Below are positions 1 through 64,000 of a stretch of 64,000 bases of DNA, piece after piece; positions within the stretch are counted from its first letter, which is position 1, and every line of letters starts with the position of its first letter. The notes beneath the pieces were generated by a model. The model was not told the origin of the DNA. It did no database searches and worked only from the letters and a program-made list of their open reading frames with translations. Made by a program: the position numbers and the translations under genes. This stretch comes from a virus, in the IMG/VR virus record IMGVR_UViG_3300028833_000003; one strand, written 5' to 3'.

Positions 1-9
1 TAAAGTCAT
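1..9 (-). CDS. first 3 codons of the next leftward gene (continues beyond the window)
   Basis: rc ATG at 7-9 lies 8 nt after rc AGGAGG (18-23), directly downstream of the TAA (40-42) of the giant tail gene. Confidence 0.3.
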
Positions 10-39
10 ATCCTTTTCCTCCTAAAAGTAGTTATAATA

Positions 40-3000
40 TTAACCTGCTGCTTCTGCTATACCATTAATTGAACCATTACATGTTCCATGTTCTGGGACA
101 GAAACTGAACATGCACCACTAACATGATGCGCATGTGATTTATTTGCTTTGTTACTAATATCGCTTTCAGTTTTAGTAACTCGTGTTTCAAGCGATGTTA
201 CACCTGATTTTATTTCTTGTGCAGTTTGAGCCGCGCTGTCTGCGGTTGATTTACTATCTTGCATCATGCTCCAGATGTCATTTTTAGTATGCTCTCCATC
301 AAATGATAAACCTTTGCCTATAATTTCATTTAATCCCTCTGGACCACCGGCAAGTGCCTAAATGACTTTTGTTAGATTACCCATACTACCATTTATTTTA
401 CTTGCCAATGATGAAATTTGTCCCGCTAAATCAGCCAATTTTTGATTAACATAATTTAATGATGCATAAATGCCATCTGGTCCATAACAACCTAAACCAG
501 CATAAACTTTCTAAGTAGCATTAACCCACTATGCTGCTAAATTCCACTTATATAATAAACCATAAATTTCAGTTGAATAATTAATTAAATTACTAGTTGG
601 TGTTAAAATGATATGCTATTTACGAGTTTCTTCACTATCACTCGCTGTTTCAGCATAAGAAATAACATTACCTTCATTATCGACATATTCTTTCCATCCT
701 GCTACGGCAGAAAAACCTAAATATTGATGGTCATGAGAAAGATTATGCGCTTTCATATATGAATTGTCAGTATTTAAAATAAAACGTAATTCAGAACCAT
801 ATAATACATAATTACCAGAAACAATCTTATCAGCATCAGTTAAAGTTATTTCAACACCTTCCGCGGTCGTACCAAGCCCTTGCTCTGTATCCCATGTTGT
901 TGGTAACTATGTGCGACCTAAAATTGCCATTAATACATCATTCTCAGAATAATCATATGTATGACTATCAAAACCATTACCTACTTGCTAACGAATTAAA
1001 CCAGCTGTAACTTTTGTAGTTCCACTACTATCTGAGGAATATGTCGTACCACTGTAACTACTTGGACCCAACGTTACTGCGCTTTTTTGATTCCATGTAA
1101 TATATTCAAATGGTCCGCTATAGTCCTGACTTGAAATTTTAAATCCGACCAATTCAATTTCACCATTATCATCATATACACCAATAGATACTCTATTTTG
1201 TTTACCATCTAATACCACATTATTATGATAAAGATTAATAGTACCAGATTGACCATTTAATTCAATAGCAGGATAATAATTCGTATCATAAATAGTTTCG
1301 CCCCATTCATCTTTTGCAGGCACCATTACTGGCTAATCATTTTCATCTACCATAGGCTGATTATTATCATCAACAGCCTATACCATATGCACTTCACGTT
1401 TCATACATTCGCCTAAACGAATTGTACCTTTTGTACCGTCAATTGCTATGTTATATCCACCGGTCTATACATAAGTCGGTCCATTAACATGTGGTTCAAT
1501 ATCAACGACATACGACTCTAATAAACCATTATGATAATACTCAAGAGGAATTTGTGTAGCATATACAATGTGTCCAGTTTCAGCATGTATCTCATATGGA
1601 ATATCTGGTAAATCAATACGCCGAAGCATACGATCGGCATAATGAAGAGTTGGATCATAATAAAATCCCATACGCGCAAATGTATTTTCTGCTCCACCAG
1701 CACCACTTTCTAACAAAATAGATTTATTAAGTAAAGCAAAATAAGGGTATTTAACGCCTGCGCTGCCGTTAATCATGCCTACATCTAATTCTGCAACAAA
1801 TGAATTAGATTCTGTACGAATATATTGTCCTAAAGAATTCTTTTTACGACGACCAGTTTCATCATAAACATAATCCTACAATCTTATTGTACTGTATAAT
1901 TTTGTATCTGTAAAACCCCAGCCACCAATAGTACCACTTTCAGCATATAAATCACCGTTATAATCTACACTAAAAGTGCCTCGATTCTATTTAGACATTG
2001 GTTGTCCTGCTGGACCACTCCAAATATAATAATTACCTACATCATCTGCATTATTTAAACTACTACTTGAATTTAAAGAAGCATAAACTAAATCAATTTC
2101 TTTTTCATGTTCTTTTAAATTGATAATTTCTCCATTATTTATATAAATAAACTTATATCTGTATTGCTCAATATAACCATCAGTATATAATATTTTATGT
2201 AAAGGAATCATTGTATTTAAATAATAGAAAATATTTGTTAAATTTTCTGGCTAGACCCATCTGCCTTCTTCTACTTGTACTTGCGCAACATCATCTCTAA
2301 ATAGTAGATAATTAGATTTTATTTCACCCTCAGCCTAGTGTGTTGCAATGGCAGGGAAGAAATGCTCTAATAATGTTGGTATTTCAGGATATTCATTTCG
2401 TAATATAATTAATAAATATTTATGAACATACTATAAAATTGACTCATATGTAATACCAATCTAAATACCACTAGTTAAAACTTGCGTCGTAGATCCATCT
2501 TGTAATGTAATAGAAGAAGTTAATAATTTATTAATTTCTGTTAATAAACTATGATCCTCACAAATCATGCCAAATTTACTTAAATTATCAGGCGCTAAAT
2601 AGATTTCTTTAATAAGATATAAATATAATTCTTCGGCAAATTCTCTATTAGTAGAAGTCTTATTTCCAACTCCTAGATATATTTTACTATTATTTTTTTT
2701 CTTTGTCAAGCCTGCGTCAGTAATCTACCAGCCGCCGATATCACCCCAACCAGCACGAATACCGCCGCTCATAAATACACCACGATGTGGATCAACAGCG
2801 AATACATCTTTAGTTTCTGCTATTGACAATAAATCATTCCAATTTACATTCGCTGCATTTATGTCGCTCTTTTCACTTTCAGTGTATAAAAAATAAGGGC
2901 TATATCCTTTTGATTTAATATCATATAAATTATCAGTAATTATATCAGTCTTTTTAGGATTTAAATTAATATAAGACGTCATGTTAGCGTTGCTAATAAT

Positions 3001-6000
3001 GCCAGCATGCTTATTAATATAAATACGTCCTGCGCCAGCAGCACCAAAAAATGCTTCACCGCTAGTTAATAATCCATATGTTTGTGCGCCAGCCTTAAAA
3101 CCATAAATACCAGGAGTATCAATACTACCATCGTTAATATCACTAGACCAATCACCCATCAACATACCAGTAAAGGCATTATTTGAATCTTTAGAGCCAA
3201 CGACAATACGTTTAGACAAAGATGTATTGTTATTATTATCAATGGTAATTTCTGTACCGCCCCAAGCATTTACTAATGAAGAACAATAAACTTGCCGTTC
3301 AAATACAATTGCTTGAGTAACCCAAGTACCATCACGCAATTTTACACTTAAATAAGCGTGTGCATCTCGTAATTTGTCTTCCCACTAAGTATTTTCACCA
3401 TCTACTAATAATAAAGAATAGGTAGTGCCCAATTCAGAATCATTAGCTTTAATGCGAATCCAATTATCTACATTTAAAGCATTCTCATAACTGCCAGTAT
3501 CTAAATTTATAAAATAATTAGTACCGATATTATTTACGATCATACCAACGCTTGTATTTAAAGCATCTGCAATACTATCTGCATCGCGATATTTGAAAGT
3601 TAAAGACCATACTGGAGCCATATCTAAAGTGACAGGAATATAACCTGTTTTCAATGATGCTTGATATTCATCAACAATTGCTTCTTTTACTTCACACTCA
3701 TGATCAATCAATGCACGTTGTTCAGTTACATAATTAAATCTTTGATCATTTTCTTCTGGTATTAACTCCGCATTTGCATCAATAACAGCATAACGCTAAC
3801 GCCGCCATGTCCAATTTGCATATTCTAAAGATGGATCAAATTCAGTGGCATATTCTGCGTCAGGCAAACGAATTGCTCTACGCAATTCAATTAAATTAGT
3901 AATAAACCCACGTGCATCATAAATAATTTGCTTACCAATAGATGCCGCCATCTCTTCTATATTAATATAAATATATCTATTATTATGATCTACAACTTCA
4001 AATGCACTTTTATCATAAGCTGGATTTGTACCAGATGAATTAAAAGCGATACGATTTGGACAAGAAATACTATAACTATTCACCTATAAATTATCTAATG
4101 CATCTACTGCTTTCCATACCTAAAATGGTACAGAATAATATAAGCTATAATTTTCTAATCCATCAACTCGCAATGTAATAATAGGCGGTACAATTGGCTA
4201 ATCTACTGTAAAGAAGTCCATTGATAATGGCTAAATATATAAAACACCAGAAGCATCAATATTAATCATATAATAATTGTCTTCTGTATTAGCATTTAAA
4301 CCAGAATTTAAATACCAATAAATCTAACACTTTGCACGTTCTTCATCAGATAGCGGTAATCCATTTTTCTTTCTGATATTAGCAATTAAATCATAATAAT
4401 AAGTACCTAACGAATCTTCTGCAGTGCCTTCTAAAGTAATCATATGATATTTATCTAATTTTAAAATTGGCGCATTAGTTAATTCATTACTATGATCTCT
4501 TACCATAATAGAGATATTATAATTACTACCCATCGTACTGGCATTACCAAAATGGAATTCGCGTTCGGCTATATAATTAACATTCCCATAATTGATATTT
4601 AATGCTAATCTATCTATTGGTCGCGCACTACTTAAAGAATACGAATCTTTAATTCTAAACTCTAATACAAATACTGTAGTTTCAGGCGCAAAATGAAATC
4701 CAAAACGTTCATTCACTTGCTCAGTAGTCATACGATGTAAATAATTAAACATCGTTGGTGAATCAGGATTAACTTCATTCGCAGTAATATCCATATTCCA
4801 ACTGATTGCATACGCTGCCGTTAAGTCATCAGCAATTTGCTAACGTACTGATGCAGTTAATTGTGTAATTAATTCTTCTTTCCCCAATGTAGCATAAGCA
4901 TCATCAAATGAAGTAATATTTAAATAAGCAGCTATAACTTTTTTATCCCAATCGTTTAAATAGCCTTGTGCTACTTCATCTGTTATTGTTGGATCATATG
5001 CTTTTAATTTTTCTAAGTAACTTGATTCTGTTGCAATTGCTTCACGAATAGGCTAATTATATTGTACAATACTATAATTAGCTTCTTCTTCAGAATCATC
5101 AGACCGCATCATCAAAAACGCATAATATGTAACGCTGTCATATGGGATTCCATCTGGATTTTCTATTGCGTGCCCGCGTTCATCAAAAACAAAAAATTCA
5201 GATATACTATCATCAGCTATAAATGATCCACCAAATAAATTTTCTGATGGTACTTTTTCATTTAAACTTTCGTATCGTGGTCTTACTAATTGTACTTTAA
5301 ATTTAGAATTTATGTCAGAAAATTGTTCTACTAAGTAATCAGTAGATTGATTTGTAAAAGTAACTTCATTACTAGTAATAAAAGTATTATCATATGAAGC
5401 AATCGCTTTAAATGTTTGTTTTGATTTTTTAGGATTTAAATCGACTTCTGCCAATGTAAATAATTCTTCTGGTTCATCTAATACATATTTAGCTGGTTCA
5501 TTAGTTTGTTCTTCAACAGTATAAATTTCTGATAAATACTAAAATTCTACTGCATTTAATGGTATAGCAGTATTACGATCTGCAGTGAATGGTAATGTAT
5601 CGCTTTCAATTAATACTAATTCATTACTATCGTTTCGTGTTACTAATTGATAATCAACTAAATTAATCCAATAGCCGTAAGGGTTATTGTTATCCAATTT
5701 ATCAGCAAAGTCTTGTATCTCTACTGCATTACCAAAATTTAACGTCCAACCTGCTATTTCATCATTCCAAGGCTATAAAATAGTCGGCGCATTACCAGTT
5801 CCGCCAGAAGTCAATGGTATATAATAATAAGCACCTACTTTTGGTTGTACAGAATGATCAAAACCATACATATTAGTTAATGTATAAATCATTGAATCAA
5901 ACTTCCAATAAGTAGGTAAATAACCAGGAGCTTCCACCGTAGAATCGTCACATTCAAAAATTGTCTGACCTAATTTAAATTGATATAATGGATGCAATAC

Positions 6001-6993
6001 CCAAGCATCAATATCTTTTACTGGATCAACTATATGCTCCTATCGTTCTATATGGCCAATATACTATACAACTGGCGCCCATTTTTCATTATCATTAATT
6101 AAAATTGATTTTAATTGTGCATAAGTCACAACTTTTGTAGCAGTTTTATCAATACTACCATCAGGTCGTATCGTATCATTTAATGGTTCCCATCCTAACC
6201 CAGCCTATTTATCAATAGTGCCGGTATAATCGGTATTTTTTCTGAACCATTTAATTTTATAACGCTAATTTAATAAATCTTTATATTGATTAATTAAATT
6301 ATATAAATCTTCCTACTACTAAATAGTTGTAATATCATCAAATAAATTCTCTGGATCATATAACATCTAATTAAAAATGTCTTTAAAAGCATTGCCATCC
6401 GCCCAATCTTCTTCAGTCATATCATCAAATAAAGTTAAACCATATTGATTATATAGGGCTTCCATACGATTATATAAATAAGTTAAATAATTCTTATTAA
6501 CTAAAATGCGCTCAGTGCGCTAAACTGCTTGAGCTTCTATTAATAATGCTTCTTCCATCATACGAGTTAGCTCTTGCAATTCATATGTTATTGCTTCTAA
6601 GCGAGCGATATAAGCTGCTAATTGTTCATTTGCATCTTCAATTTCTTCTTCTACATCTTGTCGTATTGCAGTAATGAAATCATTAAGCATTTGCGTACAA
6701 TTCTTTTTAAATTCTTCTTCTATATAAGTATATACATCTTTATCCTGTTGTTTAGCTTCTTCTTCTAAAACTTCACGCTCTTTGCCTTTTGTTCTATCAT
6801 AAATAACATATGCAGCATAACGAGCCGCTTGCTCTTTTGCTTCACGTATTGCACGATCGCGCGCCAAAGCCTAAGCAGACAATGACACTGACGAATAAAT
6901 AGTTTTTGCAGTTTTTTCAAAAGCGGTAGTATTAATACTTAAACCACCGCCACCAGCTTCTAACGGTACAGTAACAAAACTCAATAATCTCAC
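40..6993 (-). CDS. giant tail-tip/fibre protein (Tal position), 2317 codons with TAG read as sense
   Basis: 12 ORF-track fragments (40..267 to 6520..6867) share one frame. All interruptions checked are rc-TAG (358, 511, 529, 616, 907, 988, 6871). GTG 6991-6993 overlaps the upstream TGA (GTGA). True stop is TAA 40-42. Last gene after the tape measure. Confidence 0.75.
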
Positions 6994-9900
6994 CCCAATC
7001 TAGAGATGTCCCAAGACAACTTAATTTTTGCAGGTTGCCAAGCACTAAAAGTAAAATGTCGTTCTTCTTTTATTGGTTTTTGCATATACTCTGCTGCTTT
7101 TTGTCGTACTAATTCAGCAGCCAACTATTCTTGCATTTTACCATACTAATAAAAATCACGTGAGGTCGGTTTTTTTACTGTTGTCGTTGTAGTTTCATTC
7201 CCATCTGGATCAGTAGTAGTAACGGTAGTTGTGCTTTGTTGTTGCAATTTTTTTTCTTGTAATGCTATCTAATAATAGCAATATAATATCTATCGAATTA
7301 AAGTATTTACTAAAGAATCGCCTGTTCCAGTAATCATATAACCAGAAGCTACTGATGCGTGCTCTGCATCTTTGATAATTGATTTTCCTGGACATAAAGC
7401 ATATAATCTTAAAAAATGTAAATGCGCCGTACTATCAGGGTTAATTACCATATTAGGAGAAGTTTCATAAGAGCGCATTAAATAAGGATTTGCAATTTTA
7501 TTACAAAAAACATCATCAGTAGCAAACATGTCTTCTGTAAAAATAATTTCGTCTTCAAACTACATTAATTCATTAACAACCGCAGTGGATAAAATATCTA
7601 AATTATATTTTAATAATAAAGGATTATTAGTCTAATCAATCATAATTAACTGTTGTAATTTATCACTTAATTTTGAACGAGCTTCATCAATTTCTCTTTG
7701 TGTATATAATGTGATATTATTTAATACACTTAAATCAGCAATTGAGTCAATAGTTGCTAACTAATTTTCTAAGCTCGCTAATTTAGCATTTAAAGCATCA
7801 ACCGCAACAGTTATATTGTCTTGCTCTTCTGTTAATTCATTTTGTCTTGCGGTAATTTTTTCACGTTCTAACTAAATTGCTCTACGTTCATAAATAAGCC
7901 ATCTATTTACAACGTCAATAATAACTTTTTGTTTATTCGCGCGCGTAGCATCAAATGGAGTATTATATAACTCACGATAGCCTTCAATTAAAGCACTTAA
8001 ATCTTTTTCATCATCACGGCTATAAAATAATGCACGTTCAGTTGGCTATAATTCAATTAATGTTTGCGTTTCAGCATCCATCTCCCAAGAAGGGTAAATA
8101 TAAATACCGTTATTTACATCTGCTTTTACCCAAATAGCTTTTAAGTTACGAGTTTCAACTTGGTCTCTTAATTCTGCCCCACCTAAGCCATATTCAAGAG
8201 GTTCTTCAGTATATAAAATTAATTTTCCTTCTGCTAATTCCTAAACTGCAAAACCTAAACCTAAATATGGATTATGTAATGCTAATGTCTCTGGTACCGC
8301 AGCCTCGCAGCCTTCAATTAAGTCATCATAAGATTCATTACTTCTGACATATAAAATTGTTTCATCTACTCCAGGTAAAGCATATTTATATTCTACTGTC
8401 ATATTGCCTTCGGCAGACCATCCAGGAATTAAATTATTTGCTAAATCATAACTATCAAAATTCTAAAAAACAAATAATGTAATTTTACTAATTGAAATAT
8501 AGTCTTCAATATTTAATAATTTCTATTGAGAGTATGGAATAGTATAAGCATAACTATTACCAATAAATTCCGCATTTGTAAATTCGTCATCAAAAATAAT
8601 ATTATTTTCTTCATTAATAATGCCATATTCATTAGAACCGGTATCAATCAAATGAGCATCTAATTTACGCCATAAATCATCATAATGAATATCTAAACGA
8701 GTTAAAGCTAACTATTTATTATATTCATCATTGGCATATTGTTCTGTAATCGCCGCAACGTCAGCCGCATATTGTGCTTCTAATGCAGCTTTACGTTTAT
8801 TATATTCATCCGCAGTGTAAGTGCTTGTAGAAGATTCTTCATCAGTTGTTTTTTTAACGCCTTCGACCACAATTTTTACACCATAAGTACCTTTTAATCC
8901 AGGATATTGATTTAAGAATGATTCTACATCTATCTATAAACCAGCTTTAGTAAAACCTTCTATTGTTGCCGCGCCATTAGCAGGAACAAAAGAACATAAT
9001 TTAGTAAATAATTTACTGTAATGACCAGTTAAAACATCATAAAATTTTCTATTAGCCCAAAATTTATATGATACTTCTGGTCCGCCGCAAATAGGTGTTA
9101 TACGATATTCATTATAAATCTATTCTAAAGTACGTGTTTTTGCATATTTGGCTTTAAATTGTAGCCAAGCCTAAATGATATTATCACGTACTTCATCACT
9201 TACTCCTTCTGTTGTGACCATAGCAAGCATATCTGGATAAGCTAAGTCTCTCGTTAATTTTTTCCAATCAAACACTTTAGTATTTAATGATTCCCATTTA
9301 GAAGTTAAATTTGTAATAAAATTATTAATGCTAGCATACTAATGTGCAGCATTTTTAATTGTATGTAATGTGCCATTTTCTAAATAGTTATAATCAGCAT
9401 TATCATCTATATTCGTTGTATCAGAAAATTTTGCATATTCTTGTTGATAGTATGCGGATAATCTAGCATTATCTTCCTATAACCAAGCAATACATTGCTC
9501 GCGAGTGTTTTCTGTATAAGCCGGATCGGCTTCAATTGCACGTCCAACTTGCGCGACCAATATTTGTAATTCTGATAACGTATAATATGGTGCATGATTC
9601 TAACTCAAATTATTAACAGCATTAGTTAAAGCAGCATATTCGTGGTGTATGCAATCATAAATCGTATTCACATTATCAAAAGCGATAAAATTATTCATAC
9701 GCTATTGAATAATAGCAATTTTTTCTTCACGCATAGTTTCGATTATACGAGTACATTCATATGGAGTTATACCCCATACATATTCTTTATCTTGATTCTA
9801 CTCATAACGATGCTATTTTTTTAATTCAATATCTTCTTCTGCGTTGCCTAAAGCCGCTAAATCAGCAATATAAACAGGAACACAACCAGTTAATAAGCTA

Positions 9901-10259
9901 TATAAATCTTCAACCTCAAGCGCAGCAACCTAAACGAAATCATCAAAAGGCCATTTAAAATTATACGCCGCACTGCTACCTGTCATTAAACGACTTACAA
10001 TGCGTTTCTAATTGTCCCAATTATTCTATGGAACTAAAACTTGTACCTATTCGCCCGCGAAAAATGACTATTCTGAGTATGCTTCAAAACGAGTATTTTC
10101 ATATTCACAAGTGTAAATATTTTTATCCTCTTCCGAACGCGAAATGATAGTACAAGGCGAATAAGTTTTATCAAATTTTAAATCACTTAATGCTTTTTTA
10201 GTCAATAAATCAACTGCACTTAAAACGCCATTTGCAACACTATCATTAAAATTAGCCAT
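6990..10259 (-). CDS. large tail protein (distal-tail/Dit position), 1089 codons with TAG as sense
   Basis: ATG 10257-10259 lies 9 nt after AAAGGAG. Fragments 10068..10259 and 7290..7529 are in frame. In-frame stops checked are all TAG (7125, 7146, 7269, 7290, 7560, 7632, 7761). Real stop is TGA 6990-6992. Confidence 0.7.
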
Positions 10260-10301
10260 ATCTTCACACTCCTTTTACTCTATAACTCTATAACATAATG
10301 T

Positions 10302-10335
10302 AAAAAGGGCCGGATTCTTTAATAGAATCCGGCCC
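10302..10335 (-). terminator. rho-independent terminator/attenuator after the tape measure gene
   Basis: 11-bp stem GGGCCGGATTC/GAATCCGGCCC (10307-10317 / 10325-10335) followed by a T5 run on the minus strand. Confidence 0.7.
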
Positions 10336-10342
10336 TATATTT

Positions 10343-13300
10343 TTATCTATAATTATTAATATATTGTGACGCACGATTATTAAGTTCATCAAACGCCGCA
10401 ATAATTTCGTTTCTATCAGTTGCATTCGGGAACTCAGCGGAAATATGAACATTCTATTCTAGCCCGCCTAGACCAGAGAAAATGCTAGCACCATTGGCTG
10501 AAACTCCACTACTTGACATAGCGGCAGCCAAACCACCAATAAATCCTAACAAATTTTGAACAGCAGATGTATCAATAGAATGTAACAGATCAATCGTATT
10601 TAGCAAATTAGGCGTGTCTGCCGCATTAAGCATAAGCTCTGGTTTATTTGGTGTGCCATCAACCCAAGCAGGTCCAGTATAATCAACCAAACCGCCAGAA
10701 GCATACCCACTTAATTTTGAATTATATCTCATTGCAGCAGCCTTTGCCGCTTCAATTTTTGATTGCCAATCACTTGAAACCTTTTTACTTTTAGTAGATG
10801 ATACTGTTGTACCGTTAGAACTAGCAACCGTACCATCAGTATAACCAACCATATTATTTTGTACTGGTACTAAACGATATTGAATAAAACCAGTAGCATT
10901 AGGTGTTGCAATGTCTCCTTCGGTACCACCAATCTGCCATAATAATTCTAAATTTTTTGTATTTGCTGCTTCAATAGTAGCAAAAATATCTGAAATAACT
11001 TGTTTTTGTCTATACCAAGCATCAGTCACTGCATCAACTTTAGCCGCTTCATCGCCCAATTCCTCATTTAAAAGACTGACTTGCGATGCAGCTAATGATG
11101 TAGTAGAACCAATGATTTCATCAAAATTGGTCATGTCTGCTAACCCAGTACGATAAAGAGATGTATCTAAAGCATCACTGAATTCTTTTAATTTAGGTAA
11201 TAACCAATCAATCTATTCTGCTAAACTCATTGCCATACTATCTTGTAATTCAATAGCAGCTTGAATAGTAGGATTGATACCTTCTGTTGGGTCTTTAAAA
11301 GCACTATAATAAGCATCGCTATATGCATCCATACAAGCTTCATTATTAGTGGTTAAATTAGCATATGCTTCTTTCATTTGATCGACAAAATATTTATCGT
11401 CTTGTTGAGCCATTTCATGTAATTCACGTAATTTTGCTGCTTTTTCTTCTTCATTCAATAAATCATCAAGAGCAATAGCTTTCGCCTATTCCACATACCA
11501 TTTGCGCTTTTCTAACATTTGTTCTTCTAATTCCCGCACTCTGTCTAATGATAATTCATTAATTTCAATTAATACATCATTATATTCCTGCGTTGCTTCA
11601 TCAACTTTTTCTTGGTCTGCAGTATATTGATACATATAATTACCATTTTCATCTCTTGTTAATCGTACAGTATCTTTTGCGTTCTATGCATCACGTAACG
11701 CTGTCTGTTTTTCTAATAGTTCATACTATTTTTGCATCATATCAACATCATATTGAGTTAATTGACCACTTTTAGCTTTTTGATTAATAACATTCTATAG
11801 CTCTTCATATTGATTCTTTAAAGCCTTATCCATAGTATCTGCCATCGCTTGTTCAATTTGTCTATTTAATTTATTAATATTATATAACTAATGAGCTGTA
11901 TTTAAATATCTATCTTGTACTTCAATGTCACGATCATATTTACCTTGTAAGTAATCTAATGTCGTTTCTCCCATCGCCAATGCTCTATCTAATTCAGTGC
12001 CCATTTCTTCAACATCGGCTTCCCAACGTTGTCTAGCTAAATCCGCCATACTTGTTAAATTTTCATAATAAGTATTTTGTGTATCTTTTAAGCGAGCTAA
12101 TAAACTATAATAATCTGCCTATTGCTGTGCGTCTAAATTTTCTAGACCATCAGCTTCAATAATTTTTTGATCAAATAATTCTTTTTGAGCTAAAACAGTT
12201 TCATATACATCTTTATAAATATTTGCCAATGCCTAAGTTTGATTATATTGTTCTGTCAAATTTGCTCTTGTTGTTGTAAATGTTTTATGAACTCCTATTA
12301 AATCACTAATATCTTTAATAGTCTATAAAGCAGTAATATTCTTATCTAATAAATCAGTATTTCTTGATAATTCGTCATCGTATTTAGACCACATATCTTC
12401 AAATAATTCCTATATTTCTTGACCTTTATCAAAGATGTCTGACATATCATCATTTAAAGCTTCCATAATATCCTATGAATGTTCTGCCATAGTTGCACCA
12501 TCAATTTCGCCTGCTTTAAATGCTTGCTATAATTCATTTAATTTAGTCATTTCTTCATTAAGTTTAATAAAACTCGCACCATCTAAATTTACTCCATCAC
12601 TACCAAATAGTGCCTCTGCTATTAAACTTGCTCTTGTGCTAAGATTAGTTAATATATCTTCGGTACGATCAAGTTGCCCTTCTAATGCATTTAATTCTAA
12701 ATCTGCTAATTCAATTTTCCATTCGTGCGCAGTTTCTACGGTTTCAGCAGTTTTTTCAGAAATTTCATGTTGCTATTCAAGAATTTTTTCTTGATATTCT
12801 TCTATTTGAGCTAATGAATCTTCATAATCTTCAATGACTTTCAACATACGTTGATAGGCATCATCAGGTCCTTCCATCCCGCTTTCTGCTTCATCATCTT
12901 TATGTTCATTATACCAATCTATTAATTTTTCCTAAAGAGCTTCCCAATTTTTAATAGTTCCATCTTCATCAAAATCAAGAGTAATACCAAGCTATGCTGC
13001 TAAGCCTTCAACATTTGATCTATCTTTGCTAGCATATGCCGCAGCTTCATTTAATCGTTCTTGATAATTGTCCATTTGTTTATTTAATTTTTCAATTTCT
13101 TCACGCATCAATTTAACTTTAGTTACACCAAATGCCATTTCTTCTTTTTTAGCGACCTAGCCTAATTTGGAATCATATCGTTTAATTGTTTCATCAACTT
13201 CATGGTAGCGTTTAAGATCGGCTTTGGATTTACCTTTCTTCTTCTTTTTGCCTCCACCGCCGCCGCCTCCGCCGCCACCACCAGGTGCAGAAGGTGCTCC

Positions 13301-16300
13301 GGCGCCAGGTCTTGCTCCAGTAGTACCAAAATCTGGTACGGCAAGACTAGTTGTACCTGAACCTTGTAATTGACCTTCAGCAGTAGCAGTCATAGAGCCG
13401 CCACCTGGCATAGTAACTGTCATTGTTGAAGATGCAGGTACATCAATTTCGTTTTCTCCTGTAACTGTCTTTAAACTAGGAGGAGGAGGAGCTTGTACAG
13501 TATATGTGATTGTGCCATCTTGATTTAATACTGCGGTTATAGCATCTGCATTTTGAATTAAGTATTCTACAGGTATCTATACAGCCTAGCCTGTTTGTTC
13601 GCTTAAAGTTGCACTTAACTAATCTGCTAAACCTTGCATATCAGTTCCCATCATTGCCGCAGCGCCTTGGGCATTTGTTGCTACATACTAAAAACCATCA
13701 CCAACTTGCTAAACTGCAAGTCCCATATCATTTAATACTTCATTTGCTTCATCTAAGTTATCAAACTAACTAACAAATTCTTCAGCAGTTTGTTGAGTTT
13801 TTTCTCCCCACTTTGAAGCTAGACCCATTGTATCCATTAACTATCGCATTTGTTTATTGGTTAAGTTTAAATCTTTTTGCAATTGTCGTAATGCTTTGCT
13901 ATCTTCTTTTCCAAGTTTTTCACCAAATTTTAACCCGTTACCAATTTTGTTAAATTCTGCTAACTGTTCTGTACAATCTTCTATAGATTGACCTGTTTCT
14001 TGGAACATCTCATCTAATTGTTTAGTTAAAATTTTTGCTTCTAACTATTCCATTGCTTCAACAGAACCATTAGCCCATTGTGAAATTAAATCTTTATTGT
14101 CTTTGATAAAATCCATGCCAACTTCTGCATCTTTAAAGAAATTATTAACTATATCTACTAAATCTTGATAAGCTGCCATTTGTTCTTTAATAGATTTTGT
14201 TTGATCATCAATAGTAGCTAAAGACCCATTTTCTTCTCTAGCTTTTTGTAATGCATCTAATGCTTCTGTCGCTTTATTATATTCAACAGCTGCTTCAGAC
14301 ATTAATAACTTGTCATCAGCTTCTAAATCTTGCCATTCAAGCATTACTCCTTCATAAGCTGCAATACTTTCAACATAATTTTCCATTTCTTGTGCTTCAA
14401 TACCAAGCTATTGCGCATAATTAGATAATAAATCTGTTAATGCTTGTACATCACCATGTAATGCCGCAGTCACTTTGTCTCCTGCAAATGCTTCATTAGC
14501 TAAATCTGTACCCAATTCTACTTCATCAGTATTAAATAAAATTGGATGTTCTAATAGATATTGATCTACAGCTTCTTGTTGTGCTTGCTGAATTGCAGCA
14601 GCTCTTTTATTCATATATGCAAGTTCACTTTTTGTAACTGCATTACCATTATCATCTAAAAGTAATAAATCAGGTTTATTCGGGTTACTTATTGGTTTAG
14701 GATTAGTTTTATCAAATTCTGCACCTGCTTGTCTTGCTGCATCTGCTTGTATTCTTGCGATTTGGTCCATCTAGGCCTAATTTACTGCAGTATAACCCTT
14801 TTCCTAAAATTGCTTTAATTCCTCTGCGCTATTAGCGTAATCCTAGTTTTTAACAGTAACTTTTCCAGTCTTTTGATCAATTTCAAAACTACTTGCAGTA
14901 CCATCTTGTAACATTTTCATTGCTGCCATAATCTGTGCCGCTGCAGCAGCCATAGCGGCGGCTAACTGCATGGTTGCACTTTCCAATTGCACTAAACCGA
15001 TAGAAGCAACTGTGGCATCTTCACCAACAATTCCCATGTCCTATAAAGTTTTTAGTACCGCTGCCTAATCTGCTTCTGACATACCTGCGAGAGTGCCTTT
15101 TTCAATCATTTGCTATTGAGCAGTCTATAATAATGTCATTTTTTGCTATTGACTATCTATATATTGCTCACCTTCTTGTCGAGCTTTGTCAGCCATATTA
15201 GTTCGTTTGGTTTCTACTTCTGTAAATGCTGCCGCTAAGATTTCAGCCAATTCAGAATCAGAATGTACATACATTGAGTCTTTTATCAAAGATAATACCG
15301 CCTCGAAATCCTCTTGTTTAAGTGTATAACCTTGCGCAGCTTCACTAACATGATAATTACCAGTCTAATCTGCAAAAACAAGACCATGACGTTCTAATCC
15401 TGCCAAAATTGCTATACTATTTGCGTCTCCGGCTTTAGCTTTATCATTATATTCCCCAATTAATTTAGGATTTAATGATTTTCCAATAACATCACGCAAT
15501 TCACCGGCTAAATATTTATCTACATATTTTCTAACATTTTCATTATATTGATCTTTTGTAGTATCTAAATATTCACCATTTTCACTATTTAAAAATCTTT
15601 GTCGCCCTGATTTATTATAAGTATCAAAATCAAATGGTCTATAATCAACTCTTGCATCAGGATTGTTTATATGTTCTTTAATTTCTTGTAATGTTTTACC
15701 TGCTTCTAATAATGTTTGCACATATGCTGCTAATTCATCAGGACTACCGAACATTGATTCTAAGATACTTTTTCCTTCTGCTAATCCTGCTCTCATATCA
15801 GCAATTGCTTGGAATGTTTGCTCCCATAATTCTAGTACTGCTTGTGCAGTAGCTTGTTCCTAAGCATATATCGCCTGTAAACCACTTGCCCATACATCTT
15901 TAATAGTATTCCATGCTTCTTCAACGGCAAATTCAATTTCCGTTCCGCTATGATTTAAAGCTTGTTGTACGGCAGCTATAAATTCTTCGTTATGATTATT
16001 AATTGCATCTGCTAAATCTGTTGCTCCAACTGTAGCAATTGCAGAATTAACTGCAGCGTCTATATAAGATTTTTGAGCATCAGACAATTTATCACTTTGA
16101 GCATATTCTTTATTACGATAATAATCTTTTTCACGTTCAGCAATTGCTTTTTGCATTTCTTCATTGAAGTTCTCATTCATTTTTACCAAAGCATCAGCCC
16201 GAGCTTGTGCAATATCTTTTGGACGTTTAGAATCTTTTTCTGCCTACGCTTTTAATGCTTTTAAAGCTGATTGATATTCATGTTCAAATTCTGCTGTCCA

Positions 16301-19300
16301 TTCTCTTCCAGGCATTTCTTGTGAAACCAATTGTTTTGCTTTTTGTTGCAATTTTTGTTCTTCATCTTTCCATTTAGCTTCTGCATCATCTTGAACTTTT
16401 TGTTCATAAGCCTTCCAAATTTCCTAATCAGTTAATTTATCTTTATTATCTGGATTGGCAATATAATTATCTCTAAAAGCTGCGTAATCATATAATGTAC
16501 TATACTTTTGATGATCCGCATCAGTACCACCTAACAAGCTATCTAAAACATCTGTAATAGATGTATCTTCAGAAATTTTTCCAATAGCATTTTGAATTTC
16601 ATCTAAAATACTTCGTGCAATTTTATCTCCTAAACCATCAACATTTGGCTCCCAACCAGCAATAGACTATGACAAACCAACTTGTAGACCTTGGATTAAG
16701 AATGGAGCCAAAGCCATAGTTAGTTTTGATGGTGATGCAATACCAAGAGCATGAGCAAATGCTGCAATAATTTCATTACCAATTGGCGCAAAATACGCTG
16801 CCCAATCTACATCTGTATTTTGTAATCCAACAATTAAGCCATCCATTAAATGCATAGCTAATGACGCCGTTGCGGAATCAGAAGATTGAGATGCTTCATC
16901 TAATGCTCTAAAATAATTATTTAAAACATCAGGTGCCAAATCTTTAAAATCATCTGGAGACATGGCTAAAATTTTATTATACATAAGTTGAGCCTTATAT
17001 TTTTGTTCATTTGACCAAGTATTATGGCTACCTTCAGCATTAAATTCGAACATAGCACTTTGTATATCTTGTATACTCTATAAATTATTATGTCGCTATC
17101 TAAAGTTTGTCACATGCTATTTTTCATTATTAGCAATAAATGGTATATCAATTCCACCTAAATAAGAATACATTTTATCAAGATCTTCTGCGCCCTTTTG
17201 CTATAAATTGCTTTTATCCATCAAAGCTTTAACTTTAACAAAATATTCTTGTCCTTGTAACTGTTGTTGAATAGTGTTATTTCCAAGACTCGCATCAGCT
17301 TTAACATGATATTCATTTGGTTTATCTTCTGCTCCATCAATTGCTCCCTATAATTCTGCAGCTAAAGTTACTTCTGTACCATTTGCTAATCTTACTTTAA
17401 TTTCTTTGCCTTTTCCATCTGCTCCTTGTAATATTTGAGAAATTTGCGATTCAATAATACCAACATCTGTTTGAATTTTTAGTTTTCGTGGTTGACCATT
17501 TTCATCTGTTTCCATTTCCCATGCGCTTATTTTAGATGCTAAATTAAATTCTTCGCCTTTATCATCAACGCAATTAATTTTAATATTATGACCAGTTGCA
17601 TCAGTTTCATAACTTTTAATCGTTGCCGCAAAATCTTCGTCATCTTTTCGAATTAAAATAGTTTTAGTGCCTGGAAGCATTAAAGCTGCGACCGTTACCG
17701 TAAAACCTAATGTATTACCTGCATTAATTGCAATTTTCTTTTCCTCTGGAACACTATCTAATAAAGTAGTATAAGTTACTTCAAAAGTGCCATTTTCGCC
17801 ATCAAACATAATAGTTTTATGGTCTGTAGTAATTGCTGTATTATATTTTGCAGTATAAGTACCAAATTCACCTTGGAAAGTAATAGTTTTATCTTCTCCT
17901 GCAATTGCTGTATCATATGTTGCAGTATAGGTACCAAATTCACCTTGGAAAGTAATAGTTTTATTTTCTGTAGCGGTTGCTTCTTTAACTGCAAAAGTAT
18001 AAGTGCCACCATCACCTAAAAACGTAATCGTTTTATTCTCATTCATTATAGCTTCTTTTACTGTATCTGTATAAGTTCCAAATTCGCCCTAAAATATAAT
18101 TGTTTTATTGTCATCTAAAGTTGCAGATGTATAAGCCGCCTAATAAGTTCCATCTTTAGCATAAAAAACAATATTCTTTTCTCCATCAATCTGTACAGCT
18201 TCTAATGAAGAAGTATATTCACTACCTGTTTCACCAACAAATGTAATTATTTTTGAACCAGGATGACTTTCAATAGCAGCAATTGTATCACTGTATTCTT
18301 TATCATCAACAGAAAAAGTTACTTGTCCATCAGGATGTAAATTAAAATTCTCAACTGCCTAAACTACTTCTTTACCATCAACGGTATAATAAACTTGACC
18401 ATCTTGATAAAGCCAAGTCTAAATTTCATCTTCATTTTCCATCTCGGCTTCAACTTCAATTACACTATGGTCAACTGGAGTTGTATCTAATTCTGTTACT
18501 AATCCAACATATTCTTGTTGCCGTTTTTCTAAAGTACTTAATTGCATTAATGCTGCTTCTGTTGCGGCTACCATGCCAGCCTTAATTTGCTCTTTATCTC
18601 CATCAGCATTTTGAATATCTTCAATAATTTCTTTAACTCTTTCAGCTGCAACACCAGCTCTAATTAAAGATTGTTCTAATTCACCAATTGAAGAAAAAGA
18701 TAAATTATCTAATGAAGTTAAATTTGATTGAATGAACTAAATCGCACTTTTAGCCGCGTTAATTTTTTCATCGTCCTAACTAGTTTGACTATCAACTCGA
18801 GACTATATTTGTTCCATACGCTAGTCATTTAATGCACGCTCTTGAGCTTCGATTTTTCTCTACTAAATTTGAACCTGAGTATCATCATATCCTTTTTCAT
18901 CGCGCATGTTCTATAATTCTTCTAGCTTTTGTTTCATTTGTTCCAATCTATATGTTTCTCGTTCTAGATCAGACATTCCTAGCCATTCCTCAAATGAGGG
19001 AGTATCAGCCTTATTTAAGCCCAATAATAATTGATTCATTGCTAATTCAGTATCTTTCCATTTTGTCGGGTCTAATTCTGCACCAGATAACCATTCTAAC
19101 TATTGCGATTTACCAGACGCAGTTTCAATAAATTTAGTTGCAGTTTGTAACGCCGTAGTAATATTAGTATATTCTGCTTCTTCATCACTTAAACTTGTTA
19201 ATAATCCTCTAAAATCACTATTGTTATTTACTGTACCTTTATAAGATATACCCCAATCATTCATATATGTACGTAAAATATCACTTGCAGAACCTGCAGT

Positions 19301-22300
19301 AGCATATTTGTCACCAAACATAGCAAGCATAGTATTACGTGTATCTTCGTTGTTTAATAATTTTCCATTTTCATCTATGTTTTCTGATAAAAAACGCTAA
19401 AAAGTACGCTAATGCTCCCATTGCTATTTAGCCTAATCAACATCTTCTACACCCATTCGTTCTTGCATAAAAGCATTCTATGAATCTGTAATAATAGTAT
19501 TTAAATCTACCATTCCATCTTCATATTGTTGCCACCAATTATCATAACCTGTGCTTATTTGCTCCATTAAAGTCGCCATTTGTGCGGCTTTTTCAGAAGA
19601 AGACATTTTATTCCATTCTTGAGTATTAAAAATTTCTCCTAATCCTAATAAATCACTTACTATTGGTAGCTATGCCGCAAAACTATCTATATCAAATTCA
19701 CCAGAATATCTATTACCCCATTGAGCCAATAAGCCTGTTGCAGTTTGTGCTTTTGCTTGTTGCTATAATAATTGAGGAACTCGTTTGTCCATTAAATCAC
19801 CATTATTATCTAAAAATGGTGCTATATTAGCCATATAAGACCAATCTTTATCAGTAAAACCCCACTGCTCTAATTTTTTCTACGCTTCTTCTTTTGTCAT
19901 TTTTTTATTACGAGTTGTCATTGCAGTTACAGCAGATTCTTTATTAGCAACCGTTGCATCTGCCGCAGCTATATCACTTTCTGATACACCGACTAATCCT
20001 CTGGCATAAGTAGTTACTAATTGACTAGCTTGTTTTTTAGCTGCTCGAGTAATAGCATCATTTTTATTACTATCTATGCCCCAGTCTGCTAATAAACCTT
20101 CAACTAAACTCTCCTATACATCAGAACTCCATCCTTCAACATTTTGTTGTTTTAGCCAATCCTAGCCTTTTAATTCTCTCATACTCTTAATAGCATTAAG
20201 ATATGGAGAAATCATTTCAGTGATCATGTAATCAATATCTTCAAATGATTGATCATGTACTAAAGCTTCTAACTATGATTTCATTCCAGGGTCTTCAATA
20301 GTTTTTGCTGCTTCTTTAATTGCTTGTAGCTAATTATAATAATGTAACAATGAATCTAAATCAGATTCAATAACTAAGTCATCGGCAGTTCGTGCCATCC
20401 CTGTTCCACCCGCGCGCGCACTACCGCCTAAGAATGATTGAATCAAATTATTTTCTTGATCGCCTGTTGCATTACCACTAAGCCAATAATCATATTTTCG
20501 ACTACCAGCATAATCAATATTAATACCATATTGATTAGCTAACATATCTCTTATATTTGCATTCTATAAACTTTTTAATAAACCAGATTGTTTCATATTA
20601 GTATTAAATGAACTTAATATGTCATTATAAACAACTCCGGTTTTATTCCCTTCATTATTATCTCTATATTTGTCTCCCATATTTTCTTTTGCTATTTTAG
20701 TAACCTAATTTTCTAAACCATGTTCTGCGCGTCTAACATCAGATTCTGCAGTTTCAATTTGTTGTTCACGTGCAGCCTCAATAGATTCTTGAATAGCTGC
20801 AGTTAATCCTTGATAATTACCAGTAAGTGCCATAACTGCAGCACCCTAAATGCCTAAACTAGATGCGATATCAGCTAAAGCACTACTATATTCTTGAACA
20901 GATAATGCACCTTCTGCAAACTATTTGTTTAATGAGTCAAAAGCATTACTATTAGTCATTAATTCTTGATTTGATTGTTGATGTTCTTCTAAAATTTTAT
21001 TTGTAGTTTCTGCCATTTTAACCATTTCTTGTTCACGTTTTTCTTGCTAATCTTTCATATACGTAAATACACCAGCAATTGCCATACCAGCCGCTTGAAT
21101 GCCTGCCATCAATGGTCCTTGTGTTGCAAATGTATTAAGTAATGAACCACCTGCACTAACAATAGAAGTTACACCTGCTAATGTATCACCACTTTCAAAT
21201 GACTTCATAATACCTTGCATAGAAGTAAAACCTTGAACTGCAGCCATGGCTCCTTCTGCAACTGTTGCCAAACCCTTAGACAATTTTTGAGCTGCAGCTT
21301 CACGAGCATTCAATGCTTGCTCTTCTTCATCTTCCATATCAAAGCCTGCAGTAATCTCTTCTTGGCCTACCTAACGACCATATTCCTAAGCTCTATGAGC
21401 AGAATCTTCACCAACAATGCTACGCATTTCCTGATAAGCTTCATCTAAGTCATCATCAATTTGATCACGTAAATGCTCTGCAATAACTCTTCCACGATCA
21501 GCTTTAGTAGCTTGATTTTGTTCATTAAAACCAGCACTTTCAAGCCAATCATTCATTTCATTTTCGTCTTGCGGTAAAAAATCACGTACTGCTTGAGCCA
21601 TTGGATTATTCTCATCCATCATAACAGACTCAAAACGCTCTGCAGCCGCTGTACTATCTGTGTCCTCATTAAAAATTTGATCTATCTATTGATTTACTGC
21701 ACCACGTAAAGCATTTCCTCTAGCTTCTTCTTGTACTCTATTACCTAATCCACGTATCGCTGTATTTTGTACATTCTTATCATCTGATTTAAAATCTGCT
21801 ACCATGTCATCAAGATCACTACCACTATAACCCTGATCAGCATAATAATTTAAAGCATTAATATAAGCATCATCACGTAATTTATCAGCAGTACCTGTAC
21901 CTTCTAATTCAACTAAAGAACCAATTGATAATTCTCTACGAGCTTCATCTGTAATATTGGCTAAATTAGTTTCATGACCTGCCATGGTTTGCTAACGCTA
22001 ATTTAAATAATCAATATGCTATTGTAAACGCGCAGCTTCTTGTCCACTCATATGCCCTTGTCGTAATAATAATTCTTGTTTAGCTATCGCACTTTCACTT
22101 CTTGCGTCTGCACTTAATAAACGCATTGTATTTGCAGTATTTGCACTTGTATCTGGTGTTAATTCACTTTCTCGTCTATCTAAAGCGCTATTATATTCCA
22201 TATCTGCCGATCTACGTAAAGTTGTTAGATTATCAAATAAATTTCGCTATTGAGTGCCTTGTGCAAATTTTTGAGCACCATACTAAGAAATTGCTTGCAT

Positions 22301-24001
22301 CCTTCCGCCATAATTATTTGAATTATTTTGCATATAAGCATTAAATTTTCTATAAGTAGGAATACCACCAATTGGATGCCCTTCTGAGCCTTTTGCTGCT
22401 TTCATGTTGCCCCATGCAGTCCGCAACGTACCACCTTTGCCAAAGAAATTTCCAAATGCCATGCTAATACCTGTTAATTTATCTAACATCTATGGTTTAA
22501 ATGCAGTCATCATCATCTAAGAAATTTTTGCTAATATACCAGGGATACCTCCAAGACCATTAACTAAACCTCTAACTGCAGATAACGCTGTTGCCAATGC
22601 ATTATTAAATCCAACAAGGAATTTATCATTAATTAAATCACCGAAAATAGCTTCTTTACTTGCTTGTACTCTTTGTTTAGATGCTTTAACAGAATCTTCA
22701 TAAATTTTCTGCATTTTTTCTAAGCTGCCAGCTGAATTTTGAGCATTTTGCAAATCTTTTTGATACGTATCCCAGTTTTCAAATAATGCCATTAATTGCG
22801 TATATTGACGTTTACCAGCAACAACCTGCGCGATAGCAGTTTTTTGCGCACTGCCCATGGTCTACCATTTATTACCAAGATCAGTAATAACATCGCCCAT
22901 ATCACGCATATTACCAGTAGCATCTAAAACCTATACACCAATAGAATTTAATGAGCTTGAAACTTTACCTAAATTAACACCGTCTTCTAATGTTTCACCT
23001 AATTTTAAGTCACCCATACGTGCTAAAATAGTTTTAAAAGATGTACCAATTGATTCAGCACTTTCACGAGTAACAGAAGATACAGTTGCAACAATAGAAG
23101 ACATTTGTTCCATACCGACACCAACAGTACTAGCAGTCGCGGCAACTTTCTATAAAGCTGTTGCAATTTCTTCCATGCTAGTAGCAGTAGTAGAACCTAA
23201 TTTTGCCATTACATCTACATAACCTTCAAGCTAATCACCGCCTGCTTTATAAGAATTCCAAACGGCGGTTAGCATTTCTGACATTTCCGCAGCATTAGCT
23301 TTGAATGCAGTATTTGCAGCCTTTAAAGTAATTTGTGCTTTCTTTTGTACATCTCTATCATTATCACCCTATTGATAATAAATTAATGCTGCATCAGCAT
23401 ATGCTTTTGTTGATGTACTTAAACTTTTTGCCATTACATTTGCTTCTTTTGCAAAATTGCTCATATCAGAAATAGATTTGCCAGTAACAACACGAATATT
23501 ATTTAATGAAGTATTTAAATTTTCAATATAGCTAACTGCTCCACTCATAGCAGACTATAAGCCATGAACCATTTGACTAGCTGCTTGCCATTTCACAGTA
23601 TTCATTAAAGTTGTGCCAAACTATGCAATAAGACCAGTCGCTTTTTGCGCGGGAATAGTTGCCTAAGTTAGAACAGAAGACAACTATGAAATTGCCTATT
23701 GTCCAGTTGTACCGGCGCGCTAGAAACTGGCAATTAACGTTTGAACATTTGTATTAGCACTCGCCAAGCTATTACTTAATGCACTAAAATTAATTTGCCC
23801 AGTATTAACATTAACTGCCTATTGTAATGCCTACTATAATTTTGCTGCTTGCTACGCGGCATCTGCCATATTTGTATCAATTTTTAAATTTAATCTACTG
23901 TTTTGCTGCAATCTTTGTAATGAAGAACTTAATTGTTCAACCTACCGCTATGCAGCACTGGCATCAGCCTAAATATTAATTTTATACTATACACCAGCCA
24001 C
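10343..24001 (-). CDS. tail tape measure protein, 4552 codons with TAG as sense
   Basis: 19 ORF-track fragments (10454..11134 to 22931..23113) share one frame and each ends in rc-TAG. Hand check of 11461-13156 and 22859-24001 found only TAG in frame. GTG 23999-24001 follows GAAAGGAG. The N-terminal third reads like a TP901-type TMP core. Stop is TAA 10343-10345. Confidence 0.8.
17747..18253 (-). repeat. seven tandem 72-nt (24-25 codon) coding repeats inside the tape measure
   Basis: The unit K-T-I-T-F-Q-G-E-F-G-T-Y-T... repeats seven times. DNA copies such as accaaattcaccttggaaagtaatagtttt recur at 17861 and 17933. Confidence 0.85.
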
Positions 24002-24038
24002 GTTGCAAACTCCTTTCTCTCTTTATATAATAAAAAAA

Positions 24039-24063
24039 TCGTCTAATATTATGTATTAGACGA
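24039..24063 (-). terminator. hairpin terminator/attenuator between the chaperone-position gene and the tape measure
   Basis: 10-bp stem TCGTCTAATA/TATTAGACGA with a 5-nt loop. There is a T7 run on the minus strand and a T-rich tail on the plus strand as well. Confidence 0.6.
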
Positions 24064-24075
24064 TTTCATTTTTTC

Positions 24076-24600
24076 TTAACCTATTTTATCTAAAATTTCT
24101 TTAACCGTAGTTAATTTTTCTGGGTCTTCAATTTTTTCAATTGTTTTATCAATATCATCTTTTGCAATCGCATAATCTGCATTAATCATATTAATCATAC
24201 CAGCTAATGAATTATTATAAGAAACAATATTATTCGCACATTTCTAAGCAGCGTCCCATAATAATTCATGTTCTCTTGTGGGAATTGCTTTAATTACACT
24301 ATCATAAACATGATTAAGTTCTAATGCATCAAATACTTTACTAATATTTTCTAATTGCTTATCAGTAATATTAATATTAGTATAATAACGAATTAATAAA
24401 ACTTTAAACCAAATTTCTAATCGCATTGGGTTATAAGCACCAGTAGAATCAATAGTATATGATAATAATTCACTAATCAACTGTGCTTTATCATCTACTG
24501 ATAAATACTAAATTACATTAATTTCTGTATCTCCTATTTTTATAATCACAGGTTCAACTGATTTAATGGGTGTTACTTTTGAAAAAGCAACTTTCGCCAT
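24076..24600 (-). CDS. tail assembly chaperone-position protein (174 aa)
   Basis: ATG 24598-24600 follows AAAGGAG. In-frame TAGs at 24508 and 24244. Stop is TAA 24076-24078. It lies immediately upstream of the tape measure. Confidence 0.55.
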
Positions 24601-24662
24601 AATAACATCTCCTTTATCTCAATACTTATTTATAATATACCATATTTTTTTTATTTTGTCAA

Positions 24663-25904
24663 TTATGAATCTGCGATAGACGCTAAAGTAGATTTTGAAA
24701 TTTCAGTTATCCAATCTCCTTTTTGTTTATGTATCATTTCATTAACTTGAGTATAGATTTTGCTAATAATTTCTGCTGTACTAATAACATAAATGTTTGC
24801 ACTACCAGGATCATTATATACTAAATAATTAGCACCTAAATCACCAATACCATCTTTCTTTAATTCATTTCTAATAATTTCGTCTACATAAGTTTGACCT
24901 CGACCTGTTAATTCATAAATAACACGTAACTACTATAAAGCTAATCGTACATCTTCACGATGAGTATTACGAGCATAATAAAAAATACTAATTGAAACAC
25001 CATAAGGAAATCGAGTATTAAGCAGATCTAAATAAACACGTTTACTTTTTGTCTAACCAAAATGAACTGAACGTACTCTTGACTAAATGGCATTTGTAAT
25101 ACCTGTCGCGGCGTCTTTAATATATGATAAACTATTATAGTTTTTTGCAGTAAAATAAGCTTTATGCAATAATTTAGCAATATGCATTAATTTAGATCCG
25201 GCGGTTGCAGTAATTGTTAATTCAACTGCATGTCCATTCACATCGACTTTACCATTAACAGTAGTTGTTACAAAATCATCGGCAGATGTTCGTTCATCAA
25301 ACAGGCGTTTAATTTTATCTGCTTCCTCTTGTACTGCAGCATTAGCAAGATCACTTATTGCTCCATCAATCATACTACGCAATGGAGTATGCGCACCTTT
25401 CGTACTTACTGAATGCCCCATAACATTTACTTTTGCGGCACCAAAAATAACATCATTTAAATTGGCATTTTTTGCTCCTCCAAACTACTAAGTCGCCATA
25501 CTGATAGCCGCCAATTCGCCTTCTAAAACATCACCTTGCGTCCAACCTTTAGACTTCAAACCAGTGCGAGTAAAAAAACCTCTGCCACTAGCGCCAATAA
25601 CAGAACCCGCTTCTTGTAAAATCTAACTTAAAGCTTGTTGCTAAATACCACTTTTTAATGATATATTCTCAAAACCCTTATTACCTTTATTAGATAAATT
25701 TTTTAAATCACGAAAAAAATCTTGCAATTCTCTTGCTTCAGCAGCACTACCTGCTCCTTCAACTGCTCCGTGACTATTACCAAGACCATTCATAATATTA
25801 TTATACTCGCTCATTAATTCATCACGCATCGCAGTTAATGCTTGATAAGGATCTAATCCTTCATATGCTTTATATCGTTCACCTAAGTGTAATAATCTTG
25901 GCAT
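24663..25904 (-). CDS. virion/tail-module protein of unknown function (413 aa)
   Basis: ORF fragments 25641..25904 and 25083..25421 are in one frame, joined by TAGs (25641, 25623, 25488, 25485, 25083, 25053, 24933, 24930). Stop is TAA 24663-24665. Confidence 0.6.
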
Positions 25905-25922
25905 TTATGTCACCCGCTTAAT

Positions 25923-25957
25923 AAAAAAAATGGGGACGAGCTTTTTTGCTCGTCCCC
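25923..25957 (-). terminator. rho-independent terminator after the major tail protein gene
   Basis: 10-bp stem GGGGACGAGC/GCTCGTCCCC (25932-25957) followed by a T8 run on the minus strand. Confidence 0.75.
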
Positions 25958-25976
25958 ATTTGTATTATATCAATAA

Positions 25977-27059
25977 TTATTCACCAAAACGCTTTGGAGG
26001 TTCCTTACCAGAATCTTCATAAATGTCGCCTGGGAATTTAGTATCACCCTCAACTGCGCCACGAGTTGAACCATCATAAAGTGCAGTATCTTCAACAATC
26101 TGAAGAGCAGCAATTACTTTCTTGGTCTTATCAAACTTAGTATAGTCTGGGAAAGCATCCATTGTGAAAGTAAAGGTAGAAGGATCACCAGTAGGTGCCA
26201 TTGTGAAGGTAAAGTTAGACTGAACCTTGCAGTTAGGAATGATAAATTCAGCAGGATAGTCTTCACCAGTTGCTTCATCACGGAACAAAGTAGAAGCTTC
26301 AAGATAATAAGAACCACCGAACTTACCAGCTTCAATATCAATCTGCTTTACATACTGAGTGCTCTTTACATAATAGTCAATATAAAGAACAGAACCTGGA
26401 TCATCGCCCATGCCATTAACGTAGTCATATACTTCCTGTGGATTCTTAGCATCCTTATAAGCATCTACGTTTGCTTGGAACTCAGTGCCAATAGGAGCAT
26501 GAGCATCCATGATCTTACCAGCGACCAATAATTCATTATGAGCAGCATTATAAGCAGCAGCCCAATGAGCAAAGATTTCTTCAACGTTCATTTCCTTAGC
26601 AATATCATCACGTTGAATTTCCATAGGAATACGATTGGTATTAATAGAACCATCAGCATTCTTCAACATAATATACATGCTACCACCCTTGGCTGGCTCA
26701 TGAGCAAGAGTAATCTTACCTGCTTTAATCTGAACCTGCTCAGTAGTATGTACATAAATAGGATGATCTTCATCAGCATCCATGAAACCAGCACCAGAAA
26801 GAATTGAGAAGCTTTCTGGACTAATCAAAGCATCTTCCATTGTAAATGTTACAGTACGGTCGCCTTCCCAAGCTACCAAGCGAGGATTACCTTTACCGCC
26901 CTGAGCATAAACAGTTGTGCTCTGGCCTTCCAAAGAAGAAGTCTTCAATGTTTCAAAATATAACACAGGCATATCCTTGTCAAGATACAACTTACCGAAG
27001 AAACCTGCTGCCTTACGACGAAGTACAACATCGCAAATTTCGCGTACGCCAAATCTCAT
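25977..27059 (-). CDS. major tail (tube-like) protein, 360 aa
   Basis: ATG 27057-27059 lies 8 nt after AAGGAGG; the ORF-track start at 27098 would overlap the upstream gene. No TAG. Strong terminator follows. Sits between the neck genes and the chaperone/TMP. The N-terminus resembles tube proteins by recollection only. Confidence 0.55.
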   Translation of the reverse strand: MRFGVREICDVVLRRKAAGFFGKLYLDKDMPVLYFETLKTSSLEGQSTTVYAQGGKGNPRLVAWEGDRTVTFTMEDALISPESFSILSGAGFMDADEDHPIYVHTTEQVQIKAGKITLAHEPAKGGSMYIMLKNADGSINTNRIPMEIQRDDIAKEMNVEEIFAHWAAAYNAAHNELLVAGKIMDAHAPIGTEFQANVDAYKDAKNPQEVYDYVNGMGDDPGSVLYIDYYVKSTQYVKQIDIEAGKFGGSYYLEASTLFRDEATGEDYPAEFIIPNCKVQSNFTFTMAPTGDPSTFTFTMDAFPDYTKFDKTKKVIAALQIVEDTALYDGSTRGAVEGDTKFPGDIYEDSGKEPPKRFGE

Positions 27060-27076
27060 ATGCGTTTCCTCCTTAA

Positions 27077-27835
27077 TTAATGTAAACTTTTCATCCAATC
27101 GTCTGGTTTACTGTCGGGTTTTCCGCCAGCCAAACGTGATCTTATATCTAAATCCCACCCGACATATAAGCCGTATCTCTCAATCAAATCATAGAGCTGA
27201 TAGACCGTAAGATTAAGGCAATCATCCAGACTCATGGATTCCAGAGCAATGGTGAGAATAGAAACATATCTAGATAAAACACCATCATTACCACCCGAGC
27301 CTCTACGCCGAGCAGCTTCACTACGACCCTTCATTAATTTCGCCGCAATTGCAGCAGCTTTATTACCTTTTGGATTATAATTTGAGTTCTAACCACCAGT
27401 CGCATTATTTAATCCACACACTTCTGTTAGAATTGCTTGCACAGTATCAAAATTATTTTCATCAAGAGTAAAAGAATGTTTTGTCGTAGCGTTATTAAAA
27501 AAAACTCCCATAGGTAAAAACTATGCAGTATATCCTGGGAAAAACAACATAAACAGTTGTTCGATGGTATTTTTCCGCTTCCCCGAATCCTAAATATTCG
27601 GGTTAGCTACTAATGTCATAAATATCTAAAAATTATTAAGGGCGGCTAAACTAGAAGCGCCCTATCCTGTCTAAGATGCTAAAAGCACTTTTCGATTAAA
27701 ACACACTAACTATAAGGCTAAAAAATATTCTTCTTCACCAATTAATGCAATTTCCGCGATTTTAGGCTAGTGGATTGTAGTCTATAACTCAACTACTGGG
27801 ATATTAGTCCCAGCCATTAAAGCTAATGAATTCAT
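27077..27835 (-). CDS. neck/tail-module protein (252 aa)
   Basis: ATG 27833-27835 overlaps the upstream TGA (ATGA). At least eight in-frame TAGs (e.g. 27389, 27521, 27590, 27626, 27662, 27671, 27710, 27767, 27782). Stop is TAA 27077-27079. Confidence 0.55.
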
Positions 27836-28365
27836 AATAATGGGTTCCGCTAATCTTCTTCTCCGTGAATAGCTTCATAAGTTAAACATAAACCCATCAA
27901 CTAATCATTAAGTAAAAGATTGCGCCCAGTTAAGAATTGAGTTTCCCCAATTCCAGTTAATTTTTTCTTATTGAAAAGACTATCAATTTCACCAGCAATC
28001 TTATAAGGACGTAACTAAAAATTGCCTAAATTCCAATGATCAGGATGACAAAGAATGTCAAATTCAATAATACAATCTCGATACACTGGATTCTTTTTAT
28101 TTGGCTAAAAATTATCCATTGAAATTAATACGTAATTAGGACACTCAGTAGAAACTTCTAGCTAAGGAACTATACGTATCTACTTATGAATCATAGAATA
28201 TTTTTGTTCTTGTGTTAAATCATTTGCTTTTAAACAATCTTTTTCAGTATAATAAAGTAATTTCATTAAACGTTGATCTTCCATCATTTTTTGAATAATC
28301 AACGCCAAATCTTTATCGACCGCCAAGAAACTTGATTTAGGAAAATAATCTTGCCCAACAATCAT
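27832..28365 (-). CDS. neck/tail-module protein (177 aa)
   Basis: ATG 28363-28365 follows AAAGGAGGAG. In-frame TAGs at 28180, 28162, 28105, 28015, 27901 and 27850. Stop is TGA 27832-27834. Confidence 0.65.
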
Positions 28366-28382
28366 ATTAACTCCTCCTTTAA

Positions 28383-29348
28383 TTAAAACAATGATTCAAC
28401 AACAATAGTTTTATGTAAATCTTCAATTAGCATATCATTATGAAATACAATTTCAAATTCACCACTAACCATTGGCAACCATTTTACAATTAAACCATTA
28501 TCTTGTTCATCTACTCGCCATTCAACTACATCATCAATATCTTTATTCTAAGATGTTGATACTACTGACCAGTCACCGCGAATACGACGATTTACATTAT
28601 ATTTAACTTCCTATCTTGGCTTAATAAATACTTCACCATCAATAGAAACATCAAATATATTCTGCTTAGGAGGATTAGGATCGGTAGGCTCAATTATATA
28701 TTCATCTCCATGACATTCATAATCTTCTTCTGCGACTATTTCTAAAATACCGGGTGTACTAATACTGTCAGGAGCCTGAACTTTCCAATATCTACCTTCA
28801 AATTCAAAGCGTTGATAACGTTCTAGCGCACGTATTGTTTCCTCAGTGCGTTTTACATATATGTCAAGAGTTAAATTAGGTACATCAGCAGCAATACCGT
28901 GCTTTTGAATTGTATTAATTTTAGTTTCAACAGGCCCGCGCACAGCCATCCATAAACCAAATTTTTCTTTAGTTTCTGGATCAGTAACTTCAACCCACTA
29001 GGCTCTGCGGCAATTTCCTCTAAAATATGCCAATTCAGTTAATTCTTGTTTGAGTATTAGCCAATGAATACCAGACTCTTTTGGCCATTCAAAACTATCT
29101 CCTGGCTTAAAATCATATCGCCAATCAACAGAGATAATCTTTTCATCATAGTCAAATTTTACTTTATCAGGATTAATTAATGCTAATACCCATTCACTGT
29201 CTTCTTCATCTTTTTTAATCCAAGCATGTTGATAAGAATAAAGAAGCGCACGATGGAATGAACGTCTTTTATCTCGAACCATGCGGTCATGTTGGCGGTC
29301 ATTAACCGCGGCACGTGCGCGAGCGCGCAAATTATCTAGTGCGTCCAT
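28383..29348 (-). CDS. head-tail module protein (321 aa)
   Basis: Fragments 28998..29348 and 28611..28949 are in one frame, joined by TAGs at 28998, 28611 and 28548. Stop is TAA 28383-28385. Confidence 0.65.
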
Positions 29349-29661
29349 CTAACTAATTCGCTAAATCAGTTAATAGTGAAATTGCACTAAAAACTGTTTT
29401 GCGATATATCATAAAATCGGCTTCGTCAAGCAGACCATACAATTCAGTAACAAATACTAAAAAGTCTAATTCACCGCCAAATATTTTGTCTAACCCACGA
29501 AGTTCAAGTAATACAGTTTTAATCTATCCTTGCCAATCCTCTTGATTTTCACGCATCGGCAATAATTTCCAAATCTGATTGACCAGACGACGCAAATCGG
29601 TCACTACAACACCTGGTTCAAATTTGAACTCAGTTGTTTCTGATTGCTTCCCACTTGCCAT
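29332..29661 (-). CDS. small head-tail module protein (109 aa), tentative
   Basis: ATG 29659-29661 overlaps the end of the upstream gene. The frame stays open through two TAGs to TAA 29332-29334. It is below the ORF-track cutoff because of the TAGs. Confidence 0.35.
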
Positions 29662-30211
29662 AATCAATACCATTATCGCTATCTGCGTCGCCAGATCCTT
29701 CATGAATAATCTTAACAGTACCAGCTAATGCAGCTTCTTCTTGCTTTGGAATAGCACTATCATTAAGCATATGCCAATTAGACATAACATGTCCAGTTTC
29801 TGGTACAATTTTACGCCGCTTATATAAACGTTGTGCGTGAATATTCTCGCGCCACACCTCAGTCTTTAAATTTAAAAGCTTCGCAAGATGATTAGCTTGC
29901 GAAGTAAATTTAAAATCTGAACCGCTATATTTCATGCGTGTATTTTCAATAGAAGAAATCTGTCGGTCCAACCATACGACTTTCATTAAAATAGCGAAAA
30001 TATTAATTTCTTCTCTGGTTAAATCAACATTGTATTGCTCTTGATCTGCGTCATAATCATATAGAGCAAATCTTGGAAATTCAAAGTAGGATATGGCATC
30101 TAATAGAATCTATTTACAATCACGAATAGTATCTTCCTCAGTCAATTCCAAATACTAATCATCTGTAATTTTACCAAGGAAGGCATTATAAATAGTTTCA
30201 AATGATGTCAT
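29630..30211 (-). CDS. head-tail connector-position protein (193 aa)
   Basis: ATG 30209-30211 follows AAGGGGGA. In-frame TAGs at 30155 and 30110. Stop is TGA 29630-29632. Confidence 0.6.
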
Positions 30212-30212
30212 A

Positions 30213-30812
30213 TTACTCCCCCTTTGCCTCTTCTTTCTGCACTACTTTATACTGAGGAGTAGTGCGGCGACCACTAGTTTTAGTTTCGGCCTATACTCTA
30301 CGGGTAGGTGCAGCCTTTACTTCCATACCACTATCAGTAGTATTTGCTTCTTCAGCCTGCGCAGCTTCAACTTCTGCCTTATGCTGCAAAGCAAGCGTTA
30401 TATCAAAACCAGTCTTTGCTTTAAGAGCTTCGCGCTTACGCGCATCATTGCAAGGCAATTCATAAGAATATTTCTTGATTAAATCTATTACACCATCAGG
30501 CGCAAAATCAAGGCAATCAAGGAATGCTTCAACGCTACCATTTTGAATTAAATCAATAACGCCTTTTTCATCCAAATAATATTCAGGTTCAATCCGAATA
30601 GGCATTTCCTTCACTACTTCTGTATCTTCAATAAATAGACTATCACGAAGCATTACAGTACCACCTGGAACAAAACTTAAAGCATCCAACTCTTCACGAG
30701 TAAGATTTTTTACTTCGCCAGGCTACCATTCGCGGCGAATGCCCATATCTGGAATCGTATAAATAAGCATTCTACTACTGCGATTACGCACTTTAATTTT
30801 ATTGTCTGCCAT
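30213..30812 (-). CDS. structural-module protein (199 aa)
   Basis: ATG 30810-30812 follows AAGGAG. In-frame TAGs at 30723 and 30291. Stop is TAA 30213-30215. Confidence 0.65.
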
Positions 30813-30841
30813 ATTTTTTTACTCCTTTTTCTCTTAAATTA

Positions 30842-30865
30842 GGACCGCCGCACTGGCGGCGGCCC
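30842..30865 (-). terminator. GC-rich hairpin after the capsid gene (possible attenuator)
   Basis: 9-bp stem with one mismatch, GGACCGCCG/CGGCGGCCC. No clear T-run follows. Confidence 0.35.
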
Positions 30866-30878
30866 TTATATATGATTA

Positions 30879-31934
30879 TTAATCGCCCGTTTCATTTGCA
30901 GAACGTGTAACATTCAATTGACCTTTAAGAGCATCGTCGATATATACGCAGATGTCTGGAGTCATAACAACACCAACGCCTACTTTCTTATAGACCTGAA
31001 TTTCACGGCTGCGATCCTTATTGACATATTCATCAACAATAGTGCTACCTTCCATAACAACCTTGGCAGGCTTTACAGCACCTGGAAGAATATAGCAATA
31101 ACCTGGGTCAATAACCTTTGTCTGATGAGTTGCATCAGTGAAGCCCTGTGGAAGAATAGTAATAGGATGATTCTTATAAGAAGCAAAACGACCATTATTC
31201 CAAATAGTATCCTTCATATTGTCAGAATACATAGCAGCATTAGCAGGACGAATCTTAGAAGCAAATTCTTCAGTGCAATAAATGGTAGGAGTACCATAAG
31301 CTGCAGCGATAGAAATTAAACGATCAAATGCTGCTTCATCCCAACCAGTAACTTCAGCAGTATTAAGAGCTGGAAGCTGATTCAAACCAGTCTTCAAAGC
31401 CTGACCGATTTCCCAATAAATGAGTTCGTCAAGACCTTCCATAACAATACGAGTTACCTCAGCAAAATCAGCACGACCATCAAGGAACTCTTCCAAACCA
31501 ATCTGAGCGGCACCGCCGATAGCACTGGTCTGTACTTCGATAGGCGTATCTTTACCAAGCTTAAATACTTCGTAAATACCAGCCAAACCGACCTTGGTGA
31601 TGAACTGCTTTGCACGCTGACGATCATGCCAACGCATAAAGATAGCCTTGTCACCCTGAGCCATGGTCTTTACTTCGGCAAACTTGCCATATTCCTGCTC
31701 AACTTTACGAGGAAGAACATCATCCATGGTCTGTTCGATTAATTCAAAGATAGTATTCTTATTTTCACGATAAAGAGCAAAAGTGCCTGCATACTCATTG
31801 AGTTCTTTACGAAGGGTCTCATTGAGTGCATCATAGGTGAGATTCTCACCATTAAATGAATATGCAACAGGAGCAGAGCGATCGGCCTTAGCTGTTGCCT
31901 TCATCAATTGAAGAAGTTCTTTCTTATCCAACAT
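30879..31934 (-). CDS. major capsid protein (HK97-fold type), 351 aa
   Basis: ATG 31932-31934 lies 7 nt after AAAGGAGAG. Uninterrupted ORF with no TAG. Follows the portal, protease/scaffold and 249-aa genes. Size and sequence style fit capsid proteins (recollection, not searched). Confidence 0.7.
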   Translation of the reverse strand: MLDKKELLQLMKATAKADRSAPVAYSFNGENLTYDALNETLRKELNEYAGTFALYRENKNTIFELIEQTMDDVLPRKVEQEYGKFAEVKTMAQGDKAIFMRWHDRQRAKQFITKVGLAGIYEVFKLGKDTPIEVQTSAIGGAAQIGLEEFLDGRADFAEVTRIVMEGLDELIYWEIGQALKTGLNQLPALNTAEVTGWDEAAFDRLISIAAAYGTPTIYCTEEFASKIRPANAAMYSDNMKDTIWNNGRFASYKNHPITILPQGFTDATHQTKVIDPGYCYILPGAVKPAKVVMEGSTIVDEYVNKDRSREIQVYKKVGVGVVMTPDICVYIDDALKGQLNVTRSANETGD

Positions 31935-31954
31935 TGTCAATCTCTCCTTTCCTA

Positions 31955-32704
31955 TTACTGAAGTCTCATAATTTTAACAGCTGGTTGCATATCGCCAAGA
32001 TTATAAACCTTAACTACCTGCCATACCATACCAGCAGGAAGAGCAGGAGCATTTTCACCACTAGGAGCGGTAACCTTAACAAGATAACCATCTTCGCCTG
32101 GGGCCAAAAGATCACCACGAGCTAAAGAACCTGGATCTGCTTTAATGCAGTTAGTAGTAAAAATATCACCCTCATGAGTCTTAAAGAGACGAGGTACCAT
32201 AATACCCTGGGTATCAGTAAAGAGCTGTGGCTGATTTAATACTTCAACTTCATACTTGTTACCAATAGCAAAATGATTACGACCAAAATCTTCACCAGGA
32301 TAGGTTTCGGTATGTCCATCTGGATAAATCTCACTATTAGCACCAATAGTCTTCATCAAAGGATTAAGATCAACATTATTAGCACCGGTTACACCAACTG
32401 GGCTATAAACAGAGCCGGTATAGTCACGACGGATCATTGCGAAGTCCTGATCGGTTTCGCCCTTGGCATAAACCTTTACTTCGTTATAAACTAACATCCA
32501 CTCGCCCTTGCCGGTAAAATTGACTACATTATTAGCATAGTCATACTTTGCAAACTGACCATTCTCAAGAATCTTAATATTCTTAGCTGCTGGCAACTGT
32601 GCATAAATCTCGCCAGTGCGCTGTGCAGACAAATGGTTAGGTTCAACCTGACCGAAGCCATAAGTTACATAAGTGGCTACCGGTGAAAGTCTTTTAAAAG
32701 CCAT
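31955..32704 (-). CDS. head decoration/auxiliary capsid protein by position (249 aa)
   Basis: ATG follows AAAGGAGGA. No TAG. Lies between the scaffold-like and capsid genes. Confidence 0.45.
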   Translation of the reverse strand: MAFKRLSPVATYVTYGFGQVEPNHLSAQRTGEIYAQLPAAKNIKILENGQFAKYDYANNVVNFTGKGEWMLVYNEVKVYAKGETDQDFAMIRRDYTGSVYSPVGVTGANNVDLNPLMKTIGANSEIYPDGHTETYPGEDFGRNHFAIGNKYEVEVLNQPQLFTDTQGIMVPRLFKTHEGDIFTTNCIKADPGSLARGDLLAPGEDGYLVKVTAPSGENAPALPAGMVWQVVKVYNLGDMQPAVKIMRLQ

Positions 32705-32725
32705 TGTAGCTTCCTCCTTTATTTA

Positions 32726-34063
32726 TTACATATTTTTGGCGGTTTCGCGCACGGCCTTAATCCAGGCAGGAGCGTTATCTGACTCGCCCGTTTCATCTAA
32801 ATTGAAAGTGAAGTCTTTTTCAGGCTTCTTTTCAGTATCAAGGTCGAAACTTACCTTGTTACGAACACAAAGAATACATAATTTAGCTTCAATATCGTCC
32901 AAAGAATATTCATCAATCTTTGAAACTACATCAGCCTTATCGGCATCTGTAAGCATATAGAAACTATCAATCATGTCTTGCTTAGCCTTGCGATCGGCAT
33001 CAGCCTTGAACTTGCGCAATGGCTCAAGTTCAGCAGTAAGAGAATTTACCTGCTCTTGAAGAGAAGCGAACTGTGATTGAAGATCCTTGTAAAGTTCAGA
33101 CTCAGTAATCTCTTCATCAGAAAGAGAATGCTTGGTCTTTTTCTTCTTTTTATCTTCGTCTTCATCATCTTCTGGTTCAGACTTGTCATCCTCACCATCG
33201 CCTTTATCAGATGCGGGCTTGTCTTCTTCCTTCTTCTTTTCATCAGAAGGATCTTCGCCTTTATCTTCTGGCTTGTCCTCGTTTTCTTCCTCGTCCTTGG
33301 GCTTCTTCTTAAATTCAGTATCATCGTCCAAGGGGAGGTTCTCTTCAACAGGAGGATTTAATTTTTCATTCTCATTGTCCATGTGAGCATTTCCTCCTTT
33401 TTCCAGCATTGCTTTAATTTCCCCGACCATAGCATACATTGTCTGCTTAAAGTCATCATCTAGGGAGAATGTTGCAGCAATTCCGGCGCCTTCAAAGCAA
33501 GGTTCGCAATCCTCACCGAGAATGCAAAGTTTGGAAATTACTGCCTCATTGATTATAAAAAATTCAGGCCATCCATTATCGTCAAATGACCAATCTCCGT
33601 TAGTAAGACTTTCATCTAACTCCATTGATTGATTATTCCCATTTGTTAAAATACGCTTAGATTCTGGATATGCCCCAGTCCAAATCCACCCTTCGGTCAT
33701 TAGATACTCATGATCTACGCCATCATCAGTGAATGTTTGAAACCATACTTTTGCGTTCATATCTACAAATCCATAAGGACGTGTAGTATCAACAATTCTT
33801 ATGCCATCGCCACGAATTTCTAAGTTCTTATTATGCTGCTCAAAATCATCTTTGTTTTCATTATAAAAACCAACGATTGGGCAGCCCGGCAAAGACTTAG
33901 CCATTTCAGTCGCAACAGCCTTGGTGATAACACTACCATTGCGGTTAGGTTCATCACCCACATAACATACTTTAATTTCACAATGTGAAATTAAAGGATT
34001 AACGGGAGTAAAATTCAATAATGAAATTGTATTTTCCCGCGGTATGCTTATATGACGAGCCAT
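32726..34063 (-). CDS. prohead protease-like domain fused to an acidic linker and scaffold-like coiled coil (445 aa)
   Basis: ATG follows AAGGAGGGAG. The N-terminal ~210 aa resemble XkdF-type phage protease domains (recollection). There is a D/E/K low-complexity tract (33080-33330) and a helical C-terminus. No TAG. Confidence 0.55.
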   Translation of the reverse strand: MARHISIPRENTISLLNFTPVNPLISHCEIKVCYVGDEPNRNGSVITKAVATEMAKSLPGCPIVGFYNENKDDFEQHNKNLEIRGDGIRIVDTTRPYGFVDMNAKVWFQTFTDDGVDHEYLMTEGWIWTGAYPESKRILTNGNNQSMELDESLTNGDWSFDDNGWPEFFIINEAVISKLCILGEDCEPCFEGAGIAATFSLDDDFKQTMYAMVGEIKAMLEKGGNAHMDNENEKLNPPVEENLPLDDDTEFKKKPKDEEENEDKPEDKGEDPSDEKKKEEDKPASDKGDGEDDKSEPEDDEDEDKKKKKTKHSLSDEEITESELYKDLQSQFASLQEQVNSLTAELEPLRKFKADADRKAKQDMIDSFYMLTDADKADVVSKIDEYSLDDIEAKLCILCVRNKVSFDLDTEKKPEKDFTFNLDETGESDNAPAWIKAVRETAKNM

Positions 34064-34075
34064 TTTACTCCCTCC

Positions 34076-35677
34076 TTAACCTTGTGAATTCTTATTAGCG
34101 ATAGTTTTATCTGATTTTTCACTATCAGCTTTTTCTGGTCGCCCACCTGTATTACTATCAGATTTGGCCGTTTTACTCTAACTTACTTCGCCCGCAGTTT
34201 TACCACTAGAACCAACTGCTTTACCAGACATAGTAGAAGACATCATTGGCGGTATCATAATATCAGACAAATGAAGTATCTCATTCTCGAAATGAGCAGT
34301 AGCTAAAATAGAACTCTGCCGTTGTCCCATAGCAACAAGAGGTAACATTTTAGAATAACCAATCTGCACTAATTCTTTATAGAATTTCGCAACTTCTTGG
34401 TAATTATAAATGGTAGTTTCTAACATATAGCTGCGGAAACTATACCGTTTATTTGGGGGACACTTTTTAGTTATCATTTTATTAAGGAAGGCTTCATACT
34501 GTAACAATAAGTTACGCATAGTGGCTTCATCGTTTAAAATAGATGATTGCAAAGCGATGTTTCCATCACTATTGAATAAATTTTGTGAAACACCAAATTC
34601 ATTATAGACTTGTCTCTCAATCTTCTCCAAACCATCCGCCGCGGCAGCAGTGCTATTTGAGTCAGCCATATCTGCAACATCAACGTCCGCAAAGGTAGTT
34701 AATACATCAACACCGACCGCACGTTTTAACATACTAACTGCATTATTATGAATATCACGTGCTTCATCAACGTCGAATATTAAATCACCATTTTTATCAA
34801 GAGGCAATTTCTAAATCAATACTTTTAATAACTATTGCATGGTCTTACGACGGTCTAAATCCTGCGCCTAGTCTAAATCAATTAATGTAGGAATAGAATT
34901 AACCAAAATTGGCATATCCGACCCATTTAAATTAAATTTAAACGCGGCAGCTGTATCCAACAAATACCAACCTTCACTATCACCAATGCCATCGCCCATT
35001 AGCTTATGCCGCTTATATAATAAATATCCTTCTTGGAAATCTTCTGGGAACATTTTCAAAATCTTCATACGATAAACCGCATCAGGAAATTTATCATCAA
35101 AGAAGCGCATATTAAATTCAATAGCCGGCATCCCAGCTTTAAAATAGCGACTGCGGCAATAATCAGTTGGTAGCTCTTGAATTGTCATACAGTCTTTGGT
35201 ATCAACCCAATAACCATAATAACAACCATCTCGAATAACCTTTAATGCAATATCGCCAAATACTTTTTTGAGATTAGAATTATCTAAATAAGTAAGTATT
35301 CGCGCAAATTCTGTCAGCACTTTATCTTCTTTTAATTTATCATCTTCGATAATATATGGCGTAACATAATAATCATAACGATAAAGGAAGGCGAAGTATT
35401 TACATAAACGTTCATAAATACCAGATATATCATAGAAATATTGTGATACTAAACGTTGAGTTGCATAATCTTTTTGCGCGAGTGCTTTTAAAATAAAATT
35501 CTTATCTGCATAAGTACGATTGTTTTTCTTTAATGAGCCAAGGTCCAATATAGCATCTTCCAAATTTTGTAAGCCGACTTTAATTTTACGGAAGTCTATA
35601 CTGTCATAATGAGGTGCGACAACTGGCTCAGACATAGAAAATCCTTTGGCTTTAATTTCATCCTAATTTCTTGGCAA
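34076..35677 (-). CDS. portal protein (about 533 aa)
   Basis: Fragments 34868..35635 and 34178..34807 are in frame, joined by TAGs. TTG 35675-35677 lies 8 nt after AAGGAGG; ATG 35635 is an alternative start. Stop is TAA 34076-34078. Sits between TerL and the protease/scaffold gene. Confidence 0.7.
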
Positions 35678-35690
35678 TCATCTCACCTCC

Positions 35691-36047
35691 TTAGTATCCA
35701 GCTTTTTTCATAATATAATCATAACTTAACAAATGTTCTTCTGTATAAGGAATTTCTATTAATTTATATCCATTCAAAGCACAAAAACGTCGTTTTAAAT
35801 TATCATTATACTACTGTTGGAAAAATCCTTTTTTACCACCATATTTGGCAGAAGGCTAATAATGCTATTTTCCTTGATACTCTATTAAAAAATCTATTTC
35901 TCCATCATCATCAAATACACAAAAATCAAATTTTAATGGTCTTCCACTTGTACTTACTAATCCTGCAAATTGCTGCTCCATAGTAAAATTAGCATCAGCT
36001 GCTTCTAGGATTTCGCGGATAGTAATTTCTCCTCTACTTGCATTCAT
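35691..36047 (-). CDS. small nuclease-like protein (118 aa) between TerL and portal
   Basis: ATG follows GAGGGGAG. In-frame TAGs at 35865, 35856 and 35811. The segment DFCVFDDDGEIDFLIEYQGKQHY resembles a PD-(D/E)xK / Vsr-like core (motif only). Confidence 0.4.
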
Positions 36048-36051
36048 ATCT

Positions 36052-37788
36052 TTAACTCCCCTCAGTAAAAAACATCATATCACTAAGTCGCCCACGCTTA
36101 CGTTTTTTACTATCCTCTTCCTACTTAATGTAGTATAATCCGTATTCAAATGCTGAAAACTTATCCTTGCGGATAGTATTATTTGCACGCTTTAAAATGA
36201 TATTAACACCTTCATTTTCTTCGCGCAAATTCATCATTTCTTCTTTCAATATGGAAGTCAAAGTAAATGGTTTAAGATATTCTGCCCTTTCTTCGGGTTT
36301 CATCTCTTGTCCGCGTTTTGTTCCCATTAATTTATTTTTAGCAGCTCGCTCACTAATTAACATTTTTACACGCCCTGATGATAACTGAGTTTGTGCATTT
36401 GCGTGAGCCTCAGTGTTAATAGGCGCATTTGCTTTAATTAAATAAAGTGCATCATACTCGCAATTATTAGTTTGATACTTTTTATAATAATTATCTTCAT
36501 CATTATAAACACCAAAATCTGGGTATGTATCATTTGTGTCTGGATCTACTTGACCTTTAATCATATAATCGACTAGACCAATACCCAAACCGTTAGCATC
36601 AATTACTATACGCTTAGCTTTAAATTTATAATATAATTTCTTTAAATAAATTGCCTAATCTTCAAAGTGTTCATCTGACATTGTAAAAATATTTACTAAT
36701 GTTTTAATAGATGCGCCAGCACTTTGCGGCGTTACTTTAAATACACAAACAACAGAATCACAACCTTTGCGGCCAACATCAACAGAGAGTACATAATATG
36801 CTGTACTACGAGAACGTCCAGAATACTCATACTCTGGCTAATTTAATTTACGATTACGTTCAAATTGTTCGCTATTGAAGAAAGCATCTTCAACTGTGCC
36901 AGACCATTTAGACTCATACTCTCTATCAAAAGATGACTCATTAAATGTACCATCCATTTTTAAGTCTTTAATAAATGACTTAGAAAGCAAGCCCATGATA
37001 ACTGGGATGCGCCAGGTTCCGCCCATAATAAATGCTTTATCTGGGTCGATAATCTATTGTACCAATAGCGTCATCAACTTATCGTAAGCAAATGTATTCT
37101 TCCATCCTGCTGTTGTAATATATAATTGTGATTTATTTAAAGTTTCCTCTTCGCGCACCTCGCCGCTAGCGCAACGTCGCGCAACGTTCATTGTAGGAAT
37201 TATAACTTCGTTTAAGATTGTACCATCAACACCAACGCACTCTTCAACAACACCGGCATGACGACGCTTACCACGCGAGGTATCTCTTGCCGCAATATTG
37301 TCAAACCAAGAGCCATTGTAAAAAACGTATTTACAGTAGTCTTTGCCTTCCATTGTTTTTCCTCGGCGGAAATCAATTTCGTGCGCGAAAGCTGGTATTA
37401 ATGTACAAATTTCAGAAACTTTTTCTTTCATAATGCCGCTGGCCTGCTCTTTACCGCCAGAGGTAACGAATAAATGCGCACCTGGGTACAAGATACAACG
37501 AATAATAAGTATCATAACGGCTAAGAATGATTTAGAATAAGCACGAGGGAATACTGCATACACGTATTTTTTACGCATCGCCGCACGCATGAACACTCTT
37601 TGGTAATAAAATAACTAAAAATTATTAGGATTACCAAATTGTAGCATAAAATCTACAAATAAATCTGGGTATTCACGCCAAAAAGCAACATATTGGCGCG
37701 CGATGGGTATAATAGCCCTTACGCGCTCCTCAGATAATCCTATTTTATTTAAATCATTGCGCAAATTGAGTAAATCACTTAATGCCAT
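36052..37788 (-). CDS. terL: terminase large subunit (578 aa)
   Basis: Three ORF-track fragments (37054..37596, 36838..37026, 36121..36588) are in one frame, joined by TAGs. ATG 37786-37788 follows AGAGGTGG. ATPase- and nuclease-like halves are present. Stop is TAA 36052-36054. Confidence 0.8.
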
Positions 37789-37799
37789 TAGACCACCTC

Positions 37800-38969
37800 T
37801 TATTCATCTGTAAGAGATTGCATCCACTCTGCATCCTCTTCCTCTTGTTCTTCAAGGAAGTCGAAGTGATTTTCAAAATCTTCGTCCTTTAATTCTTCCA
37901 AATCTTCAATATCAAGTTCTTCATCGTCATCATCATCAGTCGTTAAGTCGGCTTCATTAGCATTAGATTTCTAAATTTCAATAATAGCCTGCTCAATACG
38001 GTCGCCTAAGTGCATCTCTTCGCGCACCAAGGTATCTGTATATTTTTGCATGTCCTTTAATGTTTCATCAACGTGGTCTTTTGGACTATCAACATAATAT
38101 TTTGGAATAAAACCTTCCTGCTCGCAAATACGCACAAGCTCACCGACCGCATTTACATACTCGCCATTTTCATTTTTATTTTGCGCAGCAGTAAATTTAG
38201 CGGATTTCATTAACATGTCGTAGGTGCGCATTAGCTTTTGGAAGCCTTCAACATCGCCTAAGTCCAAAAGCTGATGCCCTTTAAGAGAGGTTTTACAAAT
38301 AAACTTTAATTGGTCGATGTGCGCTGGTGTCTAAATGTCGAACGCTTCCATCATATCAGAGTAGAATTGTTCTAACTACACCCACTCATGTGGTCGATAT
38401 GTTTTACCCCATTTAATAGATAGATATTTCTTATCTTCTTCTGTTAAATCATCCTAAAAATCATCTGGTGTTAATAAATCAATTGGGGCTGGCGCAGCTT
38501 CTTCTTGTTTCGCCTACGGGTTGGCCCACTCAGGCTTCTCAGGCTTAAAATCTTTTTTAAGTTCATCGTCGATTTGTAATCCATCATAGCCCTATTCTTT
38601 CATGGCCGCAATTTTTTGCTATTCCAGTTCGGCCTAAATCCTCTCAGTATCCGCCCAACGATAATCCTTAAATTGTTTGAGTTTCATCTTGGACAAATAA
38701 CGGCCCAAAATTGTAACACCGGTTACTTTATTGCGGTCTTTGCCATATTTTTCTAGTAGTGAGTTCCACTCTTGCGGGATATATGGAACGTCGCATTCTT
38801 CTAATATCCATAAGTAAGTCTATGGATCCCAGTTATCAACATGTCGTGTAATACACTTTTTACACTCAAAAAGCTTACCATCTTTCGGGTATTTATCTAA
38901 ACGGTATGATTGATAAAACTAATTGCCGTCCATGGTGCGGCCGCACGTTTTGCAATAATAATCTGCCAT
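37800..38969 (-). CDS. small-terminase-position protein with an N-terminal CxxC...CxxC zinc ribbon and acidic tail (389 aa)
   Basis: ATG 38967-38969. Ten in-frame TAGs by hand count (38919, 38820, 38634, 38619, 38592, 38514, 38454, 38376, 38331, 37971). Stop is TAA 37800-37802. Directly upstream of terL. Confidence 0.45.
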
Positions 38970-38971
38970 AA

Positions 38972-40042
38972 TTAAGTCGCCTTCTTTCGGTTCTTAGCGT
39001 TGCGGCACTCCTTGCAGATAGAATACCATCCATCTTTTGAAGTGTTATTTACCGAAAAATAACGTTGATGTGCTAACTTAATTTGCCCACAGCGACTACA
39101 CCGCTTCCACTTGCCCTTTTCCACGAACGTATAGTGCCACATCAAAAATTCATCTTGGGCGTATTGCGCGATGAGTTTAGGGATTTTATTGCGCCATAAA
39201 GACGAGATATATTCAACTGAGTGGGTGGTGCCGAATTCTTTTTCTAGTTGCGCCTTAATTTCTTCATTGGAGAAGTAAGACATTTTACATTCAGCGATGC
39301 GGCGATACATAGGAAATTTATCAAGAGCCGCCGCATAATAGCGGTCGAAATCCTAGATGGTCGCCCACAGGTCAGTTTGCATATGATCCCAAACTTTATC
39401 TTTAATTTTGTGATAGTTGCACATAATTGCGGAAATAACTTTGTAGTCACATAAAGAAATACCGCTCCAGCGCACCCCTTTTGTCTAAGGGTCAATCCAC
39501 TCATCAAAGGGCAGCGTAATTGGGAACCGAGTGCCACTATTCACATTCGTAAATTTAATGGGCGTCTTGTATGCGTTTTTGATTAAATACTAATCTTTCC
39601 GCATCTCGATCAATGTGCGCTTAATGATGTAAGCGTCACGCCCAGTTGCGACTTTCTACTTGGCTTCCCAGCGCTTTATTCCTTCTCTAAGTTCGCGCAA
39701 GAACGGTATTGTATCTACGTCTTCCTGAGTTATCATTACTTTTGGTTGAAAAATTACATTTTTATTATTTTCTACTAATAAATTATATACACCATCTTCG
39801 CCGTTCTCAAATTGCCCGACCAACCCCTCAAATGAGGTTTCGCGTTTAGTTATAGTTGCCATGCGGTTCTCGGTGAGGAGGCGGCGCTATTTGCGTTCTT
39901 CTTTTTCCATACAGAGAACTAGGTAATCGGCCAATGCTTCAAGATACTGCGGAGTTGGGTCTTCCACTTCGGAGAGTATCTATTCAACTAATTTTAAACG
40001 CTCTTCTGGAGCTTCAATAGTATAGTCTAATTTTGTTGCCAT
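38972..40042 (-). CDS. first gene of the leftward operon: putative DNA-binding/regulatory protein with a C-terminal zinc ribbon (356 aa)
   Basis: ATG 40040-40042 lies 9 nt after GAAAGGAG. Six in-frame TAGs (39980, 39887, 39656, 39590, 39485, 39353). HTH-like segment NEEIKAQLEKEFGTTHSVEYISSLW, then CSRC...CKEC. Stop is TAA 38972-38974. Confidence 0.4.
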
Positions 40043-40067
40043 CCTATCAAACTCCTTTCATAGCTAC

Positions 40068-40096
40068 ATTATAGCAAAAATTTTTTGTAAAGTCAA
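40068..40096 (-). promoter_or_regulatory. sigma-70/A-type promoter of the leftward structural operon
   Basis: On the minus strand, TTGACT (40091-40096), a 17-nt spacer and TATAAT (40068-40073). Divergent from P1. Confidence 0.7.
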
Positions 40097-40104
40097 GTCC
40101 AGTA

Positions 40105-40133
40105 TTGACAGAACAAAAAAAATATGTTAAAAT
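40105..40133 (+). promoter_or_regulatory. promoter P1
   Basis: TTGACA, 17-nt spacer, TGt+TAAAAT. Confidence 0.7.
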
Positions 40134-40145
40134 AATATAAAGGAG

Positions 40146-40427
40146 ATGATAGCATTGGTTTGGTTATTTGTAATAATTGTCGCGCTGTTACTGCCGATTT
40201 GGTATAATACAATTCCTATACCGGATATGAATGAAGTGAATGTTGTATGGCATCAAAAATATATAGGCTGGACATGGTGCGACAAGGATAAAAATGAACA
40301 CCGCATTGGCCGATTGACTGCGTGGAAAATGTTATTAGATTATCCTGCTCGTTTGGTTGTATATACTTGGAACACAGACGATGATGATGAAGAAGATGAG
40401 GATGATAGGAATACTATTGAATTATAA
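40146..40427 (+). CDS. small membrane-anchored protein with an acidic C-terminal tail
   Basis: 93-codon ORF after P1. AAAGGAG abuts the ATG, so TTG 40155 is an alternative start. Hydrophobic N-terminus, D/E run at the C-terminus, TAA stop. Confidence 0.7.
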   Translation: MIALVWLFVIIVALLLPIWYNTIPIPDMNEVNVVWHQKYIGWTWCDKDKNEHRIGRLTAWKMLLDYPARLVVYTWNTDDDDEEDEDDRNTIEL

Positions 40428-40534
40428 GGAATGCTTTTTCTATTGTTTTCCCAAAAATATGGGGTGGTAAGAGGTTCCAGGCAAAAAAAATTTTTCACTT
40501 TAAAACCAATTAATTCCTGAAACATACGCCCCCC

Positions 40535-40610
40535 ATTTCATTCTCACGCCGGCGCGCCAGCGGCCATGGCGCGCCGAGTTTGCCTGTATTTTTACCCCAC
40601 AAAAAATTAA
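40535..40610. repeat. GC-rich intergenic element, copy E1
   Basis: GGCGCGCC...GGCGCGCC hairpin, then ...TTTGCC...ACCCCACAAAAAATT. Same layout as E2-E6. Confidence 0.5.
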
Positions 40611-40752
40611 TTGTCTATTGTCGCCTTTCTGGTAAATAGCGACGGTGCCCGAAACTTTGACCCCGAGAAAATGTATAAGTAGTGCATACTTATACATTTA
40701 TTTTGTATATAAAAAAAATTATGATACCCCAGAAAAATTTTTAAAAAAAGTA

Positions 40753-40781
40753 TTGACAATAGTAAATTGGTGTGCTATAAT
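40753..40781 (+). promoter_or_regulatory. promoter P2
   Basis: TTGACA, 17 nt, TGc+TATAAT, with an A/T tract upstream. Confidence 0.8.
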
Positions 40782-40811
40782 AAGTACATCAAGAGAAAGG
40801 AGCTAACCGCT

Positions 40812-41141
40812 ATGAAGAACAACGACTGGTGGTCCATCGCGTGCATTATTACATTAGTTATCATCACTGTTATTGTGAGCCTGGGTGTGGGCATGTCAAT
40901 CCAGAAAAGAGACATGGTAAATCGGCTTTACCCCAATGTGGCTTATGTGGTTGAGATAGACCGCGCAACAGATACCCTAACAGTGGAAGACTCAATAGGC
41001 CATCTGTGGAGCGTGCAAGGTGTAGAAGACTACATACTGGGCGACTTGGTAGGCATGGTCATGGACAGTATGGGCACAGACTTAGTGTATGATGATGAAG
41101 TGGTCAAGATGCACTATTGTGGAGGATGGAACGAAGTATAA
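40812..41141 (+). CDS. hypothetical membrane protein (109 aa)
   Basis: ATG lies 9 nt after AAGGAG. The ORF-track start 40767 lies inside P2. N-terminal TM helix. Confidence 0.8.
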   Translation: MKNNDWWSIACIITLVIITVIVSLGVGMSIQKRDMVNRLYPNVAYVVEIDRATDTLTVEDSIGHLWSVQGVEDYILGDLVGMVMDSMGTDLVYDDEVVKMHYCGGWNEV

Positions 41142-41163
41142 TAAAAAAATTTTTAAAAAAGTA

Positions 41164-41192
41164 TTGACATTAATATTCATTTGTGATATACT
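41164..41192 (+). promoter_or_regulatory. promoter P3
   Basis: TTGACA, 17 nt, TGa+TATACT. Confidence 0.75.
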
Positions 41193-41246
41193 TTAATCAA
41201 GGTAAGGGAAGTGCTTACCGGAAACAGTTAAGAGGAGGACATTACA

Positions 41247-41453
41247 ATGACAGTTTATCGCATGTTCGCTACCGAATACAATCATCGCTCCTGTGTCCGC
41301 ATCTTCAAGCCCGAACAGCTTCCAACTGTTAAGCCCTTCCTGCGTCGGTATTGTGCTGAAAGCGCACCAAATACCATTGTTGAACTTGTCAAGTATGTCA
41401 ATGGCAAAGCCGAAAAGTGTGTTTATAAGGTACAGAAACCTGGCAATAAATAA
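41247..41453 (+). CDS. hypothetical early protein (68 aa)
   Basis: AGAGGAGG RBS. The leader contains the hairpin GGTAAG/CTTACC. Confidence 0.8.
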   Translation: MTVYRMFATEYNHRSCVRIFKPEQLPTVKPFLRRYCAESAPNTIVELVKYVNGKAEKCVYKVQKPGNK

Positions 41454-41472
41454 AAAAAATTAAAAAAACCTA

Positions 41473-41501
41473 TTGACAAATCCCGAAACCCGTGTTATAA
41501 T
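41473..41501 (+). promoter_or_regulatory. promoter P4
   Basis: TTGACA, 17 nt, TGt+TATAAT. Confidence 0.8.
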
Positions 41502-41535
41502 GAGCATGTAAAAAGGAAACAGGGAGGACAAACAA

Positions 41536-41721
41536 ATGACTAACATCTTGACAATCATCTTCGTCGCTATCATCGCTTTTGAAGTCTTTGCGGTATCACC
41601 CTTTGGATTATACTTTGCATCAAAAGATTATGACAATGGCAAGCCGATGCGTGTGTTGATTGCGGCGTTTGTCCTTGCCATTCCAGCGATAGTCATTGCA
41701 GAAATTTTAGGAATAGCGTAA
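41536..41721 (+). CDS. small two-helix membrane protein (61 aa)
   Basis: GGGAGGA RBS and two hydrophobic segments. Confidence 0.75.
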   Translation: MTNILTIIFVAIIAFEVFAVSPFGLYFASKDYDNGKPMRVLIAAFVLAIPAIVIAEILGIA

Positions 41722-41729
41722 AAAAAGTA

Positions 41730-41758
41730 TTGACAAAAAGAACGTTGTGTGTTATAAT
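41730..41758 (+). promoter_or_regulatory. promoter P5
   Basis: TTGACA, 17 nt, TGt+TATAAT. Confidence 0.8.
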
Positions 41759-41788
41759 AAGACCATCAAGAGAGAGGAGACTAAGACA

Positions 41789-41989
41789 ATGATGTACGAA
41801 CTGGTTCTCACCTATGACGATGGAGCGATGAAGAAAGAAACTGCCAAACTGCCGAACCTGATGAGCGCATTGGGCATCTACATGGAGGACGACAGCTGGT
41901 GCTACGCACAGATAACGAACTGCCAGACTGGCGAGGTCATCGCCATCTGGGAGAACAACAGCGAGTATGGTGTCACAACTGCGGGCTGA
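41789..41989 (+). CDS. hypothetical early protein (66 aa)
   Basis: ATG follows GAGAGGAG. The ORF-track start 41747 lies inside P5. Confidence 0.75.
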   Translation: MMYELVLTYDDGAMKKETAKLPNLMSALGIYMEDDSWCYAQITNCQTGEVIAIWENNSEYGVTTAG

Positions 41990-41992
41990 CCG

Positions 41993-42095
41993 AAAGGCCA
42001 GCCTTTTTCCTTTCGCCGGCGCGCGCACGAACGTTTGCGCGCCGAATTCGCGCACAACTATACCCAGCACAATTCACGCGCCAAAAAGTGCAGAA
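41993..42095. repeat. GC-rich intergenic element, copy E2
   Basis: ...CGCCGGCGCGCGCACGAACGTTTGCGCGCC...ACCCAGCACAATT... Confidence 0.45.
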
Positions 42096-42125
42096 AAAAA
42101 ATTGCAAAAAATTTTCCTAAAACTA

Positions 42126-42154
42126 TTGACAAGCTCGGCACGGTATGCTATAAT
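42126..42154 (+). promoter_or_regulatory. promoter P6
   Basis: TTGACA, 17 nt, TGc+TATAAT. Confidence 0.8.
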
Positions 42155-42181
42155 AAGTACAACAAAGCAAGGGAGGACACG

Positions 42182-42493
42182 ATGATGATTAACATCCGCA
42201 CTATCCGCAAGCTGAGCAACAACGATGGGCTGACACTCAAAGCAGGTAAGGCTATCACATACAAAACAGGTTATCAGGTAGCAACAGAAGGCATGGAATG
42301 CACCACAGCAGAGCAGGCTATCAAAGCGGTTAAGCAGTACGGCGGAAACTGTGGCGTGTGGTTCTCTGATGGTGTGTATTACATTGACAAGAGCCACAGA
42401 GTAAGCACCAAGCGCGAAGCGCTCACAGTGGGCAAGGCACACAATCAAATCTCTGTGCTTAAATGGTCTAACATGAGTTTGATTTATTGCTAA
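42182..42493 (+). CDS. hypothetical early protein (103 aa)
   Basis: ATG follows AAGGGAGGA. The ORF-track start 42035 precedes the promoter. Confidence 0.75.
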   Translation: MMINIRTIRKLSNNDGLTLKAGKAITYKTGYQVATEGMECTTAEQAIKAVKQYGGNCGVWFSDGVYYIDKSHRVSTKREALTVGKAHNQISVLKWSNMSLIYC

Positions 42494-42511
42494 AAAAGTT
42501 TTAAAAAGTGC

Positions 42512-42540
42512 TTGACAACAACAGCCAAACGTGATATAAT
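42512..42540 (+). promoter_or_regulatory. promoter P7
   Basis: TTGACA, 17 nt, TGa+TATAAT. Confidence 0.8.
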
Positions 42541-42570
42541 TAAGCCATCAAAGAGAGGGAGGACGACACC

Positions 42571-42756
42571 ATGATGAAGCACAGCAGAGAGATGACCGCA
42601 GAACAGCACCTGATGATTCTGGAAGAGCGCTATGAGGTCAAGGTCAAGGGCACAACTATTATCGTTTATACTGATGAAGATGGAGAGACCACGCAGGTAG
42701 TGAAAGATTACATGGTGCATTTTTCGCGCAAGGGTTATAAAATAATTTACAAATAA
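42571..42756 (+). CDS. hypothetical early protein (61 aa)
   Basis: GAGGGAGGA RBS. Confidence 0.75.
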   Translation: MMKHSREMTAEQHLMILEERYEVKVKGTTIIVYTDEDGETTQVVKDYMVHFSRKGYKIIYK

Positions 42757-42759
42757 CCC

Positions 42760-42788
42760 TTGACAAATAGAACCAACGGTGCTATAAT
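42760..42788 (+). promoter_or_regulatory. promoter P8
   Basis: TTGACA, 17 nt, TGc+TATAAT. Confidence 0.8.
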
Positions 42789-42818
42789 AGAGACATCAAA
42801 AGACAGGGAGGCGAAACG

Positions 42819-42983
42819 ATGGCAAAGCGGTACGTAACTCGGCAGTATCTCTGGAATACATTCTACACTTGGGGAGTGTGGGATAAAAAAGAATGTAAAT
42901 GGATTGTTAATGATAGATTGTACAGAAGAAACGTCATAGAAATCGCTGACAAATTAAACAAAGAAGAACAAAAAAAGTATTGA
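42819..42983 (+). CDS. hypothetical early protein (54 aa, below the ORF-track cutoff)
   Basis: ATG follows CAGGGAGG. The TGA stop overlaps the -35 of P9. Confidence 0.65.
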   Translation: MAKRYVTRQYLWNTFYTWGVWDKKECKWIVNDRLYRRNVIEIADKLNKEEQKKY

Positions 42984-43008
42984 CAAATAACCGCGCGTAT
43001 GTTATAAT
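42980..43008 (+). promoter_or_regulatory. promoter P9
   Basis: TTGACA, 17 nt, TGt+TATAAT. Confidence 0.8.
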
Positions 43009-43037
43009 TGAGCCATCAAATGAAGGAGGTCATGCAG

Positions 43038-43247
43038 ATGACTGTTAAGGAACTGATGAAGAAGCTGGCAAAGATGGATCCTGAAATGAAAGTGTGCTTC
43101 CCTGATACTTATGAACAAAACGAAGGTTGGGGCCAATATCCTGAGTATTGCATTGTCGGCGGTGCCGAAGTGGAAGATGGGCGCGTGATGTTGTGGGCAG
43201 GTGAAGACACTGCACGCGAAGAAAAAGATAATGATGAAATCGAATAA
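43038..43247 (+). CDS. hypothetical early protein (69 aa)
   Basis: The second ATG lies 8 nt after GAAGGAGG. The ORF-track start 43008 lies in the -10. Confidence 0.75.
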   Translation: MTVKELMKKLAKMDPEMKVCFPDTYEQNEGWGQYPEYCIVGGAEVEDGRVMLWAGEDTAREEKDNDEIE

Positions 43248-43253
43248 AAAGTA

Positions 43254-43282
43254 TTGACAAATCCTAAAACCCGTGCTATAAT
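43254..43282 (+). promoter_or_regulatory. promoter P10
   Basis: TTGACA, 17 nt, TGc+TATAAT. Confidence 0.8.
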
Positions 43283-43311
43283 AAAAACATCAAATGAAGG
43301 GAGCCACAACA

Positions 43312-43482
43312 ATGAAGAAAGAAATCACTTACACTGAGCAGGAGCTAAAAAAGTGGTTCGAAGAAATGAAAAAGAAATATCCGCACTCGATGGCCGAAGA
43401 ACATTTTAGTTTTGTTGAAATGAACATGTTTGACCATCAATGGCACGAAGAAAATAATTTGAAAATAGTGCTTGACAAATAA
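43312..43482 (+). CDS. hypothetical early protein (56 aa)
   Basis: ATG follows GAAGGGAG. Confidence 0.7.
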   Translation: MKKEITYTEQELKKWFEEMKKKYPHSMAEEHFSFVEMNMFDHQWHEENNLKIVLDK

Positions 43483-43500
43483 TCAAACGTGTGCTATAAT
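43472..43500 (+). promoter_or_regulatory. promoter P11
   Basis: TTGACA, 17 nt, TGc+TATAAT. The -35 overlaps the end of the upstream CDS. Confidence 0.8.
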
Positions 43501-43529
43501 TAAACTATCAAATGAGGGAGGGCAAGGCA

Positions 43530-43754
43530 ATGAAGTTTTGGAAGAAAGAAAACAAAAAGGAAGAGGGATACAAAATTGCTTTTTGTGACACGCCTGATCT
43601 TTCAACTAAGTTTGGTGAATGGAAAGGAACTTTTGATAGTTATTCTTCGGCCGACCATTGCATCAGAATGGGATGGGGAAAAGCTATCAAATCAAAAGCA
43701 ACTGACGCATACGAAATTGATAGTGCATGGCTTGTTATCGAAAAAATTTCTTGA
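43530..43754 (+). CDS. hypothetical early protein (74 aa)
   Basis: ATG follows GAGGGAGGG. Confidence 0.75.
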   Translation: MKFWKKENKKEEGYKIAFCDTPDLSTKFGEWKGTFDSYSSADHCIRMGWGKAIKSKATDAYEIDSAWLVIEKIS

Positions 43755-43773
43755 AAATTTTTTCAAAAAAGGA

Positions 43774-43802
43774 TTGACAAACCCACCAGACCGTGTTATA
43801 AT
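43774..43802 (+). promoter_or_regulatory. promoter P12
   Basis: TTGACA, 17 nt, TGt+TATAAT. Confidence 0.8.
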
Positions 43803-43852
43803 AGAGACACAAAAGGGAAAGGAAAATCCCCAACACCAGAAAGGAAACTACA

Positions 43853-44071
43853 ATGACGAAGATCTACACCGTGGCTGTGATGAACCGCTTTGAGAATGAC
43901 CACACTGAAACCAAGTATTTCACCACCAAAGAAAAAGCCATCAAGTATGCGGAAAAGATCAACGCCAAATACGAAGAAGCAAGAGCTAACAAAAATTATT
44001 TCGAGATGGTCTATCATGTGGCGATGGACTGGGGCATCAAAGAGGTTATGGCCGATGAAGAAGAGGAATAA
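43853..44071 (+). CDS. hypothetical early protein (72 aa)
   Basis: Purine-rich 45-nt leader, GAAAGGAAA RBS. Confidence 0.7.
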   Translation: MTKIYTVAVMNRFENDHTETKYFTTKEKAIKYAEKINAKYEEARANKNYFEMVYHVAMDWGIKEVMADEEEE

Positions 44072-44099
44072 AAATCCTCTTCTTTTTTTCAAAAACCTA

Positions 44100-44128
44100 T
44101 TGACAAATCCCGAAACGTATGTTATAAT
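44100..44128 (+). promoter_or_regulatory. promoter P13
   Basis: TTGACA, 17 nt, TGt+TATAAT. Confidence 0.8.
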
Positions 44129-44157
44129 TAAGCCATCAAATGAAGGAGGACGAAACG

Positions 44158-44310
44158 ATGATGAAGGTTTATCTGGTCTGGTATTTCAACCCTGAGGTGA
44201 GCGAAAATCAGGCGATGCTGTGGGGACTTTACACCACGAAAGAGAAGGCCGAGAAAGCGCTGACTGAGTGCGGATTTCATGGATGGATTAATGAAGAGGT
44301 CGCGGAGTAA
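44158..44310 (+). CDS. hypothetical early protein (50 aa)
   Basis: ATG follows GAAGGAGGA. The TAA sits in the GTAA loop of hairpin 44301-44316. Confidence 0.65.
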   Translation: MMKVYLVWYFNPEVSENQAMLWGLYTTKEKAEKALTECGFHGWINEEVAE

Positions 44311-44378
44311 TCCGCGGCCCTTTGCTTTGGGCCGGTCGCGCGCGGGCGTGCGCGACCGGAGTTGGCCTGCGTAATAGT
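44311..44378. repeat. GC-rich intergenic element, copy E3
   Basis: ...GGCCGGTCGCGCGCGGGCGTGCGCGACCGG..., with a 9-bp stem CCGGTCGCG/CGCGACCGG. Confidence 0.5.
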
Positions 44379-44384
44379 CTTGTA

Positions 44385-44612
44385 ATAATTTTGTAACAAA
44401 TTCGTAACACTTTTGTAACAAAATTGTAATCCCGAAATTGTTACGAAAGTATTAAATTTTTATTACAAAAATTTAATACTTTTTTAATAATATTTAATAA
44501 TTATAAGAAAAGAATAAAAAATCGTGGAAAAATGCGATTTAACATAATCTTAATACTTTTGTAACACTTTTGTAACAAAAAAAGTGATTTTGTAACACTT
44601 TTTTAACAAAAA
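44385..44612. repeat. AT-rich GTAACA/TGTTAC box cluster 1
   Basis: Exact GTAACA at 44393, 44404, 44415, 44561, 44572 and 44592. TGTTAC at 44439. 14-bp perfect inverted repeat AGTATTAAATTTTT/AAAAATTTAATACT at 44448-44480. Confidence 0.8.
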
Positions 44613-44616
44613 ACGC

Positions 44617-44645
44617 TTGACAAGTGCCCGTGTAGGGTGTATAAT
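44617..44645 (+). promoter_or_regulatory. promoter P14
   Basis: TTGACA, 17 nt, TGt+ATAAT. Confidence 0.75.
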
Positions 44646-44694
44646 GAAGTCACAAAAGAGGTCAAGGACAGACCGAAAAACCAGAAGGGGCAAA

Positions 44695-45201
44695 ATGATG
44701 ATGAACCGGAATTACAATCCCGCGTGCGCGATGAACAGCCTGTCTTATATGGTTACCAAATACCACAAGCTCTCCGCGTCTCACATTTACTTCTTCGGTT
44801 TTGAGTTTAACGGCGCTGTTTATGCCTACACCAGCAAGAACCTGCCCCGTAAAGTCCTCCGCACTGAAAAGGCTTCCTCTAAGAACGGCGGTTTCCGGCA
44901 AGTCAAGTTCCGCCCCACTAAGTTCTGGAAGATGGACATGATCCTCTCCGGCAAAGCTATCAAGGTCGCTGATATGGCCGACTTTATGGCTCTTGCTCCT
45001 AAGAACAAGGGTTGCAAGTTTGAAATGTGGGTAACTGAAACCTACACCAGCGAAAAGTGGGTCAAGGATAGCGTCCGGTTTGACAAGGCTGGCGATGTGG
45101 TCATCAACGGCGAAAACGTCCAGGTCAAGTTTGAAGGCGCCGAAGTCATCAACGAACGTTCTCTCCGCAATGCTTACTATGATGCGATGGGGCTGGCCTA
45201 A
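44695..45201 (+). CDS. hypothetical early protein (168 aa)
   Basis: ATG follows GAAGGGG. The ORF-track start 44617 lies in the -35. The TAA lies in the loop of hairpin 45186-45209. Confidence 0.7.
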   Translation: MMMNRNYNPACAMNSLSYMVTKYHKLSASHIYFFGFEFNGAVYAYTSKNLPRKVLRTEKASSKNGGFRQVKFRPTKFWKMDMILSGKAIKVADMADFMALAPKNKGCKFEMWVTETYTSEKWVKDSVRFDKAGDVVINGENVQVKFEGAEVINERSLRNAYYDAMGLA

Positions 45202-45237
45202 GCCCCATCCATCCCGGGCCCTATATGAAAAAAACTA

Positions 45238-45266
45238 TTGACAAAATCCAAATTATATGATATAAT
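45238..45266 (+). promoter_or_regulatory. promoter P15
   Basis: TTGACA, 17 nt, TGa+TATAAT. Confidence 0.8.
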
Positions 45267-45298
45267 CCAAATGTACCAAGAGAAAGGAAGTAATGAGA

Positions 45299-45736
45299 AT
45301 GACAAAGGCAATTTGGTTCGATATGGATGGCACAATCGCTGACCTATATGCGGTGGATGGCTGGCTGGCTGACCTGCAAGCGGAAAATACAAGGCCCTAT
45401 GATGAAGCGAAAGTGATGCACAATATGGCAAGGCTGGCGCGATTGCTGAACACTTTACAGCGCAATGGCTACACCATCGGCATTATCAGCTGGACCAGCA
45501 AATGCGGTTCTGACCTCTACAATGGCGCGGTCGCTCTGTCAAAACTCTGCTGGCTGAACAAACACTTGCACAGTGTCCAGTGGGATGAAATCAAGATTGT
45601 AAAGTATGGCACTAACAAGCGTGAAACCTGCGGAGATGGTATCTTGTTTGATGATGAAGAAGGAAACCGCAAGGCATGGGGCGAAAATGCTTATACACCT
45701 GACAAGATTTGGGAAGTGCTGACTGCTCTGCGGTGA
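45299..45736 (+). CDS. HAD-superfamily phosphatase, 5'(3')-deoxyribonucleotidase-like (145 aa)
   Basis: Motif I FDMDGTIAD (DxDGT) and a late LFDDEE acidic motif. The second ATG lies 8 nt after AAAGGAAG. Confidence 0.6.
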   Translation: MTKAIWFDMDGTIADLYAVDGWLADLQAENTRPYDEAKVMHNMARLARLLNTLQRNGYTIGIISWTSKCGSDLYNGAVALSKLCWLNKHLHSVQWDEIKIVKYGTNKRETCGDGILFDDEEGNRKAWGENAYTPDKIWEVLTALR

Positions 45737-45780
45737 AGCACTCCCAAACCCGGGCGCGAAAAAAAATTTTTAAAAACCTA

Positions 45781-45809
45781 TTGACAAAATCGCAATCATG
45801 CCTTATAAT
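45781..45809 (+). promoter_or_regulatory. promoter P16, with no ORF behind it
   Basis: TTGACA, 17 nt, TATAAT. Only about 55 nt lie between it and the next promoter. The transcript would start AATAACTGTCAAGAGGACGAGGGCGCGTCC (hairpin GGACG/CGTCC). Confidence 0.65.
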
Positions 45810-45868
45810 AATAACTGTCAAGAGGACGAGGGCGCGTCCCTGAGAGAAAAAAATCTCTTCAAACCCTC

Positions 45869-45897
45869 TTGACAAACCCTCAAAAGTATGGTACAAT
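45869..45897 (+). promoter_or_regulatory. promoter P17, with no credible ORF behind it
   Basis: TTGACA, 17 nt, TGg+TACAAT. Downstream there is only ATG-GTC-TAA, then about 100 nt before P18. Confidence 0.6.
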
Positions 45898-46012
45898 GAA
45901 CAAGACGAAAGGGGATGAGCCAAATGGTCTAAGCAAGCGTGGTGTGGGTGTGGGATGAGAAGCCCAACACAACAAGACCGCAAAAGTTCTCAAAAAAAGT
46001 TTCAAAAACCTC

Positions 46013-46041
46013 TTGACAAACCCAACCAACCATGATATAAT
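46013..46041 (+). promoter_or_regulatory. promoter P18
   Basis: TTGACA, 17 nt, TGa+TATAAT. Leader hairpin GTTCCAAGGGAAC at 46048-46060. Confidence 0.8.
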
Positions 46042-46117
46042 AAAGATGTTCCAAGGGAACAACAAAAACAAAAGGCAAGCGGATAAGCCCCACAAACCGC
46101 AGAAAGGAATTGATACT

Positions 46118-46492
46118 ATGACTACCACCATCACCAACATCTCTGCTCTGAACACTGCTATCGAAACTCTGACCGCTGTCGAAGGTATGGAAGAGGTTGT
46201 AACCAAGCTGACCAACATCAAGGCTTCTTATGAGAAGCGTGCGTCTGCGGAGCGCAAGCCCACCAAGGCGCAGATTGCCAAGAAGGAAGAGAACGCCGCT
46301 TTTGCGGAGGAAGTCTTTGAAGCAATCAAGGAAACTCCTGCGACTGCCAAGGCTCTGGCTGAGCGGTTCGCTGTCACTCCGCAGAAGATGACTTCTGCTC
46401 TGGTCGCTCTGCGCAAGGCTGGGCGCATCAATGACAAGGAACAGGAAAAGAAGTCCTGGCCTCACATCTGGCAGGTGGCTGTGGGCGCGTAA
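46118..46492 (+). CDS. winged-helix-like early protein, paralog 1 of 4 (124 aa)
   Basis: Shares ...EKR(A/S)..ERKPTKAQ..K.EEN... and the C-terminal S/TPxK(M/L)T(S/A)xL segment with 47412, 51857 and 53469. ATG follows GAAAGGAA. Confidence 0.7.
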   Translation: MTTTITNISALNTAIETLTAVEGMEEVVTKLTNIKASYEKRASAERKPTKAQIAKKEENAAFAEEVFEAIKETPATAKALAERFAVTPQKMTSALVALRKAGRINDKEQEKKSWPHIWQVAVGA

Positions 46493-46526
46493 GCGCCCCA
46501 GCCCTGGGCCCGGGCGAAAAAACTTC

Positions 46527-46555
46527 TTGACAAATCAATAGCAACATGATATAAT
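46527..46555 (+). promoter_or_regulatory. promoter P19
   Basis: TTGACA, 17 nt, TGa+TATAAT. Confidence 0.8.
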
Positions 46556-46581
46556 AATCATGTTGAAAGGAGCTGAACCAA

Positions 46582-47055
46582 ATGAACGCTATTCCCTCTC
46601 TTGACATTGTAAAAGAACTTGAACCGCTGACCGCTGTAGTGCGCGAGTTCGTAAAGAGCTTTGATGAAGAGTATGATGCTGTGCTTGGCCCTGGCTTCAT
46701 GGCTAACATGGACGAAGATGTAGTTGTCTATTCAATCGCAATGTCTGATGCTGGCGGGCAATCCTTCCGCGACAACTTTGTAAAGCGCTTTCCTAAGTGC
46801 GATTGTCTTTCAACCTTTGCGCTGTCTCTGTTCCATGAGGTTGGACACCTTGAAACAGAATGGGACATGGACGATGATGTGGAATTGCGCAACAGCGACA
46901 AGATGGACGATGAAACATACTATAATTTGCACAATGAGTGGATAGCTACACAATTCGCTGGTGAATGGGCCACTTCTCATTTGGAAAAAGCAAAACAATT
47001 TGATTTGAAATTCAATGAGGTTGCCCGCGCGATTATTGGCCGACTTTTGGATTGA
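46582..47055 (+). CDS. HExxH-motif protein, putative zinc metallopeptidase-like (157 aa)
   Basis: Contains LFHEVGHLE. GAAAGGAG RBS. Confidence 0.4.
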   Translation: MNAIPSLDIVKELEPLTAVVREFVKSFDEEYDAVLGPGFMANMDEDVVVYSIAMSDAGGQSFRDNFVKRFPKCDCLSTFALSLFHEVGHLETEWDMDDDVELRNSDKMDDETYYNLHNEWIATQFAGEWATSHLEKAKQFDLKFNEVARAIIGRLLD

Positions 47056-47065
47056 AAATTGAAAC

Positions 47066-47087
47066 CGCCCTTTTGTAGGGCGTTTTT
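47066..47087 (+). terminator. rho-independent terminator
   Basis: Stem CGCCC/GGCG(G) with a 7-nt loop, followed by a T5 run. Confidence 0.65.
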
Positions 47088-47089
47088 CA

Positions 47090-47190
47090 TTTTCATTTTC
47101 CCATTGCCCTCGGCCGGGCCGCGCGCGGTCGCCCAGGCTGCGTGCGGGCCGCATTTGCGCACCAACAGGCCCAACACAAAACCAAAACCA
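47090..47190. repeat. GC-rich intergenic element, copy E4
   Basis: ...CGGCCGGGCCGCGCGCGGTCGCC...GCGGGCCGCATTTGCGCACC...CCCAACACAAAACC... Confidence 0.5.
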
Positions 47191-47234
47191 AAATCAGCGA
47201 GCGAAAAAAATTTTAAAAAAATCCTAAAAACCTA

Positions 47235-47263
47235 TTGACAGGCACCCCATTTGGTGATATACT
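47235..47263 (+). promoter_or_regulatory. promoter P20, with no ORF behind it
   Basis: TTGACA, 17 nt, TGa+TATACT. The transcript would start with hairpin TGTTCCTGAGGGGAACA (47269-47285). About 70 nt before P21. Confidence 0.6.
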
Positions 47264-47331
47264 TATATTGTTCCTGAGGGGAACAGAAACGAAAAACCAA
47301 AAATGAAATTAAAAAAAATTTCAAAATGGTC

Positions 47332-47360
47332 TTGACAAACTGCTCACCCTCTGGTATAAT
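47332..47360 (+). promoter_or_regulatory. promoter P21
   Basis: TTGACA, 17 nt, TGg+TATAAT. Confidence 0.8.
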
Positions 47361-47411
47361 AAAAGAGAAGAAAGGGAAGGACACCCTACAAACCAGAAAG
47401 GAATTGATACC

Positions 47412-47777
47412 ATGACTAACAAAATGACTTACTCTGATGCCCTCCGCAACGCTATCGCCACTGTCACTGATGAAGCTACCAAGTCCCGCCTTGAAGATTT
47501 GCTGGTTTCCATTGAAAAGCGTTCCAACTCTGAGCGCAAGCCCACCAAGGCCCAGCTGGAAAAGCAGGAAGAAAACAAGGCCCTGGCTGAGGTTGTGTTC
47601 AAGGTGCTGTCTGCTCACAGGGTTGAAGCTTCTGTCGCTGAGCTGAAAAAGCTGGACGATCAGCTTGTCGATCTGTCCTCCCCTAAGCTGACCGCTGTGC
47701 TGAAAATCCTGATCGACCAGAACAAGGTTTCTAAGGATGACAGTGGAAGGGTTGCCAAGTACATCGCCCTTGACTAA
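47412..47777 (+). CDS. winged-helix-like early protein, paralog 2 of 4 (121 aa)
   Basis: Closest to the 53469 copy (…KKLDD.(L/F)VDLSSPK(L/I)TA(V/L)LKIL(I/M)D(Q/E)N…DDSGRVA(K/R)Y). Followed by a 10-bp hairpin with a GAAA loop (47784-47807). Confidence 0.75.
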   Translation: MTNKMTYSDALRNAIATVTDEATKSRLEDLLVSIEKRSNSERKPTKAQLEKQEENKALAEVVFKVLSAHRVEASVAELKKLDDQLVDLSSPKLTAVLKILIDQNKVSKDDSGRVAKYIALD

Positions 47778-47841
47778 CAAACAGAGGGCAGGGGAAACCC
47801 TGCCCTCCTCCCGCCCCGGGCCGAGAACCTTAAAAAAACTA

Positions 47842-47870
47842 TTGACAAGCTGACAATCCTGTGCTATAAT
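47842..47870 (+). promoter_or_regulatory. promoter P22
   Basis: TTGACA, 17 nt, TGc+TATAAT. Confidence 0.8.
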
Positions 47871-47905
47871 CTTATTGAAATCAATACGAAAGAGATGATG
47901 ACAAA

Positions 47906-48481
47906 ATGACAAGAGCAGAAATTATCGCCAATAATAATTTTGAAATCGCCAAAGAAAAATTTGAAAATGCAAGTCTGAGATGGTCTAATTATTGGTGGGA
48001 AGCTTGCGAAAAAATTTATAATGCAAGTAAAGAATGGGCAGAAAAATATATTCTTGATCCAGTAAAGCGTATTATCAAAAGAATTAAAAGAGTTTTAGGT
48101 GGCATTGATTGGAATGGTTTTGAACCCTTCCCGCATGGAGTACAGCAATTTTATTTGATTAGATTATTAAATGCCGAAGGTGAAAATGTTTGGAATAAAA
48201 TCGGCACTACATCTCGAGCAACATACATTCGCATGAAAGACCATCTAAAAAACGCTGACTATCGTAAGCATGGAGTAAAAACTATTCAAATCATCGGCCT
48301 GTGGGATTGTAAAAATGTAGACGCTGAAATTATTGAAAATCGCGTGCGCAAATATTTACGCAAAGATTACGAACAGCAATTCGTCCCAAATGATCGTTTT
48401 GAAATAGAATTTGATATTCCCTCCCTGTCTAAAATGATAGAAGAGACAATTGCATTTGAAAATAGTTTTATGTATAATTAA
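47906..48481 (+). CDS. T5orf172/GIY-YIG-like domain protein (191 aa) in an AT-rich insert
   Basis: The C-terminal half reads FYLIRLL..GE.VWNKIGTTSR...RMKDHL...AE.IE..VRKYL...NDRFE, which fits the KIGxT...R...E...F pattern of T5orf172 (recollection). Markedly more AT-rich than its neighbours. Confidence 0.45.
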   Translation: MTRAEIIANNNFEIAKEKFENASLRWSNYWWEACEKIYNASKEWAEKYILDPVKRIIKRIKRVLGGIDWNGFEPFPHGVQQFYLIRLLNAEGENVWNKIGTTSRATYIRMKDHLKNADYRKHGVKTIQIIGLWDCKNVDAEIIENRVRKYLRKDYEQQFVPNDRFEIEFDIPSLSKMIEETIAFENSFMYN

Positions 48482-48489
48482 AAAAGGGA

Positions 48490-48518
48490 TTGACAAATCC
48501 CTTCCCATGTAGTATAAT
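48490..48518 (+). promoter_or_regulatory. promoter P23
   Basis: TTGACA, 17 nt, TATAAT. Confidence 0.75.
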
Positions 48519-48544
48519 AATGGTGTTGAAAGGAGCTGATAAAC

Positions 48545-48694
48545 ATGGCGAACAAGAGCAAAAGCAAAGTCAAGAATAGCTATGAAATCAACAAAGGCAT
48601 TCGGCGCGATTGGGGCAACATCAACCCTGTTACAAAAATCATACCAGACAAGCGCAACAAGAAACCTAAGCACAAAAAAAATTGGGAAGAGTGA
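48545..48694 (+). CDS. small basic protein (49 aa, below the ORF-track cutoff)
   Basis: ATG follows GAAAGGAG. K/R-rich. TGA stop. Confidence 0.6.
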   Translation: MANKSKSKVKNSYEINKGIRRDWGNINPVTKIIPDKRNKKPKHKKNWEE

Positions 48695-48704
48695 TACACA
48701 CCTA

Positions 48705-48733
48705 TTGACAAATTTAAAAAAATGTGATATAAT
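48705..48733 (+). promoter_or_regulatory. promoter P24
   Basis: TTGACA, 17 nt, TGa+TATAAT. Confidence 0.8.
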
Positions 48734-48765
48734 AATTATAGAAAATCAGAAAGGAAGTGTGCGTA

Positions 48766-49215
48766 ATGGCAAAGCAACAGCGGCAACCCACTCCACCTAC
48801 CAGAGAATGGATTGATGAATGGATTGACAAGTATTTGGAAGAGCATCCAAATGAAATCATTGAAGATTTCCAAGGGCTGGAAGATCAAGCTGACTATGAG
48901 TGGTGGTGCAAAGAGATTGACGCAGGACGCCCCACACCTTACGACTTGACCAAAGAGCAAGAAAAGGAAAGCCACAAAGCAAGAGTAACGCCTGGCGGAA
49001 GTGGCAAGCCCAAGGCAAACACTGAGCGCAAGCGCAAGCCCAATGACACAAAGAGAACCATTATCGGCTGGGTTCAAACCTTGTTTGAAGGTTTCGCTCT
49101 TAATGACAAAGTGGCTAATGTGATTGTCTCCAATGTTGAAAGGTCAATAGATTTTGAAATGGATGGCAAGCATTATACATTGAGCCTGACAGAGCATCGC
49201 CCACCTAAAAAGTGA
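48766..49215 (+). CDS. early protein, family B paralog 1 of 2 (149 aa)
   Basis: Shares EQAD(Y/C)EW..K..DAG....YDLTKEQEKE..KA...RKRKP and the C-terminal ...HRPPK with 53968..54396. Confidence 0.7.
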   Translation: MAKQQRQPTPPTREWIDEWIDKYLEEHPNEIIEDFQGLEDQADYEWWCKEIDAGRPTPYDLTKEQEKESHKARVTPGGSGKPKANTERKRKPNDTKRTIIGWVQTLFEGFALNDKVANVIVSNVERSIDFEMDGKHYTLSLTEHRPPKK

Positions 49216-49262
49216 GCGGTGCTTTTTTTCGGCCCGGGCCAAAAATTTTTTTCGCAAACCTA

Positions 49263-49291
49263 TTGACAAACCTCTTTCAGAGTGCTATAAT
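49263..49291 (+). promoter_or_regulatory. promoter P25 (sole promoter for the five genes 49328-50495)
   Basis: TTGACA, 17 nt, TGc+TATAAT. Leader hairpin GTTCCAAGGGAAC at 49298-49310. Confidence 0.8.
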
Positions 49292-49327
49292 AACATTGTT
49301 CCAAGGGAACAGAAAGGAAGTAAAATT

Positions 49328-49564
49328 ATGAAACCTATCAAAATTGCTGGCACTGTCTTTGATGCTGATGCACTTTCTATTGAAGCAATTGATGCGTTAA
49401 TTGAAAAACTTGAAGAAGCAAAATGCACACAACGCCGCAAAAAGGCAGAAGAATACGCAGAGAAAATTCATAACTTAATTATCGAAGCAAAACAGCAAGA
49501 TTTAAATGTGATGATTGACAATGAATGGATCCCTGATGATTTCAGAGTTGATGTTTATATCTGA
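49328..49564 (+). CDS. hypothetical early protein (78 aa)
   Basis: GAAAGGAAG RBS. Confidence 0.7.
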   Translation: MKPIKIAGTVFDADALSIEAIDALIEKLEEAKCTQRRKKAEEYAEKIHNLIIEAKQQDLNVMIDNEWIPDDFRVDVYI

Positions 49565-49599
49565 TAATACAAATAAGCAATAGAAAGGAAATAAAAGCA

Positions 49600-49815
49600 A
49601 TGTATAAAACAACTTGGATGATCACTGATGAAAGTGATGAAGGCACATTCCAGACAGAGCTGACCTTGTATCATTTTGGCAAGCGTCCCAAGTTCCCTCG
49701 CTGGTACATGGGAGAAAATCATTCTTATCAGATTGAAATGATTTGGAATTTCCATCTGATTGTTCGCCCTTCTATTTTCTTTAAATGCCTGACCCATCAA
49801 TACATTATCAGATGA
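49600..49815 (+). CDS. hypothetical early protein (71 aa)
   Basis: GAAAGGAAA RBS. Confidence 0.6.
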   Translation: MYKTTWMITDESDEGTFQTELTLYHFGKRPKFPRWYMGENHSYQIEMIWNFHLIVRPSIFFKCLTHQYIIR

Positions 49816-49830
49816 AAGGAAGTATCCACA

Positions 49831-50115
49831 ATGAGAGACGCGAAAAAAGGAACTTATAATGATAGTTATACTTATTGCCCTGTTAATGCGTATGGAGATT
49901 GTCCTTACTGTGACCAAAGTGATGTATGCCACATCGATGATCCTCTCAAAGATTGCGATGACTGGGGCGCGTTTTGGGAGAGCTGGGAAGACTGGCTAAA
50001 CGCTGATGATGCAAACCCTGATGCACCAGAGGATTTTGCGGAAGATGAAATCCGCTGGGCTGGTGATGTGTATGGCTATGAAGATACAATGGAGGACAAC
50101 AATGAATACTTATGA
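49831..50115 (+). CDS. very acidic, Trp-rich small protein with an N-terminal Cys cluster (94 aa)
   Basis: GAAAGGAAG RBS. CPxxxxxxCPYC...C...C, followed by a D/E/W-rich tail. Confidence 0.7.
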   Translation: MRDAKKGTYNDSYTYCPVNAYGDCPYCDQSDVCHIDDPLKDCDDWGAFWESWEDWLNADDANPDAPEDFAEDEIRWAGDVYGYEDTMEDNNEYL

Positions 50116-50275
50116 AATCATGATTAATTATCTTAACTATGTATTTCCAAACAGAAAATTTAGTAAAGAATATTTAGACATCCTTTACGCTATCTTTATA
50201 AAGGGATATGGCGAAGGCGAACTCGCGGGAGAAATTGAAGCAAATAAATATTGGAGCGAAAGGAAAGAAAAATAA
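50102..50275 (+). CDS. hypothetical early protein (57 aa)
   Basis: ATG lies 5 nt after GGAGGA and overlaps the upstream gene by 14 nt. Confidence 0.5.
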   Translation: MNTYEIMINYLNYVFPNRKFSKEYLDILYAIFIKGYGEGELAGEIEANKYWSERKEK

Positions 50276-50279
50276 ATAA

Positions 50280-50495
50280 ATGTATAATTATAATAATGAC
50301 CCATTTGCGAAGGGCACACAAAAATATCAACAAGAGATAGTCGCAAAAGCATTAAATGACCATTTGCTCAAATGTGTTAAAAATAGTTATTGGTGCGCTC
50401 ATTGCTCTCTAAATCATAGTGGCATCTGCTTTTTTGCAAAAGAATGTTTTGAGAATGATCGAAAATATTATAGAGAAGATGATGAGGAGGAATAA
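50280..50495 (+). CDS. Cys-rich small protein (71 aa)
   Basis: ORF with a weak AAGGAAAG RBS and an acidic C-terminus. Confidence 0.55.
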   Translation: MYNYNNDPFAKGTQKYQQEIVAKALNDHLLKCVKNSYWCAHCSLNHSGICFFAKECFENDRKYYREDDEEE

Positions 50496-50535
50496 ACTTC
50501 TCATTTTGCCCGGGCCAAAAAATTTCAAAAAAGTA

Positions 50536-50564
50536 TTGACAAGCTGAAACAAATGCTGTATAAT
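50536..50564 (+). promoter_or_regulatory. promoter P26
   Basis: TTGACA, 17 nt, TGt+ATAAT. The leader GTAATCAAGAGGAGGTAATCAA is nearly identical to that of P27. Confidence 0.8.
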
Positions 50565-50593
50565 AGCTATGTAATCAAGAGGAGGTAATCAAG

Positions 50594-50746
50594 ATGAAGA
50601 CTTTGAAGGTGCTGGCTGTGATTGGTTGCTTACTGACTATCTGGGGTCTGGTGTGGGGTATCTTCATCAAAGATTTCATTTGGGGTGCGTTTGTTGGTCT
50701 GGCGCTAATAATGCCTTATCTGGTTTGGGGAGATGAGGAAGAATGA
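50594..50746 (+). CDS. small membrane protein (50 aa)
   Basis: AGAGGAGG RBS. Two hydrophobic segments. TGA overlaps the next ATG (ATGA). Confidence 0.65.
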   Translation: MKTLKVLAVIGCLLTIWGLVWGIFIKDFIWGAFVGLALIMPYLVWGDEEE

Positions 50747-50901
50747 AAAGAAGTCTTTACAAGCGTTATGATGATTTAGCCTGCTGGGATTTGGACAAAG
50801 GATGTAGGCGCATCATTGACCAGTCTCGACCTGGTAGGCGTCGCCTGAAAAAGGTTCTTCGGCGTCAAGCGCGCAAGCGGTTAAATCAGCGGGAAGAATA
50901 A
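50743..50901 (+). CDS. small Arg/Lys-rich protein (52 aa)
   Basis: ATGA-coupled to the upstream gene. Confidence 0.5.
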   Translation: MKRSLYKRYDDLACWDLDKGCRRIIDQSRPGRRRLKKVLRRQARKRLNQREE

Positions 50902-50933
50902 CCGCCCGGGCGAAAAAAATTTCTAAAAAGCTA

Positions 50934-50962
50934 TTGACAACCTATCAAGATGGTGCTATAAT
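50934..50962 (+). promoter_or_regulatory. promoter P27
   Basis: TTGACA, 17 nt, TGc+TATAAT. Confidence 0.8.
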
Positions 50963-50991
50963 AAGCATGTAATCAAGAGGAGGTAATCAAA

Positions 50992-51507
50992 ATGACTAAG
51001 AACACTTACGAAGCTCGCGCCTATAAGTTCGCCACTTTCCTTGCTCGTCTGTTTGCTGGTTGCTCTTCTCTGGAAGATTTCATGTGGGCGCTGGACTATT
51101 ACAACGCTACGCACTCTCGCAAACTGCGCTGGGCGCATGGTGTTTCTCGCATTGCGATTATCCGCTCTGACTATGTTATCAAGTTTAACATGGTGCCTGA
51201 TGAAGAATGGGAAGATGGTCGCGCTGGCAACTGCGAAAGCGAAGAAGCGGTCTATGAGCGCGCCTGCGAAGATGGCTTTGAGTATCTGCTGGCTAAAACC
51301 ACTGTTTGCACCATCGAAGAACACACTTTCTCTATCATGCCTCGCATTAACCATGTGAATGATTGGACACGCGACTGGACAGAGTATTGCACTGATGAAG
51401 AATATAACTGGCTGGTGCAAAATGTGAATGACTTGCATGAAGGTAATGTGGGATACAGAAATCGAAAAGTGTGCGTAATCGACTACGCCTGGGACGCGGA
51501 AATGTAA
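50992..51507 (+). CDS. atypical protein-kinase-like early protein (171 aa)
   Basis: Contains DLHEGNVG....VCVIDYA, which looks like a DxHxGN catalytic loop plus a DFG-like IDY, and an upstream VIKF Lys. The TAA lies in a hairpin loop (51496-51512). Confidence 0.4.
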   Translation: MTKNTYEARAYKFATFLARLFAGCSSLEDFMWALDYYNATHSRKLRWAHGVSRIAIIRSDYVIKFNMVPDEEWEDGRAGNCESEEAVYERACEDGFEYLLAKTTVCTIEEHTFSIMPRINHVNDWTRDWTEYCTDEEYNWLVQNVNDLHEGNVGYRNRKVCVIDYAWDAEM

Positions 51508-51595
51508 TCCGCGCCCTTTTGCGTTCGACCGCGCGCTGCCGGATGTGGCGCGCGGCATTTGCCCCACAGCATACCCCACACAATTTTCGGCGCGA
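51508..51595. repeat. GC-rich intergenic element, copy E5
   Basis: ...CGACCGCGCGCTGCCGGATGTGGCGCGCGGCATTTGCCCCACAGCATACCCCACACAATTTT... Confidence 0.5.
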
Positions 51596-51637
51596 AAAAA
51601 AGTTCAAAAAAAACTTCAAAAAAATTCCTAAAACCTA

Positions 51638-51666
51638 TTGACAAGACCAGCGAAAGCGAGTATAAT
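51638..51666 (+). promoter_or_regulatory. promoter P28, with no credible ORF behind it
   Basis: TTGACA, 17 nt, TATAAT. The transcript would start AATAACTGTCAGGAGGG, the same 5' end as P16. About 100 nt before P29. Confidence 0.6.
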
Positions 51667-51768
51667 AATAACTGTCAGGAGGGCAAGAGAACATCCTCTC
51701 CCCTGATGGCACTGGCAAGGACGCTCTGACAAGATGCGGAAACTTCAAAAAAAAGTTTGAAAAACCCC

Positions 51769-51797
51769 TTGACAAAGCGCTGAAAGTGTGATACAAT
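51769..51797 (+). promoter_or_regulatory. promoter P29
   Basis: TTGACA, 17 nt, TGa+TACAAT. Confidence 0.75.
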
Positions 51798-51856
51798 AAG
51801 GATGTCAAATGAAGGGGAGCTGATAAACCCCACAAACAGAGAAAGAGGTAGATACC

Positions 51857-52240
51857 ATGATGAACACCAAGATGACTAACAAGAGCGCTCTGTCCTTTGT
51901 CCTGACCAACTGCGAAGTGCCTGCGGATGTCAAGGAGCGTCTGGAAGCGATGCTGGCTTCCCTTGAAAAGCGTTCTGAGAACGCCAAGGGCAAGGAGCGC
52001 AAGCTGTCTCCCAAGCAGGAGCAGGAGCGCAAGGAGCGTGAGGAGTTCCGCTCCAAGGTGTATGAGACTATGTGTGAGAACCTGAACTTCGAATACACCT
52101 GCAAGGGTCTGGCTGACCTGTTCGCTGTCTCTTCTCCCAAGATGGCGAACGCTCTGACCAAGCTGGTTGAAGCTGGCAAGGTTGAGCGTCTGGTTTCCAC
52201 CACCAACAAGTCCAAGGTGTGGTTCAAGGTGGTAGCGTAA
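51857..52240 (+). CDS. winged-helix-like early protein, paralog 3 of 4 (127 aa)
   Basis: Divergent copy (…LEKRSENAKGKERKLSPKQEQE…SSPKMANALTKL…). The TAA lies in the GTAA loop of the 9-bp hairpin 52228-52249. Confidence 0.7.
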   Translation: MMNTKMTNKSALSFVLTNCEVPADVKERLEAMLASLEKRSENAKGKERKLSPKQEQERKEREEFRSKVYETMCENLNFEYTCKGLADLFAVSSPKMANALTKLVEAGKVERLVSTTNKSKVWFKVVA

Positions 52241-52297
52241 GCTACCACCGCCCCACCTGGGGCGCGCCGGGGCCGAAAAAAAATTTTTAAAAACCTA

Positions 52298-52326
52298 TTG
52301 ACAAAGCTTTAAAACCGCTGTATAAT
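52298..52326 (+). promoter_or_regulatory. promoter P30
   Basis: TTGACA, 17 nt, TGt+ATAAT. Confidence 0.8.
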
Positions 52327-52372
52327 AAACATGTTCCAAGTGAGAACAAAAGAAAGAAAGGATTTGATAACA

Positions 52373-53029
52373 ATGGCTTCTAAGTATAATGACATTTTTG
52401 GTGATACTGAGACGCTGGGTCCGCTGGATAGCCCCATCATTTACAATGGTTACATGCATTGCAGGGAAACAGATGAAGAAGTAAATGCACTGATTAATGA
52501 ATATTTCTTCAACCTTGAAAAATTCGCCACAGCGTATTATGCAAACAAGCGTCCGCAATATTTGGACGATTTGTGGGACAGCAAAATCTTTGCTGAAAAT
52601 TTTTGGGACTTCCGCAAAAAAGTGCTTGCCATGCTCAACCCCAATAAAAAGAACAGATTTTTCGCTCACAATGCGAGATTTGATGTTATGGCATTGAATA
52701 ACACTTGCAGAGCGTTAAGCGATGGAAAAGTGAAATATTTCTTCCCCTATGAAGTTGAAGTTTGTGATACTCTCAAAATGGCGCGTCAAGTTGTCGCAAA
52801 AATGCCCACCTACATCAAATACTGTCAAGAGAATGGATACATGACCAAGCACAAGACGCCCAGGGTTCGCCTGACCGCTGAAATTCTTTACAGATTTATT
52901 ACAAAAGATGAAGAATTTAATGAAGAGCACAGAGGGAAAGAAGATGTTCTGATCGAAGAAAAAATTTATGACTACATCAAGAGACAGCATAAAAAGTGCA
53001 ATCCTGCGCTCTACGCCCGCAAGGCATGA
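52373..53029 (+). CDS. DnaQ-like DEDDh 3'-5' exonuclease (218 aa)
   Basis: ExoI GDTETLG, ExoII FFAHNARFDV and ExoIII EHRGKEDV (H-x4-D). ATG follows GAAAGGA. Confidence 0.55.
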   Translation: MASKYNDIFGDTETLGPLDSPIIYNGYMHCRETDEEVNALINEYFFNLEKFATAYYANKRPQYLDDLWDSKIFAENFWDFRKKVLAMLNPNKKNRFFAHNARFDVMALNNTCRALSDGKVKYFFPYEVEVCDTLKMARQVVAKMPTYIKYCQENGYMTKHKTPRVRLTAEILYRFITKDEEFNEEHRGKEDVLIEEKIYDYIKRQHKKCNPALYARKA

Positions 53030-53081
53030 GCGCAGGCGGCCCGGGCCGAAAATTGTATACAAAAAAAATTTCAAAAACCTA

Positions 53082-53110
53082 TTGACAAGAACCTGAATCA
53101 GCAGTATAAT
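53082..53110 (+). promoter_or_regulatory. promoter P31, with no credible ORF behind it
   Basis: TTGACA, 17 nt, TATAAT. The transcript would start with hairpin GTCCC/GGGAC. About 130 nt before P32. Confidence 0.6.
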
Positions 53111-53239
53111 ATAAGTGTCCCAAGGGGCAAGGGACAGTCAAGGCCAGGTTGCCGAAAGTCAACAGAGACAATACGCATGGACTACAGAAACATTTGGCCA
53201 TTAGCAAACACAATGTGCGAAAAAAGTTTGCGAAACCCC

Positions 53240-53268
53240 TTGACAAAGCCCACAACCTGTGGTATAAT
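53240..53268 (+). promoter_or_regulatory. promoter P32, with no credible ORF behind it
   Basis: TTGACA, 17 nt, TGg+TATAAT. About 120 nt before P33, with no ATG after the AAAGGAAAGGGG. Confidence 0.6.
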
Positions 53269-53391
53269 GCAAATGTAAGATAAAGGAAAGGGGAAAAATA
53301 AAAAGCCACCCCAATCCCAATGCGCAAAAATGCAAGGCTTTGCTTCCATGTGCTTCTTACAAAGTCAAGAAATAAAAAATAAAAAAAGTTC

Positions 53392-53420
53392 TTGACAAAC
53401 ACCACAAAGCATGATATAAT
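53392..53420 (+). promoter_or_regulatory. promoter P33
   Basis: TTGACA, 17 nt, TGa+TATAAT. Leader hairpin TGTTCCAAGAGAACA at 53426-53440. Confidence 0.8.
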
Positions 53421-53468
53421 AAAGATGTTCCAAGAGAACAAAAGGAAAAAAAGAAAGAGGTAATGAAA

Positions 53469-53858
53469 ATGACTAACATCACCAAGAACATGAAGTACGC
53501 TGACATCCTCTCCATCCTGCATGGCGAAAATCCTGCCTATGGTTGCTCCATCGAAACTCTGACCGCTTTCATCGAACATGAAATGGAACTGACCGCGAAA
53601 AAGAACGCGGCTCCCAAGAAGCCTTCCAAGGCTCAGGTGGAGAAGCAGGAGGAGAACAAGGTTCTCGCTCAGACGCTGTTTGAAGTCCTCGCGGCTCATG
53701 GTAAGGATGTAAGCGTCGCGGAAATCAAGAAACTGGATGATCGCTTTGTGGATCTGTCCTCTCCCAAAATCACTGCGCTGTTGAAAATCCTGATGGATGA
53801 AAACCGCATGGTCAAAGATGATAGCGGAAGGGTGGCAAGGTATCAGGTTCTCGCCTGA
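53469..53858 (+). CDS. winged-helix-like early protein, paralog 4 of 4 (129 aa)
   Basis: The second ATG lies 8 nt after AGAGG. Close paralog of 47412..47777. Confidence 0.75.
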   Translation: MTNITKNMKYADILSILHGENPAYGCSIETLTAFIEHEMELTAKKNAAPKKPSKAQVEKQEENKVLAQTLFEVLAAHGKDVSVAEIKKLDDRFVDLSSPKITALLKILMDENRMVKDDSGRVARYQVLA

Positions 53859-53910
53859 TACCTCCGCCCCTCGCGGGCCCGGGCGCGAAAAAAACATTTT
53901 CAAAAAGGTA

Positions 53911-53939
53911 TTGACAAGCTGATTGCAAGGTGCTATAAT
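53911..53939 (+). promoter_or_regulatory. promoter P34
   Basis: TTGACA, 17 nt, TGc+TATAAT. Confidence 0.8.
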
Positions 53940-53967
53940 AGAACCATCGAAAGGAGCTGATGACAGT

Positions 53968-54396
53968 ATGACGAAGGAACAGTACATTGAACAGTATCTC
54001 GATGAGTATGAGCGCAAGCACCCTGATGAACGAATTGATTATGAAAAGTTGCGTGAGCAGGCTGACTGTGAATGGTATGACAAGCAGGTAGATGCAGGCA
54101 AGAAGACTGAATACGATTTGACCAAGGAGCAAGAGAAGGAAGCCAAGAAGGCTCGACAGTATGCCAAGTCTGACAAGGAGCGCAAGAAGGTTGTGCGGGA
54201 GCGCAAGCCTGATGAGGACAAGCGCGAAATCATCGAAGTCATTGCACAGAATTTGAAGCGCGTTTGTACTGAGGATGACCAAATGGCAAAGGAAATCACT
54301 GTTGTAAATCCTGAGCGTGAAGTCACCTTTATTTTGCGGGGCGTTGAATACAGCGTCCAGGTTATCAAGCATAGACCGCCCAAGGCCCCTCAGTGA
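53968..54396 (+). CDS. early protein, family B paralog 2 of 2 (142 aa)
   Basis: ATG follows GAAAGGAG. The TGA lies within hairpin 54384-54402. Confidence 0.7.
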   Translation: MTKEQYIEQYLDEYERKHPDERIDYEKLREQADCEWYDKQVDAGKKTEYDLTKEQEKEAKKARQYAKSDKERKKVVRERKPDEDKREIIEVIAQNLKRVCTEDDQMAKEITVVNPEREVTFILRGVEYSVQVIKHRPPKAPQ

Positions 54397-54432
54397 GGGG
54401 CCGCCCGGGCGAAAAAAAATTTTTAAAAAGTA

Positions 54433-54461
54433 TTGACAAGTGCGCGAATGGATGCTATAAT
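54433..54461 (+). promoter_or_regulatory. promoter P35
   Basis: TTGACA, 17 nt, TGc+TATAAT. Leader hairpin at 54467-54484. Confidence 0.8.
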
Positions 54462-54500
54462 AATGGTGTTCCAAGAGAGAACAGAAAGGGCTGATAAAGA

Positions 54501-54731
54501 ATGTGTGATTGTGTAGCAAGTGCAATGTTAAATGATTACGAGCGACAAGCATGGACCTTTATCGAAAAGGGAACCCGCATCATTAAACTTTGCACAGAAT
54601 TAAGACAATTAAATTGTAACAAAGAAACTGTTGATTTTGCTTTGGTGTGGTTAGAACGCTCAAAGAAAACTCCTGAGGAAATTATTCAAATGGTCAAGCT
54701 CTATCACAAAGATTTGGAGGATGAAAAATGA
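54501..54731 (+). CDS. hypothetical early protein (76 aa)
   Basis: GAAAGGG RBS. ATGA overlap with the next gene. Confidence 0.7.
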   Translation: MCDCVASAMLNDYERQAWTFIEKGTRIIKLCTELRQLNCNKETVDFALVWLERSKKTPEEIIQMVKLYHKDLEDEK

Positions 54732-54937
54732 ATATTGTGGCGCGTGGGTATAGCATTTCACTGAACAAAGAGGAAGAAAATTTTACAAACAAGATAGTCG
54801 ATTTTGTTGATAAGCTGGAAAAGGAAATCTTTGAAGCTGGTGCATTACCTCCTGATGATTTGCAAACAGTTTTTGATGCTTTAAGAGATAACGCCTGCAA
54901 GCTCAGAGACAATGAATTTTATGATGAAGGAGAATAA
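54728..54937 (+). CDS. hypothetical early protein (69 aa)
   Basis: Translationally coupled (ATGA). A GGAGGA lies inside the upstream gene. Confidence 0.65.
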   Translation: MNIVARGYSISLNKEEENFTNKIVDFVDKLEKEIFEAGALPPDDLQTVFDALRDNACKLRDNEFYDEGE

Positions 54938-54945
54938 AAAAAGTA

Positions 54946-54974
54946 TTGACAATCCTTCCCACCTGTGTTATAAT
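54946..54974 (+). promoter_or_regulatory. promoter P36
   Basis: TTGACA, 17 nt, TGt+TATAAT. Leader hairpin at 54980-54996. Confidence 0.8.
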
Positions 54975-55016
54975 GAACATGTTCCAAGAGAGAACAAAAG
55001 AAAGGAAAGATAAACT

Positions 55017-55217
55017 ATGAATGAAGAGCGTTGCCCATATTGCCAATCTGAAAACTTCATCACTGATGATTATGAAGAAGATTATGCCGAACAGGATAAA
55101 ATCACCTTGTACTGGAAATGCAAATGCAACAACTGCGGTAAAGAATTTCACATCCAAGAATGGTACAAGTTACAGCGCAAAACCATCTCGACCGCGGAAC
55201 AGTGGGAGGAAGAATAA
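55017..55217 (+). CDS. zinc-ribbon small protein (66 aa)
   Basis: CPYC...CNNC. GAAAGGAAAG RBS. Confidence 0.7.
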   Translation: MNEERCPYCQSENFITDDYEEDYAEQDKITLYWKCKCNNCGKEFHIQEWYKLQRKTISTAEQWEEE

Positions 55218-55418
55218 ATGACTATCCAGCGTCGCATTGTATTAGATGATGAAGAACAGAACCTGATTACTCAGGTGGATGATTTGATTACTCAGGTTTA
55301 TAATGAATTAGATTCCTCTGATAAGGAGGGCCTCAAAAAGATAATGGCTTTAACAAATGCGTTAGCCGATTTCGCCTATGATTATGGGTCTGATGACTAT
55401 CGAAGTGGGTGCCTGTGA
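55218..55418 (+). CDS. hypothetical acidic early protein (66 aa)
   Basis: ATG directly follows the upstream TAA. A GGGAGGA lies in the upstream gene. Confidence 0.65.
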   Translation: MTIQRRIVLDDEEQNLITQVDDLITQVYNELDSSDKEGLKKIMALTNALADFAYDYGSDDYRSGCL

Positions 55419-55419
55419 C

Positions 55420-55510
55420 CGCAGGCGCCCGCTTGTTTTTCGCCCGGCCGAGCACCATACGTGCGCAGGCCGCAATTTTGTCAAGACTAACCCCACACAA
55501 TTTTTACGCA
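55420..55510. repeat. GC-rich intergenic element, copy E6
   Basis: ...CGCCCGGCCGAGCACCATACGTGCGCAGGCCGCAATTTTG...AACCCCACACAATTTTT. Confidence 0.5.
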
Positions 55511-55745
55511 AATTTTACGATTTTGTTACAATTCTGTTAATTTTCCCGAAACTTTTGTTACAAAAGTATTAAATTTTTGTTACAAATTATTAAATTTTTA
55601 TTAAATTTTTGTAATAATTGTAATAATTTTGTAATATTTTAAATTGTTACGAAAGTATTGCGAAATTGTTACAGATTTATTACGAAATTGTTACAAAACT
55701 TAACAAAATCGTAACATTTTTGTAACATTTGACCCACTTTTGTAA
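55505..55745. repeat. AT-rich TGTTAC/GTAACA box cluster 2 (homologous to cluster 1)
   Basis: TGTTAC at 55524, 55556, 55578, 55645, 55667 and 55689. GTAACA at 55711 and 55722. Shares TCCCGAAA.TTGTTAC.AAAGTATTAAATTTTT and AAATTGTTACGAAAGTATT with 44430-44462. Confidence 0.8.
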
Positions 55746-55756
55746 AAATTTGGCCC

Positions 55757-56113
55757 CATATGCACCTGGGCGGCGCGTTCACGCGCCATATGCGCCGCGC
55801 CCACGAATTAATGCTAATGCTACACTCATATGCGCCGAAAATGCGGCATCCGCGGGCACGCAGATAATTTCCCTTAATCCATATGAAATCGCCGCGTTTT
55901 TTCTTGCGCACGATTACAGAATCGCAAGAAGCACCAATGACCCTCATATGCTCTCATTTCCTGACCACGGGCGTAGCAAAATCTTCCCCTCTCTGAGCCC
56001 ATTTTAAGACAAAGGGAGCGACCCGACCGGGTTTTCCACTTATCTATTAATAACCCGACCGGTGCGCATACTTTTTTCCACACTACCGACCGGGTTTTCC
56101 ATAGTCCCATATG
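55757..56113. repeat. dispersed (C/T)CATATGC motif, six copies in non-coding DNA
   Basis: Copies near 55757, 55786, 55826, 55879, 55945 and 56107. Confidence 0.5.
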
Positions 56114-56296
56114 CCTAACCCGACCGCATTCTATATATTTATTCACTTTGCTCACAATTCTTTAATAAATATACACCTACCCGACCGGGTTATACACAAA
56201 AAAGCGGGCTATCTACAATACTGTAAATAACCCGTTCCACTTTATATATGTAATTTTACTCAGATAACTCAAAGTATTGTGAATAACCCGACCGGT
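56018..56296 (+). repeat. direct-repeat array of ACCCGACCGG
   Basis: Exact copies at 56021, 56053, 56179 and 56286. Variants at 56085 (ACCGACCGG), 56118 (ACCCGACCGC) and 56229 (AACCCGTTCC). All share one orientation and are often preceded by AATA/CTA. Confidence 0.8.
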
Positions 56297-56307
56297 CTGC
56301 ACATTAT

Positions 56308-56335
56308 TAAAAGGAGCCACATATGTGTGGCTCCT
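56308..56335 (-). terminator. terminator of the leftward 175-aa gene (hairpin usable on both strands)
   Basis: 10-bp stem AGGAGCCACA/TGTGGCTCCT with a 4-nt loop and T-runs on both sides. Confidence 0.7.
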
Positions 56336-56338
56336 CTT

Positions 56339-56866
56339 TTATATGCCCTTCTCTTTTAACTTCTCAGTCAGTGTCTTCTCTTTTACGTCCGTATCAGTCT
56401 TGGCCTTATTCGCCTCAATCACCTTTAACGCATCCAACATCTTCTGCCGCATCTCTGGTGTGAGCGTTCGATCTTTCTTTGTACCAGACCATGCTGGCAT
56501 TGGCATCGCTTGCCAAGATTGCATATGTGTAGGCGAGAATGTAGTCGCAGGTGCAGTTGTATCTTGTGCTTTTAATGACCGAATAGCAGTATCAATCCGC
56601 GCATCATTGTACATATCTTTCCAATTCCGGTGCTCAGCTAGTGCTAGCCAGTAAGCCAGAAAGGATCTAAGCGTGGTTTCTTCCCCACCCCGACCATTTT
56701 TAATAAGCTCTATAATTACATCTGCATAGTCCTTCATCTGCTAATCAGCTTGTAGTTTCTGTGCCGCATTACGCAGAGAAGTATTCATCATATTAAGGAA
56801 GTCATCTTCCTTAGGATACTGCTTCATTAGTTCATATAGTGTTTGCTAAAACATTGTATTATCCAT
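56339..56866 (-). CDS. hypothetical protein (175 aa)
   Basis: ATG 56864-56866 lies 10 nt after AAGGAG. In-frame TAGs at 56846 and 56741. Stop is TAA 56339-56341. Confidence 0.6.
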
Positions 56867-56945
56867 ATTGTCATATCTCCTTATTACGAATTACGGTAAC
56901 GATTAAATTCAAGGGGTCGCATATAGCAGTGTGCAGCGATCGCAC

Positions 56946-57029
56946 GACACATCCACAATTTTTAAGGACACATCCACAATTTTTAGATATGTATCCACAA
57001 TTCTTAAAGATACATCCATAACATGTTCA
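56946..57029 (+). repeat. four direct repeats with an exact 21-bp period and a DnaA-box-like core
   Basis: ATCCACAA at 56951, 56972 and 56993, and ATCCATAA at 57014. Copy 3 (GTATCCACA) matches TTATCCACA at 8 of 9 positions. Confidence 0.75.
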
Positions 57030-57041
57030 ATAGCTAACTGC

Positions 57042-57488
57042 TTAAATATGTATATCTGTATCTACTTCTTTAACAATCTTCGGCTTCCCCGTCGGTATCC
57101 AATGTGGATCAAAATGCCAAAAGTCCTCATTCCTCAACCTAGCATATTCCAATAGCACATCATCCCACTCTTTGGACCCAACCCACTGCCCAAGATAATT
57201 CAACTCATCCAAATAACTATGAACCAATATCCAATTCTTACTATACTTTATATGATCCAGCCCACACATTTGCACACGAGCCAACTGTTCAATAACACTT
57301 TGATCCCAACCAATATAATATCCAAAACCACTGAAATCACTATCAGGAACTTCATGATTACCAAGCACATTCCATATATAGTCTCTTTCAGTAATATACT
57401 CCTCTTTCTACGTGCCGTGCAATAGCGCCGCAATCAAAATTCCCAGAAATGTAAAAACAAAAGCCAACAGTACATAACTATACCACAT
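57042..57488 (-). CDS. membrane-anchored hypothetical protein (148 aa)
   Basis: ATG 57486-57488 follows GGGAGG. In-frame TAG at 57408. N-terminal TM helix. Stop is TAA 57042-57044. Confidence 0.55.
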
Positions 57489-57505
57489 CGCGCAATTAGC
57501 CTCCC

Positions 57506-57880
57506 TTAGTCTAAATTAACATATACACCATCATAAGTGCCGATTTTGTTAAATCTTCCATCATACATGCTATTATCATTCAATACAAAATATTGCTGCG
57601 CTCGTTCATCACTCGCATCAACTATTTTGCGCAAAGTCTCACTAATCTCAATTGTATCTTGCGCTTTCATCCAAGGTATCAAATATATAGGCAGCTTTTT
57701 ATAAGTCCCAATGTAAAATATCGACCCACTATAACGAAACTCAGTTGGTACTTCCTTATTACTCTCATAGTACAAATTCGGTGTGTCTTCGACAGTCTCA
57801 AACTCAATCTTTTCCTTCAATATATATAAATACTTACGCTTATTTTCAGTTGTAACAGCGTAAGTTAATTCCATCATCAT
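57506..57880 (-). CDS. hypothetical protein (124 aa)
   Basis: Uninterrupted ORF downstream of the minus-strand promoter at 57917-57945. Confidence 0.65.
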   Translation of the reverse strand: MMMELTYAVTTENKRKYLYILKEKIEFETVEDTPNLYYESNKEVPTEFRYSGSIFYIGTYKKLPIYLIPWMKAQDTIEISETLRKIVDASDERAQQYFVLNDNSMYDGRFNKIGTYDGVYVNLD

Positions 57881-57916
57881 ACTTAAATCACTAGCCTTTT
57901 TCTATCTTTCATATAT

Positions 57917-57945
57917 ATTATACCAAAAATTTTTAAAAAAATCAA
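57917..57945 (-). promoter_or_regulatory. minus-strand promoter (TTGATT-17-TGgTATAAT)
   Basis: rc -35 at 57940-57945 and rc -10 at 57917-57922. The block AAAATTTTTGGTATAATATAT is shared with 59234-59262. Confidence 0.65.
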
Positions 57946-58053
57946 TTTTTTGAAATCATTTTTTGAAATGCTCCTTGGGCTTACGTGCCAATTTTTGAAA
58001 TGAAATTTTGAAACCCCTACTCGGCCCCATTTTGAAATCATTTTTTGAAATGT
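57944..58053 (+). repeat. seven TTTGAAA(T/C) boxes
   Basis: TTTTTTGAAATCATTTTTTGAAATG occurs twice (about 57945 and 58029), with further copies near 57992 and 58005. Confidence 0.7.
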
Positions 58054-58063
58054 ATCCACCCCA

Positions 58064-58098
58064 GGGTATAATTCATCACAAAGTGATGAATTATACCC
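58064..58098. repeat. perfect 16-bp inverted repeat with a 3-nt loop
   Basis: GGGTATAATTCATCAC-AAA-GTGATGAATTATACCC, preceded by GTATCCACC. Confidence 0.85.
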
Positions 58099-58132
58099 CT
58101 TATTTAGATTTTTTATTTCGCTATTATTTAGA

Positions 58133-58199
58133 TATTGGTAGATGTTTTACCCAAGTATGGTAGATTTTTTACCCATAAGTATGGTAGATTTTTTACCCA
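58133..58199 (+). repeat. three tandem ~22-bp iterons (GTATGGTAGATTTTTTACCCA)
   Basis: Units at 58133-58153, 58154-58175 and 58176-58199, immediately downstream of the Rep-like gene. Confidence 0.8.
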
Positions 58200-58246
58200 A
58201 TCGGCATTTTAGTCTACATATAATGCTCAGACCAATTTAACAAACG

Positions 58247-58798
58247 ATAACGCGGTGCTTTTCCATCGAAAAAATTTTCAAATGAAATCAAACCATTATT
58301 CTATAACACATCAAGAGCATTATGAATGGCCTATCTAGCCCGCGGATTACCCCCTAATTTTACACCCAAATGTTCTGCTATTTCTTCCTATGTAAATACA
58401 TAACCAGGTTTATATTTCCAACGTTGCCCTAAATAAATATATGTTTTAATAACTGCTTCTTTAACTGTATCAGTTAAAAACTAAACAGTAGCCAAAGGTA
58501 ATAATAAATAAATTTCTTCTACATTCGGCATAATATATCTATTATCTTCTTCAATTAAATAACCAATTTCCAACAAATAATTTAAATGAACACGCAACGT
58601 CTTTGCACTTTTTATTCCAATTTTTTTACATATTGCAGCCTATGTCGGTAAATCACTCTTCAAAACAATAGTGACCCCATCTTCTGGATACGACATAGAC
58701 TATAAATAAGCATATAATTCAGCATCAATGCGTGGGTCTTTCAAGAACGTAATCTCCTTTGTTAAATTAGTGTCAGCTGGAAAGCGTTTTTGAACCAT
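58247..58798 (-). CDS. winged-helix DNA-binding protein, candidate replication initiator/organizer (183 aa)
   Basis: ATG 58796-58798 lies 8 nt after GAAGGAGGTGA. Six in-frame TAGs. Stop is TAA 58247-58249. Two HTH-like segments. Iterons lie on both sides. Confidence 0.45.
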
Positions 58799-58852
58799 AC
58801 TTGTTTTCACCTCCTTCATAATCTACTGAAAGAGAAATAAGTAAAAATAACT

Positions 58853-58905
58853 TTTTTTACCCAAGTATGGTAGATATTTTTCCCAAAAATTTTACCCATA
58901 TATAA
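58853..58905 (+). repeat. iteron copies upstream of the Rep-like gene
   Basis: TTTTTTACCCAAGTATGGTAGATATTTTTCCCAAAAATTTTACCCA, the same unit as 58133-58199. Confidence 0.7.
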
Positions 58906-58925
58906 TATAAAAACGGAGTGAATAA

Positions 58926-59156
58926 TCACTCCGCATCAGTATCGTTTGCAATAGTTACATATTTAGGCGCGCGAGGTGGTCTCTCAGCCAAAATTGTATT
59001 CAAATCCTTTTCAAACTTAGGATTGTTGGCAAACACCCAGCAAAGAAACTCCGGCTTACTAGGATTTGGCGTAGTAGCAACCGGTAAATTACCCATTTCA
59101 ATCAACTTAGTCGCGATGCGGCGTGTGTAAATAATCTTATTAACATTCTCAGCCAT
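58926..59156 (-). CDS. small hypothetical protein (76 aa)
   Basis: ATG 59154-59156 lies 7 nt after GGAGGA. TGA stop. Faint resemblance to DUF5659-type small phage proteins (recollection only). Confidence 0.55.
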   Translation of the reverse strand: MAENVNKIIYTRRIATKLIEMGNLPVATTPNPSKPEFLCWVFANNPKFEKDLNTILAERPPRAPKYVTIANDTDAE

Positions 59157-59233
59157 TTTAAATTCCTCCATTATGCGTCTGGGCGCACTTCGTTAATGTA
59201 TTTGAAAGTTTTTTTGTCTCACTTTCTACATAT

Positions 59234-59262
59234 ATTATACCAAAAATTTTTCCGTCCGTCAA
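59234..59262 (-). promoter_or_regulatory. minus-strand promoter (TTGACG-17-TGgTATAAT)
   Basis: rc -35 at 59257-59262 and rc -10 at 59234-59239. Back-to-back with the plus-strand promoter at 59264. Confidence 0.65.
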
Positions 59263-59263
59263 G

Positions 59264-59292
59264 TTGATTTTTTCAAAAAAATTTGTTATAAT
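59264..59292 (+). promoter_or_regulatory. plus-strand promoter (TTGATT-17-TGtTATAAT)
   Basis: -35 at 59264-59269 and -10 at 59287-59292. Confidence 0.6.
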
Positions 59293-59325
59293 ATACATAT
59301 ACGATGAAAGAAGGAGGAATACCCC

Positions 59326-59499
59326 GTGATTAAAACAGAACGCATTGATAATTTAATTCACACATATAGTGATTAGGGCTTTATGATTAAGGCGCCAGAT
59401 GGCTCAATAGTAAGTGAAGCCTTTGACCTGCGGCCGCAGACATATACCGAGACAAACGTCAAAGCGCCCGCACACGAAGAAATTGACGAAGAAGCATAA
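59326..59499 (+). CDS. tentative 57-codon ORF that needs read-through of TAG 59374-59376
   Basis: GTG lies 7 nt after GAAGGAGGA. It would be 16 codons if TAG stops and 57 if TAG is sense (TAA at 59497). Confidence 0.3.
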
Positions 59500-59502
59500 A
59501 AC

Positions 59503-59531
59503 TTGATTTTTTAATAAAAATATTATATAAT
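59503..59531 (+). promoter_or_regulatory. class-2 promoter with conserved leader, copy A
   Basis: TTGATT, 17 nt, TATAAT. The block AAAATATTATATAATATATATATAAGATAAAGAAAGG is conserved with 62104-62141. Confidence 0.65.
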
Positions 59532-59565
59532 ATATATATAAGATAAAGAAAGGGTTGGTGGCAAA

Positions 59566-60321
59566 ATGGTAGCAAAGTCTTATCAGAACAAAGAAATCGT
59601 CGGTGAGCCCTACACTGTGATGCTTGACAAACGTGGCGCCGTCCAGTATGTAAAGATTAAGACGGGCCGCACCAATCCGGATGGCTCTCCCGTTATCAAA
59701 GAAGTGCGCTGGTATTCCGAAGAGGAATACTATAAAATGTATCCCCAGGAGATGCCGCAAATCGTCTTTGATGCTAAGAAGGGCTTTGGCTTCGATAAAG
59801 GTTATATTTGGATTTTCGGTGGCGATACTTATAGCGAACTGGAATGGTTCCGCGCATGCCCTGTAACTCGTTACGCTCGCCATTTCGGTTGGTATGTTGT
59901 AAGTACCGATGAGCTGCCCAACGATATTCCCGAAGGCGTTGAACCCATTAAGCTGATGTGGGAACAGGTGTCGGATGGCAACGACAACATCCTCGATGAA
60001 GATAAAATCAAGTCGATTGTGCGTGACATCCTTCATCCTATTGATACGCGCAGCACCTATCAGGGCGAAATTGGCGGTAAGATTACTGTAACGGCCAAAT
60101 GCACGATGTGCCGTGAGGTTTATGGACCGTATGGTATTTCTGTGCTGCACAATTTCGTCGATGCTAATGGTAATGTCTATGTCTGGTTCACTCAAAAGAG
60201 CCTTGAATCTGGCAAGACCTACACTTTCAGCGCGAAAGTAAAAGACCATAAGGAATATCGTAACCAGCAGCAGACTATTATCTACTATCTGCGTAATATT
60301 AAGGAGGTAGAAAATGCCTAA
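59566..60321 (+). CDS. 251-aa protein with an OB-fold-like C-terminal third (possible DNA-binding)
   Basis: RBS-like GGTGG precedes the ATG. The plus-strand product has ordinary composition. The C-terminal pattern G.KITVTAK....V....G..VYVWFT....GKTYTFSAKVKDH resembles OB folds (weak). Confidence 0.6.
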   Translation: MVAKSYQNKEIVGEPYTVMLDKRGAVQYVKIKTGRTNPDGSPVIKEVRWYSEEEYYKMYPQEMPQIVFDAKKGFGFDKGYIWIFGGDTYSELEWFRACPVTRYARHFGWYVVSTDELPNDIPEGVEPIKLMWEQVSDGNDNILDEDKIKSIVRDILHPIDTRSTYQGEIGGKITVTAKCTMCREVYGPYGISVLHNFVDANGNVYVWFTQKSLESGKTYTFSAKVKDHKEYRNQQQTIIYYLRNIKEVENA

Positions 60322-60664
60322 TTATAACATTACGTCTGAATGTATGAGTGCAAAAGATGCAGTTGCTCTTTCTAATAAGGAATACCAGCGCCTGCGGGAC
60401 CTGGTATTCCAGCTTTTGCGTAAAACTTTTAACGATGAAGTGCGCAAGGCCGCAACCACTGGCCTGCATTGGTTTAGATGGCGCGTCGTAGATAATAATT
60501 TGCATGTATCAACAGCCGTCACAGAAGAACTAAGTGATTTTGTGCGGCACCTGCGTGCGCTAGGATATGCGGCGGATGTAACTACTGGCCATTCTGGTGT
60601 AACGAATGGTTATATTTGCGCATGGGGCGAAGATGCTGCTAAATTGATTGAGGAGAATATGTAA
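60314..60664 (+). CDS. hypothetical protein (116 aa)
   Basis: AAGGAGG RBS inside the upstream gene. Confidence 0.7.
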   Translation: MPNYNITSECMSAKDAVALSNKEYQRLRDLVFQLLRKTFNDEVRKAATTGLHWFRWRVVDNNLHVSTAVTEELSDFVRHLRALGYAADVTTGHSGVTNGYICAWGEDAAKLIEENM

Positions 60665-60867
60665 TGGATGTATTAAAAATGACGGTCGGGCATCTTTCAG
60701 AAACTGAAAGTGAAGCTCTTAAAACTGCGGTTGATGTATTAGAAGAAGTCATGGCAACTGCGCAAGAATATAATTCTATTTATCATGATGCAGAGACAGC
60801 CAAAGATGCTATTGAGATGTTCATAATTAAATATGTTCGCAATAGAACGGACGTGTGGTTCAAATAA
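60664..60867 (+). CDS. hypothetical protein (67 aa)
   Basis: TAATG overlap with the upstream stop. Confidence 0.6.
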   Translation: MDVLKMTVGHLSETESEALKTAVDVLEEVMATAQEYNSIYHDAETAKDAIEMFIIKYVRNRTDVWFK

Positions 60868-61340
60868 TGAAATTTTATACATCATATTTCTATCAAGTTA
60901 GGTTTTTTCCACCTAATTTAATTCCTCTATCAACAGCATGTTCAGACCCAAAATGGTTTCACGACAATAAAGGTTTAAAATGGCAATTCAAAGATAAGCG
61001 CGGCGTGCTAAATGGACTGCGTGCCGAACCGTTTGTGCCCGGCTAGCAGTTATATGGATTGTGTCGCGGACCTGAATATTGTGAAACAATTAATCCTCAA
61101 ACGTGTGATTTTTTACGTGCTTATAAAGCACAATTAGATGCGTTATACTATGATAGTATAATGTATCGTTTCCAACAGTTGCATGATAAAATATGTCATG
61201 CAGAGAACCTTGACAATGTAGATTTTGCTCTTTTGGTCCATGAGGCACCGACAAACCAATGTAGTGAAAGAAAAACTCTACAAAATTGGTTTCTTTCACA
61301 TAACGTGCCAATTAGCGAATGGTCAAAAGATCAAATATAA
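60867..61340 (+). CDS. hypothetical protein (157 aa) containing one sense TAG
   Basis: ORF-track pieces 60855..61046 and 61059..61340 are in the same frame, separated only by TAG 61044-61046. TAATG start coupling at 60867. Confidence 0.6.
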
Positions 61341-61365
61341 ATAATTTATTTAAAGGAGAAAGTGT

Positions 61366-62034
61366 ATGAAGAAGTTTGTAGTTTTCATTATGTCTATTCT
61401 CGTCGCGCTGTCAGTAGTAATGTCAGCATCTGCGCTGACGCTATCTGGTGAAGCATTGTGGGCCATTAGCACCGAACAGCATGTTATGGGCATTATTGAC
61501 CCGGCTAAGGTAGAGCACTACTTTGGTCCGCAGGAACCTCCTAAGCCCTATGTGCGCGGGTTCCTTGAAAATGGCCTGGTGCGCGAGAAAGGTTTGCAGG
61601 CTTACACTATCAGCGCAAGCGGTCAGCTGGGTGGATTTACTACTCTGAAAACGACTGTTACAATTTTCCCTCAGTTTGAGGAAGTCGTTTATGGCCTAGT
61701 AACTGATAAGTGCGGATATGAACCCAATAGTGTAACAGATTATATCCTTGCTACTATGTATTTTACTGATGAGTATGTCGGTCACGTATTTATTAAGACT
61801 AACGTGCCGAAGTTCCATGTTGGTACAATTACTATTACCGATAAAAAGGATACTATTGAACTTTATATGGGCGACTTTGATCTTGATGGAAATATGGAAC
61901 TTGGATTTGCGCCTGGCTGGACTCCTTGTCAGCCCGCACCTAAGAAGTGCTGCGGCAAATGGACAGTTAAGTGCATTACTGTAACTCAGATTTGTTATAT
62001 TAAGCAGTGCTTCCAGAAGACTAAGTGTAAGTAA
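61366..62034 (+). CDS. secreted protein with a Cys/Lys-rich C-terminal tail (222 aa)
   Basis: AAAGGAGAA RBS. Signal-peptide-like N-terminus (..VVMSASA/LT). The last 39 aa contain 8 Cys and 8 Lys. Confidence 0.7.
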   Translation: MKKFVVFIMSILVALSVVMSASALTLSGEALWAISTEQHVMGIIDPAKVEHYFGPQEPPKPYVRGFLENGLVREKGLQAYTISASGQLGGFTTLKTTVTIFPQFEEVVYGLVTDKCGYEPNSVTDYILATMYFTDEYVGHVFIKTNVPKFHVGTITITDKKDTIELYMGDFDLDGNMELGFAPGWTPCQPAPKKCCGKWTVKCITVTQICYIKQCFQKTKCK

Positions 62035-62041
62035 TTTATTT

Positions 62042-62069
62042 GGCCGGTGAAAATCCGGCCTATTTTTTT
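62042..62069 (+). terminator. rho-independent terminator
   Basis: Stem GGCCGG/CCGGCC with a 7-nt loop, followed by a T7 run. Confidence 0.8.
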
Positions 62070-62090
62070 ATGCAAAAATGAATCATCTAT

Positions 62091-62119
62091 TTGAAAATTT
62101 TAAAAAAATATTATATAAT
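62091..62119 (+). promoter_or_regulatory. class-2 promoter with conserved leader, copy B
   Basis: TTGAAA, 17 nt, TATAAT. Conserved block as in copy A. Both leaders end in TGGCAAATG. Confidence 0.65.
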
Positions 62120-62152
62120 ATATATGTAAGATAAATAAAGGAGATGTGGCAA

Positions 62153-63955
62153 ATGAGCGTTTATGAAATCTTTAATGCTTATCGTATGCGTTACGCGACT
62201 GGTTCTGAAAATTGTGAGTGTTCTCCTGACGAAGTGTCTGAGGAAGTATTGCTGCAACCCTGGCGCAAAGCTAAGGGCGAATATCTGATGCAGTTGTTCG
62301 GGGATCAGCTTATCCTGGAACGTCCTTTCACCTATCGTCGTGGTGAGGACGAACTGCGCAATGATATGTCTAATTTCCTTGATCGCAACATTGCCATGTC
62401 TTTCCGCAAGATGATGTGGTCTAAGGTTTGTGACCTGCTTGGTATTGAAAGCCGGCAGTGGTATTGGAATGATGGAGTTCTCTTTGGTGATGTAGAGGAC
62501 CTTCCCAAAGAGTCTCAGGAGCGCGCTAAGCGTTATAAGGTGGCGCTGGCGCTTGAAAATGCGTTCAGCTTTGATTCTCTGATGGAGAACCATATCGGTG
62601 TGGATAAGGCAGTCTCTTGCAAACTGGATGATGGTCGGCGTATTTCCATTGGTTTGAATGAAAAGCCTATGCGCGTTATCGGTAAGTTTGTTAAGCTGTT
62701 CCCTGACGATACTGACATGAAGGAACAATTTGATAAGTATTGTGTTATGCACTCTCAGGTGCTGAACCAGAAGACGCTGAAAGGCACCATCTGTCTGTCT
62801 ATTCATCCTCTGGACTATGCTACCGCTTCTGACAATGCGAATGGCTGGTCTAGCTGTATGTCTTGGCAGGAGCAGGGATGCTATCGTATTGGTACTGTCG
62901 AAATGATGAATAGTCCTATGGTTATTTGCTGCTATGTCAAGAGCGATAATAACATGCTGGATTGGAATTACGCGAATAAGCATTATGTTTGGAATAGCAA
63001 AAAGTGGCGCGCTTGGGCTATTCTGGATATTCATCAGTGCCTGATTAATAAGCAGTATCCTTATGACAATGATGATTTGGCCACTTTCTGCCTGAACTGG
63101 ATTCGTGAGCTGGCGGCTGAAAAGCTGGGCTGGACTTTTGATGCTCCTAAGCTTATCTATGGTGAAAATCCTTCTCATCATGGCGGTCGTGAGATTGATG
63201 GCGGTTATACTCTTGTGTATGACATGAATAAAATGTATAACGACATCAACATCAATGGTGAAGGTAATCTTTGCTGTCTGCGGCATAATTATGCTAAGCT
63301 GTGGAAAATGCCTCAGCGCGTTCATATTAACGTGAGTGGCGTAGATCAGTGCATGTGTTGCGGCAAGGTGTCTAACTGGGACGACCAGACCGAAGGTTCT
63401 CTGTTTGGCACTTGCTGCGATGCTGAAAATGGTTGCCATTGCGCTCGGTGCGGTGATTACGTCAATGAAGATGACATCTATTATGGTCCTGATGATGTCG
63501 CTTATTGCCAGGATTGCTATAATGATATATTCGGTCATTGCGAAATTTGCGACAGTGATGTTGAGCGCGAATATATGAATGATGTAACTGTTCATATCCC
63601 CGAGGATATGATTAAGGAAGGTCTTGAAAAGATTAACGCCATGCCGGAAGTTGATGGATATTTCGACCTGAGCGATTGGCAGATTACCGATTATAGCCTG
63701 CGCAGCTTCTCTGTGTGCGACCAGTGCTGTAAGGATTATCATTGGAGAATTGTGCATGACCCTCGTCTCAATGGTCATCAGTTCTTTGGCGATTTTATTG
63801 ATACTACGAACAAGCAGATGGATGAAATTGATATTAGCATGTTACTGAGACATTGCGACCTGCCTGGCACTCATTATAACTTCCGTTTCAACCACTCCAC
63901 TCGCGAAAAGATGCAGGCTGTGTGGATGGACCTGTGGGATAAATACATGAAGTAA
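62153..63955 (+). CDS. 600-aa protein with a Cys-rich C-terminal third, function unknown
   Basis: ATG lies 9 nt after AAAGGAG; the ORF-track ATG 62144 abuts the RBS. Promoter upstream and terminator downstream. Multiple CxxC/CC pairs between about 63250 and 63740. Confidence 0.75.
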   Translation: MSVYEIFNAYRMRYATGSENCECSPDEVSEEVLLQPWRKAKGEYLMQLFGDQLILERPFTYRRGEDELRNDMSNFLDRNIAMSFRKMMWSKVCDLLGIESRQWYWNDGVLFGDVEDLPKESQERAKRYKVALALENAFSFDSLMENHIGVDKAVSCKLDDGRRISIGLNEKPMRVIGKFVKLFPDDTDMKEQFDKYCVMHSQVLNQKTLKGTICLSIHPLDYATASDNANGWSSCMSWQEQGCYRIGTVEMMNSPMVICCYVKSDNNMLDWNYANKHYVWNSKKWRAWAILDIHQCLINKQYPYDNDDLATFCLNWIRELAAEKLGWTFDAPKLIYGENPSHHGGREIDGGYTLVYDMNKMYNDININGEGNLCCLRHNYAKLWKMPQRVHINVSGVDQCMCCGKVSNWDDQTEGSLFGTCCDAENGCHCARCGDYVNEDDIYYGPDDVAYCQDCYNDIFGHCEICDSDVEREYMNDVTVHIPEDMIKEGLEKINAMPEVDGYFDLSDWQITDYSLRSFSVCDQCCKDYHWRIVHDPRLNGHQFFGDFIDTTNKQMDEIDISMLLRHCDLPGTHYNFRFNHSTREKMQAVWMDLWDKYMK

Positions 63956-63962
63956 TATAACT

Positions 63963-63995
63963 ATCCTCACTCTACAACAAGAGTGAGGATTTTTT
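63963..63995 (+). terminator. rho-independent terminator
   Basis: 10-bp stem ATCCTCACTC/GAGTGAGGAT with an 8-nt loop, followed by a T-run. Confidence 0.8.
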
Positions 63996-64000
63996 ATTTG

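Follow-up and report, generated by a model that had tools for sequence, protein, structure and literature searches.

The window that we analysed, 64,000 nucleotides of a 169-kb metagenomic phage genome (uncultured, from the gut; IMG/VR record IMGVR_UViG_3300028833_000003), carries a dense array of near-consensus promoters on its plus strand. We interpret the region as probably an immediate-early gene block of the host-takeover type in a large virulent phage that infects a Firmicutes host, organised as ~30 cassette-like transcription units. Scanning for TTGACA-N17-TAnnnT identified exactly 36 plus-strand sites (P1 to P36), with the first -35 base at 40105, the last -10 base at 54974 and a 17-nt spacer in every case. 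The -10 hexamer is TATAAT in 31 sites (perfect, 12/12), TATACT in two (41164 and 47235), TACAAT in two (45869 and 51769) and TAAAAT in one (40105), which reproduces the count and breakdown given in a preliminary description of this DNA. By chance, the perfect pattern is expected 0.06 times per 64 kb and sites with ≥11/12 matches 0.135 times per 15 kb; the 36 sites, against ~0.1 expected, all lie on one strand of a single 15-kb block.

A position weight matrix built from the array sites gave a leave-one-out median of 48.9 bits, compared with 14.1 bits for the best site elsewhere in the window and 12.1 bits in shuffled sequence. Neither the motif scan nor the matrix scan found an array-like cluster in the rest of the window, where sites with ≥11/12 matches number two on the plus strand (58045 and 62091) and six on the minus strand. 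The promoter array is confirmed, together with its strand bias, and the pattern is not a generic feature of intergenic DNA on both strands. Every interpretive point in the preliminary description that sequence can test was likewise borne out.

Aligning the 36 sites revealed a conserved core of TTGACAA and TRTGnTATAAT, with a pyrimidine at -1 (33/36) and a purine at +1 (34/36) of the predicted start, 7 nt past the -10. The UP-element-like A/T tract of the preliminary description is real and takes an A6-T3-A5 form: relative to the -35 hexamer, A occupies -20 to -15 in 24–29 sites, T occupies -13 to -11 in 22–27, and A occupies -9 to -5 in 29–35, followed by (A/C)(C/G)TA. Strictly defined, the TGn extended -10 occurs in 29 sites, fewer than the ~32 originally proposed. 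Together, these features make up the complete layout of a strong housekeeping-sigma promoter, and the sites are very probably early promoters for host sigma-A. In E. coli, perfect-consensus promoters are not always the strongest, and promoter escape can limit them; “extremely strong” is therefore an assumption for the array promoters.

The information in the sites clusters where RNA polymerase is known to make contact, and the spacer is uninformative (0.04–0.4 bit per position). This distribution bears on whether the sites could be passive copies of one recently duplicated intergenic repeat that is not selected site by site for promoter function. A few cassette pairs are clearly related (spacers 82% identical and leaders up to 93% in the closest), and the array contains gene paralogs; however, no more than 3 of 630 spacer pairs are ≥75% identical, and the hexamers are still perfect in relatives whose proteins are just 27–65% identical. 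The passive-repeat reading is already disfavoured on these grounds, and we consider it barely credible. Recognition by a sigma factor or RNA polymerase of sigma-A-like specificity that the phage encodes or its virion delivers, rather than by host holoenzyme, also appears highly improbable. The motif is the exact housekeeping consensus, down to the UP-like tract and the TRTG -16 element typical of Firmicutes, no scanned window protein matched a sigma factor or RNA polymerase family, and phages equipped with a polymerase of their own generally rely on non-host promoters. Most window proteins are of unassigned function, and nothing speaks directly for this alternative.

The block contains 36 genes (median 75 aa), mostly orphan genes, and 34 have no functional annotation; the exceptions, a nucleotidase-like and an exonuclease-like protein, fit early functions. 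Thirty genes have their own promoter, with 21–76 nt (median 30) from the end of the -10 to the start codon. Shine-Dalgarno complementarity of ≥5 nt precedes 32 genes, in keeping with the strong ribosome-binding sites described earlier, although an exact GGAGG within 20 nt of the start occurs in only 12. Roughly one promoter per small gene had likewise been proposed; this holds for the 30 promoters located directly before a gene, whereas six (45781, 45869, 47235, 51638, 53082 and 53240) have no ORF before the next promoter.

These six orphans could be pure decoys if the array served mainly as a sink that titrates sigma-A holoenzyme from host promoters, with the small ORFs secondary, and the 31 perfect sites, with their UP-like tracts, would be expected to be very effective competitors for holoenzyme. 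We regard this as unlikely. Nearly every promoter lies at a fixed distance from a Shine-Dalgarno site and an ORF, and gene-proximal promoters are retained in relatives; seven phages, for instance, have one before the exonuclease gene. All the orphans stand in tandem upstream of members of a single paralogous gene family, with no terminator between promoter and gene. In a back-of-envelope estimate, 15 kb has room for no more than a few hundred polymerases on each genome copy, compared with several thousand per cell; because this is a small share of the total, titration before replication would be limited and secondary.

Individual promoters, all on the plus strand and perfect unless another -10 is given, are listed here with the genes that they are predicted to drive. 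P1 (40105–40133; TAAAAT), the weakest member, precedes 40155–40427 (90 aa, TTG start) and stands back-to-back with a leftward promoter on the minus strand (40068–40096; TTGACT-17-TATAAT with TGn). P2 (40753–40781; with TGn) and P3 (41164–41192; TATACT) precede 40812–41141 and 41247–41453, respectively. P4 (41473–41501), P5 (41730–41758), P6 (42126–42154) and P7 (42512–42540) would drive 41536–41721, 41789–41989, 42182–42493 and 42571–42756. Upstream of P8 (42760–42788; gene 42819–42983), a hairpin at 42730–42761 ends within the first -35 bases; the -35 of P9 (42980–43008; gene 43038–43247) overlaps the upstream gene’s stop codon, and P11 (43472–43500; gene 43530–43754) overlaps the upstream gene end. 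P10 (43254–43282), P12 (43774–43802) and P13 (44100–44128) are assigned to 43312–43482, 43853–44071 and 44158–44310. P14 (44617–44645; without TGn; gene 44695–45201) has an 11-bp-phased TTGTAACA array upstream, and P15 (45238–45266) precedes a HAD-family gene resembling 5'-3' deoxyribonucleotidase (45293–45736).

The orphans P16 (45781–45809) and P17 (45869–45897; TACAAT) are in tandem with P18 (46013–46041), which precedes the first of four winged-helix paralogs (46118–46492) and has a leader hairpin, GUUCCAAGGGAAC, at the predicted +1. The predicted P16 transcript starts with TGTCAAGAGG (45816–45825), complementary to CCTCTTGACA at 45865–45874 and 46009–46018. P19 (46527–46555) would drive 46582–47055; the orphan P20 (47235–47263; TATACT), with a 5' hairpin on its transcript, is in tandem with P21 (47332–47360), upstream of the second winged-helix paralog (47412–47777). 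P22 (47842–47870), P23 (48490–48518; without TGn) and P24 (48705–48733) precede 47906–48481, 48545–48694 and 48766–49215, the last being a paralog of gene 53968. P25 (49263–49291), with a GCCCGGGC palindrome and a terminator upstream, would drive an operon of ~5 genes (49328–50495). P26 (50536–50564; without TGn) serves 50594–50746 and 50743–50901, and P27 (50934–50962; gene 50992–51507) shares 87% leader identity with it. The orphan P28 (51638–51666; without TGn), whose transcript start, GTCAGGAGGGCAAGAGAAC, is conserved in phAss-1, is followed by P29 (51769–51797; TACAAT) and the third winged-helix paralog (51857–52240). P30 (52298–52326; without TGn) precedes the DnaQ-like exonuclease gene (52373–53029). 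The orphan P31 (53082–53110; without TGn) has a transcript 5' hairpin, GUCCC...GGGAC, and the orphan P32 (53240–53268) is in tandem with its neighbours; P33 (53392–53420) precedes the fourth winged-helix paralog (53469–53858), for which AlphaFold modelled a C-terminal winged helix. P34 (53911–53939) is assigned to 53968–54396, P35 (54433–54461) to 54501–54731 and 54728–54937, and P36 (54946–54974), the final promoter, to 55017–55217 and 55218–55418.

The array closes at a strong intrinsic terminator (55403–55434, plus strand; 14-bp stem, then GTTTTT). Within the array, a canonical intrinsic terminator at 44057–44089 (plus strand; 11-bp stem and T7; z = -3.7) lies upstream of P13, and further terminators are at 41992–42008, 44298–44319, 47066–47087 and 49194–49229 (z = -4.1), the last upstream of P25. 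Six compound boundary elements partition the array into blocks; in most members, a T-rich terminator hairpin is followed by a GC-rich hairpin and then ACCCCACACAATTT. Their GC-rich hairpins are at 40547–40576 (plus strand), 42016–42044, 44332–44359, 47111–47151, 51529–51555 and 55445–55472, the last downstream of the closing terminator. With no more than ~8 interruptions by canonical terminators or compound hairpin elements, the array would be expected to give nested, additive transcripts within blocks. Hairpins at the 5' terminus are enriched (11 of 38 leaders vs 1.8 expected) and may stabilise the leaders.

The array coincides with a TAG-free, standard-code block, an aspect of this TAG-recoded phage that the preliminary description had missed. 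The 36 genes stop with TAA (20) or TGA (16), never with TAG, and none has an in-frame TAG. Genes flanking the block on both sides have in-frame TAG, including 103 in one 4559-codon ORF, and the portal protein was recognised only when TAG was translated as Gln (PHROG 2739, E = 3e-89), indicating that the late genes read TAG as a sense codon. A host promoter does not invariably go with standard code, because the leftward sigma-A-like promoter at 40096 points towards a TAG-containing gene (38972–40057) of the packaging and structural module.

Relatives of the phage include phAss-1 and large siphoviruses of Enterococcus and Bacillus. A Firmicutes-type sigma-A host, as first suggested, is supported by the hosts of the nearest cultured relatives (Enterococcus and Bacillus) and by the Clostridia host predicted for phAss-1, the nearest described genome (PMC10607447). 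We identified the same promoter architecture in phAss-1, Enterococcus phage H1 and five metagenomic relatives (27–84% protein identity), with near-perfect hexamers and diverging spacers and leaders; one relative’s array has 23 perfect sites. Because relatives carry similar arrays, the dense array is characteristic of the clade and not peculiar to this phage. Its clade-wide occurrence had not been noted earlier, and the phAss-1 paper does not mention promoters. In a whole-genome scan of phAss-1, such promoters cluster at the TAG-poor 125–136 kb end, and the TAG-rich structural half has none. Orthologs of the DnaQ-like exonuclease in six relatives have their own upstream promoter with ≥11/12 matches.

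Gene content is hyperplastic: any one relative has 1–9 of the 36 genes (paralogous hits counted), and gene order and even strand vary. For example, homologs of genes 48545, 49831 and 50743, upstream of the exonuclease here, are downstream of it in relatives L008 and L012. Such variation raises the possibility, which we hold only tentatively, that the cassettes are mobile and supply short stretches of homology at which recombination could shuffle, duplicate and remove orphan genes. The PeSL cassette of T4-like phages (PMC2839356, PMC4122927), overlooked in the preliminary description, is the precedent and comes nearest among the concepts already described; these cassettes would be its Gram-positive analogue. 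Promoter cassettes are the sole DNA-level similarity between non-orthologous positions (55–135 bp, 72–85%), some cassettes have spacers or leaders 77–93% identical, and the four winged-helix genes and one further pair (48766–49215 and 53968) form paralogous gene-plus-cassette modules. Against L009, an 89%-identical relative, identity is ~80–86% until, close to the P31 cassette and the exonuclease gene's 3' end, it jumps to 93–98%. However, no recombination junction was mapped within any cassette in this one close pair, mean spacer identity between cassettes is just 0.40, so that near-identity is short (~20–30 bp), and the stem-loop, one of the defining parts of PeSLs, accompanies only ~14 of the 36 cassettes and lies upstream of the promoter rather than inside it. 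Cassette mobility is compatible with driving expression and complements the immediate-early interpretation.

Under the immediate-early interpretation, each cassette would comprise an optional hairpin or terminator at the upstream gene end, the UP-like tract, a perfect -35, the 17-nt spacer, the TRTG extended -10 with a perfect -10, and a transcription start at a purine 7 nt further on. The leader, short and stereotyped, would then run into a small gene; it would either lack structure and place a strong Shine-Dalgarno site close to its 5' end, or begin with a 5'-terminal hairpin. Because host sigma-A holoenzyme would recognise all cassettes once the DNA enters, every early protein could be made at a high level within seconds to a minute, regardless of gene position; one promoter alone would need several minutes to transcribe 15 kb. 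Because the block is entirely standard code, with TAG neither sense nor stop, a naive host could translate it before TAG-to-Gln suppression begins for late genes.

The array is an extreme case of a known phage strategy, fast expression of the first genes through host RNA polymerase, and not a new mechanism. The identical scan, taken as the maximum per 15 kb on one strand, counted 31 perfect and 36 near-perfect sites here, 0 and 3 in the SPO1 terminal redundancy, and 0 and 4 in T5, bearing out the suggestion that the array resembles and probably exceeds these systems. It is ~3 times denser than, and far nearer consensus than, the SPO1 terminal redundancy, T5 and the RB49 PeSL cassettes.

An exact search for TTGACA-N17-TAWAAT returned 32 plus-strand matches between positions 40105 and 54974, compared with an expectation of 0.06 per 64 kb. 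When the pattern was relaxed to TTGACA/TAnnnT with spacers of 16-18 nt allowed, exactly 36 plus-strand promoters were found in 40105-54974 (the array; P1 to P36 from left to right). This is the number given in the preliminary description, and the -10 elements had the composition listed there: TATAAT at 31 sites, TATACT at two, TACAAT at two, and TAAAAT at one. The -35 hexamer is perfect and the spacer is 17 nt long in 36/36 sites, and the -10 hexamer is perfect in 31/36, with one mismatch in the other five. At a threshold of at least 11 of 12 hexamer bases matching the consensus (≥11/12), 0.135 sites are expected in a Markov-shuffled copy of the array region; outside the array, the rest of the window contains only two such sites on the plus strand and six on the minus strand. 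We also ran the position-weight-matrix scan of the window that had been proposed as a check, and it upheld the restriction of the 36 sites by strand and region. Leave-one-out scores of the 36 sites had a median of 48.9 bits, whereas the best score elsewhere on either strand was 14.1 bits and the maximum in shuffled sequence was 12.1 bits; therefore, the pattern is not generic to the intergenic DNA of this genome, where it would have appeared on both strands, but is confined to one strand and one block. Two details changed on recounting. The TGn extended -10 is common, as had been reported, but strict TGn occurs at 29/36 sites and not at about 32; the claim of strong Shine-Dalgarno (SD) sites stands for the 32/36 genes with SD complementarity of at least 5 nt, but exact GGAGG precedes only 12/36. 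The original observation is confirmed, and its interpretation is essentially right.

We built a profile by aligning the 36 sites at their -35 hexamers. Positions -20 to -5 relative to the hexamer carry a tract of the form A6-n-T3-n-A5 (0.35-1.26 bits per column), which can be likened to the E. coli UP consensus; with its phased A- and T-tracts at about -40 to -57, it is a putative UP element. The trinucleotide (C/G)TA lies directly 5' of the -35, and an A follows TTGACA in 33/36 sites. Upstream of the -10, the columns of T-R-T-G-n-TATAAT are occupied by T in 19, R in 34, T in 30, and G in 29 of the 36 sites, which is the Firmicutes -16 region, or extended -10 (TRTGn); the -16 TRTG motif is typical of Bacillus promoters. 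A pyrimidine (-1) is found six nucleotides past the -10 in 33/36 sites, and a purine (+1) seven nucleotides past it in 34/36. The 17-nt spacer, by comparison, carries 0.04-0.4 bit per position, and only 3 of 630 spacer pairs reach 75% identity. RNA polymerase contacts its promoters through the alpha C-terminal domain at the UP element, sigma region 4 at the -35, region 3 at the -16 TRTG, region 2 at the -10, and the Y(-1)R(+1) start. The information profile is the one expected from selection on these contacts and not from a recently copied repeat, and an origin of the array by passive duplication of a repeat is contradicted by this profile across the 36 sites. Hexamers, spacing, purine start, and co-orientation with the genes all agree with housekeeping sigma-A/sigma-70 promoters, and on these sequence features we predict the sites to be such promoters; recognition by a phage-specific sigma factor is unsupported.

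The promoters are closely tied to small genes, and we refer to a promoter with its UP-like tract, leader, and SD as a cassette. For 30 of the 36 genes, 21-76 nt (median about 30) separate the end of the promoter's -10 from the start codon. Several -35 hexamers share bases with the preceding gene's stop codon, as in the intergenic regions 42757-42818 and 42984-43037. The leaders fall into a few stereotyped classes. Leaders of one class are short, lack structure, have the form AUCAAAUGAAGGAGG, and place the start codon 23-24 nt from the predicted +1; those of another class have a hairpin exactly at the predicted +1 (e.g., GUUCC-AAG-GGAAC or GUCCC...GGGAC). Such 5'-terminal hairpins occur in 11/38 leaders, where 1.8 would be expected and 300 shuffles gave at most 6, and they are enriched in the two closest multi-gene relatives as well. 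In B. subtilis, mRNAs are stabilized by a 5'-terminal stem-loop and also by a strong ribosome-binding site (RBS) near the 5' end, and because of this precedent we infer that the leaders would act as modules for mRNA stabilization and enhanced translation.

The window lies within a metagenomic contig of 168,974 bp (ENA ERZ27257202 k141_292341). A megablast search of the 15-kb array region against 50,697 phage records gave no match, and neither did a tblastn search with a 603-aa ORF; an IMG/VR search with the DnaQ-like exonuclease encoded behind P30 (52373-53029) gave no confirmed match, and an exact-pattern scan of viral contigs for the UP and -35 motifs gave mostly single, uninformative matches. 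Homologs of the exonuclease in metagenomes number 988. Among described genomes, phAss-1, which has been placed in the "Caudoviricetes code 15 clade," is the closest, and cultured relatives are Enterococcus siphoviruses of about 140 kb and Bacillus siphoviruses of about 165 kb. phAss-1 and Enterococcus phages H1, EF1, and VRE9 are true relatives (GenBank OQ749652, OP534061): aa identity to phAss-1 and the Enterococcus relatives is 27-33% for the exonuclease and about 38% for the N-terminal half of the product of ORF 32726-34063, a prohead protease according to the relatives' annotations. The phAss-1 paper does not mention promoters (PMC10607447), and we found no relevant promoter description in the literature on the Enterococcus relatives.

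We compared the array with phAss-1, Enterococcus phage H1, and seven metagenomic loci around exonuclease homologs of 43-84% identity. All have one near-consensus promoter per small gene on the coding strand, in most cases with a 17-nt spacer and TGn and usually accompanied by the A/T tract. Perfect and ≥11/12 sites on the coding strand number 10 and 24 in 21 kb of phAss-1, 8 and 19 in 25 kb of phage H1, and, among the metagenomic loci, 9 and 19 in 16 kb (L012), 9 and 16 in 12 kb (L007), 6 and 17 in 21 kb (L010), and 23 and 35 in 21 kb (L014, which has nine further perfect sites on the other strand). phAss-1 and H1 thus share the early-block architecture of one near-consensus 17-nt-spacer promoter per small gene, but they have fewer perfect sites than the array, and stems often flank the -35 hexamer there. 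In six relatives the exonuclease ortholog has its own ≥11/12 promoter upstream, with different spacers and leaders. Because the same design is present in all compared relatives, the array is a conserved, selected trait of the clade and not a peculiarity of the window.

On this evidence, the reading with the best support is that of an immediate-early block where every small gene would have its own predicted maximal host-type promoter, leader, and RBS. With these parts supplied gene by gene, unmodified host machinery using the standard code could make all early proteins at once. By our own estimate, transit of 15 kb at 40-80 nt/s would take several minutes, a delay that per-gene promoters would abolish. 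The preliminary description had also raised titration of RNA polymerase by so many perfect sites. As the primary role of the array, such a polymerase sink is unlikely: the promoters are tightly coupled to ORFs, gene-proximal promoters are conserved, and a single 15-kb array would by our estimate hold only a few hundred polymerases.

The immediate-early reading places the array beside known phage systems. [quoted passage not shown] Like that module, the array covers 13-15 kb of a large Firmicutes phage and is made up of small genes without known ancestry, predicted here to be early, with sigma-A-type promoters carrying an extended -10 and strong RBSs, and from its sequence it would be a cluster of the SPO1 type. 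No protein homology to SPO1 gp37-gp60 was detected in the PHROG search of the 36 array proteins, and SPO1, unlike the window phage, has no TAG recoding. Regulatory details of the SPO1 module are reportedly to be found in Stewart et al. 1998. Phage T5 also has many strong host-type promoters before short early operons (T5 annotation NC_005859), strength being predicted in the case of the array, and it has an early deoxyribonucleotidase-type enzyme (dmp) comparable to the product of array gene 45293. However, T5 has about one annotated promoter per 1.3 kb, lacks any perfect 12/12 site in its first 50 kb, and belongs to a Gram-negative system. The strength of the T5 pre-early and early promoters is said to have been described by Gentz and Bujard in 1985.

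We applied the same scan to all of these phages, taking the maximum number of perfect and ≥11/12 sites on one strand in any 15 kb. The window has 31 and 36, the SPO1 terminal redundancy 0 and 3, the first 50 kb of T5 0 and 4, and two 50-kb stretches of the T4-like phage RB49, hyperplastic regions included, 4 and 12-13. Over both strands, the SPO1 terminal redundancy reaches 0 perfect and five ≥11/12 sites, compared with 31 and 36 on one strand in the array. The suggestion that the array resembles, and probably exceeds, SPO1 and T5 is therefore correct for density and consensus match, a comparison that does not extend to promoter strength.

The conceptually closest description in the literature is the promoter-early stem-loop (PeSL) cassette of the T4-like phages RB49 and phi1 (PMC2839356; PMC4122927). 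PeSLs number about 50 per genome, each placing a stem-loop and a consensus sigma-70 promoter, preceded by an AT-rich tract, in front of an orphan gene in a hyperplastic region; they have been shown to be very strong promoters, terminators, and mediators of modular shuffling (PMC2839356; PMC4122927). In the array, too, the intergenic regions repeat a cassette made up of an AT-rich tract 5' of the -35, a consensus housekeeping promoter, an SD, and a start codon; the cassettes lie directly before small orphan genes, in the region of the genome that is most plastic, and relatives show a shuffled gene order. The array differs in belonging to an unrelated siphovirus of a Gram-positive host, in being about three times denser than the RB49 PeSLs and much closer to consensus, and in the position of its hairpins. 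In RB49, the stem-loop is inside the spacer (GGGGATC...GATCCCC), whereas the array spacer is unstructured; a stable hairpin lies within about 45 nt upstream in about 14/36 cassettes, straddling the stop codon of the preceding gene, and none is in the spacer; only about 6-8 of these hairpins resemble canonical terminators. The array cassettes have the promoter, AT-tract, and orphan-gene features of PeSLs, and the stem-loop only in part.

Gene content and order differ strongly among the relatives, and the cassettes are the sole DNA similarity between non-orthologous positions. When 51813-54296 was aligned to an 89%-identical relative (L009), the 3' end of the exonuclease gene separated a left part of about 80-86% identity from a right part of 93-98%. 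This step is suggestive of a recombination boundary close to the cassette of P31, the next promoter (53082). Including this mosaic boundary, the relatives offer suggestive evidence of cassette-mediated shuffling, with no junction mapped inside a cassette.

Of the 36 early proteins, 34 lack a functional annotation, and the other two are a HAD-family 5'-3' deoxyribonucleotidase-like protein (gene 45293; PHROG 2643, E = 5e-11) and the DnaQ-like exonuclease; a search of all 36 array proteins against PHROGs found no match to a host-takeover protein of known function. There are two paralog families: one with four members (46118-46492, 47412-47777, 51857-52240, and 53469-53858), each preceded by two or three tandem promoters, and one pairing 48766-49215 with 53968-54396. 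The structure model of one member of the larger family has a mean pLDDT of 84.6, with values >90 in the C-terminal 65 residues, and a PDB fold search showed that its winged-helix domain resembles the DNA-binding domains of ArsR/SmtB, MarR, and BlaI with modest significance (E from 1.7e-3). A PDB sequence search with these paralogs gave only sub-threshold matches, as did other sequence searches, all in the same direction. A C-terminal winged-helix domain is thus predicted for the four-member family with moderate support from the model. The family has 68 homologs; every one comes from a metagenome-type source, and none carries a functional name.

The array also differs from its surroundings in genetic code. 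Under the standard code, the leftward 40 kb are nearly devoid of long ORFs; when TAG is read as sense, ORFs of 4559, 2326, and 1094 codons appear, with 103, 38, and 27 in-frame TAGs, respectively. These reading frames reveal a full-length portal protein (PHROG 2739, E = 3e-89), recognizable only once TAG is translated as Gln, as well as a virion structural protein and a terminase-like protein. Pfam searches with the largest code-11 ORFs gave nothing useful because TAG recoding truncates the late ORFs; with TAG translated as Gln, Pfam still gave nothing, whereas PHROGs matched. Genes with TAG as sense occupy 1-40057 (minus strand), 56339-58798 (minus strand), and 60867-61340 (plus strand). The 36 array genes have no in-frame TAG and end in TAA (20) or TGA (16); with TAG-containing genes on both sides, the array thus coincides with a standard-code block, and the genome, with late TAG codons and TAG-free early genes, is TAG-recoded in the manner of code 15. 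There is a clear compositional break between the two compartments: G+C is 39-47% in 40001-56000, where GC and AT skew are positive, and 31-35% in most of the TAG-recoded late region (1-26000). No suppressor tRNA (anticodon CTA), nor any other tRNA gene, was found in the 64-kb window. A leftward promoter (TTGACT-17-TATAAT with TGn; 40068-40096, minus strand) stands back-to-back with P1, with 8 bp between the two -35 hexamers. Six in-frame TAGs are present in the gene that this leftward promoter faces; thus, a host-type promoter stands before a recoded gene in at least one case.

Late-gene TAG recoding is common to the window and phAss-1. According to its published description, phAss-1 has TAG in 41 ORFs, most of them late, as well as suppressor tRNAs, and Clostridia are its predicted host (PMC10607447). 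In the complete phAss-1 genome, we found the promoters concentrated at 125-136 kb, the TAG-poor end, and absent from the TAG-rich structural half. The genome has three suppressor tRNAs with anticodon CTA, and the tRNA cluster with tRNA-Sup-CTA lies on the strand of the early promoter array, downstream of it (L138 102-114 kb; L140 62.4-62.7 kb; record coordinates).

Between six promoters (P16, P17, P20, P28, P31, and P32) and the promoter that follows each of them, there is no ORF. All six are tandem upstream promoters of the four winged-helix paralogs at 46118, 47412, 51857, and 53469; thus, two or three perfect or near-perfect promoters feed each paralog. The 5' end of the P16 transcript, TGTCAAGAGG (45816-45825), is the exact reverse complement of CCTCTTGACA, which consists of CCTC plus TTGACA, i.e., the -35 hexamer with its upstream context, and is present at P17 (45865-45874) and P18 (46009-46018). 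Their pairing would form a 10-bp terminal stem (-24.4 kcal/mol, z = -4.4), and pairing of the P16 type recurs in phAss-1 and in metagenomic relatives (L001:7138, L014:9437), in one case via a G-U wobble. We infer that the orphan transcripts are long structured alternative leaders and not separate genes or decoys. Rfam gave no match in the whole window at gathering thresholds and none at E ≤ 1 in 40-56.5 kb, so these transcripts and the leaders are outside every described RNA family. We rejected small protein genes headed by the orphan promoters, as these are followed only by a two-codon mini-ORF (after P17) and weak TTG ORFs. The mini-ORF (ATG GTC TAA, 45923-45931) is preceded by the Shine-Dalgarno-like GAAAGGGGA.

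Canonical intrinsic terminators are few, about six within the array or at its end. They are 41992-42008, 44057-44089 (z = -3.7), 44298-44319, 47066-47087, 49194-49229 (z = -4.1), and 55403-55434, which closes the array. Many intergenic regions in the first 3.5 kb are just 47-86 nt long, without space for a terminator. With so few terminators and such short gaps, transcripts are expected to be nested and additive within a block. The array is split into blocks by six related compound elements (40547-40576, 42016-42044, 44332-44359, 47111-47151, 51529-51555, and 55445-55472), most of which consist of a T-rich hairpin, then a GC-rich hairpin of 10-12 bp, and then ATTTGC...ACCCCACACAATTT; the GC-rich hairpins show some compensatory changes. 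Because convergent promoters flank similar GC hairpins in phAss-1, we considered minus-strand promoters inside the six boundary elements, but this candidate was dropped, as no convincing -35/-10 pair occurs there in the window. Hairpins in the second half of the array often span the stop codon of the gene before them and are followed by a palindrome, GCCCGGGC, and then an A-tract. The GCCCGGGC/CCCGGGC motif has 10 sites (17 strand matches, compared with 1.2 expected), all of them within 45213-54410 and 18-42 nt 5' of a -35; this variable distance argues against a promoter element.

A broader reading combines a Gram-positive counterpart of PeSLs, marking of a code compartment, and coupling through orphan 5' RNAs; we offer this combination tentatively and consider it rather improbable as a whole. 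In its first part, self-sufficient, near-identical modules may both express orphan genes and serve as recombination handles, keeping the early block in flux. In the second, the array would mark the borders of a standard-code compartment that a naive host expresses before TAG suppression unlocks the late genes. In the third, 5' RNAs from orphan promoters before the four winged-helix paralogs would pair with the next -35 (TGTCAAGAGG/CCTCTTGACA), and this pairing would couple promoter read-through, RNA stability, and regulator dosage.

The array belongs to a known class, that of phage early-promoter cassettes and host-takeover-type blocks, within which its purity and density are unusual. What is new is the recognition of this class in a clade of large gut Firmicutes siphoviruses, some of them TAG-recoding, and value is added by the clade-wide conservation, the coincidence with a TAG-free compartment, and the tandem structured leaders before winged-helix paralogs. 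The array provides a simple sequence mark of immediate-early genes in this large uncultured clade, TAG-recoded members included. Together with TAG usage, it divides the genome into "host-readable" and "phage-readable" parts, a split through which the temporal logic proposed for stop-codon recoding can be tested directly. The array also yields candidates for proteins with host-takeover or anti-defence roles, namely its roughly 36 orphan products, and the 36 natural, near-isogenic promoter-leader variants are usable in Gram-positive synthetic biology. The T4-like, Gram-negative design of one consensus promoter per orphan gene is found in more extreme form in these unrelated Gram-positive siphoviruses, and this recurrence suggests convergence toward a single solution.

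A TTTTGTAACA-type motif forms two arrays, at 44372-44617 and 55488-55750, in which it recurs at an 11-bp spacing (one helical turn) and in both orientations. One is directly 5' of P14, and the other is just past the terminator that closes the promoter array. TTGTAACA occurs 17 times, compared with 3.6 expected, and 10 of these occurrences are inside the two motif arrays, which look like candidate binding arrays for a DNA-binding protein. GTAACA runs of a similar kind precede some promoters in two of the metagenomic relatives (L010 and L012). The adjoining non-coding stretch (55750-56310) contains several copies of (A)CCCGACCGG(GTTTTCCA), with 3-4 aligned per repeat family, and a repeated CATATGC(G/A)CC; it may be a replication origin. 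A nearby gene (58193-58798) has a weak match to a DnaD-like helicase loader (PHROG 186, E = 5e-4).

Follow-up and report, generated by a model that had tools for sequence, protein, structure and literature searches.

What purpose might be served by two dense clusters of TGTTAC/GTAACA boxes in the early region of a phage genome? We addressed this question in a stretch of 64,000 nucleotides from an uncultivated gut or rumen phage (IMG/VR record IMGVR_UViG_3300028833_000003; hereafter, the window), for which a sequence-only reading had reported seven exact hexamers in one cluster and eight in the other. Both counts were reproduced: the boxes of cluster 1 lie at 44393, 44404, 44415 (-), 44439 (+), 44561, 44572, and 44592 (-), and those of cluster 2 at 55524, 55556, 55578, 55645, 55667, 55689 (+), 55711, and 55722 (-). 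Each cluster covers around 240 bp and is 80% AT. Dinucleotide-preserving shuffles of each one (n = 5000) gave on average only 0.30 and 0.37 hexamers and never more than 3, and no more than one was present in any of 75 further 250-bp windows, taken outside the clusters, whose AT content is 75% or higher. Thus, the boxes are enriched over both the shuffled background and comparable AT-rich DNA.

In both clusters, an 11-bp unit, AAATTGTTACAAAA, is repeated in tandem, and the distances from box to box are multiples of 11 bp, that is, of one helical turn. Tandem Repeats Finder (TRF) detected units of period 11/22 in the clusters, and the lag-11 autocorrelation reached 0.52 and 0.57, compared with a 99.9th-percentile null of 0.46-0.47, while no such peak appeared in AT-rich control regions. 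The hexamer is invariant in 15/15 copies and its flanks vary; the extended consensus of the 15 boxes, AAAT-TGTTAC-(A/G)AAA, implies that most copies form the quasi-palindrome TTGTWACAA, as had been proposed. The two clusters are also homologous beyond their boxes, given that the window contains a 19-mer, AAATTGTTACGAAAGTATT, at exactly two positions (44435 and 55641; 0 occurrences expected), and that the block TCCCGAAA..TTGTTAC.AAAGTATTAAATTTTT is common to both, differing by a 3-nt indel.

Cluster 1 is preceded by the intrinsic terminator of an early gene (44158-44310), located at 44298-44319 on the plus strand and composed of a 9-bp stem and a T-rich tail, and by the GC-rich hairpin E3 at 44332-44359 (CCGGTCGCGC-gcgggcgt-GCGCGACCGG). 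Sub-array 1a (44374-44444) follows, with about six 11-bp units, among them the first four boxes and units degenerated to GTAATA/TGTAAT; this sub-array also contains the conserved core, TCCCGAAA, at 44430-44437. Next comes a spacer (44446-44540; 87% AT) made of decayed 11-bp units, in which we confirmed a perfect 14-bp inverted repeat (44448-44461 and 44467-44480, separated by 5 nt); in the related locus L259, the positions that match this spacer are TGTTAC boxes. Sub-array 1b (44539-44608) carries GTAACA at 44561, 44572, and 44592 and TTAACA variants at 44539 and 44603. The array ends 8 nt upstream of the -35 of P14, the rightward promoter of the cassette (44617-44645, plus strand), which matches the consensus TTGACA-17-TATAAT at 12/12 positions; the same type of arrangement is found in L243, L247, L249, and L259. 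All the boxes of P14 are upstream of its -35, where repressors do not classically bind. The gene driven by P14 (44695-45201, plus strand; 168 aa; p44695) belongs to a family with one to three paralogs per genome, whose members are often located 3′ of a cassette. Neither Pfam, PHROG, and PDB searches nor a fold comparison gave a match for p44695, and no DNA-binding or Rep signature was found in it.

Cluster 2 closes the early block, 3′ of its last plus-strand gene (55218-55418), and is preceded by the intrinsic terminator of this gene (55403-55434, plus strand) and by the GC-rich element E6 (55441-55473). The latter is an imperfect hairpin, and its orthologue in L256 is a clean one, GGCCTGTGCAC-ggac-GTGCGCAGGCC. 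A GC-rich element does therefore precede each cluster, as had been noted, but it is not independent of the boxes, being the hairpin part of the same conserved cassette. On the minus strand, TTGACA at 55479-55484 is a relic of the -35 of a leftward promoter that relatives possess in consensus form (TTGACA-17-TATAAT); since its best -10 is TATGGT at a spacing of 19 nt, this promoter is probably inactive. Array 2 (55501-55750) comprises about 22 units of 11 bp, including the 8 exact boxes, the core TCCCGAAA at 55544-55551, and a center (55560-55645) that is 92% AT; it has no rightward promoter, and no functional promoter was found on either side. It is orthologous to positions 17.24-17.45 kb of L256. 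The rest of the non-coding region (55757-56296) contains two further box families, namely, six CATATG-centered boxes at 55757-56113 and six (A)CCCGACCG(G) boxes at 56023-56295, and boxes of the same kinds are kept in L256.

Comparison with relatives shows that clusters 1 and 2 are two copies of a family-wide, promoter-linked cassette, which is kept across a family of SPβ-like, TAG-recoded phages of around 130-190 kb and has homologs at about 30 related loci. Its order is terminator, GC-rich hairpin, leftward TTGACA promoter, boxes, TCCCGAAA core, and boxes, to which some copies add a rightward consensus promoter (P14 in the window). More precisely, it reads GC hairpin, rc(TATAAT-N17-TTGACA), N9, and box, followed by the TCCC(G/A)AAA core, boxes, N8-9, and TTGACA-N17-TATAAT. 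The hairpin occupies the same position in every cassette of the relatives, with a variable sequence, and the leftward promoter has decayed in the window. Close relatives do contain the clusters: L259, in which a neighboring protein is 88% identical, has cluster 1 with 12 boxes, and L256, whose TerL is 86% identical, has the orthologue of cluster 2. Between L259 and the window, boxes and phase are kept while units have been gained and lost, and degenerate cluster-1 units of the window are perfect boxes in L259. The 11-kb distance between the clusters has no special meaning because the cassettes are 11.1, 10.2, 2.4, or 1.1 kb apart in different genomes. Up to six box-bearing promoters, mostly leftward cassette promoters, are found in a locus of around 20 kb in relatives. 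The gene 3′ of the cassette varies as well: some cassettes precede a homolog of p44695, others a winged-helix paralog, and others a small ORF; L256, the closest full relative, has no array ahead of its p44695 orthologue.

Two observations connect the boxes to promoters and to a reader. First, when 855 promoter-like sites of relatives were surveyed, the distance that separates the end of a box from the -35 showed a sharp peak at 9-10 nt (37 TGCACA and 7 TGTTAC cases) and further peaks at 19-20 and 31-34 nt, which indicates that boxes are in helical phase with promoters; one L256 box lies inside a promoter spacer. Second, the box type depends on the clade, being TGTTAC in one and TGCACA in its sister, with a clean split on the exonuclease tree. 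The window and L256 have TGTTAC at both sites, L245 and L247 have TGCACA at both, and no genome in the comparison mixes the two types. The TCCCGAAA core, the architecture, and the A/T flanks remain constant across this switch. Given such uniformity, the switch points to a sequence-specific, trans-acting reader: a block change around a constant core is what cis-trans co-evolution predicts, and not what plain curvature or AT-richness would produce.

We therefore favor, with moderate confidence, the interpretation of the clusters as cooperative operator arrays on promoter cassettes that were amplified in this lineage; the arrays are most likely landing pads for a putative DNA-binding regulator. 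Among the functions first offered for them, a regulator-binding array fits best, whereas early shut-off and nucleoid-protein nucleation may or may not apply, and the part of that proposal concerning dense, dimer-type sites is supported by the promoter register at around 30 loci and by the block switch of the box. A single sequence-specific factor would bind as one dimer to every 9-bp quasi-palindrome TTGTWACAA, and the 11-bp spacing would place successive dimers on one face of the helix, making possible a cooperative nucleoprotein filament or bend. In the basic cassette, two to four boxes occupy a fixed place just upstream of the -35 of a leftward and/or rightward sigma-A-type promoter, where the other ~35 early promoters have an A/T-rich UP-like tract. 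The window and its closest relatives show a tandem amplification of the unit, to about 12-22 copies at each site, and decayed leftward promoters. Cluster 1 could thus make P14 and gene 44695-45201 conditional on the factor. The outcome that we favor is repression or temporal gating of promoters that already match the consensus. Counting against the explanation are the position of the P14 boxes, atypical of a repressor, and the perfect consensus of P14, at which an activator seems unnecessary. Promoter control cannot fully account for cluster 2, which lacks a functional promoter; with its high binding capacity, this cluster would serve as either a boundary or a sink, perhaps in a pair with cluster 1.

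Candidates for the reader are a host regulator and the four winged-helix paralogs encoded in the early block. The C-terminal winged helix of these paralogs is, on weak support, MarR-like, and cassettes are often located ahead of their genes (L256, L232, L245, and L240), which would fit autoregulation. Nevertheless, the recognition helix of the paralogs differs between clades in a way that cannot be separated from phylogeny, and at several TGTTAC-clade loci there is no winged-helix paralog within 10 kb.

Operator arrays of this kind have precedents. In parC of plasmid R1, which comprises two sets of five 11-bp iterons, every iteron binds one ParR dimer, and cooperative binding to this intrinsically curved DNA represses the promoter, for which the array doubles as operator (PMC2241845). 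Clusters 1 and 2 resemble parC in their tandem 11-bp units, in the division into two sets, and in the neighboring promoter. They differ in that the promoter is outside the two sub-arrays instead of between them, the boxes occur in both orientations, and each genome has two distant loci, both of them copies of a promoter cassette that recurs throughout the family in the early region of its phages; neither a ParM-like nor a ParR-like gene was found near the clusters. SPβ, a cultured relative that its terminase, YonG-like protein, and genome layout place in the same broad group, likewise repeats a short element in about 10 early promoter regions, where the master repressor MrpR uses it as operator (PMC10516654). 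However, this element (SPBRE, which we derived as about CAAATACAAAWAATATGTATA) is present in a single copy per promoter, usually between promoter and RBS, is unrelated in sequence to TGTTAC, and shows neither tandem arrays nor 11-bp phasing. No MrpR/YopR homolog was found in the window or in related loci.

Of the alternatives, all unlikely, the least so is that the boxes are sites of a host global regulator and not of a phage protein, amplified into arrays that would titrate it, as a decoy or sponge, or would let early phage functions sense the state of the host. Relatives do have arrays that exactly match host regulator sites. For instance, the position that TGTTAC boxes have in the window is taken in L242 by four perfect DnaA boxes, which are spaced at 12 bp and immediately precede the promoter of a p44695 homolog, and the TGTTAC array of L243 is preceded, at a distance of about 430 bp, by three perfect DnaA boxes; thus, the reader may be a host protein, with a role in replication or titration. 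Similarly, L238 contains 25 sites within two mismatches of the Clostridiaceae Rex operator, six of them perfect, and L233 contains five perfect ones. The consensus of this operator is TTGTTAA-N4-TTAACAA, so its half-site, TTGTTAA/TTAACAA, is one base away from TTGTTAC/GTAACAA, and its half-sites are 11 bp apart, center to center, like the box units (PMC8457756). Moreover, there are only two discrete box types, strictly kept even though the phage proteins are just 35-50% identical, which a conserved host protein would easily explain, and cluster 2, with no promoter to control, suits a sink. Nevertheless, the TGTTAC boxes, in contrast to the Rex arrays of L238 and L233, are mostly direct repeats, with inverted pairs spaced by N5-N6 and not N4, and no 18-bp Rex site within two mismatches occurs in the clusters. 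Neither are they DnaA boxes, of which the clusters contain none. No known host regulator motif matched the box, and a literature search for it found nothing relevant; the host was assigned to Clostridia from MAG binning alone.

An origin-like unwinding region had also been proposed. Theta-type iteron origins (P1 incC/incA, R6K, lambda ori, and SPP1 oriL/oriR) have asymmetric iterons of 17-22 bp; under this explanation, the arrays would be initiator-bound iterons flanking an AT-rich unwinding element, and cluster 2 would be a second origin or a handcuffing locus, as in P1 incA/incC or SPP1 oriL/oriR. The likeness lies in direct repeats phased at 11/22 bp, centers of 87-92% AT, an inverted repeat, a gene promoter directly downstream of cluster 1, and a second homologous array elsewhere in the genome. 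Cluster 2 is less than 4 kb from Rep-like and DnaD-like genes, and perfect DnaA boxes are found near the equivalent region in L242 and L243. Yet the unit here measures 11 bp and contains a palindromic box of 9 bp, the gene that follows is not Rep-like and is not conserved, and the many cassettes of relatives are in register with promoter -35 elements. A better candidate for an initiator with its repeats exists at 58.1-58.9 kb, where a minus-strand ORF (58193-58891) with two winged-helix domains and weak DnaD-like/initiator PHROG hits is flanked on either side by 24-bp repeats of its own; in addition, 21-bp repeats that resemble DnaA boxes are found at 56946-57018. Given this candidate and the several cassettes per 20 kb in relatives, we consider an origin quite unlikely.

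It is decidedly improbable that the arrays have no dedicated reader and are a slippage-amplified, curved A/T-rich upstream element, acting through DNA shape or the alpha subunit of RNA polymerase, or neutral. Nearly every unit combines a T4-5 tract with GTAACA in 11-bp phase, which predicts intrinsic curvature, as in R1 parC (PMC2241845), and this could contribute without a dedicated protein. Array length differs by whole units between close relatives, and the boxes sit where ordinary early promoters have their UP-like tract. On the other hand, the invariance of the hexamer, its wholesale replacement by TGCACA in the sister clade, and its absence from other equally AT-rich DNA of the window argue for base-specific recognition.

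Finally, a role of the clusters in delimiting a long terminal repeat, in ending the DNA segment that is transferred first, like the injection stop signal (iss) of phage T5, or in recognition for packaging is highly improbable, as the variable distance between cassettes (1.1-11.1 kb) means that the pair cannot bracket a conserved repeat, relatives have several cassettes inside the early block, the clusters lack DnaA boxes, and no cassette is located at the other contig ends that were examined. The 7-kb related contig L122 does end 55 bp past its 9-box array, but this may be a mere assembly break at repeated sequence. The pre-early region of T5 and the host-takeover region of SPO1 lie within their terminal repeats, and the early block (40.1-55.4 kb), with ~35 strong promoters and tiny genes, adjoining the terminase end of the late block, resembles these regions. 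It terminates in a 0.9-kb untranslated, repeat-packed region, similar to the T5 iss region, a large untranslated stretch which closes a block of very early genes and contains many repeats, palindromes, and DnaA boxes (bioRxiv 10.1101/866236); the differences are that the eight DnaA boxes that define iss are absent here and that cluster 1 falls midway along the early block.

The window contains 43 copies of the hexamer TGTTAC/GTAACA, compared with 28.5 ± 4.4 in shuffles, and 15 of the 43 are concentrated in two short stretches, with seven at 44393-44597 (cluster 1, 44385-44612) and eight at 55524-55727 (cluster 2, 55505-55745). When each cluster of about 245 bp was shuffled in 5000 trials that preserved dinucleotides, the means were 0.30 and 0.37 hexamers and the maximum was three, and none of 75 other 250-bp windows with an AT content of at least 75% held more than one. 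The enrichment thus exceeds the AT-rich background, the comparison that the sequence-only reading had proposed. Both clusters are tandem arrays of a single common unit in an 11-nt register, with the consensus AAAT-TGTTAC-(A/G)AAA (15 exact copies). Autocorrelation at lag 11 was 0.52 and 0.57 in the clusters, against a 99.9th percentile of 0.46-0.47 for the null, with no such signal in two AT-rich control regions, and TRF reported arrays of period 11 and period 22; that is, the clusters contain helically phased direct repeats with an 11/22-bp period. Decayed repeat units make up the stretches at 44446-44540 (87% AT) and 55560-55645 (92% AT), which have the composition and placement of the unwinding element beside an iteron origin. 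Other features described from the sequence alone were also recovered, namely the perfect 14-bp inverted repeat at 44448-44480, sequence common to both clusters (an exact 19-mer with two occurrences, where none is expected), a GC-rich element before each cluster (E3 and E6), the rightward promoter P14 adjoining cluster 1 (44617-44645, 12/12 consensus), and the placement of cluster 2 beyond the final gene of the early block.

About 35 related loci were gathered by four routes: pattern scans of IMG/VR, retrieval of loci with aligned sequences of an exonuclease-like early protein (encoded at 52373-53029), contigs that encode a close homolog of p44695 (the product of the P14 gene, 44695-45201), and contigs of metagenome-assembled genomes (MAGs). 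Pattern scans for three boxes at 11 or 22 bp yielded some 220 loci, most of them unrelated phages that were rejected on inspection; in L148/L188, L161/L167, and L160, for instance, the phages' own iterons contain TGTTAC by coincidence. A metagenome scan with a 29-nt stretch common to the window and L256 gave no hits. Each cluster has a counterpart in one of the two closest relatives, L259 (P14 gene product 88% identical) and L256 (a 140.5-kb contig, terminase 86% identical), which agrees with the expectation that they would persist in close kin. L259 retains cluster 1 with 12 exact boxes, conserving both the boxes and their 11-bp phase, and it has perfect boxes where several units of the window are degenerate (ATTAAA, ATTACA, GTAATA). 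L256 has an orthologue of cluster 2 with five boxes, followed, as in the window, by CATATG and CCGG-type repeats.

In more distant loci, the boxes belong to a common promoter cassette. The terminator of the upstream gene is followed by a GC-rich hairpin of variable sequence, a leftward promoter (the + strand reads ATTATA-N17-TGTCAA), about 9 nt and then a box, the conserved core TCCC(G/A)AAA, more boxes and, often, a rightward consensus promoter whose -35 element lies 8-9 nt after the end of a box. E3 and E6 are therefore part of this shared cassette. The leftward promoters are decayed at both window sites (best fits TTACAA-17-ACTCCG in cluster 1 and TTGACA-19-TATGGT in cluster 2), and in the L256 copy the hairpin begins 6 nt past TTGACA. 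The distance separating cassettes falls from 11.1 kb in the window through 10.2 kb (L247) and 2.4 kb (L245) to 1.1 kb (L256), so that they do not bracket a fixed segment. The window has two box sites, and the element recurs in the early promoter regions of relatives, reaching six box-bearing promoters per locus of about 20 kb, mostly leftward cassette promoters, in genomes whose boxes read TGCACA. The rightward promoter drives a p44695 homolog in the window, L259, L243, L245, L247, L240, and L246, a winged-helix paralog in L256, and small ORFs in L233 and L238, and the p44695 orthologue of L256 has no array; the cassettes are therefore not tied to any single gene. As for p44695 itself, it has no match in Pfam, PHROG, or PDB sequences, no Rep or DNA-binding signature, and no close relatives in IMG/VR, and its mediocre AlphaFold model (pLDDT 64) gave no Foldseek match with E below 0.25.

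Two observations argue for a sequence-specific reader of the boxes. The first is their register with promoters: for 855 promoter-like sites in related loci, the commonest gap between the end of a box and the -35 element is 9-10 nt (37 TGCACA and 7 TGTTAC cases), secondary peaks at 19-20 and 31-34 nt keep the 11-bp phase, and the MAG-binned relatives carry TGTAATA-N4-GTAACA-N9-TTGACA, which matches this register. The second is that the box type follows the clade, being TGTTAC in one and TGCACA (as TTGCACAA) in the other. All cassettes within a genome agree, with TGTTAC at both sites in the window and in L256 and TGCACA at both sites in L245 and in L247 (10.2 kb apart); no genome among the related loci mixes the two, and a tree built from the exonuclease-like protein separates the types cleanly. 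Across the switch, there is no change in the core, the A/T-rich flanks, or the geometry. A protein that recognizes the box by its bases would be expected to leave such a pattern, whereas AT-richness or curvature alone would not. A literature search for the box sequence returned nothing relevant.

On these sequence grounds, the clusters are most likely operator-type arrays. One dimer would occupy each quasi-palindromic box, and the 11-bp spacing would place successive dimers on one face of the helix, favoring cooperative binding, as in R1 parC. Since the boxes lie where ordinary early promoters have their UP-like tract, these promoters would become conditional on binding, and because the promoters are already consensus, we infer that repression or temporal gating is a more likely outcome than activation. 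Cluster 2 has no usable promoter and lies at the boundary of the early block among other conserved repeat families; it may act as a sink, mark a boundary, or pair with cluster 1.

The closest known geometry is that of ParR/parC. R1 parC has two sets of five 11-bp iterons, with one ParR dimer per unit and repression of the promoter (PMC2241845). Cluster 1 has sub-arrays of 11-bp units (44374-44444 and 44539-44608), with P14 downstream of both rather than between them, and Pfam and PHROG searches of 27 early-block and flanking proteins, including the neighbors of both clusters, found no ribbon-helix-helix adaptor and no actin-like or Walker ATPase. Functionally, the nearest counterpart known from a related phage is SPBRE/MrpR of SPβ, in which an operator is repeated across about ten early promoter regions (PMC10516654). 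The likeness is that the element recurs in several early promoter regions (two sites here and up to six in relatives), whereas the motif, the copy arrangement, and the repressor are all different or absent. The box is not SPBRE: it is unrelated to the motif obtained from six promoter regions of SPβ, for which the window has one 10-mer match, at 57045, outside the clusters. No tblastn match was found in the 64-kb window or 26 related loci for MrpR (YopR), or for YopQ, YonR, YopS, YopO, YopB, AimR, or YonN of SPβ. The end of the early block can also be compared with the injection stop region (iss) of T5 (bioRxiv 10.1101/866236). For cluster 2 only, there is a likeness in that 55419-56320 is non-coding, contains three repeat families, and closes the early block, but the conserved DnaA boxes that define iss are missing. 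Phased operator or iteron arrays are thus of a known kind; of added interest is that these belong to a cassette which is conserved, yet switches its box between clades, within a family of recoded phages that has not been studied.

Which protein might read the boxes? Within the phage, the best candidates would be four early-block paralogs of about 96-129 aa with a MarR-like C-terminal winged helix (46118-46492, 47412-47777, 51950-52240, and 53469-53858), since in relatives genes of this kind often lie downstream of a cassette. Their recognition helix differs between box types, a difference that is confounded with phylogeny. A second paralogous pair, of about 145 aa, is located at 48766-49215 and 53968-54396, and both families also occur in relatives. 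A host factor is a serious alternative as reader because relatives carry arrays of DnaA boxes and Rex operators. Perfect or near-perfect Clostridiaceae Rex operator arrays are found at 49-296 and 4126-4680 in L238, at 2412-3040 in L233, and at 606 and 721 in L246/L248; L238 has 25 Rex sites within two mismatches, six of them perfect, compared with none in the window. It is conceivable, if rather unlikely, that the family fits interchangeable site arrays for host global regulators (DnaA boxes, Rex operators, and TGTTAC/TGCACA for a host factor) into a standard early cassette, and that the amplified arrays here are a transcription-factor sponge or a sensor of host state. A sponge would strip the host regulator from the chromosome as the DNA enters; a sensor would make early development depend on the availability of the regulator, and perhaps DNA entry too, as has been proposed for T5 iss.

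Almost nothing is known about gene regulation in large uncultivated phages that recode stop codons, and the cassette offers a concrete cis-regulatory handle, as it is present throughout an SPβ-like family and its box has switched once between two clades. The arrays amplified here are large enough to pull down the reader, whose identity would define the early regulatory circuit of these phages and, if it is a host protein, show how they couple to, or disturb, host physiology. Taken together, the two clades constitute a natural specificity-swap experiment.

Beside the operator reading, cluster 1 looks like an iteron replicon by its anatomy, in which phased repeats, an 87% AT center with an inverted repeat, a promoter, and a gene follow one another. 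The corresponding region of two relatives also has perfect DnaA boxes (TGTGGATAA/TTATCCACA), non-coding and upstream of p44695 homologs: four in L242 (173-217), at 12-bp spacing and adjoining the promoter, and three in L243 (1100-1143). However, an iteron origin would be expected once or a few times per replicon, while cassettes are numerous within a locus; the boxes are in register with promoters; and the downstream gene is neither conserved among relatives nor Rep-like. A plausible and better candidate for an origin in the window, on sequence features, would be the region of the minus-strand ORF at 58193-58891, which contains TAG, encodes two winged-helix domains with weak PHROG matches to DnaD-like loaders and replication-initiation proteins, and has homologs in L237 and L238. 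The repeat TACCCAAGTATGGTAGAT is found on both sides of it (58136-58200 and 58855-58890). Nearby are 3.5 copies of a 21-bp repeat, ACACATCCACAATTTTTAAGG (56946-57018), whose core ATCCACA (repeated at 56951-57020) resembles a DnaA box (8/9 at best), and a weakly RepA_N-like gene (59566-60321). In the same part of the window, about 100 bp of non-coding sequence at 57948-58050, upstream of a minus-strand gene (57506-57880), hold six copies of TTTTGAAA(T). Inverted and direct 56-nt repeats (57895-57950 versus 59261-59314 and 59498-59553, 78-80% identical) look like opposite-facing copies of one promoter/5′-leader region.

Three other identities were rejected: the box is not a Rex operator (the 18-bp palindrome TTGTTAA-N4-TTAACAA has no site within two mismatches in either cluster) or a DnaA box (no TTATCCACA-type 9-mers in the clusters), and the clusters do not mark both ends of a fixed terminal repeat, since the spacing between cassettes varies from 1.1 to 11.1 kb.

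The surrounding genome resembles that of SPβ in layout, with a minus-strand late block that ends in portal, terminase, and YonG, followed by small early genes on the plus strand. With the standard code, long ORFs are scarce on the minus strand at 1-40 kb; with TAG read as sense in the late block (minus strand, 40-40057), terminase and portal are full length, ORFs of 2326 aa (40-7020), 1094 aa (6990-10274), and 4559 aa (10343-24022) open, and the block has a normal terminase, portal, and capsid-region gene set. No suppressor tRNA was found in the window. The early block (+ strand, 40.1-55.4 kb) uses the standard code for about 40 small genes, and the roughly 14 kb at 40100-55000 hold 35 near-consensus TTGACA-N17-TATAAT promoters, each ahead of a tiny gene and most with an A/T-rich UP-like tract (AAAAAAATTTTTAAAAAcCTA) and a GC hairpin upstream, a layout that recalls promoter-stem-loop cassettes. 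The nearest relatives of the terminase, at 33-48% identity, are from SPβ-related large siphoviruses of Firmicutes (Enterococcus VRE9_4/H1/EF1, Geobacillus E3, and Brevibacillus Sundance ‘YonF’). Related contigs measure 130-193 kb, three relatives are binned in Clostridia MAGs, and a megablast of 43-57 kb against cultured phages gave no match. In L122 (9-2860), about 1.2 kb between two homologous segments interrupts the terminase gene; the terminase of Enterococcus phage EF1 is also split, and the annotation places an HNH homing endonuclease at that point.

Among related loci, 24 non-redundant leftward units run antisense to early genes (L232, L233, L234-L238, L240, and L245; for example, L245 at 3288 and 8714 and L238 at 9451-11974). 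The unit reads TTYGGGA-N15-TTTGTGCAAA-N9-TTGACA-N17-TATAAT-GGAAWTTTCG, followed by a GC-rich stem-loop of 9-13 bp and variable sequence, CCNACAAAAAAA, and the terminator of the upstream gene. These units might give rise to short RNAs or act as hairpins in the DNA; the stem-loop has no Rfam match, and GC hairpins compared by strand have 19 versus 23 G·U pairs and equal energies. A search of the window and six relatives against Rfam found nothing for the hairpins; its only matches were two to tRNA models, both in relatives, of which the weaker was unsupported by ARAGORN; L245 has a tRNA-Lys gene (anticodon TTT) at 9431-9504, within the early block. There are further repeat families. After cluster 2, non-coding DNA at 55757-56296 has six CATATG-centered boxes and six (A)CCCGACCG(G) boxes, and both kinds also follow the orthologous array in L256. 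Intergenic palindromes occur in L243, L242, L246, L221, and L251-L254, as AGTTAG-N4-6-CTAACT beside CCGCCGGC and as CTTTAA-N4-TTAAAG, and among these loci 7-14 copies of AGCTGGAA follow the TGTTAC array.

Follow-up and report, generated by a model that had tools for sequence, protein, structure and literature searches.

The window analysed here, 64,000 nucleotides from an uncultivated gut phage that recodes TAG in its late genes, contains an early block of 15-16.5 kb in which almost every gene has its own promoter. Our promoter scan identified 36 sigma-70/sigma-A-type promoters in this block, all on the + strand, 31 of them perfect and five with one mismatch, when an arithmetic estimate gives ~0.001 perfect sites by chance; loose promoter matches numbered 97, compared with 31.5 +/- 6.9 in shuffles. 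Ten of the 36 early promoters lie in stacks of two or three co-oriented promoters ahead of genes for winged-helix paralogs, and each is built from an UP-like A/T tract followed by a -35 and a -10 that a 17-bp spacer separates, with an extended -10 TG in most cases. An earlier note had described six perfect promoters in these stacks that drive no ORF. All six coordinates were correct, and the sites at 45781, 51638, 53082 and 53240 match TTGACA-17-TATAAT at 12/12 positions, but those at 45869 (TACAAT) and 47235 (TATACT) each carry one mismatch (11/12). The predicted +1 of these six orphans lies 53, 109, 62, 96, 123 and 117 nt from the next -35, in agreement with the 55-130 nt previously given.

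In stack A, the distal promoter P16 (45781-45809, +; TTGACA-17-TATAAT, 12/12) has CCCGGGC and an UP-like element rich in A/T upstream of it, and 28/29 positions of its core are identical in the relatives L043 and L044. The first 10 nt of the module transcribed from P16 (45816-45874, +; predicted dG -24.2 kcal/mol for 45816-45880), TGTCAAGAGG (45816-45825), are the exact complement of CCTCTTGACA (45865-45874), the -35 of P17 with its flank, and the stem formed by the two encloses two small hairpins; the same 10 nt are also exactly complementary to the -35 and flank of P18. The P16 module contains a Shine-Dalgarno-like AAGAGGA without a start codon, and its interior varies in L043 and L044. The middle promoter P17 (45869-45897, +; TTGACA-17-TACAAT, 11/12; core 27-28/29 identical in relatives) is followed, as noted earlier, by a two-codon mini-ORF, ATG GTC TAA (45924-45932, +), behind the Shine-Dalgarno site GAAAGGGGA. 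Real genes at 46527, 48490 and 53911 have a leader of the same type, and the mini-ORF is invariant in L043, L044 and L045, while the spacer ahead of it varies. The gene-proximal promoter P18 (46013-46041, +; 12/12; 29/29 identical in L044) leads into the paralog A leader (46048-46117, +), which carries a 5' hairpin, GTTCCAAGGGAAC, a GCGG...CCGC hairpin and the conserved ribosome-binding region AGAAAGGAATTGATACTATG. This leader is 76/76 identical to L044, while the gene for paralog A itself (124 aa; 46118-46492, +) is 83.7% identical, and a 22-mer of the leader occurs in 35 stretches of IMG/VR contigs.

Stack B lies just downstream of a + strand intrinsic terminator (47066-47082) found in our terminator scan. 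The transcript of its distal promoter P20 (47235-47263, +; TTGACA-17-TATACT, 11/12) opens at the predicted +1 with the hairpin GTTCCTGAGGGGAAC (GTTCC...GGAAC; 47270-47284, +), which has GAGGGGA in and beside its loop and which in L044 is replaced by a TGTCAAGAGG-type module. The gene-proximal promoter P21 (47332-47360, +; 12/12) and paralog B (121 aa; 47412-47777, +), the paralog whose structure was modelled, complete this stack. In stack C, the transcript of the distal promoter P28 (51638-51666, +; 12/12) begins with a stem-loop, TGTCAGGAGGG...CCTCTCCCCTGATGGCA (51673-51711, +; -15.3 kcal/mol for the first 40 nt), predicted to sequester a Shine-Dalgarno-like AGGAGGG, and P29 (51769-51797, +; TTGACA-17-TACAAT, 11/12) is proximal to paralog C (127 aa; 51857-52240, +). 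Stack D has three promoters. The distal promoter P31 (53082-53110, +; 12/12) is followed from its predicted +1 by the 5'-terminal hairpin GTCCC-AAGGGGCAA-GGGAC (53117-53135, +), and the transcript of the middle promoter P32 (53240-53268, +; 12/12) starts with a polypurine run, GTAAGATAAAGGAAAGGGGA; further on, GTCAAGAA (53360-53367) is an inverted copy of TTCTTGAC at the -35 of the gene-proximal promoter P33 (53392-53420, +; 12/12), which is followed by the hairpin GTTCCAAGAGAAC. Paralog D (129 aa; 53469-53858, +) likely starts at 53469 because of the Shine-Dalgarno spacing, although an in-frame ATG also occurs at 53463.

The claim that every winged-helix paralog gene is preceded by such a stack holds, with a stack ahead of 4/4 paralogs compared with 0/26 other genes of the block (Fisher p = 3.6e-5). 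On related phage contigs, at least one ORF-less promoter was found upstream of 40/55 winged-helix genes but only 17/351 other genes (odds ratio 52, p = 2e-29, with loci that are phylogenetically non-independent), and the enrichment holds even where paralog identity between phages is no more than 30-40%. Since the remaining 15/55 winged-helix genes have a single promoter by the criteria of the analysis, stacking is not obligatory. Although Pfam matches of the paralogs themselves were sub-threshold, some of their homologs carry HTH_24, TrmB, HTH_20 or MarR_2, and the AlphaFold2 model of paralog B (pLDDT 92.3) has a C-terminal winged helix, with ArsR/SmtB, CzrA, BlaI/MecI/CopR and Fur as its best PDB matches.

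Promoters and transcribed pieces are conserved to different degrees. Relative to L044, in which coding regions are 79-87% identical to the window, the P16, P17 and P18 cores are 97-100% identical, compared with 81% (with indels) for the P16 piece and 85% for the P17 piece. The P20 core and piece are only 60-66% identical to L044, which has a module of another type there and retains the distal promoter; this P20 module swap is seen in an 81%-identical relative. Likewise, the orphan segment differs between L046 and L051, although the paralog that they encode is identical. The contrast between constant cores and drifting or replaced pieces suggests selection on the promoters rather than on the RNA. 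For the P31 and P32 pieces, identity to the available relatives is 96-99%; these relatives, whose genomes are mosaic, are too similar or too mosaic to reveal constraint on those RNAs. In L046 (70% identical), three of the four distal promoters are weaker (e.g. TTGTTT-17-GATAAT and TTGATT-17-TATAAT) and GTTACA/TTAACA repeat arrays precede three of the four, a hint that these promoters may be regulated and not simply add to one another. Across 81 distinct orphan-to-next distances and all adjacent promoter pairs examined, the minimum promoter spacing was 85 bp, approximately one polymerase footprint, and the main mode of the orphan distances was 85-99 bp.

ORF checks of the P17, P28, P31 and P32 segments bore out the claim that these short stretches lack a credible start codon and RBS pair. 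Apart from the P17 mini-ORF, the candidates were a 7-codon ATG ORF in the P28 segment and a 20-codon ATG ORF in the P32 segment, both without a Shine-Dalgarno site, and a 44-codon TTG ORF in the P31 segment (53149-53283) that has a weak Shine-Dalgarno site, crosses promoter P32 and shows non-synonymous changes in relatives; none is credible as a gene. The terminator scan detected no + strand intrinsic terminator in 45781-46118, 47235-47412, 51638-51857 or 53082-53469, so transcripts from the upstream promoters should all reach the gene.

The earlier note had also proposed that the orphan transcripts begin with conserved or structured 5' ends. These ends are real: the P16 and P28 transcripts share the start AATAACTGTCA(A/G)GAGG, and the P20 and P31 hairpins are present as described. 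However, they are not specific to orphans, because they also occur at gene-driving promoters of these phages: six such promoters in the window have the GTTCC hairpin, and in relatives the TGTCAAGAGG start also serves real genes as their ribosome-binding site. The transcribed pieces open with a Shine-Dalgarno-like run lacking a start codon and/or with a 5'-end stem. A Shine-Dalgarno-like 5-mer lies within the first 28 nt of 45/59 orphans (12.2 +/- 3.0 in shuffles), with an ATG after it in only seven of the 59 and resulting ORFs of 2-8 codons. Hairpins at the 5' terminus were found in 3% of short-leader, 20% of long-leader and 30% of orphan transcripts, and a clear 5'-terminal stem in only 4/6 window orphans. 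Pairing between a transcript start and the adjacent -35 gave -7.65 kcal/mol, compared with -6.17 +/- 0.28 for re-paired combinations (0/300 permutations as low). When the arms were aligned, 73.1% of cells paired (69.0 +/- 1.1 in shuffles; 0/500) with 11 double changes (6.5 in shuffles; 2/500), A-to-G changes in the 5' arm retained G.U pairs, and positions -36 to -39 of the next promoter co-varied with the start of the upstream transcript. Covariation thus appears to lend modest support to the closing stem, although the A/G pattern in the Shine-Dalgarno-like run would be equally expected from a "purines only" constraint.

Taken together, these data make it reasonably probable that the tandem promoters boost expression of the winged-helix genes and that the pieces between promoters are 5'-UTR modules resembling Firmicute mRNA 5' stabilisers. 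Of the three options offered previously, we favour read-through boosters because of the missing terminators, the conserved cores compared with drifting pieces, the family-wide link and the 85-bp floor; short regulatory RNAs are poorly supported, and decoy promoters are neither supported nor excluded. The six orphans would be the upstream members of tandem promoter units serving each paralog gene, with host sigma-A-type polymerase presumably initiating at every stack promoter. Since nothing terminates between stacked promoters, each initiation event would give mRNA for one gene, and read-through from the distal promoters would be complete. Because single promoters are already at consensus, output could be raised only by more promoters and gene copies, of which there are four paralogs, so that dosage of the winged-helix protein may be the selected trait; this suggests that the phage requires large quantities of a DNA-binding protein at a very early stage. 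Promoter packing would be at the limit set by one promoter-bound polymerase (at least 85 bp). The 53-123-nt pieces would be neither genes nor free-standing RNAs but 5'-UTR modules of long transcripts, whose 5' stems and Shine-Dalgarno-like runs may stabilise mRNA; in modules of the TGTCAAGAGG class, the stem would be closed by the transcribed -35 region of the next promoter. The firing of the promoters, the read-through and the stability of the RNA are all deduced here from the DNA itself, and closely spaced strong promoters can interfere by occlusion, so output is not necessarily additive.

We also considered whether the orphans are scars of recombination between paralog cassettes, in which leftover promoters and ribosome-binding sites are tolerated without being selected. 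Each genome has three or four such cassettes with near-identical promoters and leaders, between which unequal or illegitimate recombination would delete intervening genes or duplicate promoter-leader pieces. Orphan starts are indeed leader types of gene-driving cassettes, including the GTTCC hairpin class; TGTCAAGAGGAGG is a real ribosome-binding site in L046 7385 and L029 6080, the P17 Shine-Dalgarno site, ATG, single codon and stop resemble a truncated gene, the corresponding position in relatives holds ORFs of 2-8 codons or a genuine small gene, and modules are swapped between strains with mosaic genomes. Scars alone nevertheless seem unlikely, given hexamers within one step of consensus and 97-100% conserved beside transcribed sequence that falls to 60-85%, an enrichment that persists among phages with highly diverged paralogs, a spacing floor and mode that indicate constraint, and the co-variation of the next promoter's -36 to -39 with the upstream start. 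A recombination origin is compatible with a present booster function. Slightly less likely again are discrete, ~55-125-nt non-coding RNAs that would act in trans, with host RNAs, late phage RNAs or proteins as targets. In favour are the structured 5' ends, the folding of the P20 and P32 segments, which is more stable than that of shuffles (z = -3.43 and -2.64), and the closed three-way fold of the P16-class module, whose closing-stem complementarity is kept across relatives; such RNAs could conceivably be released through processing, or if transcription ended non-canonically at the closing stem, and the phi29 early promoter A1 does make a non-coding RNA, pRNA. Against this, no stack contains a hairpin and U-tract or other 3'-end signal, stems of 10-13 bp are short for RNase III, the other four segments have z-scores of only -0.03 to -1.35, and interiors are hypervariable and modules exchangeable. 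Moreover, no Rfam family matched at E <= 1 over 40-58 kb, and antisense matches in the 64-kb window did not exceed about 10-14 nt (E > 0.3), the only notable ones being to neighbouring -35 regions. The orphan segments are thus probably not free-standing small RNAs.

The stacks could instead be regulatory targets, at which a winged-helix or other early protein binds and shuts off or times the tandem promoters, much as phi29 p4 and p6 control A2c and A2b, giving differential control rather than dosage. The products, with their repressor-like fold, are winged-helix DNA binders, a proximal promoter and leader are 100% conserved while coding sequence falls to 84%, GTTACA/TTAACA arrays lie ahead of the L046 distal promoters, and in phi29 each of the two tandem early promoters has a p4 site overlapping its -35 (PMC3100819). 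However, no operator-like repeat is common to the four stacks yet absent from other promoters, and GTTACA-type arrays are rarer upstream of winged-helix genes (0.07 compared with 0.40 motifs per 600 nt), so we regard this idea, though compatible with promoter boosting, as improbable. Least probable, in our judgement, is that the extra promoters are polymerase sinks titrating host sigma-A holoenzyme or motors for transcription-driven genome entry. Such roles would fit 36 co-oriented consensus promoters in about 15 kb, and T7 genome entry is completed by transcription from A1, A2 and A3 (PMC13128918), but they would not need placement specifically ahead of winged-helix paralogs, and the 30 gene-driving promoters already supply both effects.

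Parts of the read-through arrangement that we favour have counterparts in known systems. [quoted passage not shown] No sequence relationship to the SPO1 module was detected and PHROGs gave no functional match; here there is approximately one promoter per gene plus a repeated paralog family with stacked promoters, and SPO1 is a myovirus with hydroxymethyluracil DNA, in contrast with a phage that recodes TAG. In Bacilli, the 5' mRNA stabilisers STAB-SD of cryIIIA, the aprE 5' stem-loop and the ermC leader show that a Shine-Dalgarno sequence without a start codon in the 5' UTR and/or a stem-loop at the extreme 5' end protects downstream mRNA (PMC3997798). The orphan modules appear to carry comparable elements, but in the TGTCAAGAGG class the Shine-Dalgarno-like run takes part in the stem, which would set ribosome binding against stem formation, and a promoter -35 element, copied into RNA, supplies the 3' arm. 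We know of no described case of a stem arm formed in this way.

The stacks themselves resemble the three tandem E. coli sigma-70 early promoters A1, A2 and A3 ahead of the T7 early operon (PMC13128918). Both comprise several strong, co-oriented host-type promoters with no gene between them and shared early gene(s) downstream, but T7 has one stack, at the genome end before a long operon, that also drives DNA entry, whereas this phage has a Firmicute-type host and four separate stacks, each before one small paralogous gene, with 5' stems and Shine-Dalgarno-like runs between promoters. T7 A1-A3 are spaced by roughly 100 bp. In phi29, the tandem sigma-A early promoters A2c and A2b drive an operon encoding the DNA-binding proteins p4 and p6, which act back on both promoters (PMC3100819). 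Phi29 is likewise a Firmicute phage with tandem sigma-A early promoters driving genes for DNA-binding proteins, although no homology of the winged-helix paralogs to p4 or p6 was found and the stacks here have neither a divergent late promoter nor an identified operator; by analogy, autoregulation by the paralogs is a conjecture. The stacked-promoter arrangement is therefore already known in kind from T7 A1-A3 and phi29 A2c/A2b, with some unusual details in this phage.

All six promoters reported in the earlier note to drive no ORF (P16, 45781; P17, 45869; P20, 47235; P28, 51638; P31, 53082; P32, 53240; hereafter orphan promoters) were found at those positions. They had been described as perfect, which holds for four of them (12/12 consensus positions) but not for the promoters at 45869 (TACAAT) and 47235 (TATACT), which match at 11/12. 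The distance from the predicted transcription start to the next -35 hexamer was 53-123 nt, in agreement with the 55-130 nt proposed, and no credible gene was present in these gaps: the P17 gap contains the expected ATG GTC TAA mini-ORF behind a ribosome-binding site, and the other small ORFs either lack a Shine-Dalgarno sequence or cross the next promoter. Together with the gene-proximal promoters P18, P21, P29, and P33, the orphans form stacks A-D of 3, 2, 2, and 3 promoters matching the host-sigma consensus, with only mini-ORFs or non-credible ORFs between them. All six orphans lie upstream of the four winged-helix paralog genes (A, 46118-46492; B, 47412-47777; C, 51857-52240; D, 53469-53858; + strand) and none elsewhere in the early block, and the proposal that a stack precedes every one of these paralogs was borne out (4/4 compared with 0/26 other genes of the block, p = 3.6e-5). 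A + strand scan detected no intrinsic-terminator-like site within any stack, Rho-dependent termination and processing being invisible in sequence. In their shared orientation, spacing, and lack of an intervening gene or intrinsic terminator, the stacks correspond to tandem host-type early promoters. A divergent minus-strand promoter built on the inverted TTGACA at +2 to +7 was rejected because its -10 positions, judged by eye, read ATGATT (P16) and CTTTCG (P28).

The window comes from a phage of ~169 kb (contig ENA ERZ27257202 k141_292341) whose late/structural genes (40-40057, minus strand) depend on sense decoding of TAG; only then do ORFs of 2326, 1094, and 4559 codons open there. The + strand early block (40105 to ~55000) uses the standard code, and this division fits the published idea that recoding keeps early and late translation apart (bioRxiv 10.1101/2021.08.26.457843). 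The host is probably a Firmicute, since relatives of the head-protease-like protein come from Bacillus, Enterococcus, and Staphylococcus phages and the gut phage Phass-1. The early block carries 31 perfect and five one-mismatch TTGACA-17-TATAAT promoters, in most cases accompanied by an extended -10 (TG) and by a UP-like, A/T-rich tract, and nearly every small early gene has a promoter of its own. Hidden ORFs under TAG recoding were considered for the stacks and dismissed: no new credible ORF was gained, and the standard code already gives a good reading of the early block. Long minus-strand ORFs over the early block exist in the standard code and grow when TAG is sense (e.g., 47232-47921 becomes 46977-47921); the genes to which they run antisense have promoters and ribosome-binding sites, and we regarded them as artefacts. 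No functional match was found in a PHROGs scan of eight proteins, no match to GenBank phages by megablast of 45000-54500 or by tblastn of paralog B, no relative of the 157-aa neighbour gene in IMG/VR, and no gene in a tRNA/tmRNA scan.

Other repeats and hairpins were observed around these promoters. CCCGGGC occurs ten times (45213, 45749, 46509, 47815, 49233, 50509, 50905, 53040, 53878, and 54404; chance estimate <1), always directly 5' of a promoter's A/T-rich tract and confined to 45.2-54.4 kb; the promoters at 40-44.6 kb are without it. Repeats of TTGTAACA, GTTACA, and TTAACA form dense arrays in A/T-rich DNA at 44370-44615 and 55500-55740 and probably act as recognition sites of a DNA-binding protein. 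In the related locus L046, similar repeats immediately precede three of the four distal winged-helix-stack promoters; as a general partner of the stacks these arrays were rejected, being found with stacks only in the L046 lineage and not enriched upstream of winged-helix genes across the family. The stretch 55740-56330 is non-coding and iteron-like, containing (A)ACCCGACCGG five times as well as repeated CATATG; it may represent a replication origin or a packaging/terminus region. Four strong G+C-rich hairpins (44329-44368, 47115-47151, 51529-51555, and 55445-55472; -16 to -34 kcal/mol) stand at cassette boundaries, two of them directly upstream of stacks B and C; CATTTGC follows two of the four (47152 and 51556) and the variant CAATTTTG follows the one at 55.44 kb. 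These hairpins, which have equivalents with different stems in the related loci L019, L040, and L046, may act as processing sites or as terminators that lack a U-tract. Several gene ends are themselves hairpins with the stop codon in the loop, namely GGGCGC-GTAA-GCGCCC for paralog A (46479-46494), GGTAGC-GTAA-GCTACC for paralog C (52227-52242), and GGGGC-TGGCCTAA-GCCCC for the gene ending at 45201 (45187-45205).

The association of orphan promoters with winged-helix genes extends to related phages. The 22-nt leader segment AGAAAGGAATTGATACYATGAC of the paralogs was located in 35 stretches of ~25 IMG/VR phage contigs of 100-200 kb, and a profile search added five more distant loci; dense consensus promoters were likewise present in all related loci found. 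We counted unique upstream regions and scored as orphan any promoter not followed, ahead of the next promoter, by the start of an ORF with a Shine-Dalgarno sequence and 30 or more codons. On this basis, we found one or two ORF-less promoters upstream of 40 of 55 winged-helix genes compared with 17 of 351 others (odds ratio 52, p = 2e-29); the p-value overstates independence because the loci are interrelated and the gene calls crude, although the effect is still large. Across all adjacent same-strand pairs in the window and 40 loci, promoters are never closer than 85 bp; the distances from orphans to the next promoter peak at 85-99 bp and form additional clusters around 119-134 and 142-152 bp. 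A promoter-bound polymerase with its UP contacts covers ~80 bp; the orphans thus amount to minimal units whose packing is close to the tightest at which neighbours could be occupied at the same time.

We compared stack A with its counterparts in L043 (93.5% identical) and in L044 and L045 (both ~81%). Against a background of 79-87% identity in coding regions, the P16, P17, and P18 cores were 97-100% identical to L044, and the P18 leader was identical at 76/76 positions, compared with ~84% for the gene that it precedes. The P17 transcribed piece showed 85% identity, the background level, and the P16 piece 81% with indels. In stack B, the P20 core and transcribed piece were only 60-66% identical to L044, which carries a TGTCAAGAGG-type module in place of the P20 hairpin module and retains a distal promoter. 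The orphan segment differs internally between L046 and L051, two related loci encoding an identical paralog protein. For stacks C and D, the relatives (L052, L053, and L056) are too close or too mosaic to reveal selection on the P28, P31, and P32 RNAs. What is kept in the orphan RNAs is the 5' start and the closing stem, around variable interiors. Because the cores and the P18 leader are conserved while the transcribed pieces drift or are swapped, these comparisons point to selection on the promoters and the gene-proximal leader, not on the orphan RNA sequences.

The orphan transcripts open like ordinary leaders of these phages. The common P16 and P28 start, AATAACTGTCA(A/G)GAGG, and the hairpins at the P20 and P31 transcript starts, all described in the earlier note, are real; TGTCAAGAGGAGG is the start and ribosome-binding site of real genes in relatives, and a GTTCC...GGAAC hairpin begins six gene-driving transcripts in the window. 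A stem-loop within a few nt of the predicted 5' end is clear in P16, P20, P28, and P31 but not in P17 or P32, and such 5'-terminal hairpins are found in 3% of short-leader, 20% of long-leader, and 30% of orphan transcripts. In all six window orphans, a Shine-Dalgarno-like run lies close to the 5' end and has no usable start codon behind it. Family-wide, a Shine-Dalgarno-like run is retained by 45 of 59 orphans (shuffles, 12.2 +/- 3.0), but in only 7/59 does an ATG follow, opening ORFs of 2-8 codons. In the window, a leader peptide or upstream micro-ORF found no candidate beyond the two-codon ORF of P17, the sole orphan with a Shine-Dalgarno sequence and ATG. Some relatives have orphans before winged-helix genes that carry an 8-codon ORF, MRSPPKRK (ATG AGA AGY CCG CCR AAA AGA AAA TAA), with a good Shine-Dalgarno sequence upstream (L006, 2044; L012, 7674; L014, 10135; L019, 3590; L035, 2520); two changes separate its versions between phages, both synonymous. 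This ORF has no equivalent in the window, where the P32 start looks like that leader with ATG changed to ATA. Other orphans carry ATG ACT TAG or ATG ATT TAG, in which late recoding would read through the TAG.

Complementarity was also seen between transcript starts and downstream -35 regions, most strikingly for P16. Nucleotides 1-10 of its transcript (TGTCAAGAGG) match the reverse complement of CCTCTTGACA exactly, CCTCTTGACA being the -35 and flank of both P17 and P18, and the 65-nt RNA 45816-45880 folds as a closed module (-24.2 kcal/mol); within the P32 transcript, GTCAAGAA pairs with TTCTTGAC from P33. Family-wide, adjacent start/-35 pairs were the more complementary, at -7.65 kcal/mol compared with -6.17 +/- 0.28 kcal/mol after re-pairing (0/300 permutations as low). 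Among 18 distinct arm pairs, 73.1% of cells were paired (69.0 +/- 1.1 in shuffles, 0/500) and 11 double changes were counted, compared with 6.5 (2/500). Matched arm changes include AAGAGG/CCTCTT, AAGGGG/CCCCTT, and AAGAAG/CTTCTT, and A-to-G changes in the 5' arm preserve G.U pairs. When the P16 modules of three relatives were folded together, the closing stem alone was solid and the interior pairs were weak, and this consensus fold was set aside. The evidence for RNA-level selection on the start/-35 pairing is moderate, although a purine-only constraint on the Shine-Dalgarno-like run could mimic part of the signal.

If so, the CCTCTTGACA DNA might serve twice, as -35 hexamer and flank and, in RNA, as the 3' arm closing the upstream transcript's 5' end, with promoter stacking and RNA 5' architecture having co-evolved; we hold this dual use to be possible but rather doubtful. 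The closed module could then do more than cap the 5' end passively: it might be a processing site releasing abundant ~60-nt RNAs, or a switch that hides or exposes the Shine-Dalgarno-like run and recruits or titrates 30S subunits early in infection. That the orphans make discrete small RNAs, an option raised in the earlier note, is unlikely, given that no positive signal of any kind was obtained. The orphan segments contain no hairpin and U-tract that would define a discrete 3' end, and no Rfam match at E <= 1 was found over 40-58 kb. Folding favoured structure in P20 (z = -3.43) and P32 (z = -2.64), but the other four segments folded no better than shuffles. The proposed antisense targets did not emerge: blastn-short of the six segments against the 64-kb window returned only chance matches of 8-14 nt and the neighbouring -35 regions. 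With no terminator, Rfam family, or antisense partner, free-standing regulatory RNAs are poorly supported, and another of the earlier note's options, read-through boosters of the paralog genes, is favoured.

Other accounts concern the promoters themselves. An origin of the orphans as scars of cassette recombination is likely in view of the leader types, truncated ORFs, and module swaps; pure neutrality of such scars is, however, hard to square with conserved consensus hexamers adjoining drifting sequence. Were the promoters to act as a polymerase sink or as a motor for DNA entry, in the manner of T7 A1-A3 (PMC13128918), their placement specifically before the paralogs would go unexplained, and we regard such a role as very improbable. 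By analogy with phi29, whose p4 and p6 proteins target A2c and A2b (PMC3100819), it is attractive to suppose that the winged-helix proteins may autoregulate their own stacks; this would be compatible with tandem boosting, but no shared operator was found in the stacks.

The four genes downstream of the stacks are paralogs with 25-35% identity to one another. Matches to Pfam helix-turn-helix models were all below the gathering score, and the PHROGs were without function. The AlphaFold2 model of paralog B (pLDDT 92.3) predicts three N-terminal helices and a C-terminal winged helix, and its best Foldseek matches were ArsR/SmtB, CzrA, BlaI/MecI/CopR, and Fur (probability ~1, E = 3e-3 to 3e-2), consistent with a winged helix-turn-helix fold for the family. 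Among ~444 metagenome homologs, a few match Pfam HTH_24, TrmB, HTH_20, or MarR_2. Since curated models stay below threshold or lack a function and few homologs match HTH families, the paralogs are a separate, unnamed family with this predicted fold. Their coding sequences (46118-46492 and 53469-53858) are ~84% identical to L044 and L056, compared with 95-100% for the slower-diverging promoters, leaders, and some neighbours, a difference suggestive of diversifying selection or of cassettes being exchanged at conserved flanks. The leaders (46048-46117, 47367-47411, and 51804-51856) contain small hairpins directly upstream of the near-invariant ribosome-binding region AGAAAGGAATTGATACYATGAC. Hairpins of this kind also occur in loci L001, L003, L011, L015, L026, L027, L029, L038, and L046; the stems vary among phages with pairing kept (GGG/CCC, GGTG/CACC, GAGG/CCTC, GGGG/CCCC, GCGG/CCGC, and TCGTG/CACGA) and the loops are conserved (AAGGAAAA or ACCTAC), so that they could be a regulatory RNA element.

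For tandem boosting of the winged-helix genes, we propose that every promoter in a stack would fire and read through into the paralog gene, and that the long 5' UTRs of distal transcripts would be shielded by the 5'-terminal stem and/or the start-less Shine-Dalgarno run. In these two features the orphan modules resemble the 5' mRNA stabilisers of Bacilli (STAB-SD and 5'-terminal stem-loop), the run being present in all six window orphans and the stem clear in four. Because the promoters are already at consensus, higher output would require more promoters (10 of the 36 are in stacks) and more gene copies (four). Such a dosage rule, under which the early protein dose rises only by multiplying promoters and genes, would imply that no early function is expressed more heavily than these paralogs, and that theirs is probably a key one, in a widespread group of uncultivated gut phages that recode TAG; stacks and copies together point to a DNA-binding protein needed early and in bulk. 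The 85-bp limit and the compact promoter/5'-module units would be usable as strong expression parts for Firmicutes in synthetic biology, and the start/-35 complementarity, if functional, would be a neat overlap of DNA and RNA signals.

The early block resembles the SPO1 host-takeover module in general architecture, the sole level at which the two were compared (PMC6873191). Tandem host-type early promoters are already textbook knowledge from T7 and phi29, and our findings extend this theme without overturning current understanding. What is new is the repetition of stacks before each member of one paralog family throughout a lineage of uncultivated TAG-recoding phages, together with the 85-bp packing, the start-less Shine-Dalgarno/5'-stem modules, and the complementarity between transcript starts and -35 regions.

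Follow-up and report, generated by a model that had tools for sequence, protein, structure and literature searches.

Introduction

The Rep_3-class origins (mini-F ori2/RepE, P1 oriR/RepA, pSC101 and pPS10) are built from contiguous 17–22-bp iterons, arranged as one-way direct repeats in helical phase, with DnaA boxes in the element, an AT-rich meltable stretch and a nearby gene for a protein of two winged helices. The iterons of lambda-type ori and the R sites of cosB are phage cis elements in which three to four repeated protein sites lie beside an AT-rich or bent segment; lambda ori is located inside the O gene, and cosB adjoins the terminase genes. The direct-repeat centromeres (R1 parC/ParR, pBtoxis tubC/TubR and the pSM19035 omega heptads) hold seven to ten short repeats in contiguous 7–12-bp periods beside the gene for a partition NTPase, and are read by small dimeric DNA-binding proteins of lineage-variable specificity. 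The iss region of the E. coli phage T5 (Repeat Region 3) comprises about 1.2 kb of untranslated DNA with direct repeats, palindromes and eight DnaA boxes, and is more conserved than the neighbouring ORFs (Davison 2020, bioRxiv 10.1101/866236).

The locus described here lies in a 64-kb window (the whole stretch of DNA that was analysed), which belongs to a 168,974-bp contig of a TAG-recoded gut phage. To our knowledge, large TAG-recoded phages of gut and rumen are known from metagenomes only, and we know of no description of their origins, packaging sites or regulatory circuits. With the Rep_3-class origins the locus shares direct repeats that run one way in helical phase, DnaA boxes within the element, an AT-rich stretch in the same gap and a nearby gene for a predicted protein of two winged helices. 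In contrast to the contiguous iterons of that class, its repeats are 10–12-bp quasi-palindromes placed 31–61 bp apart and interspersed with five to six DnaA(-like) boxes at a rate of one per repeat; 270 bp separate the AT-rich region from the array, and the candidate initiator, which lacks Rep_3 signatures and promoter half-iterons, is encoded 1.9 kb off behind four other genes by a reading frame full of recoded TAG. The lambda-type elements are similar as phage cis elements with repeated protein sites; unlike them, the array is neither inside an O-type gene nor beside terminase genes.

Organisation of the repeat array

A scan of the window identified seven 10-bp boxes, all in one direction, in a gene-free gap. 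Four are exact copies of ACCCGACCGG (56021, 56053, 56179 and 56286), one carries a single mismatch (56118, ACCCGACCGC), one a one-base deletion (56085, A-CCGACCGG), and one is a half copy (56229, AATAACCCG followed by TTCCAC). The four exact and three near copies in one orientation that had been listed in the initial annotation were recovered in this rescan, as were the AATA/CTA prefixes before boxes and the GTTTTCCA suffix after two of them (56031 and 56094). A spacing of up to 100 bp had also been given; the start-to-start distances were measured as 32, 32, 33, 61, 50 and 57 bp (30–61 bp overall). The boxes are listed below; L173 and L175 denote a closely related strain and a more distant relative.

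56021..56030, + strand: box 1, ACCCGACCGG; extends to ACCCG-AC-CGGGT; unchanged in L173, kept in L175
56053..56062, + strand: box 2, ACCCGACCGG; AATA prefix and GGTGC suffix, as in the CCGATCGGTGC boxes of relatives
56085..56093, + strand: box 3, ACCGACCGG; one C missing
56118..56127, + strand: box 4, ACCCGACCGC; missing in L175
56179..56188, + strand: box 5, ACCCGACCGG; complete right half CGGGTTAT; missing in L175
56229..56233, + strand: box 6 (half copy); right arm of the second terminator hairpin
56286..56295, + strand: box 7, ACCCGACCGG; identical in L173 and L175

Every copy is on the + strand within 56021–56295, and none occurs elsewhere in the 64 kb. Five hits with at most one mismatch to ACCCGACCGG were obtained against 0.35 expected by chance in 64 kb, and none of 100 dinucleotide shuffles gave five. 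The degenerate core CCGRYCGG likewise has five hits in the window, all inside the array (shuffles: mean 0.89, maximum 4). The decamer forms the core of a quasi-palindrome, (ATA)ACCCG-AC-CGGG(TTAT), with a fixed asymmetric centre and a head-to-tail arrangement, and the 32–33-bp spacing of boxes 1–4 corresponds to about three helical turns. The array is real, directional, phased and under purifying selection.

DnaA boxes in the array

A DnaA(-like) box lies on the same strand downstream of each of boxes 1–5, at offsets from the CCGACCG core of 9, 19, 9, 19 and 9 bp. [quoted passage not shown]

56032..56040, + strand: DnaA-box-like TTTTCCACT; one mismatch; reads TTATCCACT in L175
56074..56082, + strand: consensus DnaA box TTTTCCACA; one of the seven in the window
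56095..56103, + strand: DnaA-box-like TTTTCCATA; one mismatch
56139..56147, + strand: DnaA-box-like TTATTCACT; one mismatch; conserved in L175
56190..56198, + strand: consensus DnaA box TTATACACA; TTWTNCACA match
56278..56286, – strand: consensus DnaA box TTATTCACA; abuts box 7

In L173 and L175 these sites are retained or shifted nearer to the consensus. The gaps of wider relatives contain no DnaA boxes, which are confined to the sub-lineage of the window.

Genome context

The gap is the single long non-coding cis element in the 64 kb, and it is syntenic in a phage family of more than 150 genomes of 130–190 kb. A rightward early block of 15.3 kb (9 % of 169 kb) precedes it, with about 50 small standard-code genes and many sigma-A promoters; its final gene stops at 55418. 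This block begins next to the late/terminase operon, which starts at 40042 and has a TerL-like gene (36052–37788) and an upstream 389-aa gene at its head, about 16–20 kb from the array. The gap is located 23 kb from a contig end, and the 169-kb contig shows no terminal repeat. Cumulative GC skew reaches its minimum in the window near 40 kb, with a small local maximum at the gap; as an origin locator it was discarded because it tracks gene orientation.

The leftward block on the other side had been described as replication-like. With TAG read as sense it holds no recognisable replication module, and consists of lineage-specific ORFans and one RepE-like tandem winged-helix gene. The first four genes are:

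56339–56866, – strand: ORFan, 175 aa; TAG as sense; only two database homologues
57042–57488, – strand: ORFan, 148 aa; TAG as sense
57506–57880, – strand: ORFan, 124 aa; TAG as sense
57883–58059, – strand: ORFan, 58 aa; TAG as sense

These four have no homologue in the loci of relatives and gave no family hits. A search for DNA-binding families among the neighbouring proteins of 175, 148, 124, 58, 76, 69 and 66 aa returned no hit except one weak zinc ribbon. A 281-aa ORF on the minus strand (59404–60249) was rejected as the shadow of a genuine + strand gene.

Structure of the gap

The gap (55420–56338, ~0.9 kb) separates convergent transcription units that are bounded by terminator-like hairpins. 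Its designation as non-coding stood: besides the flanking hairpins, three enclosed ORFs, each about 92 aa long, were rejected as genes, each being broken in L175 by indels of 19–23 nt. Outside the boxes the following elements were distinguished, together with a second phased array elsewhere in the window:

55403..55434, + strand: intrinsic-terminator-like hairpin; 14-bp stem, then a T run; ends the rightward early standard-code block
55490..55750, no strand: AT-rich region phased at 11 bp; about 20 TTGTTAC/TTATTA-type units
55751..56017, no strand: GC-rich CATATG/hairpin core; five CATATG copies (CATATGCGCC type) and a GGCGCG-TTCA-CGCGCC hairpin
56205..56234, – strand: second terminator hairpin (T2), for leftward transcription; arms are box half-sites CGGGCTAT...ATAACCCG
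56312..56335, no strand: bidirectional terminator hairpin that closes the leftward block; kept in both L173 and L175
44360..44605, no strand: second 11-bp-phased GTAACA array (lag 11, z = 6.6), after a GC hairpin

In the AT-rich region TGTTAC recurs every 22 bp, with a switch of orientation at about 55700 and a periodicity at lag 11 (z = 8.5); the segment 55549–55648 has the lowest duplex stability of any 100 bp in the window. GTTAC repeats occupy the equivalent position in relatives, and the GTAACA array lies directly upstream of a strong early promoter (TTGACA..TATAAT, 44609–44640). Two blocks of the core, 55757–55805 and 55942–55982, are about 90 % conserved in L175, and the CATATG pairs and the GC hairpin are the sole elements retained in the gaps of all relatives. 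The T2 hairpin pairs perfectly only as minus-strand RNA, through G-U pairs, and L175 retains the stem around another loop. A short AT stretch between boxes 4 and 5 is also conserved.

The gap yielded neither a conserved promoter or ORF nor a match in Rfam; a DNA-level role is therefore favoured. The only sigma-70-like site in the array (56157–56128, minus strand) is lost in L175, and the Rfam search of the gap returned miRNA/sRNA noise below threshold. A CRISPR-like array was rejected on account of the 10-bp repeats, irregular spacers and absence of cas genes. Five independent assemblies end at the gap edges, with breaks at four sites over 90 bp of the AT-rich repeats; these ends were not accepted as physical termini, the breaks being scattered in repeats that share k-mers with the 44.4-kb GTAACA array.

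Conservation in relatives

L173 is about 94 % identical across the gap, although the four adjoining early genes are replaced (55 %). Of 15 substitutions in its 279-bp array, not one falls on the 64 positions of the boxes (P = 0.02). In L175, the homologue of which to the neighbouring 175-aa gene is 55 % identical, five of the seven boxes and the ~32-bp spacing are retained, with identities of 85–89 % for boxes versus 63 % for spacers (Fisher P = 0.002); the spacer between boxes 2 and 3 is just 23 % identical and unchanged in length. Both box forms, CCGGTCGG and CCGATCGG, occur in L175. Comparison of the aligned sequences thus indicates purifying selection on the boxes and their spacing. The check on conservation of the decamer that had been proposed came out positive, and a functional, direction-specific protein-binding array, as suggested initially, is supported because selection on boxes and spacing is seen in two relatives; its binder and role are matters of interpretation.

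In relatives with winged-helix identities as low as 50 %, the same-core box CCGATCGG is found almost solely in the homologous gap. Their gaps hold one to five copies, that of the window seven; the relative L180 has GTAGAC repeats where the first box would be. The gap of relatives also holds an additional gene of 156–175 aa with two to three tandem, strong sigma-A-type promoters, and the CCGATCGG boxes are immediately up- or downstream of these; the gap of the window has lost this gene. Judged from gene order, synteny of the zone with the winged-helix gene extends across the family, the gap invariably following the operon with the 81-aa gene and the winged-helix gene.

Relatives were not obtained by blastn of the gap against deposited phages (no match), by IMG/VR motif scans (chance hits in GC-rich phages only), by IMG/VR protein scans with three flanking proteins, or by searching JGI metagenomes and GTDB genomes for exact blocks.

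The tandem winged-helix protein

58193..58864, – strand: tandem winged-helix protein; eight in-frame TAG codons; conserved family-wide; candidate reader of the zone repeats
58926..59171, – strand: 81-aa protein at the head of the winged-helix leftward block; 60–89 % conserved family-wide

The winged-helix protein is 223 aa long and has more than 150 homologues. Its predicted structure (pLDDT 92) has RepE as the top five PDB hits (TM 0.44–0.46, E 1e-3 to 6e-3) and as the best match over the full length, followed by other tandem winged-helix proteins, and the matching viral models (BFVD) include ones named replication initiator and COG5527. Profile searches gave weak hits to HTH_36, a DnaD-like loader wHTH and replication initiation (PHROG). 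Neither this protein nor its neighbours matched Rep_3 (PF01051/PF21205) or another initiator family by sequence, and the same search does detect the true Rep_3 protein of plasmid pRGI00117. Structural neighbours of the 81-aa protein were uninformative.

The sole plasmid homologue (26 % identity, E = 2e-7) is encoded by a gene within 30 bp of which three direct repeats with 23-bp spacing begin downstream; a canonical Rep_3 gene, associated with separate 22-bp iterons, is present on the same plasmid. CCGRYCGG does not occur outside the array, and the promoter region of the winged-helix operon (59171–59320) is without half-iterons. Both recognition helices are near-identical in relatives that have CCGATCGG rather than CCGACCGG boxes. 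Since the helices do not co-vary with box type and L180 has GTAGAC repeats, reader and box are at most a candidate pair. With eight in-frame TAG codons, the protein can be produced only after suppression has set in, an odd property in an initiator.

Discussion

Most probably a DNA–protein complex forms on the array, for instance that of a replication origin. We tentatively regard the array as iteron-like and the surrounding cis zone as origin-like, a reading that is possible though short of probable. The decamers would be the cores of protein-binding boxes of about 12–20 bp, on which a phage DNA-binding protein and the host DnaA would jointly build a higher-order complex serving as replication origin, after the model of the iteron and DnaA-box origins of Rep-type plasmids and P1. 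The RepE-like tandem winged-helix protein is the candidate reader, and some small dimeric protein the alternative. The array sits in a transcriptionally insulated gap together with the GC-rich CATATGCGCC/hairpin core and a 260-bp AT-rich region that should melt easily. The identity of the binder, DnaA binding and the firing of replication by the complex are parts of this scheme that we infer. Of the roles offered in the initial annotation, the iteron array fits best: direct repeats about three helical turns apart, interleaved DnaA boxes, the phased AT-rich region and the RepE-like gene 1.9 kb away agree with it, and the failure to match Rep_3 does not. Several further features weigh against an origin. 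Between the array and the AT-rich region lie 270 bp, and the least stable 100 bp are at least 370 bp from box 1; a quasi-palindrome of 8–12 bp is an unusual target geometry for a tandem winged-helix monomer, which the 11/22-bp GTTAC repeats would suit better; the DnaA boxes are specific to a sub-lineage; the plasmid with the winged-helix homologue carries a coexisting Rep_3 gene and iterons; the GC-skew minimum is at about 40 kb, though skew follows gene orientation; and no initiator sequence family and no replication enzyme gene was recognised near the gap.

A purely regulatory role, outside replication, is rather unlikely: a phage regulator bound to the boxes would silence or insulate the junction of the convergent units, or govern promoters in the gap. 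Such a role would account for the CCGATCGG boxes of relatives beside the tandem promoters of the additional gene, for related GTTAC arrays at early promoters, for the two boxes that flank the tandem terminators and the T2 stem made of box half-sites, and for a quasi-palindromic box like many operators; a "late-coded" winged-helix protein with eight TAG codons would suit a shut-off factor. The gap of the window, however, is without that gene or a conserved promoter, yet its boxes have risen from one to five to seven, and simple repression leaves the unidirectionality, the ~32-bp phasing and the pairing with DnaA boxes unexplained.

A cis site at the inner end of first-entering early DNA, which would pause or anchor genome entry, perhaps through membrane-bound DnaA, is improbable. 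As in T5, an untranslated region of about 1 kb ends a block of small early genes amounting to 8–9 % of the genome (9 % here, 7.9 % for the first-step transfer of T5), and contains dense direct repeats, palindromes and DnaA boxes at helical-phase spacing; the early block starts beside the late/terminase operon, and the gap exceeds the neighbouring ORFs in conservation, that of L173 being kept at 94 % while four adjoining genes are exchanged. T5, however, has 10-kb terminal repeats, of which no counterpart is visible in the 169-kb contig, and its DnaA boxes are paired inside large inverted repeats, whereas the boxes described here are unidirectional and paired with a phage-specific motif, in a phage whose host is probably a member of the Clostridia. 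The gap is 23 kb from the contig end, DnaA boxes are absent from the wider family, and the T5 mechanism is itself a proposal. By analogy, the array of phage boxes and DnaA boxes might arrest genome entry once the 15 kb of standard-code early DNA are inside, so that the recoded remainder would become accessible only when the early genes and the code switch are already in place. That a Firmicute phage should have such an equivalent of the T5 injection-stop/anchoring site in this gap is very doubtful.

Partition of a plasmid-like prophage from a centromere-like site, with direct repeats of the parC/tubC/omega type, likewise has a low probability. Short unidirectional repeats in a non-coding gap resemble such sites, also in their number and in their variation between lineages, and the plasmid homologue, with three direct repeats behind it and a separate Rep_3 replicon on the same molecule, fits centromere binding there. 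Against this, no ParA, ParM, TubZ or ParB hit was obtained among the ORFs of 40–64 kb (~24 kb around the gap) or in the plasmid, which leaves the parS role proposed earlier unsupported; nor was a partition NTPase gene, as it stands beside the known direct-repeat centromeres, found in these 24 kb. At 31–61 bp apart, the boxes are neither contiguous 7–12-bp repeats nor 16-bp palindromic parS sites, and integrase or lysogeny genes were not seen in the window.

A packaging signal, either pac/cos repeats for a small terminase subunit or a terminal-repeat boundary, is more doubtful than a partition site. The zone is a complex of repeats whose family-invariant CATATG and GC-hairpin core could be a cleavage site, and five independent assemblies break at its edges. 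The pac role suggested initially is nevertheless disfavoured by the TerL-like and 389-aa genes, which head the late operon at a distance of 18–20 kb; the contig breaks, at four positions within 90 bp, are explained by k-mers shared with the 44.4-kb array, and the boxes vary between lineages, with no TerS identified for comparison. A structured non-coding RNA encoded by the array is highly improbable and was rejected: both strands fold far better than shuffled sequences (z = –5.8 and –5.0), but this excess stability arises from the self-complementary, quasi-palindromic boxes pairing with one another, a conserved promoter is absent (L175 lacks the sole sigma-70-like site), the loss of boxes 4 and 5 in L175 is not accompanied by compensating changes, and no Rfam hit was significant.

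Conclusions

The pairing with DnaA boxes, the quasi-palindromy of the boxes, the 11-bp GTTAC phasing, the CATATGCGCC/GC-hairpin core and the TAG recoding, which alters neighbouring gene calls, are additions to the initial annotation. The gap has a modular grammar of an invariant CATATG/GC-hairpin core, 11-bp phased GTTAC repeats and lineage-variable boxes; in the lineage of the window the boxes have multiplied and are paired one-to-one with host DnaA boxes. If the staged-entry reading were true, it would link stop-codon recoding to stepwise DNA entry. If the zone is not an origin, the pairing of box and DnaA box still predicts a specific co-assembly of phage and host proteins. Should it be an origin, it would indicate dependence on host DnaA, provide a handle for marker-frequency analysis of uncultured phages and offer a minimal replicon usable for genetic tools.

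Gap architecture and decamer array

The gap at 55420-56338 separates convergent gene units, is bounded by terminator-like hairpins and holds an array of short sites that is selected, directional and phased, and with which consensus DnaA boxes are significantly interleaved. It had been described as non-coding, and this was borne out: its ORFs are not genes, as each crosses a 19-23-nt indel in the relative L175. The transcription signals and sites are:

55403-55434, strong terminator closing the early block
56312-56335, bidirectional hairpin closing the leftward block
56234-56205, minus strand, second terminator (T2) of the leftward block
56021, plus strand, box 1, exact decamer; DnaA(-like) box TTTTCCACT, plus strand, offset 9 bp
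56053, plus strand, box 2, exact decamer; TTTTCCACA, plus strand, 19 bp
56085, plus strand, box 3, one-base deletion; TTTTCCATA, plus strand, 9 bp
56118, plus strand, box 4, one mismatch; TTATTCACT, plus strand, 19 bp
56179, plus strand, box 5, exact decamer; TTATACACA, plus strand, 9 bp
56229, plus strand, box 6, half copy
56286, plus strand, box 7, exact decamer; adjoining sixth DnaA(-like) box TTATTCACA, minus strand

The four exact copies of ACCCGACCGG and the near copies, all in a single orientation, were thus recovered as initially annotated. No further copies were found elsewhere in the window; with one mismatch allowed, five matches were obtained against a chance expectation of 0.35, and no shuffle attained five. 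Within the array part (56018-56296) a quasi-palindrome, ATAACCCG-AC-CGGGTTAT, has the decamer as its core. Copies differ in whether they keep one half (left or right) or both, but the polarity of the central AC is constant. The arms of T2 are everted box half-sites.

A DnaA(-like) box lies downstream of each of boxes 1-5 on the same strand, at an offset from the CCGACCG core that alternates between 9 and 19 bp. The suffix GTTTTCCA remarked upon in the initial annotation therefore belongs to a DnaA-box-like site. The Schaper-Messer consensus TTWTNCACA has seven matches in 64 kb, three of them inside the 279-bp array (∼0.03 expected; P ∼5e-6, Poisson estimate).

Remaining parts of the gap

The AT-rich part (55490-55750) carries about 20 TTGTTAC/TTATTA units with a strong 11-bp period (z = 8.5) and TGTTAC every 22 bp; the 100 bp of lowest stability in the window fall within it. 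A second 11-bp-phased array, of GTAACA, lies at 44360-44605 directly upstream of a strong early promoter, and in the relative L159 GTTAC boxes overlap three early promoters; this repeat class is thus also promoter-associated. The module at 44310-44640 (GC hairpin GGCCGGTCGCGCGCGGGCGTGCGCGACCGG, GTAACA array, then strong promoter TTGACA-17-TATAAT) is paralogous to the gap's left part and probably causes the breaks in assembly seen there. Four independent Logan contigs, from strains with 94.5-97.9 % identity, terminate at 55500, 55544, 55559 and 55588, and a JGI contig does so at 56344; assembly thus breaks recurrently at the gap.

The GC-rich part (55751-56017) holds a GC hairpin together with five copies of CATATG, mainly as CATATGCGCC. 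Of the 30 CATATG sites in the window, seven fall within 55757-56320 and an eighth at 56522, with just one in 29.8-55.7 kb. A 41-nt block, CATATGCTCTCATTTCCTGACCACGGGCGTAGCAAAATC (55942-55982), is 90 % identical in L175 amid diverged sequence; no assignment to a promoter, ORF or known motif was possible.

Conservation in close relatives

The loci L173 and L175 were reached through the neighbouring 175-aa gene. In L173 the zone is 94 % identical and all seven boxes are intact, the array showing 15 substitutions, all outside the 64 box positions (P = 0.02). Next to the gap, four early genes are replaced (55 % identity). In L175 the 175-aa gene has a homologue of 55 % identity and the gap can still be aligned. 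Five boxes are retained there, boxes 4 and 5 being deleted, and box identity to the window is 85-89 % as against a spacer identity of 63 % (Fisher P = 0.002); the spacer between boxes 2 and 3 has kept its length at 23 % identity. Several L175 DnaA-like sites are nearer the consensus than those of the window (e.g., TTATCCACT at box 1). Its boxes are a mixture of CCGGTCGGGT, CCGATCGG and perfect ACCCGATCGGGT, which ties the window decamer to the family-wide CCGATCGG box.

Comparison with the wider family

The winged-helix gene at 58193-58864 (minus strand, 223 aa) contains eight in-frame TAG codons, and its product has over 150 homologues, many of them on contigs of 100-190 kb. Loci from a graded series of homologues at 74-44 % identity were compared (L153, L155, L157, L158, L159, L176, L177 and L180). 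All have the same layout, in which the 81-aa and winged-helix genes and a few variable genes are followed by a terminator, a non-coding zone and the early block's 3′ end. Common to the zones are CATATG pairs beside a GC hairpin with compensatory changes (GGGCCG..CGGCCC), TTTCGGGA motifs and GTTAC repeats; an additional gene of 156-175 aa with two or three tandem strong promoters is usually present as well. This gene, found in most relatives and lost in the lineage of the window, is coiled-coil-rich and has sigma-A-type promoters and a conserved CGGGGGAAG leader:

L153, 11871-12398
L157, 11689-12198
L158, 3728-4198
L159, 4365-4865
L176, 11756-12232

Around it and beside the CATATG core, the zones of L153, L157 and L159 carry five to seven copies of a perfect 12-bp palindrome, ACTGTATACAGT, which is absent from the window and looks like a second, lineage-specific operator-like box.

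None of the eight loci contains ACCCGACCGG. Most have one to five copies of CCGATCGG, nearly all within the zone; L180 has none, and its GTAGAC repeats stand at the site that the first box takes in the other relatives. In this locus (44 % identity) the repeats are tandem GTAGAC/GTCTAC units at 6470-6505 (GTCTACGTCTATATAGACGTAGACGTAGACGTAGAC), and the CATATG pair and GC hairpin are kept. We conclude that the decamer array is a lineage-specific, multiplied form of an ancestral zone box. DnaA boxes do not exceed chance in the wider relatives, and we conclude that they were added by the sub-lineage of the window.

Candidate box-binding proteins

The predicted structure of the winged-helix protein, which is of high confidence (pLDDT 92.4), has two winged-helix domains. 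Its best five PDB matches are all mini-F RepE (TM 0.44-0.46, E 1e-3 to 6e-3), followed by other tandem winged-helix proteins, and matches among viral models include "Replication initiator protein" and "COG5527". Sequence matches are weak (HTH_36, LexA-type wHTH, PHROGs for a DnaD-like loader and replication initiation), and Rep_3 is not among them. Relatives with CCGATCGG boxes have recognition helices near-identical to those of the window phage, which is compatible with a candidate reader of the common CCG-RY-CGG core and equally with one of the common GTTAC or CATATG motifs. The 11/22-bp geometry of the GTTAC repeats is the better fit for a tandem winged-helix reader.

The sole plasmid homologue (26 % identity) is encoded on pRGI00117 (L178, 5963-6692), with three TTGGAAATTTCAACCAAC direct repeats at 23-bp spacing less than 30 bp after the gene. 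This plasmid has a separate canonical Rep_3 gene (1335-2099), which has three 22-bp iterons of its own at 1186-1251. For the 81-aa partner protein, which is highly conserved, no informative fold match was obtained. On either side of the gap, the adjoining genes are lineage-specific ORFans without DNA-binding signatures.

Source phage and recoding

The window corresponds to bases 15494-79493, reverse strand, of ENA ERZ27257202 k141_292341, a 168 974-bp metagenomic contig (100 % identity). The source is a large tailed phage:

30-38 kb, minus strand, TerL-like, portal and capsid genes
32726-34063, prohead protease, ∼40 % identical to those of 120-170-kb Bacillota siphophages

TAG serves as a sense codon in two stretches of the window, 1-40042 (minus strand) and 56339-58864. 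In 1-25000, the minus strand is broken up under code 11; reading TAG as sense gives three ORFs of 23.9 kb in total, the longest 13.7 kb (2324, 1089 and 4552 aa, with 38, 27 and 103 in-frame TAGs, respectively). Database translations of recoded genes have Gln at TAG. The early block (40146-55418; about 50 small plus-strand genes, many TTGACA..TATAAT promoters) has no in-frame TAG, in agreement with the early/late code split known in recoded gut phages (bioRxiv 10.1101/2021.08.26.457843). No tRNA is present within the 64-kb window, so the suppressor must be encoded outside it. Binning of relatives' contigs with Lachnospiraceae and Eubacteriales MAGs gives a weak hint of a host near these groups.

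The recoded late operon and the early block diverge at 40042-40146 from two sigma-A-type promoters about 100 bp apart, where the cumulative GC skew of the window has its minimum. Paralogous families occur in the early block (47412-47777, 51857-52240 and 53463-53858; 48757-49215 and 53923-54396), including proteins with MTNKMTYSDAL..-type N-termini and e157-like proteins, and several copies occur per relative locus too. The penultimate early ORF (55017-55217) encodes a small zinc-ribbon protein with a weak match to Lar (restriction alleviation; E = 0.002). A 281-aa ORF at 59404-60249 (minus strand) was rejected as a shadow of the real 251-aa gene at 59566-60321 (plus strand), which has PHROG matches and homologues in relatives; 59171-59566 is therefore the divergent promoter region.

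Function of the array

The array very probably acts at the DNA level as a set of protein-binding sites. As the most probable function of the complex, a replication origin is tentatively proposed. Mechanistically, the array is best read as an iteron-like site of nucleoprotein assembly at which a phage protein and host DnaA would co-bind, the phased AT-rich segment serving as a bent or unwinding region. Against an origin stand the "late-coded" winged-helix gene, the lack of Rep_3 signatures and of recognisable replication genes near the gap, and the failure of the winged-helix reader and box to co-vary; moreover, the AT-rich region is far from the array, and the DnaA boxes are limited to one sub-lineage. 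An operator or roadblock array is unlikely, though the next reading to consider. An entry or anchoring element like the T5 iss and a centromere are both improbable, a pac/cos site slightly more so, and a structured RNA is very improbable.

The components are of known kinds (direct-repeat binding sites, DnaA boxes, a RepE-like fold), and the overall arrangement could not be matched to a described element. It combines phage quasi-palindromic boxes matched one-to-one with DnaA boxes, a conserved tripartite cis zone and, as carrier, an uncultured TAG-recoded phage family.
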